From: Bacteroidota bacterium
GTDB taxonomy: Bacteria; Bacteroidota; Bacteroidia; Bacteroidales; GWA2-32-17
DNA: 64,000 nucleotides
Direction of reading: 5' to 3'
NCBI GenBank assembly: GCA_037441645.1
Contig: JBBIRU010000026.1
Location: 13,435 to 77,434 of the forward strand
This document shows, in pieces, positions 1 to 64,000 of this stretch. Both the position numbers and the translations under genes were made by a program. Within the stretch, counting starts at the first letter, position 1; each line of letters opens with the position of its first letter. A model generated the notes under the pieces. That model did no database searches, was not told the origin of the DNA, and saw nothing but the letters and a program-made list of their open reading frames with translations.

Positions 1-231
1 ATTGATGATGTAAATCGCAAAACCCTTGTAGCTGCTTCTTCTTTATTAAAAGAAATGAACGGAAAAGAGGGAAATAAAACCCAGATTGCGGCTATGGTAG
101 GAAAACTTGTTGCCGAACGTGCAACCCAGGCCGGAATCAGTACTGTTATTTTTGATCGTAATGGCTACCTGTATCATGGCAGGGTTAAAGCATTGGCCGA
201 TGCAGCAAGAGAAGGTGGACTTAAATTTTAA
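1..231 (+). CDS. rplR: 50S ribosomal protein L18, 5'-truncated by window edge
   Basis: Frame 1 reads ...[27 protein letters not shown], the L18 C-terminus; directly upstream of rpsE. Confidence 0.95.
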
Positions 232-237
232 AAAATT

Positions 238-753
238 ATGGCATCAAGCATTAGAAAAGTAAAAACAACTGATCTCGAATTAAAAGACCGCCTGGTAGCA
301 ATAAACAGGGTTACTAAAGTAACAAAAGGGGGACGTCATTTTAGTTTTGCAGCTATTGTAGTTGTTGGAAATGAAAATGGAATCGTAGGGTACGGACTTG
401 GCAAGGCCAATGAAGTAACAACTGCTATTGCTAAAGGAGTGGAAGACGCAAAGAAAAACCTGATAAAAGTTCCCGTATTTAAAGGAACTATTCCTCACGA
501 ACAGATTTCAAAATTCGGTGGCGCCCAGGTATTTCTGAAACCAGCATCGGGTGGTACAGGTGTAAAGGCCGGTGGTGCTATGCGCGCTGTACTCGAAAGT
601 GTCGGGATAAAAGATGTACTTGCTAAATCCAAAGGAAGTTCAAATCCTCACAACCTGGTAAAAGCAACGATTACAGCATTACTCGAAATGCGTGATGCAT
701 ATACTGTGGCTCATCACAGAAATGTTTCCATGGATAAAGTATTTCACGGTTAA
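238..753 (+). CDS. rpsE: 30S ribosomal protein S5
   Basis: [10 protein letters not shown] and [10 protein letters not shown] motifs; spc operon order. Confidence 0.98.
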
Positions 754-765
754 CAACAAAAGAAT

Positions 766-948
766 ATGGCAAAAGTTAAAATAACTCAGACAGGTAGCCG
801 TAGCGGTTGTACTGCACGTCAAAGAAGAACTTTCGATGCACTTGGATTAACCAAAATGCATCAGACTATTGAAGTTGAAGCAACACCCCAGATTATGGGC
901 ATGGTTCAGAAGTTGCATCATTTATTAAAATGTGAAGAAGTAAAATAA
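766..948 (+). CDS. rpmD: 50S ribosomal protein L30
   Basis: 60 aa basic protein between rpsE and rplO; ALGL...GMVQKLHHLL. Confidence 0.95.
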   Translation: MAKVKITQTGSRSGCTARQRRTFDALGLTKMHQTIEVEATPQIMGMVQKLHHLLKCEEVK

Positions 949-966
949 CGAATTATTATATACGTC

Positions 967-1416
967 ATGGATTTAAGTAATCTGAAGCCTGCTGCAGGAT
1001 CGATAAAAAAAGAAAAGAAACGTCTGGGTCGTGGACAAGGTTCCGGAAAAGGCGGAACATCTACACGCGGGCATAAAGGAGCCAAATCACGTTCGGGTTA
1101 TAGCCGTAAACGCGGATTTGAAGGAGGTCAGATGCCATTGCAGAGAACTTCTCCGAAATTTGGTTTTAAAAATATTAACAGAGTAGAATACAAGGCTATC
1201 AATCTAAAAGATATTCAGAGATTAGCTGATGAAAAGAAAATTTCAGCAATTAATCCCGACATACTTTATGAATTTGGTATGATTCCAAAAAACTGTCTTG
1301 TAAAAATACTTGGTGTTGGAACCCTTACAAGTAAAATTGAAGTAACTGCTCATGCCTTTAGCAGTGCAGCTGAAAAAGCAATAGTTGCTATCGAAGGAAC
1401 AGTTATTAAACTATAA
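967..1416 (+). CDS. rplO: 50S ribosomal protein L15
   Basis: [28 protein letters not shown]. Confidence 0.98.
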
Positions 1417-1428
1417 GAAATACCCTTA

Positions 1429-2754
1429 ATGAAAAGATTTTTCGAAACAATTAAGAATATTTACAAGATTGAGGAACTCAGAAGCCGCATCTTTTATACA
1501 TTAGCAATATTGTTAGTATATAGATTGGGATCTTATGTTGCATTGCCTGGTATTGATCCTTCCATGCTCGAGAATCTTAGTAAACAAACATCCCAGGGAA
1601 TTTTAGGGTTATTGGATATGTTTTCCGGAGGTGCATTTTCACATGCGTCTATTTTCGCATTAGGTATTATGCCTTACATTTCAGCTTCCATCGTTGTACA
1701 GCTACTGGGTATCGCTATACCTTATTTTCAGAGACTACAACGTGAAGGAGAAAGCGGAAGAAAGAAAATTAATCAGATCACACGCTATTTAACGGTAATT
1801 ATTCTTTTCTTGCAGGCTCCCAGTTATTTAACTAACCTTCATGCACAACTTCCTCCCGAAGCATTTGTATTGTCCGGTAAATTCTTTACCATTTCATCAA
1901 TGCTTATTCTTACCGCAGGTACTATTTTCGTAATGTGGCTTGGAGAAAAAATAACGGATAAAGGTATAGGAAACGGTATTTCATTGATTATTATGATTGG
2001 TATTATAGCCCGTTTACCGTTTGCTTTTGGTGCTGAATTTGCTTCCAGATTAGAAGGTGGTGGCGGATTGGTTTTAGTACTTGTAGAAATGTTATTATTA
2101 TTAATAGTCATTGCAGGTAGTATACTTTTAGTTCAGGGAACAAGAAGAATTCCGGTTCAATATGCAAAGCGTATTGTTGGAAATAAACAATATGGTGGTG
2201 TTCGCCAGTATATTCCTTTAAAAGTAAATGCATCCGGTGTTATGCCCATCATTTTTGCACAGGCATTAATGTTTATTCCTACTATTATCGCCGGCTTTTC
2301 CGATTCAGGAATCTTGGCATCTTTTTCAAGATATACCAGTTTCTGGTATAACTTTATTTTCGGATTATTAATCATTTTGTTTACATATTTCTACACAGCT
2401 ATTATTATGAACCCGGTTCAGATGGCTGATGATATGAAGAAAAACGGAGGTTTTATTCCCGGAATCAAACCCGGTAAAAAAACATCTGAATTTATAGATT
2501 CAATAATGTCCAGAATAACCTTACCAGGTTCTATATTTCTTGCAATTATAGCAATTATGCCTGCATTTGCCGGATTGTTGGGAGTGAATAACCAGTTCGC
2601 CCAGTTTTTTGGAGGAACTTCACTTTTGATTCTGGTAGGTGTTGTTTTAGATACTTTACAGCAGATAGAAAGTCACCTTTTGATGAGACATTACGATGGT
2701 CTGATGAAATCAGGCCGTATTAAAGGTCGTGCATCAGGAGTTGCCGCTATGTAA
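1429..2754 (+). CDS. secY: Preprotein translocase subunit SecY
   Basis: SIFALGIMPYISASI, GIGNGISLII, FGGTSLLI; ~10 TM segments. Confidence 0.98.
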   Translation: MKRFFETIKNIYKIEELRSRIFYTLAILLVYRLGSYVALPGIDPSMLENLSKQTSQGILGLLDMFSGGAFSHASIFALGIMPYISASIVVQLLGIAIPYFQRLQREGESGRKKINQITRYLTVIILFLQAPSYLTNLHAQLPPEAFVLSGKFFTISSMLILTAGTIFVMWLGEKITDKGIGNGISLIIMIGIIARLPFAFGAEFASRLEGGGGLVLVLVEMLLLLIVIAGSILLVQGTRRIPVQYAKRIVGNKQYGGVRQYIPLKVNASGVMPIIFAQALMFIPTIIAGFSDSGILASFSRYTSFWYNFIFGLLIILFTYFYTAIIMNPVQMADDMKKNGGFIPGIKPGKKTSEFIDSIMSRITLPGSIFLAIIAIMPAFAGLLGVNNQFAQFFGGTSLLILVGVVLDTLQQIESHLLMRHYDGLMKSGRIKGRASGVAAM

Positions 2755-2772
2755 AGTAATAAACGTTCTTTG

Positions 2773-3540
2773 ATGGTCTTTTATAAAACTGACGAAGAGA
2801 TTGAGCTGATAAAGCAGAGTTGTTCTTTGTTGTCAAAAACCCTTGGGTATATAAAATCATTTATAAATCCGGGTATAAAAACAACGCTGATCGACAGAAA
2901 AGCAGAAGAGTTTATTTGCGATCATGGTGCAAAACCTTCATTTAAAGGGTATCATGGTTTTCCAAATACACTTTGTATTTCAGTGAACGATAGAGTAGTT
3001 CATGGAATACCTTCTGAATATGAACTCCTGAATGGTGATATTGTTTCGGTTGATTGCGGTGTTTTTCTGAACGGGTATCATGGCGATTCTGCTTATACTT
3101 TTGAAGTCGGAGAAATTGATAACGATAAAAAGTTTCTCTTAAAAACGACAAAAGAATGCCTCGAAACCGGTATTGCTGAAGCAGTCATTGGTAACAGAAT
3201 AGGCGATATAAGTTACGCGATTCAGAACCATGCAGAAAAAAATGGTTTTTCAGTGGTCCGTGAGCTTGTTGGACATGGAATTGGGCGACAATTACATGAA
3301 GAACCACAGGTTCCTAACTTTGGTAAGAAAGGAAAAGGAACTATCATTCGTCAGGGATTGGTTATAGCAATTGAACCCATGATAAACATGGGGAAAAAAG
3401 AAGTAAAGCAATGGGCAGATGGCTGGACGATTTCAACCAGAGACGGAAAACCTTCAGCACACTTCGAACACACAGTTGCAGTAATAAATGGAAAGGCCGA
3501 AAAGTTAACCACTTTTGATTATATCGAAAGTAAAATTTAA
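2773..3540 (+). CDS. map: Type I methionine aminopeptidase
   Basis: VVHGIP, DSAYT, GHGIG..LHEEP, SAHFEHT metal ligands; ATG at 2773 (TTG at 2770 possible). Confidence 0.97.
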   Translation: MVFYKTDEEIELIKQSCSLLSKTLGYIKSFINPGIKTTLIDRKAEEFICDHGAKPSFKGYHGFPNTLCISVNDRVVHGIPSEYELLNGDIVSVDCGVFLNGYHGDSAYTFEVGEIDNDKKFLLKTTKECLETGIAEAVIGNRIGDISYAIQNHAEKNGFSVVRELVGHGIGRQLHEEPQVPNFGKKGKGTIIRQGLVIAIEPMINMGKKEVKQWADGWTISTRDGKPSAHFEHTVAVINGKAEKLTTFDYIESKI

Positions 3541-3560
3541 AAAAAGAGTAAAAAAGATAT

Positions 3561-3779
3561 ATGGCGAAACAGCCTTCAATAGAGCAAGATGGTACGATAA
3601 TCGAAGCATTGTCAAACGCAATGTTCCGTGTTCAGTTAGAGAACGGCCATGTCATTACCGCTCATATTTCAGGGAAAATGAGGATGCATTACATCAAGAT
3701 TCTTCCCGGAGATAAAGTAAGAGTTGAAATGTCGCCTTATGATCTTACAAAAGGAAGAATAAGTTTTCGATACAAATAA
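3561..3779 (+). CDS. infA: Translation initiation factor IF-1
   Basis: [30 protein letters not shown]. Confidence 0.98.
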
Positions 3780-3796
3780 TTGAAATACTGAATAAA

Positions 3797-3913
3797 ATGA
3801 AAGTCAGAACATCTGTAAAAAAACGTAGCCCCGAATGCAAAATAGTTCGCAGAAAAGGCAGGCTATATGTAATTAACAAAAAAAACCCAAAGTTTAAACA
3901 ACGTCAGGGATAA
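3797..3913 (+). CDS. rpmJ: 50S ribosomal protein L36 (not in supplied ORF track)
   Basis: Manual translation [38 protein letters not shown], 38 aa, between infA and rpsM. Confidence 0.96.
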
Positions 3914-3956
3914 TTACTTAACTTTGTAATCTTTTTTAAAAAATTAAAATAACAAT

Positions 3957-4334
3957 ATGGCACGTATCGCAGGAGTTGATATACCGGATAAAAAAAGAGG
4001 CGAAATAGCGTTGACCTATATCTACGGAATAGGCCGCAGCACCGCAAATAAAATTCTATCCAAAGCCGGTATCGACAAAAATATTGATGTTGAAAAGTGG
4101 AACGATGATCAGGTTTCCAAAATCAGAAGTATTATTTCTGATAACTTCAAAATTGAAGGTGAACTCAGGTCAGAAACACAAATGAACATTAAACGCTTGA
4201 TGGATATTGGATGTTATCGTGGAATCCGTCACAGGGGAGGTTTACCGGTAAGAGGTCAGCGTACACGAACCAATGCCCGTACCCGTCGTGGAAAGAAAAA
4301 GACAGTTGCAAATAAAAAGAAAGCCACTAAATAA
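3957..4334 (+). CDS. rpsM: 30S ribosomal protein S13
   Basis: [34 protein letters not shown]. Confidence 0.98.
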
Positions 4335-4343
4335 GAATTGATT

Positions 4344-4736
4344 ATGGCAAAGAAGACAACAAAGGTCACTCGTAAAAAAACAGTAAAAGTTGAGGCTATA
4401 GGCCAGGCTCATGTTCACTCATCATTTAATAATATTATTATTACTTTAACCAATGGTGAAGGGCAGGTAATTTCATGGTCATCTGCCGGAAGAAAAGGAT
4501 TCAGAGGTTCTAAAAAGAATACTCCTTATGCTGCACAGGTAGCTGCCGCTGATTGTGCTAAAACAGCATTCGATATGGGCTTAAGAAAAGTAAAAGCCTA
4601 TGTAAAAGGACCCGGTGCAGGTCGCGAATCTGCTATTCGTTCCATTTCAGCCAGCGGTATTGAGGTAACCGAAATTATTGACGTAACACCGTTACCGCAC
4701 AATGGTTGCAGGCCTCCAAAAAGAAGAAGAGTATAA
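4344..4736 (+). CDS. rpsK: 30S ribosomal protein S11
   Basis: [35 protein letters not shown]; ATG at 4344. Confidence 0.98.
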
Positions 4737-4744
4737 TAAATAGA

Positions 4745-4780
4745 ATCTTAAATCTAAAATCCTAAATCTAAAATATTAAA
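4745..4780. repeat. Five degenerate 7-bp repeats (ATCTAAA-like) between rpsK and rpsD
   Basis: atcttaa atctaaa atcctaa atctaaa atattaa. Confidence 0.7.
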
Positions 4781-5386
4781 ATGGCAAGATACAGAGGACC
4801 AAAGACCCGTATTGCAAGAAAATTTGGAGAACCCATTTTCGGACCTGATAAAGTTTTTGACAGAAAAAATTACCTGCCTGGGATGCACGGTGTTAATAAA
4901 CGACGTAAAACTTCAGAATACGGTGCCCAGTTAAAAGAAAAACAAAAAGCGAAATATACTTATGGAGTACTGGAAAGACAATTCCGTAAATATTTCGAAC
5001 GTGCACAGCGTAAAAAAGGGATTACCGGTGAAATATTATTACAGTTACTCGAATGTCGTCTCGATAACTTGGTATTCAGAATGGGTATTGCTCCTACCCG
5101 CGATGCTGCCCGTCAGTTGGTTTCACACAGACATATAACAGTAAACAACAAAGTTACCAGTATTCCTTCGTTTCATGTTTCGGCTGGAGATATTGTTTCA
5201 GTTCGTGAAAAATCAAAAACTCTGGAAGTAATATCAAATTCAGTGGCTAACGACAGAGCAAAAAAATATCCATGGATCGAATGGGATTATTCATCTTTAA
5301 CCGGAAAATTGGTTACTGTTCCCGAACGTTCAGATATTCCTGAAAACATTAAAGAACAATCAATCGTTGAGTTGTATTCTAAATAA
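4781..5386 (+). CDS. rpsD: 30S ribosomal protein S4
   Basis: [29 protein letters not shown]. Confidence 0.98.
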
Positions 5387-5406
5387 AAACAAGTAAGAAA
5401 TAATAT

Positions 5407-6399
5407 ATGGCAATTTTAGCTTTTCAAAAACCCGATAAGGTTGTAATGCTCGAGTCAACCGACACGCACGGAAAATTTGAATTCCGTCCGTTGGAACCCG
5501 GATATGGCCTTACAGTAGGAAATGCACTTCGAAGAGTACTCTTATCATCACTCGAAGGCTTTGCAATTAACTGTGTTAAGATTGAAGGTGTTGAGCATGA
5601 ATTTTCGACTATTAAAGGAGTTGTTGAAGACGTTACCGAAATCATTCTTAATTTAAAACAGGTTCGTTTTAAACGTCAACTTGATGAAATTGATAACGAA
5701 ACAGTTAATGTTACAATTAGTGGCCAGGATAGCTTTAAAGCAGGAGATATCAGCAAATTTCTGACCGGCTTTAAAATCTTAAACCCTGACCTCGAAATTT
5801 GTCACATGGAGTCAAATGTAAAATTACATATGACACTCTATGTAAATAAAGGAAGAGGTTATGTTCCGGCCGAAGAAAATAAAATCAGTGAAATGGAAAT
5901 CGGATTAATTCCGGTAAGTTCCATTTATACTCCCATTAAAAATGTTAAATACGCAATAGAAAATATTCGCGTTGAACAAAAAACCGACTTCGAGAAACTG
6001 ATTCTCGAAATCGTTACCGACGGTAGTATTGCACCTACAGACGCATTAAAAGAAGCAGCTAAAATTCTGATATATCACTTTATGTTGTTCTCCGACGAAA
6101 AGATTACCATTGATTCGGAAGAGAAACAGGAAAATGAAGAGTTTGACGAAGAAGTACTTCATATGCGCCAGCTTCTTAAAACCAAACTTATTGATATGGA
6201 CCTTTCGGTTCGCGCACTTAATTGCTTAAAAGCAGCCGATGTTGAAACATTAGCCGACCTGGTAATATTTAACAGAAGCGACCTTTTGAAGTTCCGCAAT
6301 TTTGGTAAAAAATCCCTGACCGAGCTTGACGAATTATTGAACAACATGAGCCTGAGCTTTGGCATGGAAATTTCAAAATACAAATTAGACAAAGATTAG
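5407..6399 (+). CDS. rpoA: RNA polymerase alpha subunit
   Basis: [38 protein letters not shown]. Confidence 0.98.
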
Positions 6400-6403
6400 T
6401 ACA

Positions 6404-6940
6404 ATGAGACACAGGAAAAAAATTAATCACTTAGGAAGAAAAAGTCCACACCGCAAGGCAATGTTATCAAATATGGCAACCTCTCTTATTATGAATAAGG
6501 GAATAGTTACTACTGTTGCTAAGGCCAAAGCGTTAAAAGTATATGTTGAGCCCCTTATTACAAAATCAAAAGAAGATTCAACCCATAATCGTCGTTTGGT
6601 TTTTAGTGAGTTAAGCGATAAAAAAGCAGTTGCTGAATTATTCAGGGAAGTAGCAGTTAAAGTAGCCCAGCGTCCCGGTGGATATACACGTATTTTACGT
6701 ATCGGGAACCGTGCCGGCGACAATGCCGAATTATGCAGGTTAGAATTGGTTGATTATAATGAAAATATGATTTCAACGACCAACGCTGGTGCAAAAGCTA
6801 AAACAACCAGAACCCGTCGCGGAGGTAAGAAAAGCGAAACAGAAACAGTGGCCTCAAAGCCAAAAGCAGTTAAGACTCCAAAAGCAAAAAAAGAAGAACC
6901 TAAAGCCGAAGATCAGTCTTCAGAAAAGGCAGCTGAATAA
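6404..6940 (+). CDS. rplQ: 50S ribosomal protein L17 with K/A/E-rich tail
   Basis: [20 protein letters not shown]. Confidence 0.98.
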
Positions 6941-6957
6941 CTCTCTGAAAAGAACAT

Positions 6958-7001
6958 AAATAAAATGGGACAAGTAAAACTTTAGTCCCATTTTTTATTT
7001 T
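6958..7001 (+). terminator. Intrinsic terminator of the alpha operon
   Basis: aaaatgggac-N13-gtcccatttt hairpin followed by T-rich tract. Confidence 0.8.
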
Positions 7002-7090
7002 GTATTCATTCTTGGAACTTATACCTTTATGCAGATGTCTTTTTTGCATTTCTCGTTGTAAATTTATTTTTACTTTCTTTAATATTTGTT

Positions 7091-8956
7091 ATGATATATA
7101 ATGGCTTATCTGATTTTATAAAAGTTCTTGAATCTAACAATGAATTAATAAGGATTAAGGAATTTGTTAATCCTGAGTTTGAGATTGCCGAAATTACCGA
7201 CCGGATATCAAAAAGTAAAAATCAGAATAAAGCCTTGTTATTCGAAAATACCGGAACCTCATACCCTTTGCTGATTAATGCTTATGGGAATGAGAAAAGA
7301 ATGGGCCTTGCACTACACTCAGAACATATTTCATCTGTTGAGAATGAGATTAATATTACTATAGAAAAATTTTTAAAACCACCCTCGTCATTAAAAGATA
7401 AAATTTCGATATTATCATTACTTCGAAAATTATCATCCAGCTTTCCTTCAATTTCCGGCAAAAAAGCGCCCTGCCAGGAGATTGTTATGAAAGATCCGGA
7501 CCTGTCGAAGTTACCCGTGTTAACATGCTGGCCTCATGATGGCGGAGCATTTATAACTCTTCCTGTTGTAAATACAAAAGATCCGGTAACCGGAGTTAGA
7601 AACGCTGGTATGTACCGCATGCAGGTAAAAGGAAAGAAAGAAACCGGGATGCACTGGCATTTACATAAAACAGGCGCCCGTCATTTTGATGAATACCTGA
7701 AACAAAAAAAGAAAATCCCGGTAGCTGTAATATTGGGAGGCGATCCGGTGTATGCCTATTGCGCATCGGCCCCCTTGCCCGATGGGATTGATGAATATAT
7801 TCTGGCAGGGTTTCTCAGGAAAAAGAAAGTTACCCTGGTAAAATGTTTGACCCAGGATATTGAGGTTCCTTCGGATGCAGATTTTGTAATAGAAGGTTAT
7901 GTAGATCCTTCGGAGCCATTGCAAACCGAAGGGCCCTTTGGCGATCATACCGGTTTTTATTCCCTGCCCGATAAATACCCGCTGTTTCATGTGACCTGTA
8001 TTACACACAGGAGAAATGCAATTTACCCGGCAACCATCGTAGGCATTCCACCTCAGGAAGATTACTGGCTGATAAAAGCATCTGAAAGAATATTTTTACC
8101 ATTAATGCAAAAGGCAGGCTTACCGGAGGTAATTAATATAAATATGCCCGATTTTGGCGTAGCTCATAATTTAGTGATAGTTCAGATAAAGAATCAATAT
8201 CCCGGTCAGGCTCATAAAGTAGCCCATGCATTATGGGGAATGGGACAAATGATGCTGAATAAAGTGCTCGTTATTACAGATATTGATCCGTTTAATCTTC
8301 AGGCAATATGGGATCGAATGTTGAAATCGGATGTAACGAAGAATTTTCTTTTTTCGACAGGACCTATGGATGCGCTCGAGCATTCAACCGATATTTTTGC
8401 TTTTGGCGGAAAACTTGCCATTGATATAACTTTATCTGTTGAAAATCCTGGAGAAGAAGTCAAGATAGCTGACATAAATAATGTTACTGATTTGTTGAAG
8501 GAGTGTCCGGGCATCGTTCACTTGAACCGGTCTCTTTTGGGAAAGGGAATTTGGTTAATTACCGCTAAAGAAAACCCATTGGAAAAAATTACAGGCTATC
8601 TTAACAAATTGTCGGATATTTCAATTTTACCGCGATTTGTTGTTTTTTGCGATCAGGGATTGGATATTTATAACAGTAATCTTGTTTTATGGAGTATATT
8701 AGCTAACACCGATCCGGTAAGAGATATAAAAAAGATAAAGGCCGGAAATGTAACCGTTTTACTAATCAATGGAATGTCAAAACCTTCCGGAAATAAATCC
8801 TGGCCTAACCCGGTTTATTCTTCAAAAAATACCATCGAAAAAATTAATTCTGTCTGGAGTTCAATTGGCTTTGAAGCATTTGAAGAATCACCTTCGCAAG
8901 TAATTCATAATATGATTGTAAATGATGGTTTTGAGAGAAGGATTCATGAAAACTAA
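7091..8956 (+). CDS. UbiD-family prFMN-dependent decarboxylase, likely the menaquinone (futalosine route) type
   Basis: RNAGMYRMQ, EGPFGDHTGFY, TIVGIPPQED motifs; 621 aa with extended C-terminus. Confidence 0.85.
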   Translation: MIYNGLSDFIKVLESNNELIRIKEFVNPEFEIAEITDRISKSKNQNKALLFENTGTSYPLLINAYGNEKRMGLALHSEHISSVENEINITIEKFLKPPSSLKDKISILSLLRKLSSSFPSISGKKAPCQEIVMKDPDLSKLPVLTCWPHDGGAFITLPVVNTKDPVTGVRNAGMYRMQVKGKKETGMHWHLHKTGARHFDEYLKQKKKIPVAVILGGDPVYAYCASAPLPDGIDEYILAGFLRKKKVTLVKCLTQDIEVPSDADFVIEGYVDPSEPLQTEGPFGDHTGFYSLPDKYPLFHVTCITHRRNAIYPATIVGIPPQEDYWLIKASERIFLPLMQKAGLPEVININMPDFGVAHNLVIVQIKNQYPGQAHKVAHALWGMGQMMLNKVLVITDIDPFNLQAIWDRMLKSDVTKNFLFSTGPMDALEHSTDIFAFGGKLAIDITLSVENPGEEVKIADINNVTDLLKECPGIVHLNRSLLGKGIWLITAKENPLEKITGYLNKLSDISILPRFVVFCDQGLDIYNSNLVLWSILANTDPVRDIKKIKAGNVTVLLINGMSKPSGNKSWPNPVYSSKNTIEKINSVWSSIGFEAFEESPSQVIHNMIVNDGFERRIHEN

Positions 8957-9032
8957 AAAAACTTTACGAAAAATAATTAATATGTGTGCTAAAACCTAAA
9001 GAAATATTAATTTAGCATGAGTAGTAATACCG

Positions 9033-12000
9033 ATGAAACAACACTGTTTGCGACATATCTTTTTTCTTTCAATACTGTTTTTAATCAGTGAATTAAATGT
9101 TGCCCAGATAAACGAAGCTATTTTTGAACATTTCACTGTAAACGAAGGTTTATCTCAAAGTACGGTTAATTGCATAAAACAGGACAAGCGTGGTTTTTTA
9201 TGGATTGGAACCCAGGATGGATTAAATAAATATGATGGTTATCATTTTAAATATTATCAACATAACCCTCTTGATACGAACTCAATTTCAAGTAACTGGA
9301 TTTACTCTATTGACGATGATGACTCCGGTATTATTTGGATTGGAACACAAAAAGGATTAAATAAACTAAACCGGGCTACCGAAAAGATAACACGTTTTTT
9401 ACATAACCCAAAAGATCCCGGTTCGATCTGTGATAATGAGGTGTTTGGTGTTTTAGTCGACAAAGCTGGAGATGTATGGGTAAAAACGAGTACTGCTTTA
9501 AGCAGACTGGATACGTTAACTGGTAAGTTTACCCGGTTCGAACACGATGTGGATTATTTTGATATCCGGGGAAATAACATTGGATTTCCTATGCTCGAAG
9601 ATGAAGATGGAATATGGGTTGGGTCCTCCAATGGATTATACTTTTTTAATAAAAAACTTGAACAGTTTAAAACATACCAACACGATCCGGAAGATGTTAA
9701 TTCTTTGAGTAATGACTTTGTTACGGGACTTATAATTGATAAAAACGGGTATTTGTGGATTTCTACAAAATACGGACTAAACAGATTCAATAAAAAAAAC
9801 AAAAAATTTGACCACTTCTTTCACGATTTTACAGAAACAGGAGGTATATCTGAAAATTCTATTAATTCGATTTATTATGGACACGATGGTTACATCTGGA
9901 TATCAACTGATGGAGGAGGTTTAAATAAGTTTAATACAGCTACAGGCAAGGTAGAAGTATTCCGTAATCAAGATAACAATAATGTAAGTTTAAGTTACGA
10001 TTTAATAACTTGTGTTATTGAAGATAATTCTTACAATTTATGGATTGGAACTGATGGTACCGGCCTAGACAAACTGGATTTAAAACCTAAAAAATTCGAT
10101 CTTTATAGAAATTCGCACGGTTCAAATTCGTTGAAGCTATCCGAGAATGTAATAGGATCGCTTTATCTGCCCGATGATGAAACTATATGGATTGGAACCT
10201 GGGATAAGGGCCTGGATATTTTAAACAGAAGTTCAGGCTTTGTTAAGAACTATTCAACTAACTCTCCTGAAGGAGAGAAAATCGTTGGAGATAACGTGCA
10301 CGTTATTATGAAAGACAGCCGTGGATTAATATGGCTGGGAACTAAAAACGGAATTTCAGTTTATGATAAAAAGACAGGAAGGTTTTCCGACCTGAAAAAA
10401 TATTTTAATTTTCAGCAATATCCTAATCTTACCGACAACCGTATTTATGCAATGCTTGAAGATTATAAGGGGAATGTTTGGGTTGGAACCCTGAATGGCT
10501 TGCATTTGTTCAATATGAGTAATTTAACTGTTACCCCTTATCGAAGCAGTACATTAGATACATTGAGCTTATTTGATAATCACATAGTTTCACTTATTTG
10601 CGATGAGGATGGTTATATATGGATTGGAACCAAAGCAGGATTAAACCGGTTTGATTATAAATCTAATAAGTTCTTTAGAATAGGTGCTTCCAGAAATAAT
10701 AGTATATCCAAAACAAATAATAAATATTATCAGATAAGCAATTCTTATATATATGAACTATTGGAAGATACTATTGACGGCTCTATTTGGATTGGTACCG
10801 GGAGCGGCTTAAATAAATATGATAAAAATACCGGAACATTTCAGTATTTTACTGAAAAAGATGGTTTACCAAATGAGACTGTTTATGAAATCAAACAGGA
10901 TAAAAGAGGAAATTTATGGATGAGTACTAACCGTGGTTTGGCAATGCTCGATAGAAAGACGCTGAAAATAAGAGCATTTGACAGGGCAGATGGATTGCAG
11001 GGGTTGGAATTTAATAACGGTGCATCATTTAAAACCGATGGTGGGGAAATATTTTTTGGAGGCACCAACGGTTTTAACAGTTTCTATCCCGAAATTATGC
11101 ATGACAACCCGTTTATTCCGGATGTCGTATTTACTACGTTTGAAATGATCTCATCCGGAAAAAAAGAAGTAATTAACCTTGAAAACAAAAAAGAAATTGT
11201 TTTAGAATATAGCGACCATTCTTTGACTTTTAATTTTGCTGCCCTAGAATTTACCAAGTCCGAAAAGAATAACTATATGTACCTAATGGAAGGGCTTAAT
11301 AATACCTGGGTATATCTGGGTAATCGCAATTTTCAGGATTTTGGAACATTAGCACCCGGAGAATATACATTAAAAGTGAAAGGAAGTAACAATGATCTGA
11401 TATGGAATAATAATGAAATCTCAATAAAAATTATTGTATTGCCACCTATTTGGAAAACCCCATGGGCCTATGGATTGTATATATTTATTGTCCTGTCAAT
11501 CATTTATTTATATGTTCGTAACAGAACCAGTAAATTACAGCAGGCCAATGATGCGCTTCGAACAAAGCAATTGGCAGCCCTTGAAATTGCCAAACAAAGA
11601 GAAGAACTTGCCGTTAAAAACAAAAATATAACAGATAGTATTAATTATGCCAAGCGAATTCAGGAGGCAATGCTTCCTTCTGAATATCTTTTCCGTAAAC
11701 TTTTACCCGATTCATTTATCTTTTATAACCCTAAAGATATTGTTAGCGGCGACTTCTATTGGGTGACTGAAAAAGAAAGTAAAATATTTATTGCTGCCGT
11801 GGATTGCACTGGGCACGGTGTTCCTGGAGCTTTTATGAGTATTATCGGATTTGATCTTCTGCGAAATATTACAAAAGAACAAGGTGTAGAAAATCCATCA
11901 CAGATTCTGAACCTGTTAAACCTGGGAATCAGTGAAACGTTTAGTAAACATGCCAATGAGACAGCTGTAAAAGACGGTATGGATGTTTCATTACTTATTA

Positions 12001-12380
12001 TTGACAGAAATAACAAATTACTTGAGTATGCCGGTGCTTTTAACCCTTTGTATATAGCACGTGATAATAAAATTATTGAAGTAAAAGGGAATCGGTTTGC
12101 CGTTGGGAAAGTCGAAGGGAATGAGGATAATAAATTTGATAACCATGTAGTACCGTATCGCGAAAATGATATGGTTTATATTTTCTCCGATGGATATGCC
12201 GATCAGTTTGGAGGACCCCTGGGAAAGAAATTTAAATTCCGCAGATTCCGTCATTTGCTGTTAACCATTAATAGCCTGCCTCTTATTAAACAGAAAGCAT
12301 TCCTGGAAGAAAATTTCGATAGCTGGAAAGGACAATTAGAACAGGTGGATGACATCCTTGTTATTGGTATTCGTTTATAA
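9033..12380 (+). CDS. Membrane sensor phosphatase: signal peptide, beta-propeller (Reg_prop) repeats, Y_Y_Y domain, TM, SpoIIE/PP2C domain
   Basis: Repeated WIGT..GLN, then PPIWKTPWAY and a TM, then SGDFY, DCTGHGVPGA, DGMD, SDGYADQFGG, DDIL. Confidence 0.92.
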   Translation: MKQHCLRHIFFLSILFLISELNVAQINEAIFEHFTVNEGLSQSTVNCIKQDKRGFLWIGTQDGLNKYDGYHFKYYQHNPLDTNSISSNWIYSIDDDDSGIIWIGTQKGLNKLNRATEKITRFLHNPKDPGSICDNEVFGVLVDKAGDVWVKTSTALSRLDTLTGKFTRFEHDVDYFDIRGNNIGFPMLEDEDGIWVGSSNGLYFFNKKLEQFKTYQHDPEDVNSLSNDFVTGLIIDKNGYLWISTKYGLNRFNKKNKKFDHFFHDFTETGGISENSINSIYYGHDGYIWISTDGGGLNKFNTATGKVEVFRNQDNNNVSLSYDLITCVIEDNSYNLWIGTDGTGLDKLDLKPKKFDLYRNSHGSNSLKLSENVIGSLYLPDDETIWIGTWDKGLDILNRSSGFVKNYSTNSPEGEKIVGDNVHVIMKDSRGLIWLGTKNGISVYDKKTGRFSDLKKYFNFQQYPNLTDNRIYAMLEDYKGNVWVGTLNGLHLFNMSNLTVTPYRSSTLDTLSLFDNHIVSLICDEDGYIWIGTKAGLNRFDYKSNKFFRIGASRNNSISKTNNKYYQISNSYIYELLEDTIDGSIWIGTGSGLNKYDKNTGTFQYFTEKDGLPNETVYEIKQDKRGNLWMSTNRGLAMLDRKTLKIRAFDRADGLQGLEFNNGASFKTDGGEIFFGGTNGFNSFYPEIMHDNPFIPDVVFTTFEMISSGKKEVINLENKKEIVLEYSDHSLTFNFAALEFTKSEKNNYMYLMEGLNNTWVYLGNRNFQDFGTLAPGEYTLKVKGSNNDLIWNNNEISIKIIVLPPIWKTPWAYGLYIFIVLSIIYLYVRNRTSKLQQANDALRTKQLAALEIAKQREELAVKNKNITDSINYAKRIQEAMLPSEYLFRKLLPDSFIFYNPKDIVSGDFYWVTEKESKIFIAAVDCTGHGVPGAFMSIIGFDLLRNITKEQGVENPSQILNLLNLGISETFSKHANETAVKDGMDVSLLIIDRNNKLLEYAGAFNPLYIARDNKIIEVKGNRFAVGKVEGNEDNKFDNHVVPYRENDMVYIFSDGYADQFGGPLGKKFKFRRFRHLLLTINSLPLIKQKAFLEENFDSWKGQLEQVDDILVIGIRL

Positions 12381-12388
12381 TATGTACA

Positions 12389-13066
12389 ATGAAACCTTCC
12401 GAAAGATTAATAAGAATTACCAGCCTTATTTACTTAATATTTTTTGTAGCTTCTTCCTTTTGCCAGACCGATACAACTAATAAAGTCAGGTATACAAACG
12501 AATATAAATTTAAAGAAGGATTCTTTATTTCTTTTGACCAGGTTCTTGAAAATAATCCAATGCCTTTTGAAAGAATAATTTCAGGAGATAAAAATTCGGA
12601 AAACTGGCTTGATAATATCTTAAAATCAAAAACATTTTTAGTTCTTGATGATTTTGGAGTTCAGCAAACGGTCGAAGTTAATCAGACCTGGGGTTATTGT
12701 AAAAAAGGTGCATTATATGTTAATTGGGACAAGGATTTCTACCGGATACCCTATATCGGTCGTATTTCTCATTATGTTGCGACTCAGACAGTCAGGATGG
12801 ACTATATGGCAGATCCTTATTACGGATATTATCCCGGAATGATGGGACCTTCGTATGAAACCAATAAAATTGTCCAGAACATTATCGATTTTGAAAGCGG
12901 GAAGTCATATCCGTTTACCCTTGAAACAGTCCAGACCTTTCTGATGAAAGATCCGGTTCTTTTTGATGAATTTAACCAACTGAAAAAAAATAAAAAACGA
13001 CAAATGATGTTTTTATTTATCCGAAGATATAATGAACGTAATCCTATATATTTCCCGATTCAATAA
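12389..13066 (+). CDS. Exported hypothetical protein
   Basis: 225 aa ORF with signal peptide followed by Gln. Confidence 0.75.
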   Translation: MKPSERLIRITSLIYLIFFVASSFCQTDTTNKVRYTNEYKFKEGFFISFDQVLENNPMPFERIISGDKNSENWLDNILKSKTFLVLDDFGVQQTVEVNQTWGYCKKGALYVNWDKDFYRIPYIGRISHYVATQTVRMDYMADPYYGYYPGMMGPSYETNKIVQNIIDFESGKSYPFTLETVQTFLMKDPVLFDEFNQLKKNKKRQMMFLFIRRYNERNPIYFPIQ

Positions 13067-13067
13067 T

Positions 13068-13922
13068 ATGATAAGATTTATTATTATATTAGTATTATTT
13101 GTTGTAATAACGTGTATTTCTTTTTCACAGAATTCTGTAGGTACACCTGAACAGTTAAAGGCTTTTCTCAAATCAAAGACTCTGGTTGTATATGAAGATG
13201 ATCCTTTTTCAGAATCGAATGTACAGCTTAAAAACGCCGTAGAAAAGAACTGGAAACTTACACCATACGAATTTATTAATGTTGAGACCTATGAGAAAAA
13301 GAGAAAAAGTTCAGAATTTTCATTTTTAACAATCGATAAAATTTATTATGAAGGAGATAAAACCGCAGCAAAATATAATTTTTTGTGTTTGGCCTTAGGT
13401 GGAAACTACAAATCTGAAAGCGATATGCCGCAGCTTTGTACTGTGCCATTGTCGTATGCAGAGGCCGATGAAAGTACGTATGCATATAAAATGGGAACCA
13501 TGCTTGATTTTATTCAGAATCATATCTTAATAACATCTGAAAACCCTGATTTAAAGAATTCAAATATTATTGAATATTATCATAATAATCTCTCCGGTTT
13601 AAAAGATAAAACCCTTTATCTGCCTAAAGAGGAACTGGAACCAAAGATCAATTCGGAAGAAAAAATCAGAAAAATTTATCCCTGTAAATTTAAAATTGTT
13701 TCGTATGAAGAAATTGAGAATGCGATCGATAACAAAGTTAGTGATATTGTATTTTTGCATAAAGTAGGACCCGGACAGAAATCAGATAAAGCACGTTGCT
13801 GGAAAATTATTATGGGCGCAGGCGATGCCAGGCTCTATTATTTCGATTATCATAAAATTGATGATAACCATCCTGATGCCCTTTTGGAAAGCGACCTGAA
13901 AAAAATGGTTTCTAATAAGTAG
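13068..13922 (+). CDS. Exported hypothetical protein
   Basis: ATG 13068 gives signal peptide MIRFIIILVLFVVITCISFS|Q. Confidence 0.75.
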   Translation: MIRFIIILVLFVVITCISFSQNSVGTPEQLKAFLKSKTLVVYEDDPFSESNVQLKNAVEKNWKLTPYEFINVETYEKKRKSSEFSFLTIDKIYYEGDKTAAKYNFLCLALGGNYKSESDMPQLCTVPLSYAEADESTYAYKMGTMLDFIQNHILITSENPDLKNSNIIEYYHNNLSGLKDKTLYLPKEELEPKINSEEKIRKIYPCKFKIVSYEEIENAIDNKVSDIVFLHKVGPGQKSDKARCWKIIMGAGDARLYYFDYHKIDDNHPDALLESDLKKMVSNK

Positions 13923-13946
13923 ACATTAATTCATTATTAAATTAAA

Positions 13947-14066
13947 AGTAAACAATAAACAGTAGGCGGGAATAAAGGAAGCAGATGGCAGTAAACATTA
14001 AACAGTAAACCAAAAACATAGAACTACGAACCATAAACAATAAACCACAAACAGTAAACAATAAAA
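13947..14066. repeat. Degenerate heptamer tandem array (CAGTAAA/CAATAAA-like) upstream of ettA
   Basis: cagtaaa cattaaa cagtaaa ccaaaaa catagaa ctacgaa ccataaa caataaa ccacaaa cagtaaa caataaa. Confidence 0.75.
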
Positions 14067-14074
14067 TTCATAAT

Positions 14075-15754
14075 ATGTCTGACGATAAAAAAATAATTTT
14101 TTCAATGGTTGGGGTAAATAAAATATTTCCACCCCACAAGCAGGTTTTAAAAGATATCTATCTTTCTTTTTATTATGGTGCAAAAATAGGGATCATCGGA
14201 CTAAACGGTTCCGGCAAGTCCACTTTGTTAAAAATTATTGCCGGAATTGAAAAATCATACCAGGGAGAGGTTGTTTTTTCTCCCGGCTATACGGTGGGAT
14301 ATTTAGAGCAGGATCCCAAACTGGATAAAACAAAAACGGTAAAGCAGATTGTTGAAGAAGGGGTTCAGGAAGTAGTTGATCTGCTGAAGGAGTATGAGCA
14401 GGTAAATTTAAAATTTGCCGGACCTATGAGCGATGATGAGATGAATAAACTTATCGAACGTCAGGGCGAACTGACAGAACTTATAGAACATCATAACGGA
14501 TGGGAACTAGATAGCAAACTCGAAAGAGCTATGGATGCCCTGCGTTGTCCGGATGGAGATATGTCAGTCGAACATCTCTCCGGTGGAGAGGCGCGGCGTG
14601 TAGCACTGTGCAGATTATTGCTGAAGGAACCTGATATTTTACTCCTGGACGAACCTACCAACCATTTGGATGCCGAGTCGGTTCAATGGCTCGAAATGCA
14701 TTTGCAGCAGTACAAAGGAACGGTTATTGCTGTCACTCACGACCGTTATTTTCTTGATAATGTGGCAGGCTGGATACTCGAACTGGACAGGGGAGAAGGT
14801 ATTCCATGGAAAGGTAATTATTCTTCCTGGCTGGAACAAAAGTCGAAACGACTGGCACAGGAAGAAAAAACTGTTTCCAAACGCATGAAAACACTGGAGC
14901 GTGAGCTGGAGTGGGTCAGAATGTCGCCCAAGGCCCGCCAGGCAAAACCCAAGGCCCGTCTGGCTGCGTATGAAAAATTAATGAATGAGGATGTAAAACA
15001 AAAAGAAGAACGGCTTGAAATTTATATTCCCAATGGCCCGAGGTTGGGTACTAATGTTATTGAATTTAATGGAGTAACAAAGTCATTTGGAGATAAAATA
15101 CTGTTCGAAAATCTTAGCTTTAATCTGCCCCCGGCAGGTATTGTGGGAATTATCGGGCCCAATGGCGCCGGTAAAACAACGTTGTTCCGCCTGATAATGG
15201 AAAAAGAAAAAGCCAATGCCGGGACTATACATATTGGTGATACAGTTAAAATCGGCTACGTCGATCAGGCTCACGAAGTTATCGATCCTGAAAAAACAGT
15301 TTACCAGGTTATTTCCAACGATAGTGAACTGATTTCGTTGGGGGGTAAACAAACCAATGCACGGGCATATGTTTCCCGTTTTAATTTTGGTGGAGCCGAC
15401 CAGGAGAAAAAATGCGGAATTTTGTCAGGGGGCGAGAGAAACCGTCTGCATCTTGCACTTACATTAAAATCCGAAGCTAATGTGCTGCTTCTTGATGAGC
15501 CATCCAATGATATCGATGTAAACACCCTCAGGGCACTGGAAGAAGGTCTTGAAGGTTTTGCCGGTTGTGCCGTTGTTATTTCGCACGACCGATGGTTTCT
15601 CGATCGTATAGCTACTCATATCCTGGCTTTCGAAGGCGATTCGCAGGTTTACTTTTTCGAAGGAACCTATTCGGAATACATGGAGAATCGTAAAAAACGA
15701 TTGGGCGATGAAGGGCCAAAACGTATAAAATACAGGAAACTGGTAGCTGATTAA
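14075..15754 (+). CDS. ettA: ABC-F energy-dependent translational throttle EttA
   Basis: Two NBDs (GLNGSGKS, GPNGAGKT), GAKIG, ELEWVR linker, no TM. Confidence 0.95.
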   Translation: MSDDKKIIFSMVGVNKIFPPHKQVLKDIYLSFYYGAKIGIIGLNGSGKSTLLKIIAGIEKSYQGEVVFSPGYTVGYLEQDPKLDKTKTVKQIVEEGVQEVVDLLKEYEQVNLKFAGPMSDDEMNKLIERQGELTELIEHHNGWELDSKLERAMDALRCPDGDMSVEHLSGGEARRVALCRLLLKEPDILLLDEPTNHLDAESVQWLEMHLQQYKGTVIAVTHDRYFLDNVAGWILELDRGEGIPWKGNYSSWLEQKSKRLAQEEKTVSKRMKTLERELEWVRMSPKARQAKPKARLAAYEKLMNEDVKQKEERLEIYIPNGPRLGTNVIEFNGVTKSFGDKILFENLSFNLPPAGIVGIIGPNGAGKTTLFRLIMEKEKANAGTIHIGDTVKIGYVDQAHEVIDPEKTVYQVISNDSELISLGGKQTNARAYVSRFNFGGADQEKKCGILSGGERNRLHLALTLKSEANVLLLDEPSNDIDVNTLRALEEGLEGFAGCAVVISHDRWFLDRIATHILAFEGDSQVYFFEGTYSEYMENRKKRLGDEGPKRIKYRKLVAD

Positions 15755-15879
15755 AACCTTTAAGATATTCCGGGATCTGTAAGTAACTAAAATGTTTATT
15801 AAAAAAGTATCAAAAAATCTTAAAATGGTACAATAGAACCAAACTATCATTTAAATTTGTAGATATTGAAGATTAATTT

Positions 15880-16443
15880 ATGAAAACAAGATTTCTTACA
15901 CTGTTGACCTTATGCATGATGTTCATGTCGCTGTCTCTTTTTGCCGATGAACAGGTTGATAAATATGTGACAGCTGCCGCCAAAGGCGAATACTCAAAAG
16001 TAGTTTCTTATGTGAAAAAAGGAATAAGTATCGATGCGAAAAACCAGGCTCGTTGGACAGCCCTGGGCTATGCCTGTAAGTATAATTATCCCGATATTGT
16101 TAAATTTCTTATTGAAAACGGAGCTGCCATAAATGAACCTGTTAATACCGGGTCAACCCCTCTTGCTGTAGCACTTCTTGCTGGCAATTTTGATATTGCT
16201 GATTACCTGATTCAGAAAAAAGCAGATATTAACAAATCCGATTTGATGGGAATGTCGCCACTGATGTGGGCAGCCAAGGATGGAAACATAAAAGTTGTGA
16301 AATACCTGGTTGAACATGGAGCCAATGTGAACCAGCAAAATAGTAATAGCCGTACTGTAATTGAAGTTACTTTTTCCCAGGAAGTAAAAGATTATCTTAA
16401 AGGTAAAGGCGCAAAAACCAGCCAGGAGCTGATGAACAGTTAA
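15880..16443 (+). CDS. Exported ankyrin-repeat protein
   Basis: TALGYAC, TPLAVAL, SPLMWAA...GANVN repeats after a signal peptide. Confidence 0.9.
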
Positions 16444-16445
16444 TT

Positions 16446-17825
16446 ATGGCAGTATCTGTTACCATTCCCAAAGGAACACGCGATTTTTTACCTTCAGTAA
16501 TGCAGAAACGGAATTATATTTTTTCCGTTCTGCGCGATGTGTTTAGTCTGCATGGTTATCAGCCCATTGAAACTCCGGCGATGGAAGATATTTCTACATT
16601 GTTAGGAAAATATGGCGAAGAAGGAGATAAATTGTTGTTCAGAATTCTTAACTCAGGAGATTTTTTAAACAGGGTTGATTACGAAGATATAAAATGCAAA
16701 AATCTGAATCGCCTGTCGAAAACAATGTGCGAAAAGGGGTTAAGGTACGATTTAACAGTTCCGTTTGCCCGTTTCGTTGTGATGCACAGGAATGAAATAT
16801 CCTTTCCATTTAAAAGATACCAGGTTCAGCCCGTATGGCGCGCCGACCGCCCGCAAAAAGGCCGTTACCGCGAGTTTTTTCAGTGCGATGTGGATGTCGT
16901 TGGGAGTGATTCTTTATTAAACGAAATAGAACTTTTACAAATAATTGAAAACGTTTTCCAGAGACTTGGATTAAATGTTACCATTCTTTTGAATAACCGG
17001 AAGATATTACAGGGAATGGCAGAGTATATTGATTTGCCTGATCGTTTAACAGATGTTACGGTCGCTATTGATAAACTCGATAAGATTGGCCTGAATGGAG
17101 TTATTAAAGAACTTGCCGAAAAAGAATTTCCTGAAAATTCATTAAAAAAATTAATTCCCGTTCTTGAGTTTTCCGTATCTCAAAAAACAAATGATGAAGT
17201 ATTGCAATTTGCAAAGTCTGTTATTGCCGGTGAGGCAGGAATAAAGGGTCTTGAAGAAATGGATTTTGTTCTTGATTATGCAAAAACAGCGGGTATAACT
17301 ACAAAAATTAAATTTGATTTATCCCTGGCCCGTGGGTTAAGCTATTATACAGGTACTATTCTTGAAGTGAAGGCAGATGAAACTGACATGGGGAGTATTT
17401 GCGGGGGAGGACGTTACGATAATCTTACCGGAATATTTGGAATGCCTGAAGTGCCGGGAGTCGGGATGTCGTTTGGAGCCGACAGGATTTTTGATGTAAT
17501 GGAGAGTCTCGGTAAATTTCCGGTAGATATTAATATAGCAGCAAAAGTTCTTCTGGTTAACTTCGGAAAAAAAGAAGAAAAATACTGCCTGAAACTGTTA
17601 AACGAGCTTCATAAAGCAGGTATCTCTGCCGAACTATACCCTGATACCGGGACTAAAATGAAAAAACAAATGAGCTATGCCGATGCGAAAAAAATACCTT
17701 ATGTAATCATTGTTGGCGAAAATGAGATAAGCACAGGAAAACTTGGCCTTAAGAACATGTTAACAGGCGAACAAAATCAACTTTTAATATCTGAAATAAT
17801 CGATTCACTCACACAAAACAAATAA
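16446..17825 (+). CDS. hisS: Histidine--tRNA ligase
   Basis: [40 protein letters not shown]. Confidence 0.97.
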
Positions 17826-17859
17826 ATTAATGACCATTATCAACAACCGTATCTCCATA

Positions 17860-18050
17860 CATGACAATTGTATAACCACGTATGACAATTGTATAACCAT
17901 GTATGACCATTGTATAACCATGTATAACCATTGTATTGCCACGTATGACAACTGTATAACCATTGTATTGCTATGTATGACAACTGTATAACCACGTATA
18001 ATCATTGTATTGCTATGTATGACTATAGTGTAACAACCGTATAACCACTG
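17860..18050. repeat. Tandem array with 21-bp period made of alternating 11- and 10-bp units (ATGACAATTGT/ATAACCAYGT)
   Basis: ATGACAATTGTATAACCACGT ATGACAATTGTATAACCATGT ATGACCATTGTATAACCATGT ATAACCATTGTATTGCCACGT, then degenerating copies. Confidence 0.9.
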
Positions 18051-18067
18051 ACTAATAACAAAAATAA

Positions 18068-19066
18068 ATGAAAAAAATTCTGATCTTAATATTTGCTTCT
18101 GTCTTTACCCTGAACCTTTTTGCCCAGCAGGAAGAACTAAAATGGTATTCACTTAAAGAAGCCATCGAACTGGCAAAAAAAACTCCCAAAAAGATTTTCA
18201 TCGACATGTATACCGACTGGTGTGGATGGTGTAAAAAGATGGATCGTGAAACATTTAACAATCCTGCCATAGCCCAATACTTAAAAGAAAATTATTATCT
18301 CGTTAAGTTTAATGCCGAAACGTTCGATACGTTGGAATATAAAGGGAAAAAATACGTGAATAAGGGCACTGGCCAACGTTCCCCACATGAATTAGCTGTT
18401 GAATTTTTAGGTGGAAAAATGTCTTACCCTACAATCGTTTATATGGATGAAAACGAAAACCTCCTGAGTGCTGTTCCGGGATATATGACCCCTTCCGATA
18501 TCGAACCTATACTCATCTTTTTTGCCCGTGATATTTTCAAAAACACATCATTTAATGATTTTAAGGATAGTTTTAACAAGTCTTTTAAAGATTCTGTGCC
18601 ATTTGTTGATAGAATCAAATGGGTAACCATTGATAAGGCAGAAGAACTGAATAAAAAGGAGCCCAGGAAGATTGTAATGTTTCTTTACCACAACTGGTGT
18701 GTTGAGTGCAAAATGATGATAAATGCATCTTTTAACCAGGAAAAAGTGGCAGAATATATAAACAAAAATTACTACCCGGTATTATTTGATATTACATCCA
18801 AGGATACAATTACATTTAACGGAACCACTTATACAAACGAAGGAAAAGAACATCCGTTTCACCAGTTTGCCGTTACATTGTTAAATGGTAAAATGAACGT
18901 GCCCCAGATGGTTTTCATAAATGAACTTAACCAGCTGATCTCCGTAGTGCCGGGTTATTTTATAGCTAAAAATGTGGAGCCGGTATTTCATTTTTTTAAA
19001 GAAGATGCTTATCAGACGAAGAAGTGGGAGGAATACATAAAAACATTTTCAGGCGAGGTAAAGTGA
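18068..19066 (+). CDS. Exported protein with two thioredoxin-fold domains (DUF255/thioredoxin-like)
   Basis: WCGWC and WCVEC motifs in two homologous halves; signal peptide. Confidence 0.88.
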   Translation: MKKILILIFASVFTLNLFAQQEELKWYSLKEAIELAKKTPKKIFIDMYTDWCGWCKKMDRETFNNPAIAQYLKENYYLVKFNAETFDTLEYKGKKYVNKGTGQRSPHELAVEFLGGKMSYPTIVYMDENENLLSAVPGYMTPSDIEPILIFFARDIFKNTSFNDFKDSFNKSFKDSVPFVDRIKWVTIDKAEELNKKEPRKIVMFLYHNWCVECKMMINASFNQEKVAEYINKNYYPVLFDITSKDTITFNGTTYTNEGKEHPFHQFAVTLLNGKMNVPQMVFINELNQLISVVPGYFIAKNVEPVFHFFKEDAYQTKKWEEYIKTFSGEVK

Positions 19067-19137
19067 TTTTAATTGTTGCTGTTTGTAAAAATAAAATATA
19101 TTGTTATTGAGAATTCTGATTAATCCCATGTAAGCCG

Positions 19138-19917
19138 ATGAAAAATATTCTTTCATTACTCATACTCGCGTTTTTTTCTGTATCCGTTTTTCCTCAAACG
19201 GCAGTAAACTTCTCCTGTAACGATTGTTCAGGTAATCTGCACGACCTGTATTCTGAGCTTGACCAGGAAAATGTTATTGTTATTTGCTGGGTAATGCCCT
19301 GTTCGGGCTGTATTGATCCGTCGTACACCACTTATACCGAAGTACAGGGCTTTGAAGCTACCTATCCGGGCCGGGTTCATATGTACATTTGCGATGATGA
19401 AGGAACTTTAAGCTGCCCGATTCTTGTAGATTGGTGTCTGAATAATAATATGTTAAAAACGACCCGTTTTTCCGACTCATTAATAAGAATGACAGATTAC
19501 GGACCTTCCGGAATGCCTAAAATTGTTGTTCTGGGTGGAGGAACAAGTCACCATGTTTATTATGTTGCGAACGACAGTGTGGATAATGTTGCATTGCATG
19601 ATTCTATTGTTTCTGCCCTCACTGGCAACCAGAATATAAGTGAAAATATTATTCATAAAATTAGGGGTAAATTATTGCCGAATCCTTCATCCGTATCTTC
19701 AACTCTTTTGCTCAATATCGATACTCCTGGCGATTACCTGATTGATTTGTCAGATGGTACAGGTCGTCATATCTCAACAATATTTAAAGGCTATATGGAA
19801 GCGGGTGAGCAATCTGTTGAAATAAATGCTTCCCGTTTGGCTGAAACAAAATATTTTATCACAGCAACAGGTAAAAACGGAATTCAGGGAGTATTTGAAC
19901 TGCACGTATCGCGGTAG
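19138..19917 (+). CDS. Probable T9SS-secreted protein with redoxin-like CxxC domain
   Basis: Signal peptide, WVMPCSGC, C-terminal LLPNPS...YFI CTD-like region. Confidence 0.7.
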   Translation: MKNILSLLILAFFSVSVFPQTAVNFSCNDCSGNLHDLYSELDQENVIVICWVMPCSGCIDPSYTTYTEVQGFEATYPGRVHMYICDDEGTLSCPILVDWCLNNNMLKTTRFSDSLIRMTDYGPSGMPKIVVLGGGTSHHVYYVANDSVDNVALHDSIVSALTGNQNISENIIHKIRGKLLPNPSSVSSTLLLNIDTPGDYLIDLSDGTGRHISTIFKGYMEAGEQSVEINASRLAETKYFITATGKNGIQGVFELHVSR

Positions 19918-19941
19918 AACCCGGATAAACCGGACAGACCT

Positions 19942-20487
19942 TTAATTAAACCGGTAATATAAAGCCATTTCTCCGGTAAAAAATAACTTTTCAAATGAAT
20001 TATACTGGGCATAACCGCCCATTAAATTTAAAGTTACTCTTTTTGAGGTATTGAATTCAAAACCAAAGCCAATACCTGTATTTAAAAAATCCTTTTTTAT
20101 AGTTTTTGTATTGTCGTATATATATTGCTGGGTTACAGGATCCCATCTGGATTCATTGCTTTTATTGCTCTGGTAAAAATAATGATTACCAAGATACGCA
20201 TATACGGCAGTTATTCTGTTTTCGGCAAGATTACACAATATTGTTGCACCGGCGCTTACAAATGCTTCGTTACCATAGTCCTGATAGTATGGAGCAACAT
20301 TTAACTGAAAACCAAATTTTTTGGGAAAATACCTGTAAGATATTCCAAGTCCGGTAGTAAACCCTACGCCTATTCCGAGGGAATGCTTGTATATTTTTTG
20401 ATATTCGTTTTCCGTACTCTTTTGTCCGAATGCAAAAGATAAACTAAAAACAATTAAAAATACTAATGCAATAGTTATAGTTTTCAT
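19942..20487 (-). CDS. Small outer-membrane beta-barrel-like protein
   Basis: Signal peptide from ATG 20487, amphipathic strands, terminal LYYRFN. Confidence 0.7.
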   Translation of the reverse strand: MKTITIALVFLIVFSLSFAFGQKSTENEYQKIYKHSLGIGVGFTTGLGISYRYFPKKFGFQLNVAPYYQDYGNEAFVSAGATILCNLAENRITAVYAYLGNHYFYQSNKSNESRWDPVTQQYIYDNTKTIKKDFLNTGIGFGFEFNTSKRVTLNLMGGYAQYNSFEKLFFTGEMALYYRFN

Positions 20488-20634
20488 AGTAAATGATATT
20501 TTTGACCAAATTACATTAAAACAAATAAAAATCAAAGAAATTTTCCCAATAATTTATTGTAATCACTAAAGCATGACATAATTCCAAAACTTTTTATATT
20601 TGAATTAAATTTATAACCCCTAAAACTTACTATT

Positions 20635-21105
20635 ATGATGAGAGTATTTTACCTGGTAGCCATTGTGCTTACCATAGTTTTTATGGCAGTTGATGTCTAT
20701 TATGCAGAAGAAGTCAGTTCGGCACGTATGGATAGCCTTATGCAGTCGTATTCCGATTATAATAATCAGGATTCATATGGCGGATATTCAGGATATGATT
20801 ATTATGAATCCGGGAAAGATGATGAACTGACTACAGAAGCCGGTATTGTAACCATGATCTTTTTCTTTTTTTACATGGCATTGTATGTCCTTTCACTAAT
20901 GAAAATTAAAACAACTACCATGAAGGTGTTTTCCATTATAGGAATGTCGCTTACCGGGATTGTCCTTGCCTGGGATGCATTGGTAATTTCATCACCCGGA
21001 AGCCTTTCTTTTGATGAGGTAGGAGTTGCCTGGATTGGTTTTGGCCTGGTAATGCTGGCTTTTTCTATTGTGGGAACAGTTCATGCATTTAAGAAAAAAG
21101 CGTAG
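20635..21105 (+). CDS. Four-TM membrane protein of unknown function
   Basis: Four hydrophobic segments with a Tyr/Ser/Asp-rich loop. Confidence 0.75.
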   Translation: MMRVFYLVAIVLTIVFMAVDVYYAEEVSSARMDSLMQSYSDYNNQDSYGGYSGYDYYESGKDDELTTEAGIVTMIFFFFYMALYVLSLMKIKTTTMKVFSIIGMSLTGIVLAWDALVISSPGSLSFDEVGVAWIGFGLVMLAFSIVGTVHAFKKKA

Positions 21106-21136
21106 TTGTTTTTATTGCGTTAATTAATAAGAACTT

Positions 21137-21168
21137 AAAAGGCAATTCAGTTGAAAATTGTCTTTTTT
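21137..21168 (+). terminator. Probable intrinsic terminator
   Basis: aaaaggcaatt-N8-aattgtctttttt. Confidence 0.65.
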
Positions 21169-21384
21169 GCCAATCAAAGGTTGAAAATAATGTAGAAATT
21201 ACTACACTCTGATAACCCGGATATACAAACAAAAAGCCTAAACAGAAACGTTTTGAAGGTATTTCAGACAGACCGGTTCCAAGGGATTCGTTTTCTGTAA
21301 TAATACGTATTTTATTAGGGCATATTTACTGTAGGTTTAAGCATTGGGCCTGAAGTATCTTTGATTTATATCAAAGAATGATTT

Positions 21385-24339
21385 ATGAATTTAATTAATC
21401 AACTTCATAAAAGGAAGATGGTATGTCTCAGATACATCTTTTTTTTCAGAGTGATTTTTATTGTAACGATAATCTCAACAGGCAATGTATTTGCCCAGAA
21501 TACTCTTGTAACTGAAAAAAATACCAGTTTATCCAAATCTTTTACTGCTTCACCCGATTCGGTTTTGATAATTTATAAGACAGCAACGACATTTACGAAT
21601 ACAGCCACCTCCTCTGGTACCTGGGAAACAGCGGGAAACTGGTCGCTGGGACATGCACCATTAAATACGGAAGATGTTGTTGTACCTGCAGCCACAGCCA
21701 TAACAATAAATTCTGCAGCAGTGTGCGCCAGTTTGACTATTGTATCCACAGGGCAACTTACAATAAATTCAACAAACGGTTTAACCATCGGTGGTAGCTT
21801 GCAGAATGACGGAACTTTTACCGCCGGGGCAAATACAACTCTTACTTTTAACGGAACTATTAATTCTACGGTAACCGGATCCGGAACATTTACCATTAAT
21901 TATATTGTTTTAAACCTGTCTTCAAAGACAACGGTTTTGGATATTCAATCAAATAATTTTATTACAGGAATTAATTCCGCAGCAGGATATAATTTTACTT
22001 TTACATGCGGCACTTTCAAATATAATAATACGGCTACCTTAACAAATTGTCACGATAACGGCTCTGCAACGGCGCTTACCATTCCTTTTAATGTAATAAT
22101 TGAATCGGACCTGGGAACACTTAATTTATGCCCGAACGGAACAAATAATAGCGTGATATTGTCGGGTAAATTATATATAAACGGCGGAACGGTTAATGTC
22201 CAGAATAGTCAGGTACTGAATTCCGGGTATGATTTTGTTTATCAGGTTAATGGCGGTACGCCGCAATTATATGTTAATTCAGGCACCTTAAGTATTGGTT
22301 CGGGTTTTCATGCAAAAGCCGGTACTGATTATATAGATTTTAACATGACCGGCGGAAATATAATTTTAGCCGATCAGGGGATGTCATTGTCTTATACATT
22401 TCAATTAGCTAATGTAACCGGAGGAAGCACAACCATGACAGGTGGTACAATAGTGATTCAGGATGCATGTAATGCTAATTTTCCCGATATTGATATGGGC
22501 GGGGCGAATGTTTCGCCATATAATGTTACCGGAGGTACTATACAATTTGGTAACCCTTCAACCCAGGGTGGCTCAACATATTTTGGAATAAAACCTAACG
22601 GAGCACATAATTATCCTAACCTGGATTTTCAGTCGGGGATTGCAAAATCGGTGTCTGCCTGGGGTGCCGGTGATTTTAGCGTGATAAGTATTTATATCTG
22701 TGCATCCATGACGTTTAATGTATCCGGAACAAACCCAAACATTACATTTACAGGTACAAACGGTACTTTCGCATTAAATAATTCAGGAACATTCAATATG
22801 GGTACCGGTACTTTTACATTTAATTGTTCTGCAACATCCCAGCTTGTAACAGGTACATCAATTAATTTTAGTAACGTGGTAATTAATAATACTAACGGTG
22901 TTATTTTCCAGATGCCGACAACAATAACGGGAACACTAACCTTAACAAATGGTAATTTGTTAATAATGTCAAATACTATTACGTTTCAGGACGGGAATAT
23001 TCCTATTGCCAGGACAACCGGAACAATGTCTTATAATTCAACAGCTAATCTTGTTTTTGGAACACCCGGCCATACAGGAGGTGCGGCGTTTACAATTCCT
23101 GCAGGTACGTTTTTGAGCGGTGCGTCATTAGATGGTCTTACAATCAATCGTACCAATAGCCTTTCCCTGGGTGAAGATATGATTGTTAGGGGAACACTCA
23201 CTATGACAAGCGGAAAGATAAACCTGGCCGGACATACCTTAACTATAGGAACAGCGCCAGGAACTCCTGGTACATTATCGCATGCGGGGGTTGCTGCCAG
23301 CGGATGGATATATGGCGGAAGTTTGGTGCGATATTTTGGTACCGCCAGCATAGCTGATAGAAATGTTGCAGGTATGTTTCCAATGGGTTCGTCAACCGAT
23401 TTCAGACCTTTCTATGTTTCATACCCTGCTGCTGTTCTTACATCAGGAGGTACAATAACTCTTACCCATACAAATGCAAATACAACTGCGGACGTAAATT
23501 TTGCCGATGGAGGAAGCACTGTAATCCGCAGGAGCGATTCGTACTGGACCTGCTCTGCAGGTGGCGGAATGGCAGCAGCAGGAACTCCTTTTAACTTAAG
23601 TGCAGAGGGAACGGGTTTGGGTTTGGTAACTGATGTTTTGCATTTACGGTTAACATTGGCAGGAAGCGTGACAGGAACCGACGGAGCGCACAGTGGAACC
23701 ACAACTAATCCCCAGGTAAACAGAACAGGGCTTAGCCTGGTAAATCTTTCAAATAATTTTTATATGGGCTCGATAAACACGGCGTCCCCTCTGCCCATTT
23801 CATTGCTCAGTTTTGAAGCAGTATGCAACGGCGAAAGAGTCAACCTGAACTGGAAAACTGCTTCCGAAACCAATAATGATTTTTTTACAGTTTACAAAAG
23901 CGAAGATGCAGTAACATGGATTGAACTCAGCAGCATTCCCGGTGCAGGCAACAGTAATCAGATGAAGGACTATACTTTCGCGGATAGTGATTATCATGGC
24001 AATATTGCTTATTACCAGCTGAAGCAAACGGATTACGATGGCAGCGCAACCTGGTTTAATGTCTCGGCAGTTGATTGTTTTACAGGCAGTTTTTCGTTGG
24101 TACAGATATATCCAAATCCATTCAGTACGTCCGCAACCATCATGATAAATGATATATCTCAAATAATGAACTGCGAACTCAGAATATACAATGGCCTGGG
24201 AGAAGAGGTAATGAATACAAACGTTACCAAACAATTTACCACACTTGAAACAAGCAGTCTCCCTTCAGGAATTTATTTCTATAACGTGATAAATAATAAT
24301 AAAACCGTTCAGTCAGGCAGGCTGGTTTCTCTTCAATAG
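21385..24339 (+). CDS. Large Thr/Gly/Asn-rich T9SS-secreted surface protein (beta-helix-like passenger plus type A CTD)
   Basis: GTLTLTNG-type repeats, PLPISLLSF..WKTASETNNDFF module, C-terminal IYPNPF...SGIYFY...LV. Confidence 0.88.
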   Translation: MNLINQLHKRKMVCLRYIFFFRVIFIVTIISTGNVFAQNTLVTEKNTSLSKSFTASPDSVLIIYKTATTFTNTATSSGTWETAGNWSLGHAPLNTEDVVVPAATAITINSAAVCASLTIVSTGQLTINSTNGLTIGGSLQNDGTFTAGANTTLTFNGTINSTVTGSGTFTINYIVLNLSSKTTVLDIQSNNFITGINSAAGYNFTFTCGTFKYNNTATLTNCHDNGSATALTIPFNVIIESDLGTLNLCPNGTNNSVILSGKLYINGGTVNVQNSQVLNSGYDFVYQVNGGTPQLYVNSGTLSIGSGFHAKAGTDYIDFNMTGGNIILADQGMSLSYTFQLANVTGGSTTMTGGTIVIQDACNANFPDIDMGGANVSPYNVTGGTIQFGNPSTQGGSTYFGIKPNGAHNYPNLDFQSGIAKSVSAWGAGDFSVISIYICASMTFNVSGTNPNITFTGTNGTFALNNSGTFNMGTGTFTFNCSATSQLVTGTSINFSNVVINNTNGVIFQMPTTITGTLTLTNGNLLIMSNTITFQDGNIPIARTTGTMSYNSTANLVFGTPGHTGGAAFTIPAGTFLSGASLDGLTINRTNSLSLGEDMIVRGTLTMTSGKINLAGHTLTIGTAPGTPGTLSHAGVAASGWIYGGSLVRYFGTASIADRNVAGMFPMGSSTDFRPFYVSYPAAVLTSGGTITLTHTNANTTADVNFADGGSTVIRRSDSYWTCSAGGGMAAAGTPFNLSAEGTGLGLVTDVLHLRLTLAGSVTGTDGAHSGTTTNPQVNRTGLSLVNLSNNFYMGSINTASPLPISLLSFEAVCNGERVNLNWKTASETNNDFFTVYKSEDAVTWIELSSIPGAGNSNQMKDYTFADSDYHGNIAYYQLKQTDYDGSATWFNVSAVDCFTGSFSLVQIYPNPFSTSATIMINDISQIMNCELRIYNGLGEEVMNTNVTKQFTTLETSSLPSGIYFYNVINNNKTVQSGRLVSLQ

Positions 24340-24355
24340 TAAAGTTATATAACAA

Positions 24356-25105
24356 TTATCTCTTTTTTATCAGATCTAACACACCATTGATAAATGTTAG
24401 CGGATGAATAGGGTTGCCCGGCACATATAAATCAACAGGATATTTTTCGAGAAAACTGCGGTTAAGAGCCGGGCTTCCGGCAAAAATTCCACCGCTTATG
24501 GCATCGGTTCCTGCCAGTATTATAATTTTCGGGTCGGGTACTGCATCATAACAAATCTGTAATGGTTCGGCCATGTTTTCAGAAATGGGACCTGTAATTA
24601 CAATCCCATCGGCATGCCGCGGAGAGGCTACAAACTCGATTCCGAAACGCCCCATATCAAAATTCACATTTCCGCAGGCATTCAGCTCCATTTCGCAACT
24701 GTTGTCGCCACCGGCTGATACCTGTCGTAATTTTAAGGAAGAACCGAAGTAACCGTGAATCTCTTTTCTTACTTTTTCAGGGTTTAATTTGACGGGAGTA
24801 TCATTACCTTCCGTAATAATTAAATCTTCGCGCCGGTTTGCTGAAATTTTATAGTCTTTTGTGAACTTGATTTTCTCCGGGAAAATAAAAGAACACTCGC
24901 CACAAAAAGTACATTTTCCCAGATCAATACAAACCGGATTTACGGAAATGGCCAGGGTAGGACAAATATCCTGTAATTTGTTTTCATCAATTTTAACATC
25001 GGAGATTATCGGGCGTCCCCTGAAGATTCCCGGAACTTCCACTTTGGTAACATCGGGAATGAACTGTTTGCCCTGATGATATAATATTTTTACGTTGTTA
25101 AACAT
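24356..25105 (-). CDS. Ehr/Hyf-type small subunit: ferredoxin-like (NuoI/HyfH) domain fused to NuoB/HyfI domain with degenerate Fe-S ligands
   Basis: CP...CTFCGEC N-terminal domain; FVASPRHAD..ITGP; Cys sites read GGDNSCE, GTDAISGG, PGNP. Confidence 0.88.
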   Translation of the reverse strand: MFNNVKILYHQGKQFIPDVTKVEVPGIFRGRPIISDVKIDENKLQDICPTLAISVNPVCIDLGKCTFCGECSFIFPEKIKFTKDYKISANRREDLIITEGNDTPVKLNPEKVRKEIHGYFGSSLKLRQVSAGGDNSCEMELNACGNVNFDMGRFGIEFVASPRHADGIVITGPISENMAEPLQICYDAVPDPKIIILAGTDAISGGIFAGSPALNRSFLEKYPVDLYVPGNPIHPLTFINGVLDLIKKR

Positions 25106-25114
25106 ATTCTTTGT

Positions 25115-26614
25115 TTATAAATCGTGTCCGCAATAGGATAAATTAAAACTTTTGTTACATATAGGAAAGTCAGAAATTTCATTGTTTCTGACAGCCAAAG
25201 CCAAAGCCATCCAGTTATGAAAGGACGGATCTTTAACTTTATAAACCATCAACTCGCCATTTGAATCTGTAACGGCACAGTGACATATTTCTCCCCGCCA
25301 GCCTTCAACCAATGAAACAGCAAAAGAGTTGGGTCTGGGTGTACTTAATATGATATTTGTTGCGATTTGTTCCGGAATATTTTCAATTAATTTTCTGATA
25401 AGTTTTATGGACTGCCTTACCTCGTGTTTGCGTATCTGGATGCGGGAATAAACATCGCCATGGCGTTTGGTAATGGGTTCGTGATCCAGTTCAGGGTAAA
25501 GGTCGTGGGGATGAGAAATACGAATATCCCTGGCCAGTCCGCATGTACGTGCAGCCATACCCACAGCTCCGATAGTTAGTGCATTTTCGGATGAAACCGC
25601 CCCGGTGCGTTCAAAACGTGAAATAGCGCTGGGTAGCTTAAATAATTCATTACACATTTCATCAAAATCAGGCTCATAAGCCTTCAGTACTTCCATTAAT
25701 CTTTTGGCTAATGTTTGGGTAAGAGGATATTGATTGCGTCCGGCTCTTATTAAGCCTTTAGCCAGCCTGTTACCGCACCATTCCTGGAAATAATTAATGA
25801 TGGGAGTTCTCAATCTTCCAAAGACCGAACTGCCAAGCTGGTAAGCAATATCAGTACAGGCTGCACTTATATCCCCGGTATGAACGGCAATGCGCTCTAA
25901 CTCCAGTGCAAGTGTACGCGAAAGTTCAATTTCCCTGTTTGCTTTAAAACCGCATAAACCTTCCCATAAATTTGAAAAAGCAGTTGTGTGACCAACAACA
26001 GTATCGCCTGCAATATTTTCGGCTAAGGTTATTCGTTCAATTAGTTTTTTCTTTTCCGAAAATAACTGTTCAATTCCCCTGTGCTGATAGCCTAACTGTA
26101 TTTCGAGATGCAATATCTGTTCGCCATTGCAGATAAACCTGAAATGCCCGGGCTCTATAACACCCGCATGAATGGGGCCAACGCCTACCTCGTGCAATTC
26201 TTCGCTTTCAATTTTAAAAAATGGATAGCTGGCAATAGTTTTTGATTTATCTGTATTATTGAAAGCATAACGTAAAGGCTTTAACCAGGGATGGCCAATA
26301 ATATTTAAACCAAAATTTTCATGTATTTCACGTTCAAATTTTTCGAAGCACAGGTGCTTTGTTGTAAAGGAAGTCAGTTTTTCTGAAACATTAACAAGGC
26401 ACGACGAAATATGAATCTCATGAGTAGTATCATCGGCAATACAACAGATTAATTTTATTTTATCTGAAACTTTATACCCGAAATAACTTACACAATGTCT
26501 TTCGCGATGATCAGTTATTAGTTGTGTATTTGTTTCAAAAAAAGAAGGGTACCCTGTTTCGGGAATGTCCGGAATTGGGATAGCCTGGTTATTCAATACG
26601 GTGATATAGTTCAT
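25115..26614 (-). CDS. Ehr/HyfG-type large subunit (NuoC+NuoD) lacking [NiFe] CxxC motifs
   Basis: FEREIHE, GPIHAGVIEPGHFRF, GYQHRGIE, EGWRGE; L1 site reads ENIAGDT, L2 site DFPICNKSFNLSYCGHDL. Confidence 0.9.
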   Translation of the reverse strand: MNYITVLNNQAIPIPDIPETGYPSFFETNTQLITDHRERHCVSYFGYKVSDKIKLICCIADDTTHEIHISSCLVNVSEKLTSFTTKHLCFEKFEREIHENFGLNIIGHPWLKPLRYAFNNTDKSKTIASYPFFKIESEELHEVGVGPIHAGVIEPGHFRFICNGEQILHLEIQLGYQHRGIEQLFSEKKKLIERITLAENIAGDTVVGHTTAFSNLWEGLCGFKANREIELSRTLALELERIAVHTGDISAACTDIAYQLGSSVFGRLRTPIINYFQEWCGNRLAKGLIRAGRNQYPLTQTLAKRLMEVLKAYEPDFDEMCNELFKLPSAISRFERTGAVSSENALTIGAVGMAARTCGLARDIRISHPHDLYPELDHEPITKRHGDVYSRIQIRKHEVRQSIKLIRKLIENIPEQIATNIILSTPRPNSFAVSLVEGWRGEICHCAVTDSNGELMVYKVKDPSFHNWMALALAVRNNEISDFPICNKSFNLSYCGHDL

Positions 26615-26615
26615 A

Positions 26616-28046
26616 TTAGTTGGGTAATAGCATTATACTTTGGTTAATAAAGTGCACCAGTTCTGCCGGCGGGTTCAGGCCTAAATAAACGGCCAGCGCC
26701 AGCAAAACAAATTGCGTAACAGATTCCCACGGGCTTATAGTTACATTATGTTTATCTTCCGGTGACTGTGCCGGTGGTATAAACATCATTTTTAAAATAT
26801 TTTTCCCCAGCGCCCACATAATCAATGAAAATATAATTAAAATAACAACAAGTGCAATTATCTGGCGAGCTTCAAACATCGACCTGAAAACCAGAAACTC
26901 ACTTACAAATAATCCGGAGGGAGGCATGGCAGTTACACTGATGAGAACAAATAGCATAACAAGCGCTCCGGATAGGTTTTTACTGAAATAATTTCCTGTT
27001 TTACTGATAATATAAGTATGAAATGTACGGTGTATCTGGTCAATCTGGTAAAAAACGCTTGCCTTAACAAATGAGTGAAGTACCATGTGAAAAATAGCGG
27101 CAAAATATCCTATTCCTCCACAGGCAAGGCCAATGGCAGCCAGTCCCATGTGTTCCAGGCTGGAATAAGCAAACATGCGTTTTAAATGATTTACTTTTAA
27201 AATATATACTGCTGATATGAAAACAGTTAACAATCCACACCACAACAAAACCTGGTTCATCCAGGGCTGAATACTGGTACCTGCCATTAAAGAATAAGTA
27301 CGAAAAATTGACACGAACCCTACATTCATCAGGGTAGTTGAAATAAAAGCACTGATAGGCGGGGGAGCAACGGTATGGGCATCTACAGCTATGGTGTGCA
27401 TAGGGAAAAGCCCCATTTTAGTGCTGAATCCGACAATCATAAATAGAAAAGCAATTTTAAGCCAGAATGTATCTACGTTTTTGAGTTTAGCAGGTATTTC
27501 GGAAAACACCAGGCTTGGTGAGCCTGATTCCTGAAGCGCCCTGCTTAAAAAAAGAATTCCAACAAAAGCAAATGTTATACCTATGGAACAAATAAAAACA
27601 TATTTCCAGGTTGCTTCCAATGATAAATTGGTTCGTTCGTGATAAATTAACACTGCAACGCTTAAGGTGGTAGCTTCAATAAAAACCCACATAACCCCGA
27701 TATGGTTTGCAAAATAAACACACGACATCGACATAATAAGTAAAACAAGCGCAGCAAAAAATATACTTTGATTGCGATTATTGTCTTTTCTGTGTTTTAG
27801 ATATATATAGCTATGGAAAACGGTTGTAAAGCTCAATATGGTAAGTACTGTCATGAAAATAATGCCTACATGATCGAAAGTGAAAAAATCGAGTTCTGTC
27901 GTATTCAGATGAAAATAACCATAAATAGTCACAGAAGATTGCAATAACAGAAAAGCTGACAGCAATAATATTCTGACTACATTGTTGCGATTAAAAAACA
28001 GGCTAACGGCAAGTAGAAAAACAATAACAATATAAAAACTAAACAT
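26616..28046 (-). CDS. HyfF-like proton-conducting antiporter subunit
   Basis: WVFIEATT, EATWKY, KMGLFPMH, KRMFAYSSLEH, PPSGLFVSE. Confidence 0.9.
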   Translation of the reverse strand: MFSFYIVIVFLLAVSLFFNRNNVVRILLLSAFLLLQSSVTIYGYFHLNTTELDFFTFDHVGIIFMTVLTILSFTTVFHSYIYLKHRKDNNRNQSIFFAALVLLIMSMSCVYFANHIGVMWVFIEATTLSVAVLIYHERTNLSLEATWKYVFICSIGITFAFVGILFLSRALQESGSPSLVFSEIPAKLKNVDTFWLKIAFLFMIVGFSTKMGLFPMHTIAVDAHTVAPPPISAFISTTLMNVGFVSIFRTYSLMAGTSIQPWMNQVLLWCGLLTVFISAVYILKVNHLKRMFAYSSLEHMGLAAIGLACGGIGYFAAIFHMVLHSFVKASVFYQIDQIHRTFHTYIISKTGNYFSKNLSGALVMLFVLISVTAMPPSGLFVSEFLVFRSMFEARQIIALVVILIIFSLIMWALGKNILKMMFIPPAQSPEDKHNVTISPWESVTQFVLLALAVYLGLNPPAELVHFINQSIMLLPN

Positions 28047-28051
28047 AATGA

Positions 28052-28681
28052 TTAATCTTTTAGATGGGTTAAATTATCAACACTCATTTCCTCAAAAGTA
28101 TCACGGATTCTGTTTAAAAATATTCCCAAAACAAGCACACTTACAAATATATCCAGCATAATCCCGACATTTACCAGCATCGTCATTTCACTTCCAATCG
28201 CCAGCGATAATACAAAAACTCCATTTTCGATGACCAGGTAACCCATAATGTGGGTTATTATTTTTCGCCGGGTAACAATAAAATAAAGCCCGGTAAAAAG
28301 GGAGGAAAGCGCTACAATAAAAAATATTTTATCTAAATAGATATCTTTAATACTATTGGCAAGCAAGATGGTAGCTACAACAATAAGAGTTGTAATAATG
28401 AGGGATACAAAATTGGGTAAATAGGGTTCTGCTTCCCTGGTGATTTTGTTGCGCCTTATAATATATCCCAGAAAGAGGGGCAGGGCAACAGATTTGAAAA
28501 TAATAGTCTCTAACAGGATCAGGACAAGATTAAGTGTGTTTATTTCATTTAACTGAATAAATACAACAAAGAACAATAACACACCCTGCAGCGCCAGAAC
28601 TCTTACATAAGTCAGCATACGGTTGGCAATAGCCATGTAGAACAGGGTGATTAAAAATGTGATAAGCAATACATTTATCAT
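28052..28681 (-). CDS. HyfE-like membrane subunit
   Basis: LQGVLL, GYLVIENG, LDIFV; position between hyfC-like and hyfF-like genes. Confidence 0.85.
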   Translation of the reverse strand: MINVLLITFLITLFYMAIANRMLTYVRVLALQGVLLFFVVFIQLNEINTLNLVLILLETIIFKSVALPLFLGYIIRRNKITREAEPYLPNFVSLIITTLIVVATILLANSIKDIYLDKIFFIVALSSLFTGLYFIVTRRKIITHIMGYLVIENGVFVLSLAIGSEMTMLVNVGIMLDIFVSVLVLGIFLNRIRDTFEEMSVDNLTHLKD

Positions 28682-28701
28682 TTTTCAGGTTTTTATAATG
28701 A

Positions 28702-29607
28702 TTAAATAAATTTCCCCAGGATTAACAATACACCGAAAAAAATGAGAAGACTTACTGAAGTAAGTGCAAAAATAAACTGAGCGTTATGACTCATTCTGAA
28801 ACGGGCCATAAACGATTCAATCAGACCAATAAAAACAGCCATCAGAAACTGTACGGCAAAAAATAATGGAATTCCGTATTGATAAGGAACCATACCTATA
28901 AACAGGTTTACAACAAGTGCTCCGTAAAGAGCAAACTTCAGATATCCGGCAGTCAGTATAAGACCAAGATCAAAACCACTGTTGTCTAATATCATTACTT
29001 CGTGTATCATGGTTAGTTCGAGGTGAGTTTTAGGATCATCTATCGGCATCCGGCTGTTTTCTATCATTGTTATCATTACCAGAACAAATGTTGCAAGCGT
29101 TGTTAACGCATAACTGATGTACGATCCCAAATGCAACGATTCGAATATTTCCTGGAATGAATTGTGTCCGGTAAGTAAAGCCAGTGAACCCATGAGAATA
29201 AAAAAAGCAGGTTCGGCAAACATCGAATACAGTGCTTCACGGCTGGCACCCATTCCTTCGAAACTGCTGCCGGTATCCATGGCGGCAATGATGCTGAAAA
29301 ATTTACCTAAAGCAAGAACATAGGCAAAGAAAATAAAGTCGCCGTTAAAACTGATGATTCCTTTAGACTGTCCGAAAGGAATAACGAGCATGGCCATAAT
29401 TATGGACGAAAAATAAATGGTAGGGGCAATTCTGAATACAAATCCGGTTGTTTCACTATATACAGATCCTTTCTTAAAAAGACGGATAACATCTTTCAGA
29501 GGCTGAAATATTCCCGGGCCTTTACGCCCCGATGCAATGCTCTTTGTCCGGATAATTATACCCGTAAAAAAGATTCCTGCAATGATGATTAAAATTAAAC
29601 TCAACAT
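28702..29607 (-). CDS. HyfC/NuoH-like membrane subunit
   Basis: GRKGPGIFQP, DTGSSFEGMGASRE, ENSRMPIDDP.THLELTMIHE. Confidence 0.9.
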   Translation of the reverse strand: MLSLILIIIAGIFFTGIIIRTKSIASGRKGPGIFQPLKDVIRLFKKGSVYSETTGFVFRIAPTIYFSSIIMAMLVIPFGQSKGIISFNGDFIFFAYVLALGKFFSIIAAMDTGSSFEGMGASREALYSMFAEPAFFILMGSLALLTGHNSFQEIFESLHLGSYISYALTTLATFVLVMITMIENSRMPIDDPKTHLELTMIHEVMILDNSGFDLGLILTAGYLKFALYGALVVNLFIGMVPYQYGIPLFFAVQFLMAVFIGLIESFMARFRMSHNAQFIFALTSVSLLIFFGVLLILGKFI

Positions 29608-29609
29608 AT

Positions 29610-31640
29610 TTAAAGTTGTTTTAAAAAGTCAATAAAACCAATTACTTTGTTAATTAGAAAAGGAATAAATATGACTAAAATGATAAATATTAAACCATAT
29701 AAAATGTAGAACTGGATTTTTCCATTACTCAGAAACCGGAATTTATTAAGTACTGATTTAAAGGAATGCAAAGGAGCATCGATCAGCCATTTTTCAATTT
29801 TATCGTATGGCCGGGTTTCGTAATGGGCACGAGCAGGGAATATTCCCTGTATTTCCTTCTCTTTCCGGTTAAATAACAGAATGGTTCCAAAAAGTTTACT
29901 ATATGTTCTGACAAATGAACTGGCTGTGTATTGAAGTTTTGCAGTCGGAGCAATATAACCGCAGCCCCAGGTGGATGAAATAACAACCTTATGTTTTTTA
30001 GTAACTGTTTTTCTGATGAAATAAATGAAAATAATCAACAGAACAAATCCCCAGGCCGACCAGCTTATAGTTTGCAATGCATCAAAAAATTGGTTTTGAA
30101 ATGGGTTAATGTTGAGCGGCTGGGTGGTACCTGCAAATAAACCTGCCGGTTTTGCAAGTATGTTTAGAAAGATTTTTGGAAATAACCCGATGAGTATAAT
30201 GAATAAGGCTACAAGATACAAAGGTGTCAGTTGGATAAATGGTACTTCTTTTATTTCGTGATGAAATTTATGTCTTGTATTACCTGAAAAAACAACTCCG
30301 AAAGCTTTGGTAAAGCATAACATGGCAAAGCCTCCGATCATAACCAAGACAAGAACTGAAAGAATAATAGCTATAATTGAAATGACAGATGCACTTTGTA
30401 ACCAGTGAAAAAGTCCGCTATAGATAATAAATTCAGAAATAAACCCGTTAAAAGGCGGTATTCCGCAAATAGCAATAGCTGCAATTAAAAAAAGCAATGC
30501 TGTCCGGGGCATTTTTTTAGCTAACCCGCCCATCTGTTCAATATTGAGTGTATGCAATGCCTGGTAAACATTACCTGAGGTATAAAATAAAAGGGATTTA
30601 AAAAGAGCATGATTCAGTACATGTAATAATGCCCCGGCAAATCCCAGGGTTATTAAAATCTGATTGCCCGAACCCATTCCTATACAGCCAATCCCAATTC
30701 CAATCCCTATAATCCCGATATTCTCAATGCTGTGGTACGCAAGTAATTTTTTCAGATTATGTTGTACAATTGCCAGCATTACACCATATAACCCGGAAAT
30801 AACTGAAATTAAAAGGATCAGATAACCAACCTGGGTATAATCCGTTTTAATTAATAACAACATACGAAGAATTCCATAGATTCCGATCTTGATTAATATT
30901 CCCGACATTATACCGGAGATATGTGAAGGAGCCGCAGGATGAGCATAAGGTAACCAGGTGTGAAAAGGAACGAAACCTGCTTTTATGGCAAACCCGGTGA
31001 AAAAAAACAGAAATAAAGCGAAAGAAGCTGCATCCTGGTGAGTAGAAGTATATTCTGCTATAGCGCTGAAATCATAACTTCCTGTTTTATAGGCTATGTA
31101 TATAAAACCAAGCATGATAAATACGATTGAAACATGAGCCTGCATAATGTAATTAATACCTGCTTTTATGGTTCCGGTTTTCTCGTGTTCAAAAATTACG
31201 GCAAAAAAGGCTGATACAGCCATTACTTCCCAGGCTATAAGAAATGCAATACTGTTTTGAATAACACATATGCTTAAAAGCGAAGCATGTATTAAAACAA
31301 TTACGGCATAATGAAGTGAAATGTTATGAGTTTGTTCCTTATATGCTTTCATATAAAATAAACCATAAAAACACCCGGTAATAAAAACGAAGTTAAATAC
31401 CAGAATAAACCATCCGGAAAGTGCGTCGATCTGAAGATGTATGGGTGTTGTAATGATACTGCCGGGTAAAGTAAATTCGGTTACCTGGCCGTTCAGGGAA
31501 ATTATGGCAAAGTAACCGGATATGATAGCATTAAGTACAATGGCTGTGAATAAAACAATACCTTTCCACTTTACTCTTAAAAATGGAATTAGGAGTATTG
31601 TAATAAAAGGAATAAAAATAAATGCCTTTACCAGGTTCAT
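29610..31640 (-). CDS. HyfB-like proton-conducting subunit, copy 2
   Basis: KAGFVPFHTWLPYAHPAAPS, LLAYHSIENIG, NHALFK, PPFNGFISE, WGCGY. Confidence 0.9.
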   Translation of the reverse strand: MNLVKAFIFIPFITILLIPFLRVKWKGIVLFTAIVLNAIISGYFAIISLNGQVTEFTLPGSIITTPIHLQIDALSGWFILVFNFVFITGCFYGLFYMKAYKEQTHNISLHYAVIVLIHASLLSICVIQNSIAFLIAWEVMAVSAFFAVIFEHEKTGTIKAGINYIMQAHVSIVFIMLGFIYIAYKTGSYDFSAIAEYTSTHQDAASFALFLFFFTGFAIKAGFVPFHTWLPYAHPAAPSHISGIMSGILIKIGIYGILRMLLLIKTDYTQVGYLILLISVISGLYGVMLAIVQHNLKKLLAYHSIENIGIIGIGIGIGCIGMGSGNQILITLGFAGALLHVLNHALFKSLLFYTSGNVYQALHTLNIEQMGGLAKKMPRTALLFLIAAIAICGIPPFNGFISEFIIYSGLFHWLQSASVISIIAIILSVLVLVMIGGFAMLCFTKAFGVVFSGNTRHKFHHEIKEVPFIQLTPLYLVALFIILIGLFPKIFLNILAKPAGLFAGTTQPLNINPFQNQFFDALQTISWSAWGFVLLIIFIYFIRKTVTKKHKVVISSTWGCGYIAPTAKLQYTASSFVRTYSKLFGTILLFNRKEKEIQGIFPARAHYETRPYDKIEKWLIDAPLHSFKSVLNKFRFLSNGKIQFYILYGLIFIILVIFIPFLINKVIGFIDFLKQL

Positions 31641-33634
31641 TTTATTATATTTAATACGGTCATTGTAAATATTACCAATATAAACAAAATTCCATATAAA
31701 ACATAGGATTGTATTCTTCCATTCTGAAAGAACTGAAAATAATTTGCCGCATATACCAGGCGATGAGTTATTTTTTGAATTATTCTATATTCAAAAAAAT
31801 CAAGATAATGCGATGAGTAATTTCTTTTTTCGGGGAAAATTTCTTTATTTTTCAGTTCCTGGTATTGTTTTTTTTCTAACAATAAAAAATTAAATATTTT
31901 ACCTAATGGTTTTGAAAATGATTTGCCGGTATATTGCATCCTGTTATTAGGAGCAACATATCCGCAACCCCAGGTTGGCTTTACAATCTCCGGTTTATTT
32001 TTATTTGCAAAATATCGGATTCCCCATATAACAGCTGTAATTACTATAAATAAAGATGAAAAGAGGCTTATGTTAAAAATATTGTGTGAGTATCCGGCAA
32101 AAACTGTGAATGGTTCTGGTGTAAATAAAGAATGGCAGCTGTCAGTTAACAAACCAGTTAAAATATTTATATAAAACTGTGGAAAAAACGCTACGCTCAG
32201 CATAGCTGCAATAATTAAGTACTGAGGGAATAGCATTACAAATGATACTTCCTGCGGTTTATGGTGTAATTTCTCACGTTCACTACCCAGGAAAATGGTG
32301 CCGAATGACTTTGTAAATGTTAAAATAGAAATACCTCCGATAATACTGAGCCCGGCTATGGTAAGTACTAATAAGCTTATCTGACTTATACTGTTGGATT
32401 TAATCCCTTCCAGGAGGCCGCTGTAAATGATGAATTCCGAAACAAACCCGTTAAAAGGCGGGATTCCGCCAATGGCAATGGCACCGATAAGAAAAAAAAC
32501 AGCCGTTTTTGGCATGTTTTTCATTAATCCGCCTGATTTTTCCATGTCGCGGGTATGGGTCTGCTGGTAAACAGAACCGGCAGAATAAAAAAGTAACGAT
32601 TTAAATAACGAATGATTAAGTACATGTAATAATGCTCCTCCAAAACCCAGGTAGTACAATAACGGTGAATTATTTCCCATACCCATAAGACCAATTCCAA
32701 TTCCGATTCCTATTATTCCTATGTTTTCGATGGTACAATAGGCAAGCATCCGCTTAAAATCTCTATGGACAGAAGCATTTAAAATACCATATAATCCTGT
32801 GATTACAGAAATGCTGACAATAATTTCTCCTAACAATAAGTAATCAGACTTTAAAAATGTGATAATGCGGATAATTCCATAAATTCCAAGTTTTACAATG
32901 ACTCCCGACATAACACCGGAAACATGCGAGGGTGCTGCAGGATGTGCATGCGGTAACCAGCTGTGCAAAGGTACAAACCCGGCTTTTAGACCGAACCCGA
33001 TGAAGAAAATAAGGAATAACCAGAGGTTATTGTTTGAACTGAAAAAAGAACCTATGGCATCAAATTGAAATGAACCTGCAGAGAAATAAACCCAGATAAA
33101 ACCTGCGGTTAAAAACACCACGCTGACGTGCATCTGAATAAGGTAATTCATTCCCGCTTTGAGTGTCCTGGGATTATTGTGGTCAAATATTACTAACATC
33201 ATGGATGATAATGACATGATTTCCCATATGATAAGAAAAACAAGGGCATTTTGTAACATGCAAACCAAAATCATCGAGAAATGAAAAATAATAAACCATA
33301 TCCAGTGTAAACTAAGTTTTGCATTGGTTTCACGATAAGCTTTCAGATAACCAATTCCATAGATTACCCCGGTAAGGCAGGTGAAATTAATAATAAGAAT
33401 AAACCAGGCAGATAATCTGTCAATACGAACGGGTACTGCTCCTGAAATGAGCGAACCTGGAAAAATATATTCGAAATTAATTCCGTATAAAGATTTAACT
33501 GCCAAAATACTGCTTAATATTGCGATGATGCCAACTGTACCCGTTGCAACAATGCCTTTCCATCTGGTCTTTAAAAATGGAATGGTTAAAATGGCAGAGA
33601 TAAGAACTATTATTAAAGCAACTAAAATATTCAT
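31637..33634 (-). CDS. HyfB-like proton-conducting subunit, copy 1
   Basis: KAGFVPLHSWLPHAHPAAPS, ENIG, NHSLFK, PPFNGFVSE, WGCGY; 4-bp overlap with copy 2. Confidence 0.9.
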   Translation of the reverse strand: MNILVALIIVLISAILTIPFLKTRWKGIVATGTVGIIAILSSILAVKSLYGINFEYIFPGSLISGAVPVRIDRLSAWFILIINFTCLTGVIYGIGYLKAYRETNAKLSLHWIWFIIFHFSMILVCMLQNALVFLIIWEIMSLSSMMLVIFDHNNPRTLKAGMNYLIQMHVSVVFLTAGFIWVYFSAGSFQFDAIGSFFSSNNNLWLFLIFFIGFGLKAGFVPLHSWLPHAHPAAPSHVSGVMSGVIVKLGIYGIIRIITFLKSDYLLLGEIIVSISVITGLYGILNASVHRDFKRMLAYCTIENIGIIGIGIGIGLMGMGNNSPLLYYLGFGGALLHVLNHSLFKSLLFYSAGSVYQQTHTRDMEKSGGLMKNMPKTAVFFLIGAIAIGGIPPFNGFVSEFIIYSGLLEGIKSNSISQISLLVLTIAGLSIIGGISILTFTKSFGTIFLGSEREKLHHKPQEVSFVMLFPQYLIIAAMLSVAFFPQFYINILTGLLTDSCHSLFTPEPFTVFAGYSHNIFNISLFSSLFIVITAVIWGIRYFANKNKPEIVKPTWGCGYVAPNNRMQYTGKSFSKPLGKIFNFLLLEKKQYQELKNKEIFPEKRNYSSHYLDFFEYRIIQKITHRLVYAANYFQFFQNGRIQSYVLYGILFILVIFTMTVLNIIK

Positions 33635-33808
33635 TTGAAAAAAGAAGATACTTATTGTTAATAAAATATTAAATCCGTTTTAATCTATGGATGATTGCGA
33701 AATTATAAAATAAGAAATTAGCTGACTTTTATAGATATAAACTAAAATATTTAGACATTAATATATTTGATAATAAGATAATATGTTAAACATGTTCATA
33801 AAAAATTA

Positions 33809-34125
33809 AGAAAAGTTTTGAATTTTACTTTGCTGATAACATTTTTAAAAAAGCGCAGGGTCTCCGGCCTTGTTAAAAACCTTGATAGTATTTAATTACA
33901 AATATGGAAGATACTTCGGCCATGCTCGGCGCAAGTCTCCGGTCTTCAGAAACAAAATCAACGTTGTTTACCTAAGCACCGTAAATATTTTATGGAATTA
34001 AGTTAGTCATTTTCAGATAACCTCGTAGAGGTTTAAGAATTGTAATAATCTAAGAATAAGAAACCAACATCATCGTAGATGATGCACCGGGAAACAATTC
34101 CTTTTAAAGGTATTATTACTCAACT
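33809..34125 (+). repeat. Repeat A, copy 1: ~315 bp palindrome-rich non-coding element, direct repeat of 63130-63430
   Basis: Shared blocks e.g. ttgatagtatttaattacaaatatggaagatacttcg, tcttcagaaacaaaatcaa, gataacctcgtagaggtt, aaccaacatcatcgtagatgatgcac. Confidence 0.92.
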
Positions 34126-34155
34126 GAAATAACCCGGATTTTCCAGGCATTGCCA

Positions 34156-34300
34156 ACATTTTAATGGAACCATGTTAGTCGTTTTCAGGTAACCTCGCAG
34201 AGGTTCAATAATTGTAATAATCTAAAGACAGGAATTCAACATCATCGCAGATGATGCACTAAAAGCAACAAAGTGTATATGGTATTATTGCATAACTTAA
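34156..34300 (+). repeat. Partial third copy of the 3' half of repeat A
   Basis: gttagtcgttttcaggtaacctcgcagaggtt...aattgtaataatcta...caacatcatcgcagatgatgcact...ggtattatt. Confidence 0.85.
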
Positions 34301-34425
34301 TAACATTGCCCTTTAGGGTACGGTAAATGCCAGCCTATCCGTCAGGCAGATTGAAAATCAACCGCCTTTATTATATTTAAAAAAATCAAAACTTTTCCAG
34401 GAACACGGAAAAGCAAAAACAGGAT

Positions 34426-34839
34426 TTATTTTTTCCAGGTAAAGTGTACAACGTTTCCTGCCTTAAAATGATCAACTTTTTCTCCGTTTTTTGTAATAAC
34501 ACTTAATTCCTTTTCTAAAGTCATGGTAACGGTAGTTATTTTTACGGAAGTGATTTTTACTTCACCGATATCTATCCATCCGGTAGTTTTCATGCCCAGG
34601 ATATCCTGTTCGAAATATTTGGCAAGTATTCCGGTTTGCCCGGCAGCAGGAAGGGCGCGCTGGTTCGGGATGGTAAGAGTTATTGTTTGTCCTTTTTTTG
34701 AAAGAATGGTCCCGTCGAACATATATTCAAGACTGTCAGAAACCGAAGTTGTTTTTGCCGCAGGATCAGCCTGTGCATTTAAAGAGACAGGTAAAATATG
34801 GCAAATCAGGATGGCAAATAGAAGAATGCTGGTTTTCAT
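34426..34839 (-). CDS. Exported hypothetical protein
   Basis: Signal peptide ending LNA|Q; 137 aa, beta-rich. Confidence 0.75.
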   Translation of the reverse strand: MKTSILLFAILICHILPVSLNAQADPAAKTTSVSDSLEYMFDGTILSKKGQTITLTIPNQRALPAAGQTGILAKYFEQDILGMKTTGWIDIGEVKITSVKITTVTMTLEKELSVITKNGEKVDHFKAGNVVHFTWKK

Positions 34840-34928
34840 ATCAGGTTGTTTTTACCAAAGATACAAAAAATAAATACAAAAAAGAGTCCATTACCGTTTT
34901 GTGGATTTTTTATACATAAATACACGGG

Positions 34929-35021
34929 GTAATAGATGTTTCAACCTGGGCAAAGGGAATGTACATTGTGAAAGTTAGTACAGATAAAGAAATAAAAACA
35001 GGGAAACTGGTGGTTGAGTAA
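34929..35021 (+). pseudogene. Orphan T9SS C-terminal domain tail (gene remnant)
   Basis: Reads VIDVSTWAKGMYIVKVSTDKEIKTGKLVVE*; in-frame stop at 34917-34919 upstream; followed by a terminator. Confidence 0.75.
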
Positions 35022-35038
35022 TGAAATAAATGTAAAAG

Positions 35039-35068
35039 AAAAGCTGTCGCTCTGAGGCAGCTTTTTTT
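35039..35068. terminator. Probable bidirectional intrinsic terminator
   Basis: aaaagctgtc-gctctga-ggcagcttttttt, with A/T tracts on both sides. Confidence 0.75.
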
Positions 35069-35098
35069 ATCTCTCCTGTCTCAATTATATTTTAAAAT

Positions 35099-35162
35099 AT
35101 GTTCTAACAGAATGAGTTACATCCACCATTTTGAGAGTGCAAAAATAAAGAAATTTCCCGAA
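35099..35162 (-). repeat. Duplicate of the tRNA-His promoter and 5' 29 nt (matches 63640-63703)
   Basis: 59/64 identical; 35118-35158 is a perfect 41-bp match to 63659-63699 and includes the TATTTTTG -7 element. Confidence 0.93.
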
Positions 35163-35181
35163 TAACAATATAAAAATATGT

Positions 35182-35832
35182 CTAAATCAGGTTGTTTTTT
35201 ATTGCCTTGTTCACCAGGTCGGCTGTATTCTTTGCCTGTACCTTCTTCATTATATTTGTCCTGTGAATAGCCACAGTTTTTACCGATATGTTTAATTCGG
35301 TAGAGATCATCTTATTACTATGCCCTTCAACAATAAGTTTAAGGACTTCCTGCTCCCGTGGCGACAATTTATAAGTAACCAGAGCAGGAAGAGGCATGAT
35401 CTTGTTTTGCCTCATCTCATTTACTATTATGTATGAAATGCGTTCGCTGAAAAAGTTCTTTCCTGCATGTACCTGTTCAATAGCTTTTACAAGTTCTTCT
35501 ATATCCCCGTTTTTATGAAGATATCCGTTCGCTCCGTTTTCAATGGCCGAATAAATATATTCTGCTTCTTCGTGCATGGTAAAAATGATGACCTTAACCT
35601 GTGGCTTATCGCACTTGATTAGTTTTAACAGCTCAATACCATTTATATCCGGAAGTGAAATATCAATTAACACAATATCAGGAGAACATGCCTTGAATTT
35701 TTTTAAAGCTTCTTCTCCGTTGGGCGCTTCTCCTGCTACCTCTATATTACCTTGCTGAGCCAGTATTGAAGTAATGCCCGATCTTACAATACTATGATCA
35801 TCAACAATAAGAATTGTAATTTTGTTTTTCAT
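35182..35832 (-). CDS. NarL/FixJ-family response regulator (REC plus LuxR HTH)
   Basis: IVDDH, LIDISLP, FTMH; LSPREQEVLKLIVEG.SNK.IS.EL.ISVKTV..HR. Confidence 0.95.
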   Translation of the reverse strand: MKNKITILIVDDHSIVRSGITSILAQQGNIEVAGEAPNGEEALKKFKACSPDIVLIDISLPDINGIELLKLIKCDKPQVKVIIFTMHEEAEYIYSAIENGANGYLHKNGDIEELVKAIEQVHAGKNFFSERISYIIVNEMRQNKIMPLPALVTYKLSPREQEVLKLIVEGHSNKMISTELNISVKTVAIHRTNIMKKVQAKNTADLVNKAIKNNLI

Positions 35833-35842
35833 AATTCATTTA

Positions 35843-38404
35843 TTATAACGTAATATAAACCGATGTAAACTTGTTCTTCTTTGAATTGATCCTGACATTT
35901 GCTCCTATCAGTTTAGCCCGTTCAAAGATATTGTTTAAACCAAAGCCGGAGCGGATCTTGAGAGCAGTTTCGTCGATTCCCTTTCCATTATCAATAATTT
36001 TCATTGTAATAACAGTTGAAGTGTAATAAATAATAATATAGATTTTACTGCACTCTGCATGAGTTATTGCATTTCGTAAAGCTTCCTGTGCAATACGGTA
36101 AAAAGTCAGTTCAACGTCGCTTGGTAAACGCTCAGAATATTGATTCGTCCTCAGAATTATGTCTTTTGTAGTTTCACTGTTTAGTTTTATCAGTTTCTTT
36201 AATCCGGCAATCAGGCCAAAATCAACCAATACCGCCGGCGAAAGGTTATTTGAAATTCGGATAGCCTCATTTAATGAAGTCTTCAGAAAATCACTCACTT
36301 TGTAAATATCATTCATCTCGATAATACTTTTTATCTTCATTTCCGTGAGTGACATATCTGCCACCGAAAGAATCTGGCATAAGCCATCATGAATTTCACG
36401 GGCGATTCTTTTTCGTTCATTTTCCTGTCCCTGCACTAAAGATCGTTTGATTTCCTTATTCATCCGGTTCTCGCTCTCGTGCAGCTTTTCTTCGGTCTGC
36501 TTGCGTTCGGTAATATCCTGGTGGAAAGCCAGGAAATACTGCTTGCCGTCAATATTGATAAGACTTGCGGTGACACTGAGAGGAAAGATGTGCCCATCCT
36601 TATGATAATGCTCTACCTCGAAACGGACGACTTCACCGGCATGTATTCTGCGAGCAATATCAGCACGGTCTTCCATAGTATTCCCCTTTAGTATATCCAG
36701 TTCTCTGATATCTAAGCTGTTAAATTCGTCCAGATTATAGCCGTGCATTTCGGCAAAGGCCCTGTTGGTCTCGGATAACCGGCCTTCCGGTGTCATAATC
36801 AGGAGGCCTTCGTTTGCCTGGTCGAATAAGTTGCGGTAGCGCCTCTCACTCTCCCACAATGCCTCTTCGGCCTGTTTGCGCTCTGTTATGTCTGTGAAAG
36901 TTACCACAGCGCCTGCCAGACTTCCCCTTTCATAGATAGGACTGCTTGCATACTCAACGTAAAAACTTGTGCCATCTTTTTTCCAGAATACCTCGTTGGA
37001 AGCGCGATGCACCTTTCCGTCCCTGAAGGCGGCGAGGACCCGGCACTCTTCCTGCGGATAGGGGCTTCCGTCGGCTTTGGTATGATGCCAGATACTGTGG
37101 CTGTGAAGTCCGATAAGCTCTTCCGGTTCGTAGCCCAGTGTTCTTGCTGCAATGGGATTTACAAATGTGTGGTGTCCCTGCAAATCCAGTCCCAGGATTC
37201 CTTCTGCAACGGAGTTTAGGATAAGTTCTTTTTGCAGGTTGAGAAAAGCTAATTCTTCTTCTGCTTTTTTGCGCTCGGTGATGTCCCTGTTACTTACGCG
37301 CCGGCCATAGTAATTACCCCTGTTATCAAAAACAGGTCTGCATATATGACCAACGTATGCTATAGTGCCGTCTTTCTTTATTATTTTAAAATCAAGTTCG
37401 TCAATTTCATGTTGATGCTCTATGGAATGTACTTTTTTTAAATGATTATTCAATAATTCTGTATAATCGGGATGAATAATCTTTTTCAGGAGCAGACTGT
37501 CTGATAAGAACTCTTCAGACTTATATCCGCTGATCCTTTCGCATGAAGGAGACATGTAAATAATCTCACTATCCATTCCCTCCCAGTATTCCCAGTCATA
37601 AGCAAAATCGGCAACCGTTTTAAACCTGATTTCGTTTTCTTTCAGTGTCTTTTCTGCCTGTTTGCGTTCGGTTATGTCGCGATGAAAGCCCAGGATATAC
37701 TTCTGATCTCCTATGGTAACAAGGCTTGCCGATACTTCAAGGGGAATCGTTTGACCATCCTTGCAAAAATGCTCGACTTCTATAGTCATCGATTCTCCGG
37801 CCAGCAACCTTTGCATCCGTTCAGGTATAAATGGTCTGGATTTCGGTGTGTCAAGGTCTTCGAAATTCTTTTTCATCAGTTCATCAACGGTGTACCCGTG
37901 CATACTGGCGAAAGACTTGTTTATTTCAATGATGGTGCCATCGGCGGTAAACTGAAGGATTCCGTCTTTTGCACTTTCAAATAAAGCGCGGAACTTTTGT
38001 TCGCTTTTCCGTAAGGCTTCTTCCATACATATGTGCTCTTCGGTTTTGTGCAGCAATTCTTTTGTTTGCCTGAGCTTTATGGATAAAAACGTGGTTACTC
38101 CTGCTACGCCCACAAATATTAAGATCCTGATCAATGCCTGTATGATAACTACTGAATCTTTTGTAAATGAAATGATGAGAAAAAAATAAATGAATGTAAG
38201 AAAGACTGAAAAAACAAAACCTTTCTTTGTATAGTTAATACAGGCAATGATGATAGGTATATAAAAGAGGTTCTGAAAAATAATAAACCATCCGGACATA
38301 AGGCAATAAATGCTTATGATAATGGCTGTCAGCGTTGTTACGGCAATTGCAACAAATGGCAATGAGTTTAACCGGATGTTTTTAAGAAATTTATTGTTCT
38401 CCAC
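35843..38404 (-). CDS. Membrane histidine kinase, four PAS/PAC domains, HisKA_3
   Basis: N-terminal TMs, four DITERK linkers, ERKRIAREIHDGLCQ, QEALRNA, DNGKG, GFGL. Confidence 0.93.
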   Translation of the reverse strand: MENNKFLKNIRLNSLPFVAIAVTTLTAIIISIYCLMSGWFIIFQNLFYIPIIIACINYTKKGFVFSVFLTFIYFFLIISFTKDSVVIIQALIRILIFVGVAGVTTFLSIKLRQTKELLHKTEEHICMEEALRKSEQKFRALFESAKDGILQFTADGTIIEINKSFASMHGYTVDELMKKNFEDLDTPKSRPFIPERMQRLLAGESMTIEVEHFCKDGQTIPLEVSASLVTIGDQKYILGFHRDITERKQAEKTLKENEIRFKTVADFAYDWEYWEGMDSEIIYMSPSCERISGYKSEEFLSDSLLLKKIIHPDYTELLNNHLKKVHSIEHQHEIDELDFKIIKKDGTIAYVGHICRPVFDNRGNYYGRRVSNRDITERKKAEEELAFLNLQKELILNSVAEGILGLDLQGHHTFVNPIAARTLGYEPEELIGLHSHSIWHHTKADGSPYPQEECRVLAAFRDGKVHRASNEVFWKKDGTSFYVEYASSPIYERGSLAGAVVTFTDITERKQAEEALWESERRYRNLFDQANEGLLIMTPEGRLSETNRAFAEMHGYNLDEFNSLDIRELDILKGNTMEDRADIARRIHAGEVVRFEVEHYHKDGHIFPLSVTASLINIDGKQYFLAFHQDITERKQTEEKLHESENRMNKEIKRSLVQGQENERKRIAREIHDGLCQILSVADMSLTEMKIKSIIEMNDIYKVSDFLKTSLNEAIRISNNLSPAVLVDFGLIAGLKKLIKLNSETTKDIILRTNQYSERLPSDVELTFYRIAQEALRNAITHAECSKIYIIIYYTSTVITMKIIDNGKGIDETALKIRSGFGLNNIFERAKLIGANVRINSKKNKFTSVYITL

Positions 38405-38585
38405 ACAATGTTTCCTCCATCCGTTTGTTTTCGGTGATATGGGTTCTTATTCCAATAAGTGCTGCATTTTTCCCGCTATGCTTTATAACATCTGTACGTT
38501 CATATGCAGGGGATATACGTCCGCTTTTCGTTATCCTCTCTGGCTCTCCTGACCAGGATTTGTTTATTTTTACTATAACAATCAT
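38391..38585 (-). pseudogene. Possible PAS/PAC remnant out of frame with the kinase
   Basis: ...GKNAALIGIRTHITENKRMEETL resembles a PAC end plus DITERKRMEEAL linker; overlaps the kinase GTG in another frame. Confidence 0.45.
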
Positions 38586-38650
38586 GTATATCGTTAAATA
38601 TTTTTAATATATTAATTAATTAACTGTTTTTTAATCACTGTAAAATTATA

Positions 38651-38722
38651 TAGGTTGATTATACTACGTCAAAAATAGTTATAAAAACCTATTTATAGTA
38701 GAATACCTTTCCTCTATTTTTA
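38651..38722 (+). promoter_or_regulatory. Tandem TAG-N10-CTA boxes plus -7-like element upstream of the WD40/pseudocaspase gene
   Basis: TAGgttgattataCTA (38651-66), TAGttataaaaacCTA (38676-91), 23 nt, TATTTTTA (38715-22). Confidence 0.7.
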
Positions 38723-38831
38723 TTAATTTTTAATACAGAAGGTCGTAAATGTGCGGCTTATAAGAATTGATTGACAGTAAACACGGAGCAAAATCATTCA
38801 CAGGTAGTTATTTCTCAAGACAATAAATCAA

Positions 38832-40907
38832 ATGAAAGAAGTTTATAGAAAAGTTCTGAAAACAGTAAAAAAAATACTTCGGATATTAATTATTATTATA
38901 TGCCCTGTAACAGTGTTTTCCCAGGTGCCATTAAAATTTGAAAAAGAGCATGACAAAGCAATAATATCAACCATTTTTTCCCCGGACAGTAAAACAATTG
39001 CCTGCCTAACAGCAGACAAAACAATTAAAATCTATAATTCACAATCCGGAGACTTAATAACAACGCTGGATGATAAAGGCGAAGGCAATGTTAGTATGGC
39101 TTATAGTCCCGATTCTAAATTCTTAATCAGTGCATGTTTTGACAAAACGATCAAAATCTGGGATGTGGTAAATGGCAAGCTGGATAGTAAACTTAGCGGA
39201 CATCTCCAGCCGTCGAGAAGTGTTTGCTATAGTTCGGATGGGAAATTTATTGCGAGTGGCGGAGCCGATAATACTCTTAGAATCTGGTATGTGCCCGGTA
39301 AACTCAATTTTAAAACTTTTGAGGGACATAAGCAAAGTATAAGGTCAATTGCTTTCAGCCCCGACGGGCTTTTTATTGCCAGCGCAGGCAACGACTTAAG
39401 ACTTAAAATCTGGAACTTTGTCTCCGGCACTGAAGTTTTTTCAATAAAAGCAGCCGACTATCCCATTGAAACAATAAGTTACAGTCCGGATGGAAAGTAT
39501 ATTGCCACAGCAGGACTGGAAAATAATATAAAAATATGGGATGCTAAAAACGGAACACTTTATAAAACCCTGAAAGGGCATATCAATTGTGTGTATTCTA
39601 TTGCATTCAGCCCTGACGGTAAGTACCTGGCCAGTGGTGGCGACGATAACATCGTAAAAATATGGAATATAGACGCCGGTACATCAGTTAATGACCTGAA
39701 AGGGCATAGCAAAGGTATTCGAACCGTTTCTTTTTCTCCGGACGGTAAGATGCTGGTTACCGGGGGGCTTGATAAACACATGAGAGTTTGGGACATGAAA
39801 TTTCTTAATGTGAATCCGGTTCTTAAACAACAAAAATTTGTTGACAAGTCTGCAAATGGAACCGGTATTTCTTTTGGGAAAACTATATCTGACGTAAACA
39901 CCTCTTTCTCCAGGCAGTATACGGTAACTGTTTGCCTTGATAATAACACATGTACCAATTACAGGCTGTTTCTGAACAAGTCGGTGTATTCAAAAACAAA
40001 TAATCAGACAATCGAATTGGTAAAACCGAAAAGTATTTCTAACACAAAGGACAATAAATTGGCCATAACATATGACATTACTCTTGAAGGCGCAGATAAT
40101 GAAATTCAATTCTATGCTGAAACTTCAGATCACTTGGGATATATAATGTCCAGGCCTTTATATGTTAAGTTCTTTGATATAAGCGATTTTCAAAAGAATG
40201 CACGGTTGCAATCTTTAATTATAAGCCCGAAGAATTATAGCGACCAGAAACTTAATATAGGCTTTGAAATCAATATTAATTTTGAAACAGAAAACACAAA
40301 CAGATTCAAGGACTTATGCCTGAGTCAGCAGGGGAAATTATTTAAATCAGTTTCCCTCCGATGCCCTGATGATAATAAATATTTATCCCGGAAAAGCATT
40401 ATCAGAACTAGCGATTCACTGGCAACTGTATCAAAAAAGCAGGATGTTTTTCTTATCATTATTTCTGGTTTATTTGTTAAAAATTCCGGTAATGAGATTT
40501 TCTTTATCGCTCCTAATTCCAGTTTAAAGGACTTTAAAACTGATCTTGTGGGTATAGAGTCATTTTGCAGTTCAATAAACAAATCACCGGCATTCAGCGG
40601 AATCATAATCGATCCGTCGCGAAAGTTACTTCAATACCCTGACGGGTATTCCCAGGTTGACAGTAAAGAAATATTCGATTATATTACTAAAAGCTTAAGT
40701 ACAAAAAAAGATTGTGCGGTTTTAGTAGTTTCTACCAATGAGTATCTGCAACTTTTTGATCTGCTTTTTAATGGTTTTTATCCCTTTAACGATACCGACA
40801 AAAACGAAATGATTGATTTCAATGAACTAAATAACTTTTTTACACAGTTATACAAAACATATTTTCTTAATAAAGGCAGATTTGTTCCATTATATCTTAC
40901 TTATTGA
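38832..40907 (+). CDS. Exported WD40-repeat protein with C-terminal degenerate caspase-like domain
   Basis: Signal peptide, ~7 GH...FSPDG...D.TIKIW repeats; C-terminal DVFLIIISGLF / IIIDPSR correspond to caspase SGHG / DAC positions. Confidence 0.8.
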   Translation: MKEVYRKVLKTVKKILRILIIIICPVTVFSQVPLKFEKEHDKAIISTIFSPDSKTIACLTADKTIKIYNSQSGDLITTLDDKGEGNVSMAYSPDSKFLISACFDKTIKIWDVVNGKLDSKLSGHLQPSRSVCYSSDGKFIASGGADNTLRIWYVPGKLNFKTFEGHKQSIRSIAFSPDGLFIASAGNDLRLKIWNFVSGTEVFSIKAADYPIETISYSPDGKYIATAGLENNIKIWDAKNGTLYKTLKGHINCVYSIAFSPDGKYLASGGDDNIVKIWNIDAGTSVNDLKGHSKGIRTVSFSPDGKMLVTGGLDKHMRVWDMKFLNVNPVLKQQKFVDKSANGTGISFGKTISDVNTSFSRQYTVTVCLDNNTCTNYRLFLNKSVYSKTNNQTIELVKPKSISNTKDNKLAITYDITLEGADNEIQFYAETSDHLGYIMSRPLYVKFFDISDFQKNARLQSLIISPKNYSDQKLNIGFEININFETENTNRFKDLCLSQQGKLFKSVSLRCPDDNKYLSRKSIIRTSDSLATVSKKQDVFLIIISGLFVKNSGNEIFFIAPNSSLKDFKTDLVGIESFCSSINKSPAFSGIIIDPSRKLLQYPDGYSQVDSKEIFDYITKSLSTKKDCAVLVVSTNEYLQLFDLLFNGFYPFNDTDKNEMIDFNELNNFFTQLYKTYFLNKGRFVPLYLTY

Positions 40908-41031
40908 TATTAACGAACCGAACTTACATGCCATTCAGTTTTTCGAAGAACCTGGCCTCCTTAAATTATAACAACTATTAGTGTAATTCTGGTATAAACA
41001 TTTATGCCTGATCTGTCATTATTAATAGTAA

Positions 41032-41102
41032 TAGGTGAATAGTACTACCTAAATATAGTTGGAAGAACCTATTTTCATTCTTTGCTCTCGGTTATATTTT
41101 TG
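41032..41102 (+). promoter_or_regulatory. Tandem TAG-N10-CTA boxes plus -7 element upstream of the che operon
   Basis: TAGgtgaatagtaCTA (41032-47), TAGttggaagaacCTA (41056-71), 23 nt, TATTTTTG (41095-102). Confidence 0.8.
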
Positions 41103-41157
41103 ATAGTGGAATTTTTAGGGCTGTTGGAAGTTGTGTGCAACAAAGAGTAAATATATT

Positions 41158-41472
41158 ATGCAAACAGAATTCAATGTTAAAAAATTAAAATCAGGGGATT
41201 GCAAACTCGAAGTAAAAGGAGACCTGGTTATTAAACACAGTATTGATTTTAAGAACCAACTTTCCGGGTGTGTCGGGGGATGTAAGAACCTTGTAATATC
41301 TCTTGAAGAAATTACTGCTATAGATGTTACCGCTATTCAGATGATTCAATCCCTTAGGAACGAATTTAATGGCAGCTCAAAAAATCTCACTGTTATTTCT
41401 CCATCCAATGAAAGTATCCTGATTTCTTTGCGCAATTCAGGATTACTTAAAGTCATAACTAATAATGTATAA
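41158..41472 (+). CDS. STAS-domain protein (anti-sigma antagonist-like)
   Basis: LEVKGDL, LEEITAIDVTAIQM, LRNSGL; first gene of che cluster. Confidence 0.85.
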   Translation: MQTEFNVKKLKSGDCKLEVKGDLVIKHSIDFKNQLSGCVGGCKNLVISLEEITAIDVTAIQMIQSLRNEFNGSSKNLTVISPSNESILISLRNSGLLKVITNNV

Positions 41473-41485
41473 CAGATGTCTTTCA

Positions 41486-41857
41486 ATGCCTAGATTTATT
41501 CTTGTAATAGATGATTCGGAAAGCATCAGGGAACTGGTTGCATTGACTTTGGAATCTGCAGGTTTTAAAGTTAAAAAGGCTGTGGATGGACAGGATGCTC
41601 TTCATTTTCTTTTCGATCACGATATCAGGTTGGTTATAACCGATTTACACATGCCAAATATGGATGGGATCCAATTAATCGGAGAAATTCGGAAAATTGA
41701 CAATCATTTAACCACTCCTGTTCTTCTGCTTACAACAGAATTATCTGCCGCGAAAAAAGAAGAAGCCCGAATGGCTGGTGCCACGGGATGGATTGTGAAA
41801 CCTTTTAACCAGCAAAAATTACTGGAAATAGTCAGAAGACTGATAGGAAATAATTAA
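41486..41857 (+). CDS. cheY: Single-domain response regulator CheY
   Basis: VIDDS, ITDLHMPNMDG, LLTTE, GATGWIVKPF; precedes cheA. Confidence 0.9.
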   Translation: MPRFILVIDDSESIRELVALTLESAGFKVKKAVDGQDALHFLFDHDIRLVITDLHMPNMDGIQLIGEIRKIDNHLTTPVLLLTTELSAAKKEEARMAGATGWIVKPFNQQKLLEIVRRLIGNN

Positions 41858-42037
41858 TAAAAAACAAGATGTATCAAACTGCTGGCAACTTAAACCTGTT
41901 ATTCAAACTGCATTTCATCGGGTATATTAAAATATTCCGGTGCCTGGAACAAATTATACCTGACCGGAAAATATTAACTCCCGGAAATACTGTTCATCTT
42001 ATGGTTTTATAAATAATCTGAGTCAGAGGCTACGACA

Positions 42038-44044
42038 ATGGACAACATGCACGCAATATTTATGGCAGAAGCTCAGGAACTGATTTCAGAACTTGAGAAA
42101 TCACTGCTTATGCTTGACGATGATAAGGAAAACAAGGACGGGATTGCTTCAGTATTTCGTACAATGCATACGTTAAAAGGATCGGCCAGTATGTTTGGCT
42201 TCGAGTCCCTGAGCACATTAACACATAAGATCGAAACAATCTATGATAATATCCGCAATGGAAAGAGAAAACTCACACATAATATCCTGAGCGTAACTCT
42301 CAGAAGTGTTGACCACCTGAAGAAGCTGCTGGAAGATGCTGAACTTACAGATGAATCAACAAAAAGAGAACATGAATTACTTTGTCAGAAAATTGAGGAA
42401 CTTTCGAAAGAGGAAACGGAAACCGTTAACCCCGTACAGTCAGCTGAAAAGGGTAGTCCCGGCAATGAAGCAAGTACCTATTACATTCTTTTCAACCCCA
42501 AAGCAGACATTCTCAAAAACGGAACAAATACCCTGTATCTTTTGGACGATTTACTTGCTATGGGAGAAGGAATTACCCTTCCATTCTTCTGCCAGATGCC
42601 TTCCTTTAAAGACATTATACCCGACACCTCCTATACCGGTTTTGAGACCATTTTATGTACTGATAAATCGCAGGAGCAGATTCGCGAAGTATTTATTTTT
42701 GTAGAAGGAGGGTGTGAGCTGAAAATTAAAAAAATAGGGACCGGGAATCTTCTTAAAATACCTTTAGTAATAGAAAATCTGCAAAGAAAACACAACCTTT
42801 CCTTACAGACCGGAGAAAAGCAGATTTTATCCGTTTTACTTGCATCTTCCAATGTCCAGACACAAGTAACAGCAGCAAAAACAGCCTCCAACGTTCGTGT
42901 TTCATCATTCCGTCTCGATGAACTCATGAATCTTGTGAGCGAACTTGTGACAACCCAGGCAAGTCTCAGCCTTCTCGCAGAAAACTCATCTTTTCCCGAA
43001 CTGACTTCAATTGCCGAAAATATTGAAAAAATTACCCGCAGACTCCGCGATAACGCTTTTACAATGAGTCTGATTCCTATTGAAAGCCTGGTAGTCCGTT
43101 ACCAGAGGCTTGTAAGGGATCTCTCAAGAGAATTGAAAAAAGATGTTGTAGTTCTTACAGAAGGAACTGAAACGGAAATTGAGAAATCTATTATCGAAAG
43201 ACTAACCGATCCACTGTTACATTTGTTACGGAACTCTCTTGATCATGGAATTGAATCTGAGGATGTACGTCTGCGTTTAGGTAAGCCAAAACAGGGTACT
43301 TTGATGCTTAAATCATATTATTCAGGAGCCAATGTAGTTGTCGAAATCAGCGATGATGGTGCCGGGATGGACCCTGAAAAACTACGGAAAACAGCAGAAG
43401 AAAAGGGATTGATAACTCCCAATGCAGTACTGAGCAAAAAAGAACTTCTTAACCTTATTTTTCTTCCCGGATTTTCTACTGCCAGAACAGTAACAGGTAT
43501 TTCAGGCAGGGGCGTGGGCATGGATGTAGTGAAAAGAAAAATTGCCGAAATAAAAGGTGAAGTGGAGGTCGATTCCCAAATCAATAAGGGTACCAAAGTT
43601 ACGATTAAACTACCTCCCAGTCTATCCATCATTGATGGTTTATTGATACAGGTTCACAACACCCGTTTTATTATTCCGTTGTCTGCTGTCGACCAGATTT
43701 TTGGAATTACCTGTCAGCAGGTAAGACGTTCTTTTAACAACGTAATTATTTTGGCCGGCGAAGCTATTCCTTTTTACTCCTTGCGCGAAGAATTCGGTTT
43801 TGAAAACATTCAGAATGATAACGATATTTTGCAGGCAGTAATAGTAAGATATGAAAACAACCGCGTGGCCCTGATTCTGGACAAAGTTATCGGTGAGTAC
43901 CAGGCTGTTCTGAAACCGTTAGGTAAATTATTCCGCCACCAGGAAAGTATCTCCGGTGCATCTATTCTTGGCGATGGCGGTATCGCACTTGTATTGGACA
44001 CAAACAAATTTATTCACTTGTCAACTGTTATAAGAACACAATAA
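42038..44044 (+). CDS. cheA: Chemotaxis histidine kinase CheA
   Basis: Hpt FRTMHTLKG, HLLRNSLDHG, DDGAG, GFSTA..SGRGVGMDVV, C-terminal CheW domain. Confidence 0.97.
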   Translation: MDNMHAIFMAEAQELISELEKSLLMLDDDKENKDGIASVFRTMHTLKGSASMFGFESLSTLTHKIETIYDNIRNGKRKLTHNILSVTLRSVDHLKKLLEDAELTDESTKREHELLCQKIEELSKEETETVNPVQSAEKGSPGNEASTYYILFNPKADILKNGTNTLYLLDDLLAMGEGITLPFFCQMPSFKDIIPDTSYTGFETILCTDKSQEQIREVFIFVEGGCELKIKKIGTGNLLKIPLVIENLQRKHNLSLQTGEKQILSVLLASSNVQTQVTAAKTASNVRVSSFRLDELMNLVSELVTTQASLSLLAENSSFPELTSIAENIEKITRRLRDNAFTMSLIPIESLVVRYQRLVRDLSRELKKDVVVLTEGTETEIEKSIIERLTDPLLHLLRNSLDHGIESEDVRLRLGKPKQGTLMLKSYYSGANVVVEISDDGAGMDPEKLRKTAEEKGLITPNAVLSKKELLNLIFLPGFSTARTVTGISGRGVGMDVVKRKIAEIKGEVEVDSQINKGTKVTIKLPPSLSIIDGLLIQVHNTRFIIPLSAVDQIFGITCQQVRRSFNNVIILAGEAIPFYSLREEFGFENIQNDNDILQAVIVRYENNRVALILDKVIGEYQAVLKPLGKLFRHQESISGASILGDGGIALVLDTNKFIHLSTVIRTQ

Positions 44045-44061
44045 CCTAAAGAAGACTCTAT

Positions 44062-44568
44062 ATGGACAAAGAAATTAAACTAAAGTTGAATTCCTACCTC
44101 TCATTTAAATTAGGTGAGGAAATTTTTGCTGCCAATGTCAGTAAGGTACTGAACATTCTTGAGATGGTAAAAATCACTAAAGTCCCCAAATGCCCGGAAT
44201 ACATGAAAGGAGTGATTAACCTTCGGGGAACAATTTTACCTGTAATCGATACCCGCATAAAACTTGGGATGTCGGCTACAGAATTGACTCCTAATACCTG
44301 TATTCTCGTATTGGATATTGATTTTCAAAAGGATTCGCTGCACATTGGAGGATTGGTCGATTCTGTCCAGGAAGTGTTGGAAATTGAACCGGAACAAATC
44401 CTTTCGCCGCCTAATATTGGAAGTAAATACCAGTCGGAGTTTATATACGGTATGTATAAGTTAAATGAGGAGCAATTTATTATGCTGCTCGATATGGACA
44501 AATTATTCACAACCGAGGACATTCAAGAAATAAGGGAAACTTCTCCTGATGTGTCTGAAACGTTGTAG
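44062..44568 (+). CDS. cheW: Chemotaxis coupling protein CheW
   Basis: ITKVPK.PEYMKGVINLRGTILPVID, GGLVDSV. Confidence 0.96.
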   Translation: MDKEIKLKLNSYLSFKLGEEIFAANVSKVLNILEMVKITKVPKCPEYMKGVINLRGTILPVIDTRIKLGMSATELTPNTCILVLDIDFQKDSLHIGGLVDSVQEVLEIEPEQILSPPNIGSKYQSEFIYGMYKLNEEQFIMLLDMDKLFTTEDIQEIRETSPDVSETL

Positions 44569-44619
44569 TTTGACAAATCATAAAACTAAATAAAATAACA
44601 CAAATTAAATCTTACACAT

Positions 44620-47600
44620 ATGTTAAATAAAATGAAAATCAGGTCAAAGCTTATTTTAAGCTTTCTGTTAATGGCTGCAATGGCCGGAGTTATCGGGGTT
44701 GTAGGTTATATCGGAATGAACTCATCTCGCAATGCGCAAGATGCCCTGGCTACAATTTACCTGCCGTCGCTTGAATATATTACAAATATTCAGCATGCTC
44801 AGACGGATATCAAAGCACAGGAGTGTGGTCTGTTAGATAGTCGTTATTCCACTAAAGATATAAACCACAGGATTGAAAAAAGCCAGAAGCTTTTAAATGA
44901 AATAGAAGTAAATCGTCAAAGATTTGATTCCATTCCTAAAGAAGCCGAAGAATTAGTCTTATGGAAATCATATCTTATAGATTTGGATAATTGGTATAAA
45001 AAGCATGAAACATTTATTCAGTTAGTGAATGAAAGAACTTCACTAATTGAACGTGGCGTAAATATAGACGATAAAAAAGGAACCACATTAAATACTGAAA
45101 TATTTGATTATTACAATACAGATGTAAGGTCTGCATTTGCTCCGTGTGAAGAAAAAAATCAAAAGATTGTTGATATGCAACTCAACAACTCACATACTGC
45201 TGATATAGATGCTGATAATGTTGCAGAAAAAAGTACGATGGTATTAATTATAGTAATTGTTCTGGGTATTATTTTCGCTATGGTTGTCGGAATATGGATA
45301 TCTTTCAATATTAATAAAATTATAAGATCTATAGTAAGTCAGGTAAAAGAGATTGCAGATGCAGCTGTGAATGGAAAACTGGATGTACGTGCTGAAACAG
45401 AAAAGACCAACTTTGAATTCCGCGAAATAACCGTAGGTGTTAATCAAACTCTGGATGCCGTGATTAGTCCGCTGAATATGGCTGCCGATTATGTTGACCG
45501 AATTTCCAAAGGCGATTTGCCACCAAAAATTACAGATAATTACAAAGGCGATTTTAATGAAATAAAGAATAATTTAAATACTGCTATTGATGCAATTAAT
45601 GCCCTGATAAAAGATGTTTTTATGCTTTCCGATGCAACTGTTGAAGGAAAGCTGAATACAAGAGCCGATGCTAACCAGCATCAGGGCGATTATAAGAAGA
45701 TTGTAGAGGGAGTAAACAATACCTTGGATACACTTGTTGGATTCATTGATTATATGCCAACTCCTGCAGCGATTATGGACAGGGACTTTACTGTGTTGTA
45801 TATGAATGAGATCGGGGCTAAACTTGGAGCGAAAACTTCTAAACAGGTTGTTGGTACTAAATGTTACGATTTCTTCAGAACCAGCGATTGTAATACCGAG
45901 AAATGCGCCTGTGCAAGAGCTATGTCCACTAACATGGGTGCCTCCAGCGAAACAGATGCACATCCCAATGGACTTAACCTGGATATCAGCTACTCGGCTA
46001 TTCCGGTAAGAGATAAGCAGGGAAAAGTAATAGGTGCATTTGAAGTGGTTACAGATCAAACAGCTATTAAACAGGCAATGCGTGTTTCAGAGAAAATTGG
46101 GAAGTATCAGACCAAAGAAGCTGAAAAACTTACAGAAAGCCTGGTTAAGTTTGCTAAAGGAGATTTGAACTTTAAATTAGAAACAGCCCCTCCTGATAAT
46201 GACACGGCAACAGCTAAAGCAATGTTCGACGAAATTAACAATGCAGTTAATACATCTGTTGGCGCGGTCAGTGCACTTATTGCTGACGCCAGGATGCTGG
46301 CCAATGCAGCGGTGGAAGGAAAACTTGATACCCGCGCCGATGCTTCAAAACATGATGGCGATTTTGCCAAAATCATTACCGGCGTAAACAACACACTCGA
46401 TGCTGTAATCGGGCCTTTGAACGTTGCTGCAAATTATGTCGATCGTATTTCCAAAGGCGATATTCCTCCCGTCATTACAGAAAACTACAGCGGCGATTTC
46501 AATGAAATCAAAATGAATCTGAATCTGTTGATTAACTCGATGAATGATATTGCTGCCAAAACAAAACTATTTGCCAAAGGAGACCTGAACGTAGAGTTCA
46601 GGATGCGCTCGGAGCAGGATGAGATTATGCAATCGTTACAGGAAATGATTAACGCGACCACCAATATTGTTACAAAACTTGATCTGATTGCAAAAGGCGA
46701 CCTTACCATTCAACTGAAGATGAGATCTGATAAGGATGTTTTATTGCAGTCCATTATGCAGATGGTTAATTCGGTATCCGAAGTTGTAAGCCAGGTACAG
46801 ATTGCTTCCGACAACATTGCAGAAGCTGCCCAGGAAATGAATTCCAATTCACAACAGGTCTCCCAGGGAGCCTCTGAACAGGCATCATCGGCAGAAGAGG
46901 TTTCCTCCTCTATGGAAGAAATGTCTTCAAACATTCAGCAGAATACAGATAACGCGCAACAGACCGAGAATATTGCTATTTCAGCTGCACATGGAATGTC
47001 ACAGGTAGCCTCAAGTTCTGCCGAAAGCCTTAAATCAATTAAGGAAATTGCCAACAAAATTTCCATTATTGGCGACATTGCCTTCCAGACCAATATTCTT
47101 GCACTGAATGCTGCCGTTGAAGCCGCACGTGCCGGTGAACATGGTAAAGGTTTTGCTGTTGTTGCATCCGAAGTCCGGAAACTTGCCGAAAACAGCAAGG
47201 TAGCTGCAGAAGAAATAAACTTACTTTCAAAAACAAGTGTTGAAGTAACGGAAAAAGCAGGTACCCTTATGTCTAAAATTATTCCGGATGTTGAGCGTAC
47301 AGCAAAACTGGTACAGGAAATTACAGCAGCCAGCCTGGAACAAAATTCAGGCGCCAATCAGATTAACAACGCAATAAACCAGTTGAACCAGGTTACGCAG
47401 CAAAACGCAGCTGCTGCAGAAGAGATGGCTACCAGTTCAGAAGAACTCAACGGTCAGGCAGACCAACTCAGGGAACTGGTGTCATTCTTTACGGTAAATA
47501 ACCATGGAGCAAGTGGTAATGTGAAGAAAGTCAAGCCAACTAACAAAACAAAACAGATGTTTAATCCGCAGCATAACATCAATACTTCATCAATCCCGAA

Positions 47601-47664
47601 AAGTGGTGTGCAAATAAACCTGCATCACAACGACAAGAAAGATGCAGACTTTGAGCAATTCTGA
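44620..47664 (+). CDS. Methyl-accepting chemotaxis protein: 2 TM, periplasmic helical sensor, multiple HAMPs, cytoplasmic Cys-rich PAS, signalling domain, C-terminal DFEQF
   Basis: [38 protein letters not shown]; repeated ISKGD.PP.IT.NY.GDFNEIK HAMPs. Confidence 0.96.
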
Positions 47665-47671
47665 TTAATTC

Positions 47672-47708
47672 CCCGGTATTCCCTCCTGCATATGGAGAGA
47701 ATACCGGG
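47672..47708 (+). terminator. Stable hairpin after the MCP gene (terminator or mRNA stabiliser)
   Basis: cccggtattccctcc-tgcata-tggagagaataccggg; no clear U tract. Confidence 0.5.
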
Positions 47709-47832
47709 TTAAGACTGCTTCTGGTACAAAATACAGAGAAAAAGTGTCTTGACCGTTGTTTAAATAATAATATTAGAACAAGTTTAATTGATTTATGGGA
47801 ATTCGTTTTAATTAATTTTAATAAGGCAGATT

Positions 47833-48921
47833 ATGCAGTTGTCACAGTTTTTAGATTTGCTCAGGTATATCCTTTCATTTATTGAAAAAAGCCAGGTTTT
47901 GGCAGAATATTCTGCTGTACTGAATGTTATTAATCAGTTGAAAAAAAAGGCCAGGTCTGAAGTTCAGGTAATGGAAGTGAAAGAAATCCTTAAAAAGCTC
48001 GATTCTTTTCATTCAGACATTGACTCCGAAAATAAAAATGAATTGTTCAGTGCTGCATTAGCCATCATCGATCAGCATGGCACACTCGGCTCCAGGGCAA
48101 TGAATGAGCTGCACAAAGCAACTGCAAAAATGGAATCAGACCTGCAGCCTTTGGTTAAATGTATCGGGAAATTAAGAGACGAAACAGAACAACTCCTGAA
48201 CAGGGTTAACGCAGATATAAGAGGAATGGAACAAATAGTTGCCTTAAAGGCAGAGGTGACTTCATTGCCGGTAACAGATGCTTCCCACTTGTTCAGTATT
48301 GAATTCAGCCGGCAGGCAAACATAGATACCATGGCAGACCTTGAAAAGAATGCAAGAATATGGAACTCTATCCTTCAGGCGTTTATTACAGTGACCCGTT
48401 CCGATTCTGCCGACGTTCAGATTTATTCGATATCTAAACATAGAATTGAAATTCATGCAAACGATCGGGTGATTTCAAGCATTACGAAAGGCCTTACCTC
48501 CATCCTGAACTCATACCATAAAACTCTTGATATTTTAAAGCTGCAATTGGAAATCTATCAGTTGAAGCTTGCCAGGAACAGGGAAATAGATATTCTCCTC
48601 CGGGAAGAAATGAAAGACCTCCTTGAAGTCAACTCGGTAACCGTTGCACATGAGATAACCAATCAATACGAATGGGCCGGCGATCAGGCAGAAGAAGATT
48701 TGTATCTGCTTGTTCAGGTATCTCTTAAACAAGTCTTTGGTTTTTTTGAAAAAGGAGGTAGAATCAATGCGCAAATATCAGGCGAACTGAATGATCTGAA
48801 TATGAAAATAAGCCAGGTGATTACCGAATTAGATAATCTTAAAAGCGCATCGAATATTTCTGAGTTCAAAGAGGATTCTGTTATACAAACAGAAAATCCG
48901 ATTCTTAGTGAAGAACATTAA
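47833..48921 (+). CDS. Hypothetical helical cytoplasmic protein within the che cluster
   Basis: 362 aa ORF, no signal peptide or TM, no recognised motif. Confidence 0.75.
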   Translation: MQLSQFLDLLRYILSFIEKSQVLAEYSAVLNVINQLKKKARSEVQVMEVKEILKKLDSFHSDIDSENKNELFSAALAIIDQHGTLGSRAMNELHKATAKMESDLQPLVKCIGKLRDETEQLLNRVNADIRGMEQIVALKAEVTSLPVTDASHLFSIEFSRQANIDTMADLEKNARIWNSILQAFITVTRSDSADVQIYSISKHRIEIHANDRVISSITKGLTSILNSYHKTLDILKLQLEIYQLKLARNREIDILLREEMKDLLEVNSVTVAHEITNQYEWAGDQAEEDLYLLVQVSLKQVFGFFEKGGRINAQISGELNDLNMKISQVITELDNLKSASNISEFKEDSVIQTENPILSEEH

Positions 48922-49015
48922 TGTGATCAAATACTAAAATAATAAACATTTTGATAAAAAATGAAAAAGAATGGGGTCGGTTTTATTTAATAAATGCTTA
49001 TAAATTGTTATTTTC

Positions 49016-49867
49016 ATGACATCGGCACTTTGCAACATATTGAATGCTAAATTGTCACTGGCACAGTTCCGGCAACTTAGCACATTCATTTATTCACAGG
49101 TAGGAATAAAAATGCCGGAAGTTAAAAAGTCCATGCTTGAAAGCCGCCTGCAAAAAAGACTGAGGGCGCTTTCTATTACCAATTTTAGCGATTATATCGA
49201 GTATTTATTCAGCAAAGAAGGGCTTTCGAAGGAATTAATACATATGCTTGATGTAATCACAACAAATAAAACAGATTTTTTCAGGGAACCAGCTCATTTC
49301 GAATACTTAACTCAATTTGTTATTCCTGAATTCCTTAAAAAAGAAGGCTTCAAACCATTGTATGTATGGAGTGCCGGTTGCAGTACCGGTGAGGAACCCT
49401 ACACCCTGCAAATGGTACTGGAAAGTGAAGTAGAAAGGGGAATCATTCCCGGGTACAGGATTCATGCCACAGACATTTCGACCAAGGTTCTGGAAAAAGC
49501 CATAGAAGCAATTTATCAGATTAAAAGGATTGAACATCTTCCCCTGGAAATTAAGAAGAAGTTTTTTCTCAGGCATAAAGACCCAAATAACAATACAGTA
49601 CGAATCAAACCTGAGTTACGGTCAAAGATCAGCTTTAGCAGGTTAAATCTGATGGACGACACCTACCTGTCATCTGATTTATACGATGTGATTTTTTGCC
49701 GGAATGTGATTATTTATTTTGATCGTGCAACCCAGGAAAAAGTAATCCGGAAACTCTGTAACAAATTACGATCCGGAGGCTACCTCTTTTTAGGACATTC
49801 CGAAAGTATCACTAATCTGAGTGTCCCATTAAAAAGCATCCGGCCAACTGTTTTCAAGAAATTATAA
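49016..49867 (+). CDS. cheR: Chemotaxis methyltransferase CheR
   Basis: TTNKTDFFRE, WSAGCSTGEEPY, IFCRNVIIYFD, LGHSE. Confidence 0.97.
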   Translation: MTSALCNILNAKLSLAQFRQLSTFIYSQVGIKMPEVKKSMLESRLQKRLRALSITNFSDYIEYLFSKEGLSKELIHMLDVITTNKTDFFREPAHFEYLTQFVIPEFLKKEGFKPLYVWSAGCSTGEEPYTLQMVLESEVERGIIPGYRIHATDISTKVLEKAIEAIYQIKRIEHLPLEIKKKFFLRHKDPNNNTVRIKPELRSKISFSRLNLMDDTYLSSDLYDVIFCRNVIIYFDRATQEKVIRKLCNKLRSGGYLFLGHSESITNLSVPLKSIRPTVFKKL

Positions 49868-49882
49868 TGTAAATAATTTTTT

Positions 49883-50782
49883 ATGAATCAACTTACAGAT
49901 AAGGAACTGATAAAAGAACTGGAAAACCGGTTCAACGAAAATGAAAAGGCAATGCAGGAACTTAGTACTCTTACCGGTCAGCTTACTAAGATTAACAAGC
50001 AGTTGGCAGAATCGGAAGCATTGAAAAGCCATTTTCTTTCAAACATAAGAAATGAAATAATTAATCCCTTTGCATCAATCCTCGGACTTTCCAGTAGTTT
50101 AATGGGTATTGATTCCTATAATTTAGGTCAGATAAAACACATTTTATCGCTGATATACACAGAAGCTTTTCACCTTGATTTCCAGCTTCAGAACATCTTT
50201 GCCGCTGCCGAGATAGAAGCCGGTGAAGCTGTTTTACAAATCAATAGAGTTGATATTAATAGTGTAGTTGAACAAACAGTTGCTTCTTTCAAACATGTAG
50301 CCAATAAAAAACATGTAACCCTTATTCTTAATAATAATGCCGGTAAAAAAACTGAAACAGATTCATTTCAAACGGACCAGGTGAAGTTTCAGATCATTTT
50401 GGCAAATGTTATCAGTAATGCTATTCAGTTCAGTCATGCGAAGAGCAAAGTACATATCATAACTGAATTAAATCCATCCATGTTAACTGTTACCGTTCGG
50501 GATAACGGGATAGGGATTACACCGGAAGAAGAAAAAATCATATTCGACAGATTTAAAAAAGCTGACTCAAAAATAAATACTTTAAACAAAGGACATGGGC
50601 TTGGACTCTCAGTTTGTAATGATTATATTGAGATGTTAAACGGTTCAATTGAATTAACCAGTACTCCTGGTGAAGGAAGTAAATTTATTATCAGAATTCC
50701 GGCAAATACAGAATCGATCAATCAGAATACCATTGCCACTGACGGCAATACGTTCCTTTTTGAGGAGGGTGAACTATTTTAA
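49883..50782 (+). CDS. Soluble histidine-kinase-like protein with Asn at the H-box His
   Basis: FLSNIRNEIINP H-box; intact NVISNA, DNGIGI, GHGLGL. Confidence 0.85.
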   Translation: MNQLTDKELIKELENRFNENEKAMQELSTLTGQLTKINKQLAESEALKSHFLSNIRNEIINPFASILGLSSSLMGIDSYNLGQIKHILSLIYTEAFHLDFQLQNIFAAAEIEAGEAVLQINRVDINSVVEQTVASFKHVANKKHVTLILNNNAGKKTETDSFQTDQVKFQIILANVISNAIQFSHAKSKVHIITELNPSMLTVTVRDNGIGITPEEEKIIFDRFKKADSKINTLNKGHGLGLSVCNDYIEMLNGSIELTSTPGEGSKFIIRIPANTESINQNTIATDGNTFLFEEGELF

Positions 50783-50794
50783 TGGAGATAAAGG

Positions 50795-51343
50795 ATGAGT
50801 AGTGAAAATGACCATATTACGAATACATATTATTTGTACCCGGCAGGAATTTTCGTCAGTAAAGAACCTGCTATAGTCTCAACTGTGTTGGGTTCGTGCA
50901 TATCAGTGTGCCTGTATGATCCGGTTTTACGGACTGGCGGTATGAATCACTTTATGCTGCCCCTGTGGAATGGGCAGGGTTTGGCTTCCCCAAAATATGG
51001 AAATATAGCAATTGCCAGACTGATAGAAAAAATGATGGAGTTGGGAAGTATTAAAAGAAACCTGGTGGCAAAAGTGTTTGGAGGAGCCGAAATAATTCAA
51101 ACCAGGATTAAACAGTTCAATATAGGAGAGCGCAATATTATTCTGGCAAAAGAATTATTGGCACAGGAAAATATCCCTATCCTTAAAATGAGTGTAGGTG
51201 ACATTCTTGGACGTAATATAATATATTACACTGGCACGGGAAGTGTATTACAAAAGTTTATTCAGAAAATTGAATTTAATGAAAATTCGTCTAATGAGAA
51301 TGATAGTCATAAACCAACCAGTACGGTTAATATTTTAAAATGA
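50795..51343 (+). CDS. cheD: Chemoreceptor glutamine deamidase CheD
   Basis: TVLGSCISVC, GGMNHFMLP, AKVFGGA, IGERN. Confidence 0.95.
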   Translation: MSSENDHITNTYYLYPAGIFVSKEPAIVSTVLGSCISVCLYDPVLRTGGMNHFMLPLWNGQGLASPKYGNIAIARLIEKMMELGSIKRNLVAKVFGGAEIIQTRIKQFNIGERNIILAKELLAQENIPILKMSVGDILGRNIIYYTGTGSVLQKFIQKIEFNENSSNENDSHKPTSTVNILK

Positions 51344-51347
51344 ATAA

Positions 51348-52466
<1,119 letters not shown>

Positions 52467-52548
52467 TTAAATTCAGCTTTAAAGTGCAAATTATTAGCAT
52501 TCTAAATTTTTGATTTATTCCTTTTACCCCATTTCTGCAAAAGGTGAA

Positions 52549-52619
52549 TAGGACATTAATACTAGCTAAAAATAGCAGTAATGACCTATTTCAGATCTCT
52601 CCCGATACTGATATTTTTG
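52549..52619 (+). promoter_or_regulatory. Tandem TAG-N10-CTA boxes plus -7 element upstream of the REC/cheC/siaABC operon
   Basis: TAGgacattaataCTA (52549-64), TAGcagtaatgacCTA (52573-88), 23 nt, TATTTTTG (52612-19). Confidence 0.8.
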
Positions 52620-52677
52620 TAATAATTTAGGGTTAGGAAACTAAAATAAGATTTTTAACATATTAAAATCAAATCGT

Positions 52678-53040
52678 ATGAAAAAAGTATTGGTCGTTGA
52701 TGATTCGCTCTATATGCGGACCATGATAAGTGATGCACTTGCAAAGTCGGGATATGAAGTTATTGCACAGGCAGCTAACGGAGAAACAGCCATATCTATG
52801 GCTCTTCAGCATAAACCTGATTTGATTACCCTCGATAATATTTTGCCGGATATGATTGGAATTGATATTTTACGGATACTCAAACAGGAGAATAATATCG
52901 AATCAAAGGTAATTCTTATAAGTGCAGTAGGACAGGAACTTGTGATTAAAGAAGGAATGAGCCTGGGTGCCTCAAATTACATAGTAAAGCCATTCACAGC
53001 CCAGGGTCTTGTTGATGAAGTAAACAAAATATTTCAATAA
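52678..53040 (+). CDS. Second single-domain CheY-like response regulator
   Basis: VVDDSLYMR, ITLDNILPD, ISAVGQE, YIVKPF. Confidence 0.9.
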   Translation: MKKVLVVDDSLYMRTMISDALAKSGYEVIAQAANGETAISMALQHKPDLITLDNILPDMIGIDILRILKQENNIESKVILISAVGQELVIKEGMSLGASNYIVKPFTAQGLVDEVNKIFQ

Positions 53041-53150
53041 CTTTTTTAATACTCAAAGATAGTATTTTACTATCCTCGGCATTATTGTTTAAGCTTTCAA
53101 TGAATTTAGAGAATAAACAAAAGGCTGAGGTTGACTAAAAAAATAATAAT

Positions 53151-53798
53151 ATGGCAACAGAACTTGACCAGGTGGACTTGGATTTTACTAAGGAGGTAAT
53201 AAACATAGGGCTTGCAAAGTCAGCAGATTCACTTTCGTTTTTTCTTAACGAAAAGGTATACATACATCCGTATGACTTGAAATTCAACTCAAACAATTAT
53301 TTTCCTCTTTCGAAAAAGAAGAGTATTAATAACAGCTACCTTCTCACAACGCATATCAGGGGAGAATTTCAGGGAAAGGCGTATCTTGTTTTCAGCGAAA
53401 AAGAAGTAGATAAATTGTTGCTTAAAAATTTTCCGGCAAGTATCCGGGAAAATCCTGCCGAAAGGACTAATGTTATTAATGATTTTCTGCTTGAAATAGA
53501 CAATATTATCTCTGCTTCGGTAATTACGCAATTTGCTAACTTGCTTAAACGCAACATTTATGGCGACGTTCCGACACTTGACATTATGCCCAATACGGAA
53601 CTGAATGATTTTCTGCGTAAGAACAATCCCGGTGAATTGAAAATATTTTATTTTAATTCCAAATTTGTTACAAAAAATGTTGATATTTCTCCTGAATTTA
53701 TCTGGTTGCTCGATGATCGTTTTTTCAATCAGGTAAATCAATTAATAGGAATTGAAAAAAAAATAGAGCTTTACAGTAAATTAACATCTAACACATAA
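53151..53798 (+). CDS. CheC-like phosphatase
   Basis: Two E-x-x-N motifs (KEVINIG..KSADSLS, LEIDNII). Confidence 0.75.
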   Translation: MATELDQVDLDFTKEVINIGLAKSADSLSFFLNEKVYIHPYDLKFNSNNYFPLSKKKSINNSYLLTTHIRGEFQGKAYLVFSEKEVDKLLLKNFPASIRENPAERTNVINDFLLEIDNIISASVITQFANLLKRNIYGDVPTLDIMPNTELNDFLRKNNPGELKIFYFNSKFVTKNVDISPEFIWLLDDRFFNQVNQLIGIEKKIELYSKLTSNT

Positions 53799-53823
53799 TG
53801 TTCTCACCTTTATAAATAGTTCT

Positions 53824-54795
53824 ATGTTGAATGCACTTGATTATGCCGGGCTGACTGAAGAGAATAATTGCCTGAAAAAGGAAATTGAAAACATGAAAAT
53901 AATGATGAATGAGTTGGAGCAAACCAACTCTAATCTTATTTCAGCAACATGGAGAGAAAGAGAGCTTAAAAAAATACTGACCAATACTCTTTCCGAACTT
54001 GAAAAATCGAAAAGTGTTATTGAAAAACAAAATAAAAAAATCTCTGAAAGCATCAATTATTCTAAGAGAATTCAGGATGTTATTCTGGCCGATGAGAATT
54101 CTGTCAGATCCATACTTCCTCAGTCTTTCATATTATACATTCCAAAAGATATTGTAAGTGGCGATTTTCCATTTTTTTACCAGGATGGAAACGTCTGTCA
54201 CCTTGCGGCAGTTGATTGTACCGGGCATGGCGTTCCGGGTGCCATGCTGTCGCTTATCGGTCACCTGATCCTGAATGATATTCTTTCCAAGGGAGGTAAG
54301 AAAAAAACCTCTGAGGTTCTGTGCCTGATGCATTCTATGATTGTCAAAACATTAAAGCAAAATATTGAAGGTAACGATGCCTCAGACGGGATGGATATTG
54401 CCATGTGTGAAATAAGTCCCGGGGAAAATAAAGTAAGATTTGCAGGCGCTCATCGTCCGTTATACCAGATCCGTAATAATGAATTGCTCGAATACAGCGG
54501 GTCGCGCTTACCTATAGGCGGAACACAATATAAAAAGAAAACAACCTATACAGATTACGAAATTGACGTACAACCCAACGACTTATTCTTAATCTTTTCT
54601 GATGGATTCCAGGACCAGTTTGGAGGCCCCGAAAATGAAAAATATGGTTCGCTTCGACTCCAGAACTACCTGTTCGAAAACAGGCACTTCTCAATAGACG
54701 AATTAAAAAACGGTCTGAGAAATGAGTTTTTAACATGGAAAGGCGACGGAAAACAAATGGATGACATATTATTTATTGGGTTTAAAATACCTTGA
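53824..54795 (+). CDS. Soluble SpoIIE/PP2C Ser/Thr phosphatase (SiaA-like catalytic domain) with coiled-coil N-terminus
   Basis: SGDF, DCTGHGVPGA, DGMD, SDGFQDQFGG, DDI; no TM. Confidence 0.9.
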   Translation: MLNALDYAGLTEENNCLKKEIENMKIMMNELEQTNSNLISATWRERELKKILTNTLSELEKSKSVIEKQNKKISESINYSKRIQDVILADENSVRSILPQSFILYIPKDIVSGDFPFFYQDGNVCHLAAVDCTGHGVPGAMLSLIGHLILNDILSKGGKKKTSEVLCLMHSMIVKTLKQNIEGNDASDGMDIAMCEISPGENKVRFAGAHRPLYQIRNNELLEYSGSRLPIGGTQYKKKTTYTDYEIDVQPNDLFLIFSDGFQDQFGGPENEKYGSLRLQNYLFENRHFSIDELKNGLRNEFLTWKGDGKQMDDILFIGFKIP

Positions 54796-54798
54796 CAT

Positions 54799-55368
54799 AT
54801 GGAAAAAGAAAATATATCTCATATGGAATTTGTACTTCGCACATTTAAAATGATGCAAAGTAACGGTATTAAACTGGTATATGAAGGCGAAATAAACCAG
54901 TCGCTTACAAAAGTGTTGGCTGCCCTCACCGAAAAAAAACTGGAGGATGGCAATGAAGATTTTTTGATTACCAGGACGGTTTACCACGTTATGATTGAGT
55001 GCCTCCAGAACATTTGTAAACATTCGGACAAAAGTCAGGCAGATGCAGGCAACTCAATGAATGATGGAATGTTTATGATTTGTGAAGAACAAAGTAACTA
55101 TTCTGTAACAACAGGGAACGTTGTTACGAGTGAAAATGCTGAAAAAATGAGGGGTATTCTTGATTCAATCAATGCTTTGACAAAAGAAGAGGTAAAAGCA
55201 GCTTATATGAAACAAATGAGGGAGGGGCAGCTTTCTGAAAAGGGTGGAGCCGGATTGGGTTTTCTTGATATTGCCAAAAAGACCGGGAATAAATTCCAAT
55301 ATCATGTAGAGACAATAAACAATGAAAGATGTTTCTTTGTTCTGAAAACTGTAATTTCAAAAATTTAA
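54799..55368 (+). CDS. SiaB-family protein kinase
   Basis: YEGEINQ, IECLQNICKH, TTGN, KGGAGLGFLDIAKK; between the PP2C and SiaC-like genes. Confidence 0.85.
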   Translation: MEKENISHMEFVLRTFKMMQSNGIKLVYEGEINQSLTKVLAALTEKKLEDGNEDFLITRTVYHVMIECLQNICKHSDKSQADAGNSMNDGMFMICEEQSNYSVTTGNVVTSENAEKMRGILDSINALTKEEVKAAYMKQMREGQLSEKGGAGLGFLDIAKKTGNKFQYHVETINNERCFFVLKTVISKI

Positions 55369-55372
55369 TATC

Positions 55373-55747
55373 ATGAACGCACTAATAATTGAAGCAACTG
55401 ATGAAACCCCCCAGATTAACCTGGACCCAATTACTAACCATTTGTTTTTTAGCGGAAAGTCTCTTCCGGAAGACGTCAGAAGTTTTTATAATCCTGTCAT
55501 GGAATGGATCGATGAATTCACTTCTACCCGAAGAGACTCCACTATAGTTGAGTTTAAAATGGATTACTTCAACACCGCATCTTCAAAAATAATTCTTGAT
55601 ATTCTGCTCAAATTAGAAAACATCCATCTCGAAGGAAATGCTTTGACGATAAAGTGGTTATACAGAAGTAAAGACCTTGACATGAAAGAGGCGGGTGATG
55701 AATATGCCGAAATTGTAGAGGTGCCATTCCAGCACATTCCCTATTAA
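55373..55747 (+). CDS. SiaC-family (DUF1987) phosphoprotein
   Basis: TDETPQI, SGKSLPED..FY.P, YFNTASSK, W.Y...D.DM.E.G. Confidence 0.9.
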   Translation: MNALIIEATDETPQINLDPITNHLFFSGKSLPEDVRSFYNPVMEWIDEFTSTRRDSTIVEFKMDYFNTASSKIILDILLKLENIHLEGNALTIKWLYRSKDLDMKEAGDEYAEIVEVPFQHIPY

Positions 55748-55769
55748 TGGCTTTGATTGCCTCTCTTTT

Positions 55770-57581
55770 TTATTCCGGAACCTCCCACAATATTAATTCT
55801 TTGTCCTTTGAACCGCTGATAAGTTTTTTACCATCAGGTGAGAAGGAAACAGATGTTACGCTCATTCTATGCCCTGCAAAAGTTTTCAGTTCGTTGCCCG
55901 ACTCTGCATCCCACAATTTTACTGTAATATCATTTGATGCTGATGCAATCCGTTTTCCGTCAGGGCTGAATGCAACACATCGTATGAATTCAGGATGACC
56001 TTTCAAAACCATGATTTGCTTTCCGCTTTCTACATCCCATTCAATCAGCATTTTTCCTCCGGTTACAAGTTTCTTTCCGTCAGGGCTGAAAGCTATGGAG
56101 TAATAATATTCCGCCTGATCTTCCATTTTTCTCACCTCTTTTCCTGTTTCGGTATTCCAGATCGAGATCAGGTTTTCCCTGCTTATTATTGCAACAAGCT
56201 TACCATCCCTGGAAAACACAGCATGATTTACAAACACTGAATTTTTTAAAGTACTTACCACTTTTCCGGAACCGGCCTCCCATATTTTGGCGGTAGAATC
56301 GCCACAGGCGCTTAGTATTTTTTTCCCATCCGGCGAGAAAGAAACTTCAGAATTAAAACCATATCCTGCCCGGATCACCTGTATTTCATTCAATGATTCT
56401 CCATCCAGGCATTTAATAGTGCTGTCGAGAGAACCTGAAACAATTTTTTTTCCGTCTGCAGAATAGTTAACAGAATAGATAAAGTTGTTATGGGCTTTGG
56501 ATGACAATAATTCTTTTCCGGCAGAAATATCCCATATTATAAGAACACCATCGTCATCAGACGATACAGCCCTGCTTCCGTCGGGCGAATACGCTACAGA
56601 TAATACCTGTCCCGTATGACCACTTAAAACAGATAGTTTTTTTCCGGTTTCAATACTCCATATCTTAATCATCGAATCCTTACTTCCGGAAACAACATAT
56701 TTCATGTCAGGTGAAAAGCAAACAGATGTCACGCAGGATTTATGGCCTGTAAAGCAAATTATTTCATGGAGGTTTTCCGCATCCCATATCCTGACAGTAT
56801 TATCTTCACTTCCCGAAACCAGGAACTTTCCGTCAGGTGAAAACTTTACAGAAGTTACCGGTCCGGTATGATTTTCACGCGAAATAATCTCACGTCCGTT
56901 CTCTGCATTCCATATTCTTATCGACTTGTCGGAACTTGCCGAAGCAACTCTTTTCCCGTCGGGAGAAAACGATACACTATTTACCGAACCAAAATGCCCT
57001 GTAAGAGTTAATATGGACTGTTTTCTGGCTACATCCCATATTTTGAGATTCATATCGCTGCTTCCTGTTACCATCTTTGTGCCTGCAGCATTCACATCTA
57101 CAGAGAGTACCGCCCCGGAATGTCCCGAAAGCATTGCTTCGGCAGAACCGTCTTTCATATTCCACAAACCTATGGTGTTATCGCTGCTAGCTGTTACAAA
57201 AGTTTTTCCATCCGGGAATACAGCAACGCAATTCACTTTAAGAGAATGCCCTTTAAAGTCTTTTACAGCCTTTCCCGTTTTTACTAACCAAAGCTTTGCG
57301 GTTTGATCATTGCAGCCGGTAATAACATTTTTTCCGTCGGTAGTAAAGATGGCGTCATTAACAGGAAAATAATGGCCGGCAAAAGTCATGATTTCCAGTC
57401 CGTCCGCGACATTCCACAACCTGGCGGTTTTATCTTCTCCTGCCGATAGAAGCTGGGTGCCATCAGTCGAAAAGCATACGGATAAAACTCCCCCTTTATG
57501 TCCTGTGATAGTTTTTACACATTCCTGGGCATGGGTAATATTTATTATTCCTAATAATAAAAAGGGAAGAATTTTTTTCAT
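55770..57581 (-). CDS. Exported WD40-repeat protein (~14 repeats)
   Basis: Signal peptide ending THA|Q from ATG 57581; repeated GH...V.SV.FSPDG...S.D.T.K.W. Confidence 0.92.
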   Translation of the reverse strand: MKKILPFLLLGIINITHAQECVKTITGHKGGVLSVCFSTDGTQLLSAGEDKTARLWNVADGLEIMTFAGHYFPVNDAIFTTDGKNVITGCNDQTAKLWLVKTGKAVKDFKGHSLKVNCVAVFPDGKTFVTASSDNTIGLWNMKDGSAEAMLSGHSGAVLSVDVNAAGTKMVTGSSDMNLKIWDVARKQSILTLTGHFGSVNSVSFSPDGKRVASASSDKSIRIWNAENGREIISRENHTGPVTSVKFSPDGKFLVSGSEDNTVRIWDAENLHEIICFTGHKSCVTSVCFSPDMKYVVSGSKDSMIKIWSIETGKKLSVLSGHTGQVLSVAYSPDGSRAVSSDDDGVLIIWDISAGKELLSSKAHNNFIYSVNYSADGKKIVSGSLDSTIKCLDGESLNEIQVIRAGYGFNSEVSFSPDGKKILSACGDSTAKIWEAGSGKVVSTLKNSVFVNHAVFSRDGKLVAIISRENLISIWNTETGKEVRKMEDQAEYYYSIAFSPDGKKLVTGGKMLIEWDVESGKQIMVLKGHPEFIRCVAFSPDGKRIASASNDITVKLWDAESGNELKTFAGHRMSVTSVSFSPDGKKLISGSKDKELILWEVPE

Positions 57582-57853
57582 TTGAGTCAGTTTCATAAAT
57601 TTCAATTCTAAATCAAAGTAAATTACTATAATCAGAATGCAACTCCTTAATTAAGACTATAATACTATAGAAGGCAGGTGAATTCATATGCACAACAAAG
57701 ATAATATACATGGAATTCTTTGCCAAAGAAGTATAATGTTATTATGGATAATCTGATCTCATGAGAGATAGTACATTCAAAAATTCGTAATGAATATCAT
57801 TTCTGCCTTTATTAATCTAAATCACAACACTCCGGAGTGATTATTGTGTGTCT

Positions 57854-57896
57854 GTCATGCTGAGTCCTGAGCCTGTCGAAGGGCTCGAAGCATGAC
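57854..57896. repeat. REP-like palindrome with a second related unit nested inside
   Basis: GTCATGCTGAG[TCCTGAGCCTGTCGAAGGG]CTCGAAGCATGAC. Confidence 0.65.
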
Positions 57897-57919
57897 GTTT
57901 CAATTTAATTATTTTTTAG

Positions 57920-58111
57920 CACTGTTGTCCGACTAAAATATTTTACATATCACGAATCAACCTGTTTTCAATATTTACAAATATTTCGCCGCCTACGGGG
58001 CTTTATTTTGAATCTTTAATTTTTTTCTGCAAATATGTCGCCTCTACGAGGCTTAAAAAAAGTGCCGTAGGTACGACATATATAATTATAAAAATTAGTC
58101 GGACAAAAGTG
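57920..58111. mobile_element. 192-bp MITE with 17-bp terminal inverted repeats and 9-bp target-site duplication
   Basis: Left CACTGTTGTCCGACTAA, right TTAGTCGGACAAAAGTG (1 mismatch); ATTTTTTAG at 57911-19 and 58112-20; no ORF. Confidence 0.9.
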
Positions 58112-58358
58112 ATTTTTTAGATAAATATAAGAATAACAAAAAAATATGTTTATTTATTAAAATTCAAAACTGTTTCTAAATAGTCCGCCTGAATAGTAAT
58201 ACCAAAGTGAAATTTATAAGAGTCCAAACCGGACGAATTATAATTTCTACTTTGGTTTATGCCGATTGATTTATACTTATACACATTTATACTTATTGGA
58301 TTAAAATATAAATCACATCGATATAAATACTAATTCAATTAGACTATCTGCAGAATAA

Positions 58359-58805
58359 CTAACGCGATTGTTTCTCGGAAGTCATGATTACTGCACACCC
58401 TTCTTTTCCATCTAAGAAGTAATATGTCAGATAGTAAATGCCTGATGCCCTGCATACAAACTCAAACCCGCTAAGTCCCTTTTTTGTAGAAGGATCATAG
58501 GTGCTTCCTATCAGAGTATTTGTCGAAGACTGATATAACTGAAAAATCAATTGCCCGTCATAATCGGAAGCGTTACAAACCACAATTTTATATTTTGTAT
58601 CCTGGTTAAGTACAAGAACATTTTTACCCATAAGAGGAGCATCTTTCTTACTCTTCTTAAAACGAACCTGGTAATGTTTCAGAAATTTGTAATCTCCGAT
58701 TTCAGGGTAACAAACTTCAATTAATTGATCATCACATTGCCCTTTTACGATTTTTACGGTAAAAACCAGGGCAAAAATCAAAATGACTGTGAGAAAATAT
58801 TTCAT
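58359..58805 (-). CDS. Small exported Cys-containing protein, third gene of the ABC operon
   Basis: Signal peptide then QCDDQLIEVC; 148 aa, five Cys in mature part. Confidence 0.8.
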   Translation of the reverse strand: MKYFLTVILIFALVFTVKIVKGQCDDQLIEVCYPEIGDYKFLKHYQVRFKKSKKDAPLMGKNVLVLNQDTKYKIVVCNASDYDGQLIFQLYQSSTNTLIGSTYDPSTKKGLSGFEFVCRASGIYYLTYYFLDGKEGCAVIMTSEKQSR

Positions 58806-58828
58806 GGTACAATATTTTTAATAAATCT

Positions 58829-59728
58829 TTAATTAATAATTTTATTCCTGATGGAAGCTATTACATTGCCAATACTCTTGAATATGGTTTCATCTATGTT
58901 TATGGTACTGGTACTGTTATCGATTATTACCATCTTGCCGTCAACTTTCTTCATGGTAGGTTCAACATAGTTGTATGTAATGATAACTTTATCGAATTCC
59001 TTTTTCAGGTTTTCTGAATCCTTTAATAATTCTGCAAAATCGGGGTCATTTTTAAAAGCCCCCAATAAAATTATAATATTATCGAGAACTACCTTTTGCT
59101 CACCGACCCTGTCGTAAATCTTTTGCTTTTTTTCAACGGCATCAATGCTGGTCGCCAGGTAAAGATTTTCAATCCATGTTCCGTATGCAATCAGTACGGC
59201 AATATTACTTCGCTTTTCATCTATCAGGTAATGAGTCATTCTATCGAAACTGGAATTCGTTATAAACAGGATTGAATCGACATTTTTCTTGTTTTCCGAA
59301 AGACGGTTCAATGTTTCTAAATTAAAAAACTGACCAACTTTCAGATCATTTGCCAGGTCGTTCACATTTTTAAGGTAAGTCAATGTAGAAATGGTACGTT
59401 CATAAATATTCATGTGAACAAGGTCAGATCCGTAAGTTCCTAAGTTCAGGGCTTTCTTGAGGTTAGTATTGTACTTGCTTACATTAGAGGAAGGAACCAG
59501 CAAATCCGAATTATAAACTACTCCCGATTGTTGCAGCAGTTCTGATAATTGCAACGGATTTGGAACAACGGTAATGAGTTGCCCGATGAGTTCATCATCA
59601 ACCATTTCATCCTTACTGGCAATGGAGTCATTAAGTAAATCCGTAGCATTATTCCTGGGTGCATTACCACAACCCATGACAAAGAATAAAAGGGCTAAAC
59701 AGATAGGATTCAAAATTATTTTTTTCAT
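58829..59728 (-). CDS. Helical lipoprotein of unknown function
   Basis: Lipobox VMG|C; KALNLGTYGSDL, GTWIENLY. Confidence 0.82.
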   Translation of the reverse strand: MKKIILNPICLALLFFVMGCGNAPRNNATDLLNDSIASKDEMVDDELIGQLITVVPNPLQLSELLQQSGVVYNSDLLVPSSNVSKYNTNLKKALNLGTYGSDLVHMNIYERTISTLTYLKNVNDLANDLKVGQFFNLETLNRLSENKKNVDSILFITNSSFDRMTHYLIDEKRSNIAVLIAYGTWIENLYLATSIDAVEKKQKIYDRVGEQKVVLDNIIILLGAFKNDPDFAELLKDSENLKKEFDKVIITYNYVEPTMKKVDGKMVIIDNSTSTINIDETIFKSIGNVIASIRNKIIN

Positions 59729-59732
59729 GCTT

Positions 59733-62700
59733 TTAATTAGTTAAATTATTAACTTTGGGTATCTTATTCTTATACATAGAAAAAGTATTACTTATTCGCA
59801 TTTTAATAAATGCTGTAAAAGTAAAAACTCTTTTAATGAGTTCAAAATACAGAGCAACATACATTACCACGGCAAAAAACCATAAAATAAGAATGTTAAA
59901 CCAGAAAGTAGGAATGCTTTGCCCGATAAAAGATTTTGCAGGAGCAAGAAAATGAGTCCTGAAATTGAAGAAAGAGGGGTGCTGAGGATCAAGATATATC
60001 GGATCAACCTTCTGTACATAATGGTTTCCTATTCTTACCAGTTGATTACTTAAATAAGTATTCCTGGCAAAGCTTCCCAGGTACTTGTTATAATATCCGT
60101 CATAAAACTGCTGGTACTGCTTTGTTTTTTCAGCAGTTCTTTGCATTTCTGAAAGGATATGGTCTTTTTCCTCGTTGACCGTTTTAAACTGGTTTTTATA
60201 ATGTTCCTGTAAACGATCAATATACGAAAGCGTACTGTCTGCTGTCTCCATGGTAAAACTTCCCCGTGAGATCGGCTCAATACCTGTAAAAGGAATGCCT
60301 GGTACGATTGCCGGTTCCCTGGAAAGTTCATTGTACAATAACTCAAGGTTATCCTTTGATATCGTCTTTTCCGACCTGTACTTTTCTACTATTCCTTTAA
60401 TTTCGGGTAGCAGATAAACGTTATGATAATTTATAGTACTTTCAAGTTTCTCGTAATTATAAAACAGTCTTTCGTAATCGTTATTCACAAACTGGTTTAC
60501 CACAAGCGCTTCAAAAGCCCAGCGCGAAGGCATTAATTCTGCTAAAACCGGGACATTTTCACTACCGCCGCCAATTAACCGGTTAATTTTATCGAAGCTG
60601 AACATGGCCCCTGATAATACCATCTGCGGAATGATCAGAAAAGGTATCAGTATATAAATGGTAACGGCAGAATCAAAAGCAGAAGAAATGTTCAGTCCCA
60701 GGATATTTGCAAATGCAGCCATGGAGAAAAAAATACACCAGTATTCAAAGTACATCCCTTTAATCTCTAAAACATAATTGCCTATAATGACAAAAAGAAA
60801 TGATTGAATAGCCGAAAGAAGAAACAATATCCCTATTTTAGAAAACAGGTAACTACTCCGGCTCAGGTTCAGAAATCTTTCCCGTTTAAGAATTTTTCTG
60901 TCCTTAAAGATTTCCTCGGCGCTGACCATTAAGCCAAGGAAAATAGCCACAATGGTACACATAAACATATAAGGAATAATGTTGTCGTTATCCCTGTATA
61001 CATATGAATCAGAAGCCGGATCGCTGATGTAACGAAGTATAAAGGCGAGTATGTATCCGATCAGTGGCGCTTCTAAAAGGCTGATGATAAGATACTGTTT
61101 GTTAGCTAGCTTGGAGAATAAATCCCGCGCAAAATATGTTTTAAGCTGCTGAAACCAGGAAGGCATTTTATGAGTCTCGGGCAAACCGGAAAACCTGGTT
61201 TTGTTTATATTCCTGTTATTCCTGTAATCTTCGTATCGTAAAAACCATTCCCCGGGCGTAACCTTACGGTTATCTGTATATTTTCCGTAATCATCGAGAA
61301 TTTTTGCTTCCAGTATATTAAAAATACTTTCAGGGTTTACATTTCCGCAAGAGGAACATTCCCCGATATCGCTGTTAATCTGGTTGTCATGCCTTTTAAA
61401 ATACATCACTGCTTCAACAGGATTACCATTATATACAGGATATCCGCCAACATCAATAATGATAATGCTATCGAACATCTTGAAAATATTTGAGGAGGGC
61501 TGGTGAATGACAGTAAATATAAGCTTGCCCTTTATTGTCAATTCACTCAATAACTCCATAACATTTTCAGAATCCCGTGAAGACAGGCCCGAAGTTGGTT
61601 CGTCCATAAACAAAATGGCCGGTTCACGTATCAGTTCAAGACCAATATTTAAACGTTTTCTCTGGCCTCCACTTATTTTTTTACTTAACGGACTCCCTAC
61701 TTTTAAATCCCTGATATGACTCAATCCCAAACTGTTTAACACTCCAAGCACCTGTTTGTTAATCTGTGAATGGGAAAGATTCCTGAACACAAGTTTGGCA
61801 TTATAGTATAAGTTCTGATAAACCGTCAGTTCCTCAATAAGAAGGTCGTCCTGGGGAACATAGCCAATAATGCCCTTAAGTTTATCTCCATCCTTATGAA
61901 GGTTAATGCCATTAATCAGTACTTCTCCTTTTGAGGGGCTTTCCGACCCGCAGAGCACATTCAGTAATGTTGTTTTGCCGGCGCCGCTGGAACCCATTAT
62001 TCCGACCAGTTTACCGGATTGCTCGTACAGGTTTATGTCGATCAGGCCATTATTTCCATTTGGAAAGCAAAAGGAAAGGTTATTTACCTCAAAAGAAACC
62101 CGGTTTATGGAAGAATCCTGCATGAATTGCTGAACAACGTCGGTATATAAGCCGGGCTTGCCTTTTGGGGGTTTTACAATACTCCCGCTGGCAAAAATAT
62201 ATATCCGCTTATCATTAATTGGCAATCCATTCATCAGAACCTCATCCACTCCCACATACCGGATAAAATACAGATCAACACCCGGTACCCTGAGAATTTG
62301 AATGTGTCCGTTTAAGCTGTTGGATTCTATATATTTACATGCCGGAGAAACACCTGTCCTGTCATTCTTTATTATCATAATATCAGAACAGGAGATAGCA
62401 GATACCACATCTTCCGTAACAAACTCTGTTATTGAATCAAATTCGCTCTTGCTGATATTAAATGTTTCGGCTACCGTATCAATAATAGCCATTCGCTGCG
62501 ACGTGAAATTCTTATCAGAATTAACCATTTCGAGCAAACGTACCAGAACAACAACTTTCTGTTTCTGTGAAAGAGTTTTGTTAATCTTCTTGCAAATACC
62601 TAAAGTTTTTACAGAGTCCTTTACAGAAGTTAGTTGTACCTCATCGCCTTCGGTCTTTTTTCTCTGATTGTCGCCAATAAAACTATCAAAAAGTCTTAAG

Positions 62701-62840
62701 TATTCTTTAACAGAACTGTCGTTTAGCTGGAGTTTTAAAAACATGTGAACATAGTCCCTTTCATTGGAAGAAAGACCTATGTCCTGCTTTGCAATTATAG
62801 CAAAGAGTTGCATTAGTGCTTTTAATATTTTCTCACTCAT
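59733..62840 (-). CDS. Single-chain ABCG-type transporter with TerB-like N-terminus, NBD, ABC-2 membrane domain and large extracytoplasmic loop
   Basis: GSSGAGKTT, YVPQDD, ISGGQRKR, FMDEPTSGL, VIHQPS; NBD precedes TMs; N-terminal ALMQLFAIIA helical domain. Confidence 0.9.
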   Translation of the reverse strand: MSEKILKALMQLFAIIAKQDIGLSSNERDYVHMFLKLQLNDSSVKEYLRLFDSFIGDNQRKKTEGDEVQLTSVKDSVKTLGICKKINKTLSQKQKVVVLVRLLEMVNSDKNFTSQRMAIIDTVAETFNISKSEFDSITEFVTEDVVSAISCSDIMIIKNDRTGVSPACKYIESNSLNGHIQILRVPGVDLYFIRYVGVDEVLMNGLPINDKRIYIFASGSIVKPPKGKPGLYTDVVQQFMQDSSINRVSFEVNNLSFCFPNGNNGLIDINLYEQSGKLVGIMGSSGAGKTTLLNVLCGSESPSKGEVLINGINLHKDGDKLKGIIGYVPQDDLLIEELTVYQNLYYNAKLVFRNLSHSQINKQVLGVLNSLGLSHIRDLKVGSPLSKKISGGQRKRLNIGLELIREPAILFMDEPTSGLSSRDSENVMELLSELTIKGKLIFTVIHQPSSNIFKMFDSIIIIDVGGYPVYNGNPVEAVMYFKRHDNQINSDIGECSSCGNVNPESIFNILEAKILDDYGKYTDNRKVTPGEWFLRYEDYRNNRNINKTRFSGLPETHKMPSWFQQLKTYFARDLFSKLANKQYLIISLLEAPLIGYILAFILRYISDPASDSYVYRDNDNIIPYMFMCTIVAIFLGLMVSAEEIFKDRKILKRERFLNLSRSSYLFSKIGILFLLSAIQSFLFVIIGNYVLEIKGMYFEYWCIFFSMAAFANILGLNISSAFDSAVTIYILIPFLIIPQMVLSGAMFSFDKINRLIGGGSENVPVLAELMPSRWAFEALVVNQFVNNDYERLFYNYEKLESTINYHNVYLLPEIKGIVEKYRSEKTISKDNLELLYNELSREPAIVPGIPFTGIEPISRGSFTMETADSTLSYIDRLQEHYKNQFKTVNEEKDHILSEMQRTAEKTKQYQQFYDGYYNKYLGSFARNTYLSNQLVRIGNHYVQKVDPIYLDPQHPSFFNFRTHFLAPAKSFIGQSIPTFWFNILILWFFAVVMYVALYFELIKRVFTFTAFIKMRISNTFSMYKNKIPKVNNLTN

Positions 62841-62948
62841 CTGTCAGCTCAGCTAACCATGTTTGCTATTAATTAATAGCTCAACTTATTTTCTTATCTT
62901 AAAATATCTTCAGAAAAGTATAAAACATACCAATTTATACTTAACTGA

Positions 62949-63017
62949 CAAAACTACTTAGCCGGCCGGAAGAAAAAAATAGGAATTTTCAACTATTCTA
63001 ATAGTACAATTGCCCTA
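62949..63017 (-). promoter_or_regulatory. Tandem TAG-N10-CTA boxes plus -7 element upstream of the ABC operon
   Basis: Minus strand: TAGggcaattgtaCTA (63017-02), TAGttgaaaattcCTA (62995-80), 23 nt, TAGTTTTG (62956-49). Confidence 0.8.
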
Positions 63018-63129
63018 CCAAAGCTTGCTGGTTTAGGATTTGACACCTGCCGGAGGGTTTATTTTAACCCGGTATTGTACAGGAAACTAAAAAACTATTT
63101 TGATTCCTTGTTACGGACAAACTATCATT

Positions 63130-63430
63130 AGAAAAATTTTGAATTTTACTTTGCTAAAAGTGCAGGGTCTCCAACCTTGTTAAAATCATTGATAGTATTT
63201 AATTACAAATATGGAAGATACTTCGACCATGCTCAGCACAAGTCTCCGATCTTCAGAAACAAAATCAATGTTGTTTACTTAACATTGTAGACATTTTATG
63301 AAATTAAGTTAGTTGTTTTCCGATAACCTCGTAGAGGTTAAAGAATTGTAATAATCTAAGGATAAAAAACCAACATCATCGTAGATGATGCACTAAAAAA
63401 CAATACCTTTAAAGGTATTATTACTTAACT
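63130..63430 (+). repeat. Repeat A, copy 2 (direct repeat of 33809-34125)
   Basis: Colinear high similarity to copy 1 with scattered substitutions and one short indel near the start. Confidence 0.92.
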
Positions 63431-63499
63431 TAACGTGAGTTCAACATAAAATTAATCCATTAATTATCACGAAAATAAAATTATTTCGAACTCACGTTA
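63431..63499. mobile_element. 69-bp miniature inverted-repeat element (IS-end remnant)
   Basis: TAACGTGAGTTCAACATAA ... TTATTTCGAACTCACGTTA, 17/19 inverted match; abuts the end of repeat A. Confidence 0.7.
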
Positions 63500-63551
63500 T
63501 ATTAACAAGCGATTAAATTGCCGTTAAGCCACTATTCGTATTGAAAATTAA

Positions 63552-63588
63552 AATTCCCAGATACCTCTTATTAGCGTATCTGGGAATT
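63552..63588 (-). terminator. Terminator hairpin downstream of tRNA-His
   Basis: aattcccagatac-N11-gtatctgggaatt. Confidence 0.8.
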
Positions 63589-63593
63589 AATCG

Positions 63594-63668
63594 GGTGGAA
63601 GATGGGGCTCGAACCCACGACCCTCAGAACCACAATCTGATGCTCTAACCGACTGAGCTACATCCACC
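63594..63668 (-). tRNA. tRNA-His (GTG), G-1 encoded, CCA not encoded
   Basis: Reverse complement GGTGGATGTAGCTCAGTCGGTTAGAGCATCAGATTGTGGTTCTGAGGGTCGTGGGTTCGAGCCCCATCTTCCACC folds as a cloverleaf with anticodon GTG. Confidence 0.97.
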
Positions 63669-63680
63669 ATTTTGAGAGTG

Positions 63681-63688
63681 CAAAAATA
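63681..63688 (-). promoter_or_regulatory. Bacteroidota -7 promoter element of tRNA-His
   Basis: TATTTTTG (TAnnTTTG) ending 12 nt before the tRNA. Confidence 0.7.
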
Positions 63689-63739
63689 AAGAAATTTCCT
63701 GAAAAAAATACAGAATCAGAAAAATCTGAAAGAAAATTG

Positions 63740-64000
63740 TCAGTTCAGCTTTACAGGATTTAGTACTTTCTGCTTTAAAAGAGCATATTCAAACACATCC
63801 ATTACATTACTGACATAATGGAACTTTAATCCCTTTACATAGATTCCGGGAATCTGTTCAACATCTTTCCTGTTGTTTTGTGAGAGAATAATTTCTTCGA
63901 TACCGGCTCGTTTGGCTGCCAGTATTTTTTCTTTTATACCACCTACCGGCAATACTTTTCCACGTAAGGTTATTTCACCGGTAAGTGCAATATTTTTCCT
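63740..64000 (-). CDS. lon: Lon protease C-terminus, truncated by window edge
   Basis: [31 protein letters not shown]. Confidence 0.93.

Follow-up and report, generated by a model that had tools for sequence, protein, structure and literature searches.

A candidate composite signalling locus of a Bacteroidota bacterium places an F8-type chemosensory array beside a SiaC-type switch and an ABC exporter

What does a chemotaxis gene cluster control when it lies beside a protein phospho-switch and an exporter in a genome without flagellar genes? This question is raised by a block of ~28 kb in the window, a stretch of 64,000 nucleotides from a Bacteroidota bacterium. A preliminary description had gone through the block gene by gene, and ORFs and domain searches confirmed 22 of the 22 genes as described, signal peptides being assigned by eye only. 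The non-flagellar pathway that it had proposed agrees with our search of the host genome (99.7% complete), in which no FlhA, FliG or GGDEF gene was found. The same genome encodes GldJ, GldM and a single T2SSE-family ATPase, so the che array may control gliding or pili.

The che genes are all on the plus strand and were assigned with Pfam unless stated otherwise. They start with a STAS gene encoding an anti-sigma-factor-antagonist-like protein (41131..41472; Pfam STAS 32.6 bits, TIGR00377 match below the family cut-off), which overlaps by 8 bp with the gene of CheY1, a single-domain receiver (41465..41857) with 54-57% identity among Bacteroidales che clusters. These are followed by CheA (42038..44044; Hpt, dimerisation, HATPase and CheW-like domains), the sole match to the H-kinase_dim family in the host genome, by CheW (44062..44568) and by a membrane MCP of 1014 residues (44620..47664; 4HB-HAMP-PAS-3xHAMP_2-MCPsignal). 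Compared to Tsr (36H) the MCP carries a symmetric deletion of 7 residues on each arm; its signalling domain has 34 heptads and its C-terminal pentapeptide is DFEQF. The che-associated orf362 (47833..48921; 362 residues, helical or coiled-coil) had no match in Pfam or NCBIfam, and is found between MCP and cheW in G009, a genome of a sister genus (56% identical), while two relatives (21-25%) flank cheR in locus L057. CheR (49016..49867) has Salmonella CheR as its best solved relative (1e-51), gap-free over residues 116-269. Next come a histidine-kinase-like protein (49883..50782; 299 residues, DHp and CA, HATPase_c match only), CheD (50795..51343) and CheB (51390..52466; REC and methylesterase), the latter with 60-76% identity across phyla. 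Residues 19-285 of the kinase-like protein match histidine kinase cores, and in 32 of 80 CheB-centred loci its gene separates cheR from cheD. The "kinase" described earlier at this position is present as a gene, but lacks the phospho-acceptor His: the H-box position is Asn in 38 of 39 sequences and Tyr in the remaining one.

Judged by receptor, pentapeptide, STAS gene, CheD and in-cluster CheR, the che core appears to fit the F8 class, an assignment made from receptor features and gene content. In the literature, F8 clusters include CheR and a STAS gene, and their receptor is 34H with a pentapeptide (PMC11253619, PMC9855816); in F7 stage 1 and F8, cheY-cheA is typically preceded by the STAS gene (PMC9855816). 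The same papers list P. syringae cluster II and S. oneidensis che2 as F8 examples, place F7 stages 1 and 2 (V. cholerae cluster III, P. aeruginosa che2) as ancestral and sister to F8, and describe an F7 stage 1 cluster that also ends with a STAS gene and a serine phosphatase (PMC7184735, PMC11253619, PMC9855816). The window shares with both classes the order of STAS before cheY-cheA, then cheW, receptor, cheR, cheD and cheB, as well as the 34H receptor with its C-terminal pentapeptide and the CheR in the cluster, and its PAS/poly-HAMP receptor input is similar to that of Aer2. It differs from them by a host without flagellar genes and by the addition of the His-less kinase-like protein, orf362, a second receiver (REC2), CheC and the WD40 protein WD40a, and by a downstream switch formed by SiaB/SiaC rather than by a STAS protein. 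The term "undescribed system" is thus too strong for the che core, which fits the published F8 class with its typical STAS gene, and also for the combination of che, STAS and serine phosphatase, which is already on record in F7 stage 1 and in Shewanella Che1/CrsR-CrsA.

Downstream of cheB, on the same strand, lies REC2 (52678..53040; Pfam), a single-domain receiver in which the Asp, Ser/Thr and Lys signature residues were recognised by eye. Its counterparts share 89% identity with it in G009 and 59-64% in L090, L092 and L098, and each of them immediately follows cheB. The next gene encodes a CheC-type CheY-P phosphatase (53151..53798; Pfam CheC 27.9 bits; NF041093 E 7e-10, below cut-off). A motif scan found both copies of [DS]x3Ex2Nx(20-24)P, the CheC phosphatase catalytic motif, at residues 11 and 111. 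The CheC gene is followed by those of a short PP2C phosphatase of 323 residues (53824..54795), composed of a coiled coil of ~95 residues and a SpoIIE/PP2C domain like the catalytic part of SiaA, a SiaB-family protein kinase (DUF6272; 54799..55368; NF038262 161 bits, cut-off 85) and a SiaC-family phosphoprotein (DUF1987; 55373..55747; 126 bits, cut-off 24.5) with the invariant YFNTASSK motif and Thr68. From STAS to SiaC the plus-strand genes are spaced by at most 211 bp, and no intergenic terminator-like site was found between them on this strand. Of the SiaABC-like switch that had been reported, PP2C, SiaB and SiaC were recovered, but not a SiaA-type sensor, the PP2C being short.

The exporter genes are on the minus strand. 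The SiaC and ABC genes run in opposite directions and are not neighbours, being separated by the WD40b gene and a repeat-filled spacer of 753 bp, which counts against a SiaC-exporter link in the window. The ABC protein is an ABCG-type exporter of 1035 residues (59733..62840; Pfam TerB, ABC_tran and ABC2_membrane), whose nucleotide-binding domain and ABC-2 membrane domain are preceded, at the N-terminus, by a helical TerB-like and a beta-type FHA-like domain; residues 272-753 align with ABCG2 and ABCG1. The model of residues 1-260 (pLDDT 88.3) had FHA and TerB as fold matches, among them FHA-2 of Rv1747 (6cah; prob 0.97, TMt 0.34, 48 columns). As we read the alignment, the FHA-like domain of the exporter does not have the residues that usually bind phospho-Thr. 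The exporter is followed by a lipoprotein of 299 residues (58829..59728; lipobox VMGC, read by eye; model pLDDT 86.5), which had no PDB fold match at E <= 0.001 and matched only uncharacterised Bacteroidota clusters in the Atlas, and by a secreted Cys-containing protein of 148 residues (58359..58805) that belongs to no family and is a putative exporter partner by conserved neighbourhood. When SiaC was co-folded with residues 1-260 of the exporter, the score was 0.86 compared to 0.34 for the best of three controls; that a control retaining SiaC scored 0.34 counts against the pairing. The mark we used was reached by 58/80 solved complexes and 2/110 mismatched pairs, counts that are only approximate because our own alignments were used. 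The co-fold runs shared at least 98% of contacts, with a partner pLDDT of at least 92. The modelled interface consists of SiaC residues 63-75 (including Thr68) and 102-114, and of ABC residues 70-84 and 115-126. This model supports docking of SiaC on the TerB-like head of the exporter via its phospho-threonine face.

We fetched the best ABC homologue from each of 40 genomes of the order; 39 loci contained a full-length ABC ORF, 36 of them with the upstream ORF within the locus. SiaC was directly upstream on the same strand in 30/36, with SiaB and PP2C adjoining in 30, while the lipoprotein directly followed the ABC gene in 35/39 loci and the secreted protein came next in 31/39. In total, SiaC was found in 68/151 and ABC in 69/151 genomes of the order. 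The canonical operon reads CheR-CheR-CheB-GAF-[GAF-PAS-PAS-PP2C]-SiaB-SiaC-ABC-lipoprotein-secreted protein, and our literature search yielded no paper on the SiaB-SiaC-ABC-lipoprotein-secreted protein operon. The window has orthologues of its PP2C catalytic domain, SiaB, SiaC, ABC (50-56% identical), lipoprotein and secreted protein, and the short PP2C shares 41-48% identity with the catalytic portion of the ~870-residue canonical GAF-PAS-PAS-PP2C proteins. In contrast to the canonical operon, it has a che array, REC2 and CheC in place of CheR, CheR, CheB, GAF and GAF-PAS-PAS, its exporter half is inverted and WD40b has been gained. Gene content and orthology thus indicate that PP2C-SiaB-SiaC and the ABC trio are a rearranged copy of this widespread Bacteroidales operon. 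What is new is the presence of a full che array with REC2 and CheC where the usual GAF-PAS sensor of the PP2C is missing.

We lean towards reading the block as a composite signalling locus of a non-flagellated Bacteroidales bacterium, in which an F8-type array would act through a REC2/PP2C relay and the SiaC switch on the exporter. The array (STAS, CheY1, CheA, CheW, the 34H PAS/poly-HAMP receptor, CheR, the His-less kinase-like protein, CheD and CheB) would sense a signal and adapt by methylation, with the receptor pentapeptide tethering CheR. CheA would phosphorylate REC2 as well, the adjoining CheC setting the lifetime of REC2-P, and REC2-P would in turn control the short PP2C, a step that we infer. 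REC2 is thus our proposed link from CheA to PP2C, a step against which counts that the PP2C has no receiver domain itself. PP2C and the SiaB kinase would then set the phosphorylation of SiaC at Thr68, and unphosphorylated SiaC is predicted to dock on the TerB-like head and alter exporter activity. The exporter would act together with its dedicated lipoprotein and the small secreted protein, joined in this lineage by a periplasmic WD40 protein. The locus would then be a che-fed variant of the Bacteroidales operon, with the same SiaB-SiaC-exporter module that elsewhere probably takes its input from a GAF-PAS-PP2C sensor accompanied by CheR/CheB-type enzymes. A His/Asp signal passing into a Ser/Thr partner switch and on to export, as suggested earlier, remains the best reading, in the form of a chain that we infer. 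The chain assigns no output to CheY1, STAS or the His-less kinase-like protein, which counts against it. A che machine beside a phospho-switch and an exporter in a genome without flagella suggests that "chemotaxis" signalling here controls export, not swimming.

Alternatively, the modules could be neighbours: the array would signal via CheY1 (and STAS) only, to targets such as the gliding/T9SS machinery, pili or gene expression, REC2-CheC would form a B. subtilis-style CheY-P/CheC/CheD adaptation branch, and PP2C-SiaB-SiaC-exporter would be an independent switch lying downstream. We consider this possible but rather unlikely. CheD and CheC together are a known adaptation pair, GldJ and GldM are present in the host, REC2-CheC stand without PP2C in L092, and the canonical Sia-exporter operon is self-sensing and requires no che array. 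Moreover, of 24 Bacteroidota-type che loci that extend for at least 3 kb beyond cheB, 21 had none of REC2, CheC and PP2C in this part, so the coupling of che to PP2C/Sia is a minority arrangement. On the other hand, the window PP2C has lost the GAF-PAS sensor carried by 30/30 canonical PP2Cs and therefore needs another input. In addition, cheB-REC2-CheC-PP2C-SiaB(-SiaC) recurs in another order, in the Roseivirgaceae MAGs L090 and L098, the genes from CheC on being spaced by 3 to 25 bp. In L109 the gene next to cheB on its downstream side is a REC-PAS-PP2C fusion (its REC had no detectable similarity to REC2), and L057 combines on a single strand che genes, PP2C, SiaB, SiaB, SiaC, ABC (50% identical) and a NarL regulator. 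The window SiaC and the che-linked SiaC of L090 form a pair (support 96/74) within an exporter-linked clade (93/89); in L090 SiaC is followed by housekeeping genes only, with no TerB-ABC within about 6 kb. For the composite locus itself, sub-modules recur jointly in several lineages, and their co-occurrence is thus more than chance. The findings that the preliminary description had named as speaking against it, a flagellar motor served by this CheY or modules that never co-occur elsewhere, were not obtained: the genome is non-flagellar, and che, Sia-type and exporter modules occur together in other genomes.

Parts of the proposed chain resemble known systems. The Shewanella oneidensis Che1 operon carries a receiver-controlled PP2C/partner-switch module, CrsR/CrsA (PMC9855816), so that chemosensory signals presumably reach a Ser/Thr switch, and a che operon with such a module is common to Che1 and the window. 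However, CrsR is a single REC-PP2C-kinase protein and CrsA a STAS protein controlling RpoS (PMC9855816), whereas REC, PP2C and kinase are separate proteins in the window, the phosphoprotein is DUF1987/SiaC and the switch probably acts on a transporter. Unphosphorylated SiaC of the Pseudomonas aeruginosa SiaABCD system acts by binding a partner protein (PMC8457831). The window has in common with that system a PP2C whose catalytic domain resembles that of SiaA, a SiaB-family kinase and a SiaC that keeps the conserved Thr, but it has no SiaD (and no GGDEF gene genome-wide), its PP2C lacks the membrane/HAMP part of SiaA and the proposed partner is an ABC exporter. Bacillus cereus RsbK/RsbM/RsbY (PMC4574943) likewise combines a CheR-type methyltransferase, which modifies the sensor, with the PP2C partner switch that this sensor drives; unlike the window, it is described as acting on sigma B through RsbV/RsbW, with neither che array nor transporter. 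As for the exporter, its nucleotide-binding domain followed by an ABC-2 membrane domain, and N-terminal regulatory domains tied to Ser/Thr phosphorylation, are also found in Mycobacterium tuberculosis Rv1747, an FHA-regulated ABCG-type exporter. The head of the window protein differs in being TerB-like with one FHA-like domain, the predicted docking site being the TerB part.

The block might also be a repeat-mediated chimera of unrelated pieces of a metagenome bin. The Logan contigs of run X1 are interrupted where high-copy repeats lie, at 57.9-58.3 kb and 63.1-63.4 kb, and in one contig 58326 is linked to 63282 on the opposite strand. A single X1 contig covers 44000-57882, bridging the SiaC/WD40b junction, which argues against a chimera, and another covers 58291-63199. 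The break between these two is at dispersed intergenic repeats (57900..58300, no strand; 10-22 genome copies) between WD40b and the secreted-protein gene. The X1 contigs do not give independent support, since the run is possibly the source of the assembly. G009 holds both gene runs in the same order on two contigs: ABC (82%)-lipoprotein (80%)-secreted protein (72%)-WD40b (62%) on one, with only 224 bp between WD40b and the secreted-protein gene at the repeat position, and NarL regulator, PAS kinase, WD40a and STAS through PP2C on the other. On the latter, cheB-REC2-CheC-short PP2C is kept up to the contig end (identities: CheA 78%, REC2 89%, CheC 81%, PP2C 84%). Because an independent genome of another genus keeps the same orders, the block is not an assembly artefact, and we regard a chimera, largely refuted by the G009 gene order and the spanning X1 contig, as very improbable.

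The block had also been placed under one two-component system, formed by a NarL-type response regulator (35182..35832, minus strand; Pfam REC and GerE) and a cytoplasmic multi-PAS HisKA_3 histidine kinase (35843..38404, minus strand; Pfam), 10 bp apart. Control of the whole block by this pair is suggested by their adjacency, which is kept in one sister genus; a few loci have NarL-type regulators near related clusters. If the pair were a master transcription regulator, the divergent WD40a-che-Sia operon and the exporter operon would form one regulon, which we judge improbable. The pair is divergent from WD40a at a distance of 427 bp and retained beside the block in G009, where the regulator is 73% identical, and the related che or exporter loci of L042, L046, L048 and L057 have a NarL-type regulator next to them. 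However, the G009 kinase is only 34% identical, plain inheritance could explain adjacency in two related genera, and a NarL-type regulator was labelled by BLAST at 0/39 canonical exporter loci.

The two WD40 proteins, previously counted as part of the general system, turned out to be lineage-specific additions, WD40 genes being absent at 39/39 canonical exporter loci. WD40b (611 residues; 55770..57605, minus strand), the last gene on the exporter strand, has a signal peptide and about 14 WD40 repeats, and its G009 counterpart (62% identical) directly follows the secreted-protein gene. WD40a (691 residues; 38832..40907, plus strand) has an N-terminus that resembles a signal anchor and about 7 WD40 repeats, while its C-terminal part of 350 residues has no family match. 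A copy with 70% identity heads the che operon of G009. A further WD40a paralogue (48% identical) is encoded on contig C23 of the same host genome, which also carries a second SiaB-SiaC/ABC/lipoprotein set.

All 22 genes that the preliminary description had listed in a 28-kb stretch of the window (35182-62840) were found as listed. At the left end, a NarL-type regulator and a multi-PAS HisKA_3 kinase are encoded on the minus strand and are tied to the block only by position. The plus strand then carries, in this order, the genes for a 691-aa WD40 protein (WD40a, 38832-40907), a STAS protein, the first receiver CheY1, CheA and CheW, followed by a 1014-aa MCP and a 362-aa ORF without family (orf362), by CheR, a 299-aa HATPase_c protein, CheD and CheB, and by a second single-domain receiver (REC2), a CheC-like protein, a 323-aa PP2C, a SiaB-family kinase and a SiaC-family protein. 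At the right end, a TerB-headed ABC protein, a lipoprotein, a small secreted protein and a 611-aa WD40 protein (WD40b) are encoded on the minus strand and converge on SiaC. The plus-strand genes from WD40a to SiaC are spaced by at most 223 bp, and no terminator-like site was found in the intergenic gaps from STAS to SiaC. Scanning for sigma-70 promoters, a model ill-suited to Bacteroidota promoters, gave 62 sites against a shuffle mean of 66.4. Pfam searches at E ≤ 1 returned nothing credible for the 350-aa C-terminal part of WD40a, orf362, the secreted protein, the lipoprotein, the N-terminus of the PP2C or the C-terminal 235 aa of the ABC protein.

The source genome consists of 98 contigs and is 99.7% complete. 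For the sequencing run X1, which is possibly the source of the assembly and so does not count as independent, one Logan contig spans 44000-57882 and a second spans 58291-63199. The contig breaks fall at short dispersed repeats, of which the genome has 10-22 copies, and this raised the possibility of an assembly artefact. Such intergenic repeats lie at 33809-34128, 57606-58358 and 63130-63433, and one family of ~300 nt flanks the block on both sides (86% identical, same strand). The artefact was ruled out by synteny with G009, a genome of the same family but of another genus. One G009 contig carries the ABC, lipoprotein, secreted protein and WD40b genes (82%, 80%, 72% and 62% identical, respectively). 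A second contig carries the NarL regulator, the PAS kinase, WD40a, STAS, CheY1, CheA (78%), CheW, MCP and orf362 and continues with CheW, MCP, CheR, the kinase-like protein, CheD, CheB, REC2, CheC and PP2C, where it ends. This matching gene order indicates that the order of the block is inherited. The WD40 genes are limited to this family, none being present in 39 canonical exporter loci. A single X1 contig links 58326 with 63282 on opposite strands, and the segment encoding the ABC protein, lipoprotein and secreted protein may invert between repeat copies. A paralogue of WD40a (48% identical) is found elsewhere in the source genome, at C23:11507-13636.

Compared with E. coli Tsr (36H), the signalling domain of the window MCP is shorter by 7 residues per arm, and this symmetric deficit identifies the receptor as 34H. 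Its C-terminus, DFEQF, matches the CheR-tethering pentapeptide motif x-[HFYW]-x2-[HFYW] described in PMC7184735, and the closest solved structure to the window CheR is the pentapeptide-binding Salmonella CheR, aligned without gaps over residues 116-269. The cluster contains STAS, cheY, cheA, cheW, cheR, cheD and cheB, but no cheZ and no cheV. Class F8 is assigned in PMC11253619 for 34H pentapeptide receptors with a CheR in the cluster, and the gene composition matches that of the F8 che2 cluster of S. oneidensis, described with CheA, Y, W, R, D, B, two MCPs and an uncharacterised anti-sigma-factor antagonist (PMC9855816). In the sister class of F8, F7 stage 1, a STAS gene, cheY, cheA, cheW, an aer2-like receptor, cheR, cheD and cheB are followed at the end of the cluster by a second STAS gene and a gene for a serine phosphatase; the function of the system is described as unclear (PMC7184735). 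By receptor type and gene content, the che core thus appears to be of a known, F8-like kind. Related che clusters occur widely, with a patchy distribution. Of the 40 further genomes sampled from the order, 7 yielded CheA orthologues with at least 45% identity, and none of seven others from the same genus did. CheB identity is 60-76% across 80 loci from several phyla.

The 299-aa protein encoded between cheR and cheD (49883-50782) is matched by histidine-kinase cores over its whole length, and its ATP-binding boxes seem intact by eye. The phospho-acceptor His of HisKA-type kinases is absent from all 39 aligned sequences of this family, its H-box position being occupied by Asn in 38 and by Tyr in one. 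The gene lies between cheR and cheD in 32 of 80 CheB-centred loci, mostly of Bacteroidota. F8-like clusters of Bacteroidota have the His-less family fixed at this place, as do a few Desulfobacterota and one locus from Chthoniobacteraceae (orthologues within the set L033-L109). Our guesses for its function are dephosphorylation of a receiver or, as a Ser/Thr kinase, phosphorylation of the STAS protein.

Downstream of the che core, the switch proteins are related to those of the SiaABCD system. The kinase belongs to the SiaB family (NF038262, 161.2 bits against a cut-off of 85) without being a SiaB equivalog (NF038264, 83 bits against 225), and SiaC matches PF09345 (DUF1987) with 126 bits against a cut-off of 24.5. 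Thr68 in its YFNTASSK stretch, which we take to be the phospho-acceptor, is invariant in 32 of 32 sequences. The PP2C scores 172 bits with the SiaA model NF038263 (cut-off 700), residues 46-322 aligning to SiaA 384-657. Whereas SiaA of P. aeruginosa is a membrane/HAMP-linked PP2C, the window protein has only a coiled-coil N-terminus and the catalytic part. CheC-type CheY-P phosphatases carry two [DS]x3Ex2Nx22P active-site motifs. Both catalytic motifs are kept in the window CheC, at residues 11 and 111; the protein scores 27.9 bits with Pfam CheC (cut-off 22) and matches NF041093 under its cut-off. The source genome holds another SiaB/SiaC switch at C11:66900-70200, preceded by a CheR-like gene, a 278-aa ORF and a CheB methylesterase-only gene; it lies ~9 kb from GldK/GldM genes, with che-type enzymes and no ABC gene nearby. 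Six PP2C paralogues are in tandem at C43:8200-19900, and at least 14 PP2C matches occur genome-wide.

The ABC protein aligned with ABCG2 and ABCG1 over residues 272-753 (E 4e-39 and 3e-37, respectively). These alignments cover the nucleotide-binding domain and the ABC-2 membrane domain that follows it; the TIGR00955 score of 249 bits is under the cut-off of 736. Residues 1-260 were modelled as a helical domain and a beta domain (pLDDT 88.3), with fold matches to FHA domains and a TerB-family protein, none of them at E ≤ 0.001. The FHA matches fall on residues 154-223 (probability 0.96-1.00, TMt 0.43-0.58, 77-84 columns; none at E ≤ 0.001), and by eye the phospho-Thr-binding residues seem absent from this FHA-like region. 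The lipoprotein partner of the exporter (58829-59728) was modelled confidently (pLDDT 86.5), the model showing a bundle of helices and a small beta sheet. No PDB fold matched it at E ≤ 0.001, and its Atlas matches were uncharacterised Bacteroidota clusters only.

Genes of this exporter type are accompanied by Sia proteins well beyond the window. SiaC was found in 68 of 151 sampled genomes of the order, with up to 23 copies per genome, and the ABC family in 69. We surveyed 8 kb on each side of the best ABC match in 40 genomes, which yielded 39 full ABC ORFs, with the upstream ORF inside the locus in 36. SiaC was directly upstream of the ABC gene on the same strand in 30 of these 36 loci and was itself preceded by SiaB and PP2C; CheR- and CheB-like genes lay farther upstream in 23 surveyed loci. 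The lipoprotein gene came directly after the ABC gene in 35 of the 39 loci, and the secreted-protein gene was next in 31. The WD40 genes were absent from all 39. In the complete genome of L119, the operon runs from two CheR genes, a CheB methylesterase, a membrane-GAF protein and an 869-aa GAF-PAS-PAS-PP2C to SiaB, SiaC, ABC, lipoprotein and secreted protein. The Sia-exporter module is thus a common Bacteroidales module, and our literature search found no paper on a SiaB/SiaC-ABC exporter module. Two TerB-ABC paralogues are present elsewhere in the source genome. The copy at C23:40179-45642 (46% identical) comes with a lipoprotein of its own and faces a convergent SiaC-SiaB pair; that at C42:37114-40152 (43% identical) has no SiaC within ~10 kb.

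The window departs from this canonical operon in three ways. Where the canonical PP2C carries a GAF-PAS-PAS sensor, the window PP2C lacks the sensor and keeps the coiled coil and the catalytic domain. Instead of the CheR-CheR-CheB-GAF genes there is a whole che array with REC2 and CheC. The exporter half is inverted and is followed by WD40b. The order cheB-REC2-CheC-short PP2C-SiaB is also found in two Roseivirgaceae MAGs, at L090 (where SiaC follows) and L098, with identities of 63% for REC2, 44% for CheC, 47% for PP2C, 44% for SiaB and, for L090 only, 57% for SiaC. In the SiaC tree, the window SiaC pairs with that of L090 on a long branch (support 96/74), inside an exporter-linked clade (93/89). 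One further locus, L057, encodes on a single strand che proteins, a long PP2C, SiaB twice, SiaC, an ABC protein (50% identical) and a NarL regulator. Another, L109, encodes a REC-PAS-PP2C fusion immediately 3′ of cheB; BLAST found no similarity of its REC to REC2 or CheY1, so the fusion supports the design, not orthology. Together, the L090/L098 order, the SiaC tree, L057 and the L109 fusion support, at the sequence level, a receiver-controlled PP2C that would be fed by CheA. Against the coupling, no REC2, CheC or PP2C was present past cheB in 21 of 24 Bacteroidota-type che loci extending at least 3 kb beyond this gene. Further evidence against it comes from L092, which has REC2-CheC only, and from L090, where no TerB-ABC follows SiaC.

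For the link to the exporter, we co-folded SiaC (32-sequence alignment) with ABC residues 1-260 (40-sequence alignment). The score was 0.86, compared to 0.34 for the best of three controls. Of 80 solved complexes, 58 attained the mark used, as did 2 of 110 mismatched pairs; given the custom alignments, these counts apply only approximately. Runs agreed in at least 98% of contacts, with partner pLDDT of at least 92. In the predicted interface, which takes in the invariant stretch with Thr68, SiaC 63-75 and 102-114 lie against two helices of the TerB-like domain (70-84 and 115-126). The model supports, but does not prove, docking of SiaC on the exporter head. The SiaC-SiaD contact is reported to be broken by SiaC phosphorylation (PMC8457831), and by analogy phosphorylation of Thr68 would plausibly break the SiaC-ABC contact.

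The best reading of these data, which we narrowly favour, is a chain of CheA, REC2-P, PP2C, SiaC and exporter. We infer its first two links, in which CheA would generate REC2-P and REC2-P would act on the PP2C. The PP2C/SiaB threonine switch would then set SiaC, and SiaC would act on the exporter, a last link supported by gene neighbourhood and by the one co-fold model. The proposed wiring of the Sia-exporter module to a full array via REC2, CheC and a truncated PP2C is a new arrangement within known designs. Tentatively, and with rather less confidence, the whole could be seen as a methylation-adapting array with a transport output in a host without flagella: CheA would signal through a CheY-like protein and CheC to PP2C/SiaB, and SiaC would move on and off the TerB head, gating release of an envelope or matrix component by temporal changes in signal.

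F7/F8-type arrays occur in many bacteria without steering flagella. The claim of a non-flagellar host was borne out, as PF00771 (FlhA) and PF01706 (FliG) had no match in the 99.7% complete genome and matched in four flagellated control genomes; a flagellar output is thereby ruled out. The output of SiaABCD is the diguanylate cyclase SiaD, whereas GGDEF had no match genome-wide in the window's genome, the same search being positive in controls, which rules out a c-di-GMP output. The genome encodes one CheA with a dimerisation domain and two MCPs. CheY1 may control gliding or pili, for which GldM, GldJ and one T2SSE-family ATPase in the genome leave room. The CheA-to-exporter chain names the protein pairs CheA-REC2, REC2-PP2C and SiaC-TerB head, and the locus, in a genome without flagellar genes, lays out a plausible path from receptor to effector. 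If it holds, His/Asp signalling would lead through Ser/Thr partner switching to direct control of a transporter, a new mode of ABC transporter gating by a partner-switch protein. F7/F8-type systems, whose role is described as unclear in the literature, would also gain a concrete output. The locus further connects the array with the SiaB/SiaC-exporter module, which is very common in Bacteroidales, at ~45% of the 151 genomes sampled.

A second, Wsp-like chemosensory cluster lies at C29:26000-40000 of the same genome and encodes CheW, CheR (497 aa), CheW, MCP, CheA (774 aa), CheB and a 798-aa kinase, which occupies the place of the GGDEF output in Wsp. At the Roseivirgaceae locus L090, positions 1263-2631, directly 5′ of cheY, encode a ParA/MinD-like ATPase of 250 aa and a 204-aa ORF, which may be an array-positioning pair.

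Follow-up and report, generated by a model that had tools for sequence, protein, structure and literature searches.

Four promoters of a single gene cluster in an uncultured subsurface Bacteroidota lineage share a pair of TAG-N10-CTA boxes that occurs nowhere else in the genome, is conserved in a related genome, and always occupies the same promoter position; the gene for a REC-GerE response regulator co-occurs with them. The four elements are predicted activator sites, and they probably belong to the phosphorylated form of this regulator, which would be fed by the adjacent PAS/HisKA_3 kinase. What emerges for the lineage is a precise regulon proposal in which one candidate regulator would serve 19 genes through four promoters, the bases concerned being specified. 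It is a clean yet ordinary local regulon that changes no general principle; tandem response regulator sites abutting a promoter are textbook. Positions (Table 1) are those of the window, that is, the whole 64,000-nucleotide stretch of DNA that was analyzed; the four sites are called S1 to S4, and the genome that holds them is G000.

Architecture of the Sites

At all four sites the distal box reads TAGG-N7-TACTA, a gap of 6 to 9 nt follows, and the proximal box reads TAG-N9-CCTA and then TTT. The initial annotation had described tandem TAG-N10-CTA sites whose boxes begin 22 to 25 bp apart, with distal boxes starting TAGG and ending ACTA, proximal boxes ending CCTA before TTT, and 23 nt to a -7 element. 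Every letter of this is present: the start-to-start distances are 25, 24, 24, and 22 nt for S1 to S4, the box ends are found in four of four, and the interval from the proximal box to TAnnTTT(G/A), read directly from the sequence, is exactly 23 nt each time, one -7 element reading TATTTTTA. Whole two-box elements span 38 to 41 bp, with box centers 22 to 25 bp apart. The boxes had also been called 16-bp inverted repeats, which is true of their TAG and CTA ends, invariant in 14 of 14 boxes of G000 and its relative G009, but less so of their interiors: the dyad within a single box is weak (3 to 6 of 8 positions, 3 of them from TAG/CTA). Symmetry between the boxes is stronger, the distal box being the reverse complement of the proximal one at 9 to 13 of 16 positions. 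The half-sites differ systematically, the outer being TAGG in 13/14 and the inner TAGT in 12/14.

Table 1. Features of the cluster, in window coordinates
Feature	Position	Strand	Details	Context
S1 tandem boxes	38651..38691	+	distal 38651-38666, TAGGTTGATTATACTA; 9-nt gap; proximal 38676-38691, TAGTTATAAAAACCTA	5' of WD40/caspase-like gene
S1 core promoter	38692..38722	+	TTTA at -33 position (38692-38695); 19-nt spacer; -7 element TATTTTTA, 38715-38722	23-nt interval 38692-38714, begins TTT
S2 tandem boxes	41032..41071	+	distal 41032-41047; 8-nt gap; proximal 41056-41071	5' of STAS-che operon
S2 core promoter	41072..41102	+	TTTT; 19-nt spacer; -7 element TATTTTTG, 41095-41102	
S3 tandem boxes	52549..52588	+	distal 52549-52564; 8-nt gap; proximal 52573-52588	5' of REC-CheC-SiaABC-like operon
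S3 core promoter	52589..52619	+	TTTC; 19-nt spacer; -7 element TATTTTTG, 52612-52619	
S4 tandem boxes	62980..63017	-	distal 63017-63002; 6-nt gap; proximal 62995-62980	5' of TerB-ABC operon
S4 core promoter	62949..62979	-	TTTT, 62979-62976; 19-nt spacer; -7 element TAGTTTTG, 62956-62949	23-nt interval 62979-62957
Unit 1	38832..40907	+	signal peptide, WD40 propeller, caspase-like C-terminal half	
Unit 2, ten genes	41158..52466	+	STAS (start 41158), REC, CheA, CheW, MCP, unknown 362 aa (u362), CheR, soluble histidine-kinase core, CheD, CheB	
Unit 3, five genes	52678..55747	+	REC, CheC-like, PP2C phosphatase (SiaA-like), SiaB-family kinase, SiaC-family protein	
Unit 4, three genes	58359..62840	-	TerB-ABC-ABC2 fusion (1035 aa), lipoprotein (299 aa, u299), exported 148-aa protein (u148)	
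Second WD40 gene	55770..57605			
Candidate regulator	35182..35832	-	REC + GerE (NarL/FixJ family) response regulator, 216 aa; PF00072 110 bits, PF00196 71 bits	
Cognate sensor kinase	35843..38404	-	853 aa; membrane N-terminus, four PAS domains, HisKA_3, HATPase_c	directly upstream of regulator gene

Why should the distance to the -7 element be so constant? The main sigma factor of the Bacteroidota reads -33/-7 elements rather than -35/-10, and the -7 element is the dominant promoter element in the phylum. The sigma-A(Bfr) -7 consensus, TAnnTTTG as quoted in PMC7366714, is matched exactly in three of the four sites, all but S1, and in three of three in G009. Within 1,731 upstream regions, TAnnTTTG occurs 771 times in the sense versus 323 times in the antisense orientation, and genome-wide the preferred spacers between a -33 TTTG and this element are 19 nt (25 cases) and 20 nt (37 cases). 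The proximal box therefore abuts the -33 position, and TTT stands at the 19-nt-spacer position in all seven sites of the two genomes. The interval is constant because TTTn occupies the canonical -33 position, after which comes the 19-nt spacer usual in this genome, so "exactly 23 nt" is no new rule. The fourth letter is never G (7/7 sites), which is weak evidence, since just 62 of 771 TAnnTTTG elements in the genome have TTTG at a 19- to 20-nt spacer.

Rarity and Conservation

How often does such a pattern turn up by chance? Both strands of the 4,863,568-base genome hold 189 single TAG-N10-CTA sites and, when two of them separated by 4 to 12 nt are counted as a tandem, four tandem sites, which are S1 to S4. 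About 0.07 would be expected from the real single-site density; six dinucleotide-matched simulated genomes contained 0, 1, 0, 0, 0, and 0 tandems, although their single sites outnumbered the real ones by a factor of 3.6 to 4.1. In a position-weight matrix scan of the genome S1 to S4 score 45 to 50 bits and the next distinct locus 18 bits. Beyond this genome, a strict 19-base pattern retrieved from 185,579 species genomes one 28,060-bp contig with the two sites of contig C40 of G009, plus nine unrelated loci, and a metagenome collection yielded 26 unrelated loci. Among 401 sampled genomes of the order, just G000 and G029 had matches, apart from unrelated repeats. Rarity holds only for the near-exact grammar, as the strict pattern would miss diverged sites such as S1 of G009. 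A -7 element at 23 nt is present in none of the 38 look-alike matches from public genomes and metagenomes (0/11 unrelated genome matches and 0/27 metagenome matches). The published texts searched describe neither this motif nor, for Bacteroidota, a che-SiaABC cluster.

G009 is the single related genome with a syntenic cluster, and its contigs carry three of the promoters. In all three, the boxes, TTT, 23-nt interval, and -7 element persist amid randomized flanks. Between the two genomes, 43/48 distal-box positions are identical, as are 41/48 in the proximal boxes, 10/12 in TTTn, and 19/24 in the -7 element; outside, the figures are 73/240 for the 80 nt upstream and 29/57 for the 19-nt spacer. 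The gap between boxes is kept promoter by promoter (9, 8, and 8 nt), the S1 orthologue reading TAGGTTGAATATACTA, 9 nt, TAGTCATATTAATCTA, and TAnnTTT again lies exactly 23 nt past the proximal box in 3/3, as it does in 4/4 in G000. The shared cis-code that the initial annotation had proposed for the four promoters, and for which it had pointed to chance frequency and orthologous loci as checks, is thus supported by uniqueness in the genome, by fixed promoter position, and by the conserved islands in G009.

Might the elements nevertheless have nothing to do with regulation, being weak hairpins or terminators, remnants of mobile elements, or recombination sites? The partial complementarity of the boxes invites the thought, as do the T residues after each element, a predicted fold of -6.2 to -10.4 kcal/mol for the 38- to 41-nt element with four added T, the look-alikes elsewhere, nearly all of which are perfect hairpins, and the dispersed repeat that flanks the cluster. 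We find this hardly credible, because the pairing is confined to the conserved ends with no continuous complementary stem, the changes between G000 and G009 are not compensatory (at S3 complementarity drops from 13 to 9 of 16), and S1 has no preceding same-strand gene; the boxes are absent from the dispersed repeat, and the 23 nt to the -7 element in 7/7 sites versus 0/38 look-alikes would be left unexplained. That repeat, a direct repeat considered as the ends of an island, was set aside as a dispersed element of about 300 bp with matches on more than 12 other contigs.

An orthologue of the regulator and the cluster marker u362 turned up in G000 and G009 alone, whether among the 18 genomes of the family or among 41 relatives. 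Cluster proteins of the two genomes have a median identity of 79% (19 proteins; STAS left out), and three background proteins are 69, 52, and 60% identical. Judged from these sequences, the cluster looks laterally mobile. In same-genus genomes, where an empty insertion site was sought, the flanking Lon and Mrp genes lie on separate contigs.

The Candidate Regulator

Which protein would read the boxes? The REC-GerE regulator appears the best candidate for the predicted sites, given that its DNA-binding domain is the only one found among the cluster proteins, that its orthologue co-occurs, that its phospho-acceptor is intact, and that the site geometry resembles that of BvgA (described below). 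Its phospho-acceptor residues D11, D12, D57, T85, and K107 are all present. Its orthologue in the syntenic G009 cluster is 73% identical and has the same recognition helix, KTVAIHRTNIMKK, which is unlike those of five paralogues in G000. Of course, co-occurrence of regulator and sites is partly trivial, because both sit in one gene cluster. The kinase has an H-box reading REIHDG and a marginal HisKA_3 match (PF07730, 25.0 bits, cut-off 24). The search for a boxed promoter of the kinase-regulator operon came up empty; autoregulation was considered and rejected, the only facing -7-like elements lying in or against S1 and being absent in G009. A hairpin and T-run after the regulator gene are visible by eye, though the terminator scan did not call them.

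The boxes could instead be genuine regulatory sites of a different protein, either a factor encoded elsewhere or a cluster protein with an unrecognized DNA-binding fold, perhaps under the output of the Che pathway or the partner switch. We regard this as unlikely. The link between the GerE regulator and the boxes is one that we infer, and transcription factors are often controlled by modules like the STAS protein, SiaB-type kinase, and PP2C phosphatase that the cluster encodes. The u362 protein has no known fold or function, and G029 has a similar site and yet no orthologue of the regulator, its best match being 38% identical. Against a different binder, searches with Pfam and NCBIfam found no other DNA-binding domain among the cluster proteins, u299 and u148 are exported, and u362 is a coiled-coil protein. 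As the genome holds no further sites, a factor encoded outside the cluster would be left without any other target. A module moving between genomes must also carry its own regulator, so the apparent lateral mobility favors one that travels with the cluster. The G029 site, which lies beside a hybrid kinase-REC-GerE gene and an M1 peptidase gene, was not counted in support of the regulator-box link, because its orientation and -7 element are ambiguous and the recognition helix of the hybrid protein differs from that of the candidate regulator.

A Model for Activation and Its Precedents

If the adjacent regulator is indeed the activator, the PAS/HisKA_3 kinase would feed it to give the phosphorylated form, two dimers of which would occupy the two 16-bp boxes head to head, centers 22 to 25 bp apart. 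The promoter-proximal dimer would immediately adjoin the -33 position of a sigma-A(Bfr)-type promoter, in which TTTH replaces the consensus TTTG and is followed by 19 nt and TAnnTTTG, and would help RNA polymerase to begin transcription. Binding by this regulator, binding as two dimers, and activation are the steps that we infer. The expected outcome is the joint switching on of the four units: an exported WD40/caspase-like protein, a complete Che-type pathway, a SiaABC-like partner switch, and a TerB-ABC exporter with two exported partners.

The 16-bp inverted arrangement recalls the 7-2-7 heptamer sites of Escherichia coli NarL, inverted pairs of 7-nt half-sites starting TA that are bound by a GerE-type dimer. 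The half-site sequence here is different, and the regulator is not a NarL orthologue (164 bits, NCBIfam cut-off 250). A closer precedent is BvgA, a NarL/FixJ family member from Bordetella; as described in PMC7250471, its head-to-head dimers are spaced by 22 bp and the last of them adjoins -35. Pfha-type promoters share with S1 to S4 the tandem inverted half-sites (of weak dyad here) about two helical turns apart and a proximal site abutting -35 (here -33), and the BvgA primary site TAAGAAATTTCCTA has the TA-G...CCTA ends of the boxes. BvgA has three to six 14-bp sites at a strict 22 bp, whereas here there are two 16-bp boxes with centers 22 to 25 bp apart, so that the two dimers would not always share a helix face. 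Further differences are the distinction between outer TAGG and inner TAGT half-sites, the Bacteroidota -33/-7 core promoter, and the fact that binding here is a prediction.

Should the regulator be imagined as a repressor, or a dual-function protein, on the same boxes? The promoters might work unaided, given -7 elements near consensus in 3/4 sites, in a phylum where that element dominates, and a consensus -33 that is rare genome-wide; in addition, a minus-strand TATTTTTG lies inside the S1 element. Even so, the boxes lie wholly upstream of -33 and never over the -7 element or the start region (7/7 sites), a placement that agrees with BvgA-type activation, and the S1 minus-strand element is not kept in G009, all of which makes such a role improbable.

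Two other systems bear comparison with the proposed activation. As described in PMC2245950, DegU of Bacillus subtilis binds inverted-repeat-like sequences in the fla/che operon regulatory region and regulates positively, so that, as predicted here, a NarL-family regulator sits at a che operon. DegU is global and acts on fla/che unphosphorylated, in contrast to a regulon private to one cluster, whose che genes have no linked flagellar genes within it. The Che3 system of Myxococcus xanthus, with CrdS/CrdA, is described in PMC3147164 as a Che-type pathway that controls gene expression, not motility. In that account, too, such a pathway is wired to a two-component transcription regulator, but CrdA is NtrC-like and is an output of the Che pathway, whereas our model places the NarL-type regulator upstream of the Che genes.

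The Four Units and Their Significance

The boxed units are a varied set. The caspase-like half of the Unit 1 protein gives no match to the Pfam caspase model, and searches for defense-system families returned only generic WD40 and ABC-ATPase matches. Unit 3 resembles the SiaABCD system of Pseudomonas aeruginosa in having a PP2C phosphatase, a SiaB-family kinase (161 bits, cut-off 85), and a SiaC-family protein (126 bits, cut-off 24.5) in a row. It differs in that the Sia-like module follows REC and CheC-like genes and that the cluster has no SiaD-type diguanylate cyclase, Pfam finding no GGDEF domain among its proteins. The terminator scan called nothing between the WD40a and STAS genes or between CheB and REC, and there may be read-through at both places.

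How far can the cluster as a whole be interpreted? One speculation, possible but doubtful, is that it is a self-contained signaling island, about 29 kb long and laterally mobile, which uses a cis-code of its own and in which the two-component system gates the synthesis of an entire Che-type pathway, of a partner switch lacking its customary cyclase, of an exported WD40/pseudocaspase, and of a TerB-ABC exporter. The gaps between boxes (9, 8, 8, and 6 nt) would then give the units different thresholds, and the regulator might in turn receive feedback from CheA and the soluble kinase core. Were this true, it would represent a new wiring of chemosensory modules in Bacteroidota.

On a more modest scale, the proposed co-regulation links the WD40/caspase-like protein, the TerB-ABC exporter, and u362 to a Che-type pathway and so offers a lead to their function. 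To our knowledge, few activator-dependent promoters have been dissected in Bacteroidota. With one box grammar, differing box gaps, and three promoters kept in a second genome, the set provides material for asking how a GerE-type activator contacts the -33/-7 polymerase. The initial annotation had tied the transporter and WD40 genes to chemosensing, and this is supported for the boxed WD40/caspase-like and TerB-ABC units but not for the second WD40 gene, which is not tied into the boxed set because it has its own canonical promoter without boxes. A terminator-like hairpin at 58078-58063 is listed with Unit 4.

The Four Tandem Sites

The four tandem-box promoter sites, S1 to S3 on the forward strand and S4 on the reverse strand, share one layout. 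In gene direction, each consists of a distal box (TAGG-N7-TACTA), a gap (9, 8, 8, and 6 nt at S1, S2, S3, and S4, respectively), a proximal box (TAG-N9-CCTA), and TTT. Exactly 23 nt separate the CCTA end from the -7 element, which is TATTTTTA at S1, TATTTTTG at S2 and S3, and TAGTTTTG at S4. Direct reading of the four places shows the initial annotation's account of the boxes, the TTT, and the 23 nt to be right to every letter. The sites are real, nonrandom, conserved, and placed as activator sites would be, and they are very probably protein-binding sites that coregulate the four units. While systems of this kind are well known, the set is a new and very clean case. What makes it worth attention is the unusual combination of genes that it joins, along with its value for work on activation at Bacteroidota promoters.

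How rare is the arrangement? In the genome of the window (98 contigs, 4,863,568 bases, 36% G+C), there are 189 single TAG-N10-CTA sites and four tandems with a gap of 4 to 12 nt, all of them S1 to S4; calculation from the real density of single sites predicts about 0.07 tandems. The initial annotation had asked whether the pattern is as frequent in shuffled DNA. Six dinucleotide-matched simulated genomes yielded 0, 1, 0, 0, 0, and 0 tandems from 681 to 773 single sites each. Single sites are thus about 4-fold rarer in the real genome than in the simulations, and the group of four is all the more conspicuous for it. The genome-wide motif scan that had been proposed, carried out with a weight matrix and variable gaps, scored S1 to S4 at 45 to 50 bits and the next distinct locus at 18 bits. 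The box code is therefore private to the cluster, and a wider regulon is absent.

For the shape of the element, 14 boxes were pooled from this genome and G009, a genome of the same family and another genus. All half-sites start with TAG, the outer ones with TAGG in 13/14 and the inner ones with TAGT in 12/14. The two halves of one box match at just 3 to 6 of 8 positions, and the distal box is the reverse complement of the proximal box at 9 to 13 of 16, so the element as a whole is a quasi-palindrome of 38 to 41 bp, centered on a gap that is A/T-rich and varies in length. A conserved hairpin was considered and rejected: pairing is confined to the ends, and the changes between the two genomes reduce complementarity (at S3, from 13/16 in the window to 9/16 in G009).

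Promoter Grammar and the 23-nt Distance

What does the fixed distance represent? Across 1,731 regions upstream of crude gene calls in the window's genome, TAnnTTTG occurs 771 times in the sense and 323 times in the antisense direction, mostly 20 to 40 nt ahead of the start codon. Upstream of it, TTTG peaks at spacers of 19 nt (n = 25) and 20 nt (n = 37), against a background of about 2 to 15 cases at other spacers. This is the grammar described for sigma-A(Bfr), with TAnnTTTG at -7 and TTTG at about -33 (PMC7366714). At all seven sites of the two genomes, the 23 nt are TTTA, TTTT, or TTTC followed by 19 nt. This puts the proximal box immediately next to the -33 position, which is occupied by a G-less version of the element, and the "rule of 23" is an ordinary promoter spacer plus this G-less element. 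The missing G is suggestive of activator dependence, a weak hint since TTTG stands at that place in just 62 of the 771 -7 elements.

Control searches put the geometry in perspective. Across 185,579 species genomes, a 19-base pattern lacking the -7 element gave 13 matches on 11 stretches. Two lie on one 28,060-bp contig (titled as a Bacteroidetes MAG) and are the same sites as on G009 contig C40, both with TAnnTTT at 23 nt. The other 11 (nine loci, unrelated taxa) are for the most part perfect hairpins, and none has TAnnTTT at 23 nt; the same is true of all 27 matches at 26 loci of a metagenome collection. The distance thus holds at 7/7 true sites versus 0/38 look-alikes. Of 401 sampled genomes of the order, only the window's genome and G029, from another family, have related sites; the other five genomes with matches carry chance matches or unrelated repeats. 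One of these genomes of the order, G369 (several contigs; L018, L021-L024), has 11 copies of a 43-bp perfect-hairpin repeat (TAGGTTTCGACTACTA…TAGTAGTCGAAACCTA) that looks REP-like. Four further contigs (L043, L054, L069, and L074), one titled Aminicenantes, have in common a near-identical element of about 70 nt (TAGGAA…TAGTCCCAATTTCCTA…TATTATCA); it is a separate conserved element with no connection to S1 to S4 and matches the pattern by chance.

Conservation in Relatives

A search of 41 relatives with the strict pattern gave hits in the window's genome, in G009, and, once, in G029; none of seven same-genus genomes has it. Synteny between the window and G009 contig C40 extends from the PP2C gene to the regulator. 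In G009, the boxes, TTT, and 23 nt precede TACTTTTG or TAAATTTG at the STAS-che and REC-CheC promoters. The WD40 promoter reads TAGGTTGAATATACTA, 9 nt, TAGTCATATTAATCTA, TTT, 23 nt, and TATCTTTG, and was missed by the strict pattern solely because a box ends in TCTA. The box grammar thus extends to the orthologous locus at all three visible promoters, the fourth being beyond the contig end. Compared segment by segment, the boxes are islands of conservation, and gap length is kept promoter by promoter.

Identical positions in three anchored promoter pairs (window's genome and G009)
Segment	Identical/total
80 nt upstream	73/240
Distal boxes	43/48
Inter-box gap	17/25
Proximal boxes	41/48
TTTn	10/12
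19-nt spacer	29/57
-7 element	19/24
60 nt downstream	80/180

That the elements lack any regulatory role is extremely improbable.

The G009 che operon (L031, G009:C40, 5441-8480) has three genes more than that of the window, encoding a second MCP (681 aa), a second CheW-like protein (166 aa), and a cysteine-rich 100-aa protein. In G029 (L033, contig C221, 3020-3550), two similar short units, each a tiny ORF plus a strong terminator hairpin, lie between a gene for a hybrid kinase-REC-GerE protein and a TPR/M1 peptidase gene; the sole box pair of that genome is in front of the second unit.

The Candidate Binder

Which protein would bind the boxes? Apart from the GerE response regulator, no cluster protein has a DNA-binding domain recognizable by Pfam or NCBIfam; of those with unknown function, one is a lipoprotein, one is exported, and one is a coiled-coil protein. 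As read from its sequence, the regulator retains every phospho-acceptor residue, and a HisKA_3 kinase adjoins it. Its G009 orthologue is 73% identical and occupies the equivalent place, with the WD40 gene diverging from it. With an E value of at most 1e-55 as the criterion, orthologues among 18 family genomes are confined to these two, as is the 362-aa cluster marker protein among 41 relatives. Both regulators have the recognition helix K/N-TVAIHRTNIMKK, which differs in five full-length paralogues of the window's genome and in the G029 hybrid protein. Binding of the boxes by another protein is unlikely.

The proposed binding mode has a direct precedent in the same family. BvgA dimers bind head to head at a spacing of 22 bp, the site nearest the promoter abutting -35, and the best BvgA site, TAAGAAATTTCCTA, has ends like those of the boxes here (PMC7250471). 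DegU, also of the NarL family, is reported to control a che operon positively through inverted-repeat-like sites (PMC2245950). That the same regulator represses from these positions seems quite improbable. We favor, as the likely reading, that the adjacent regulator binds the boxes as two dimers and would thereby activate the four promoters.

The Genes Served

The four promoters serve 19 genes.

Features of the cluster and its borders, left to right (gene assignments from Pfam and NCBIfam; the caspase-like call is a language-model lead)
Feature	Position	Strand
Repeat of about 300 bp, left copy	33810-34130	
REC+GerE response regulator	35182-35832	-
Kinase: membrane N terminus, four PAS domains, HisKA_3	35843-38404	-
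PAS-end ORF, 64 aa	38391-38585	-
After S1: signal peptide, WD40 propeller, caspase-like C-terminal half	38832-40907	
After S2, ten genes: STAS, REC, CheA, CheW, MCP, unknown 362 aa, CheR, soluble kinase core, CheD, CheB	41158-52466	
After S3, five genes: REC, CheC-like, PP2C, SiaB-family kinase, SiaC-family protein	52678-55747	
Second WD40 gene	55770-57605	-
After S4: TerB-ABC-ABC2 fusion, lipoprotein, exported 148-aa protein		-
Repeat of about 300 bp, right copy	63130-63433	
tRNA gene	63594-63667	-

Pfam does not recognize the C-terminal half of the first WD40 protein, and a protein language model places it among caspases (score 0.95, 10/10 best hits). This agrees with the "pseudocaspase" of the initial annotation as a lead only, as the call depends solely on language-model features. 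Because the protein opens with a signal-peptide-like segment, both propeller and caspase-like half may be exported, an uncommon feature among WD40 proteins. The second WD40 gene was left out of the regulon: it has a terminator-like hairpin ahead and a canonical promoter of its own, TTTG-N20-TATCTTTG, with no boxes.

The product of the PAS-end ORF is the C-terminal end of a PAS domain (…HITENKRMEETL); the ORF lies just upstream of the kinase start and out of frame. It looks like the relic of a longer sensor region, the kinase having 1,336 aa in G009 versus 853 aa in the window. The TerB-ABC-ABC2 fusion belongs to a family that is multicopy across the order, with full-length paralogues in the window's genome on contigs C23 (41569-44613) and C42 (37114-40152), 47% and 44% identical.

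A Possible Mobile Module

Between the two genomes, 19 cluster proteins are 34 to 89% identical (median, 79%), 14 of them at least 72%. For three proteins encoded elsewhere in the genome, identity to the G009 counterparts is 69, 52, and 60%, versus 84, 72, and 73% to those of a same-genus genome. Judged on these few background proteins, the two genomes appear closer to each other in the cluster than outside it. The cluster is absent from all seven genomes of the same genus that were searched, and in G009 a different sequence lies beyond the regulator. Together, these observations fit lateral spread of the whole unit. A moving unit needs its own regulator and sites, which favors the adjacent regulator as the binder.

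Copies of a repeat (320 bp, 85.6% identical) flank the cluster in direct orientation, the left one partly tandem-duplicated; the repeat is dispersed, with matches on more than a dozen other contigs. Just past the right end, between the repeat and a Lon protease gene, lies the tRNA gene, which may be an integration hotspot.
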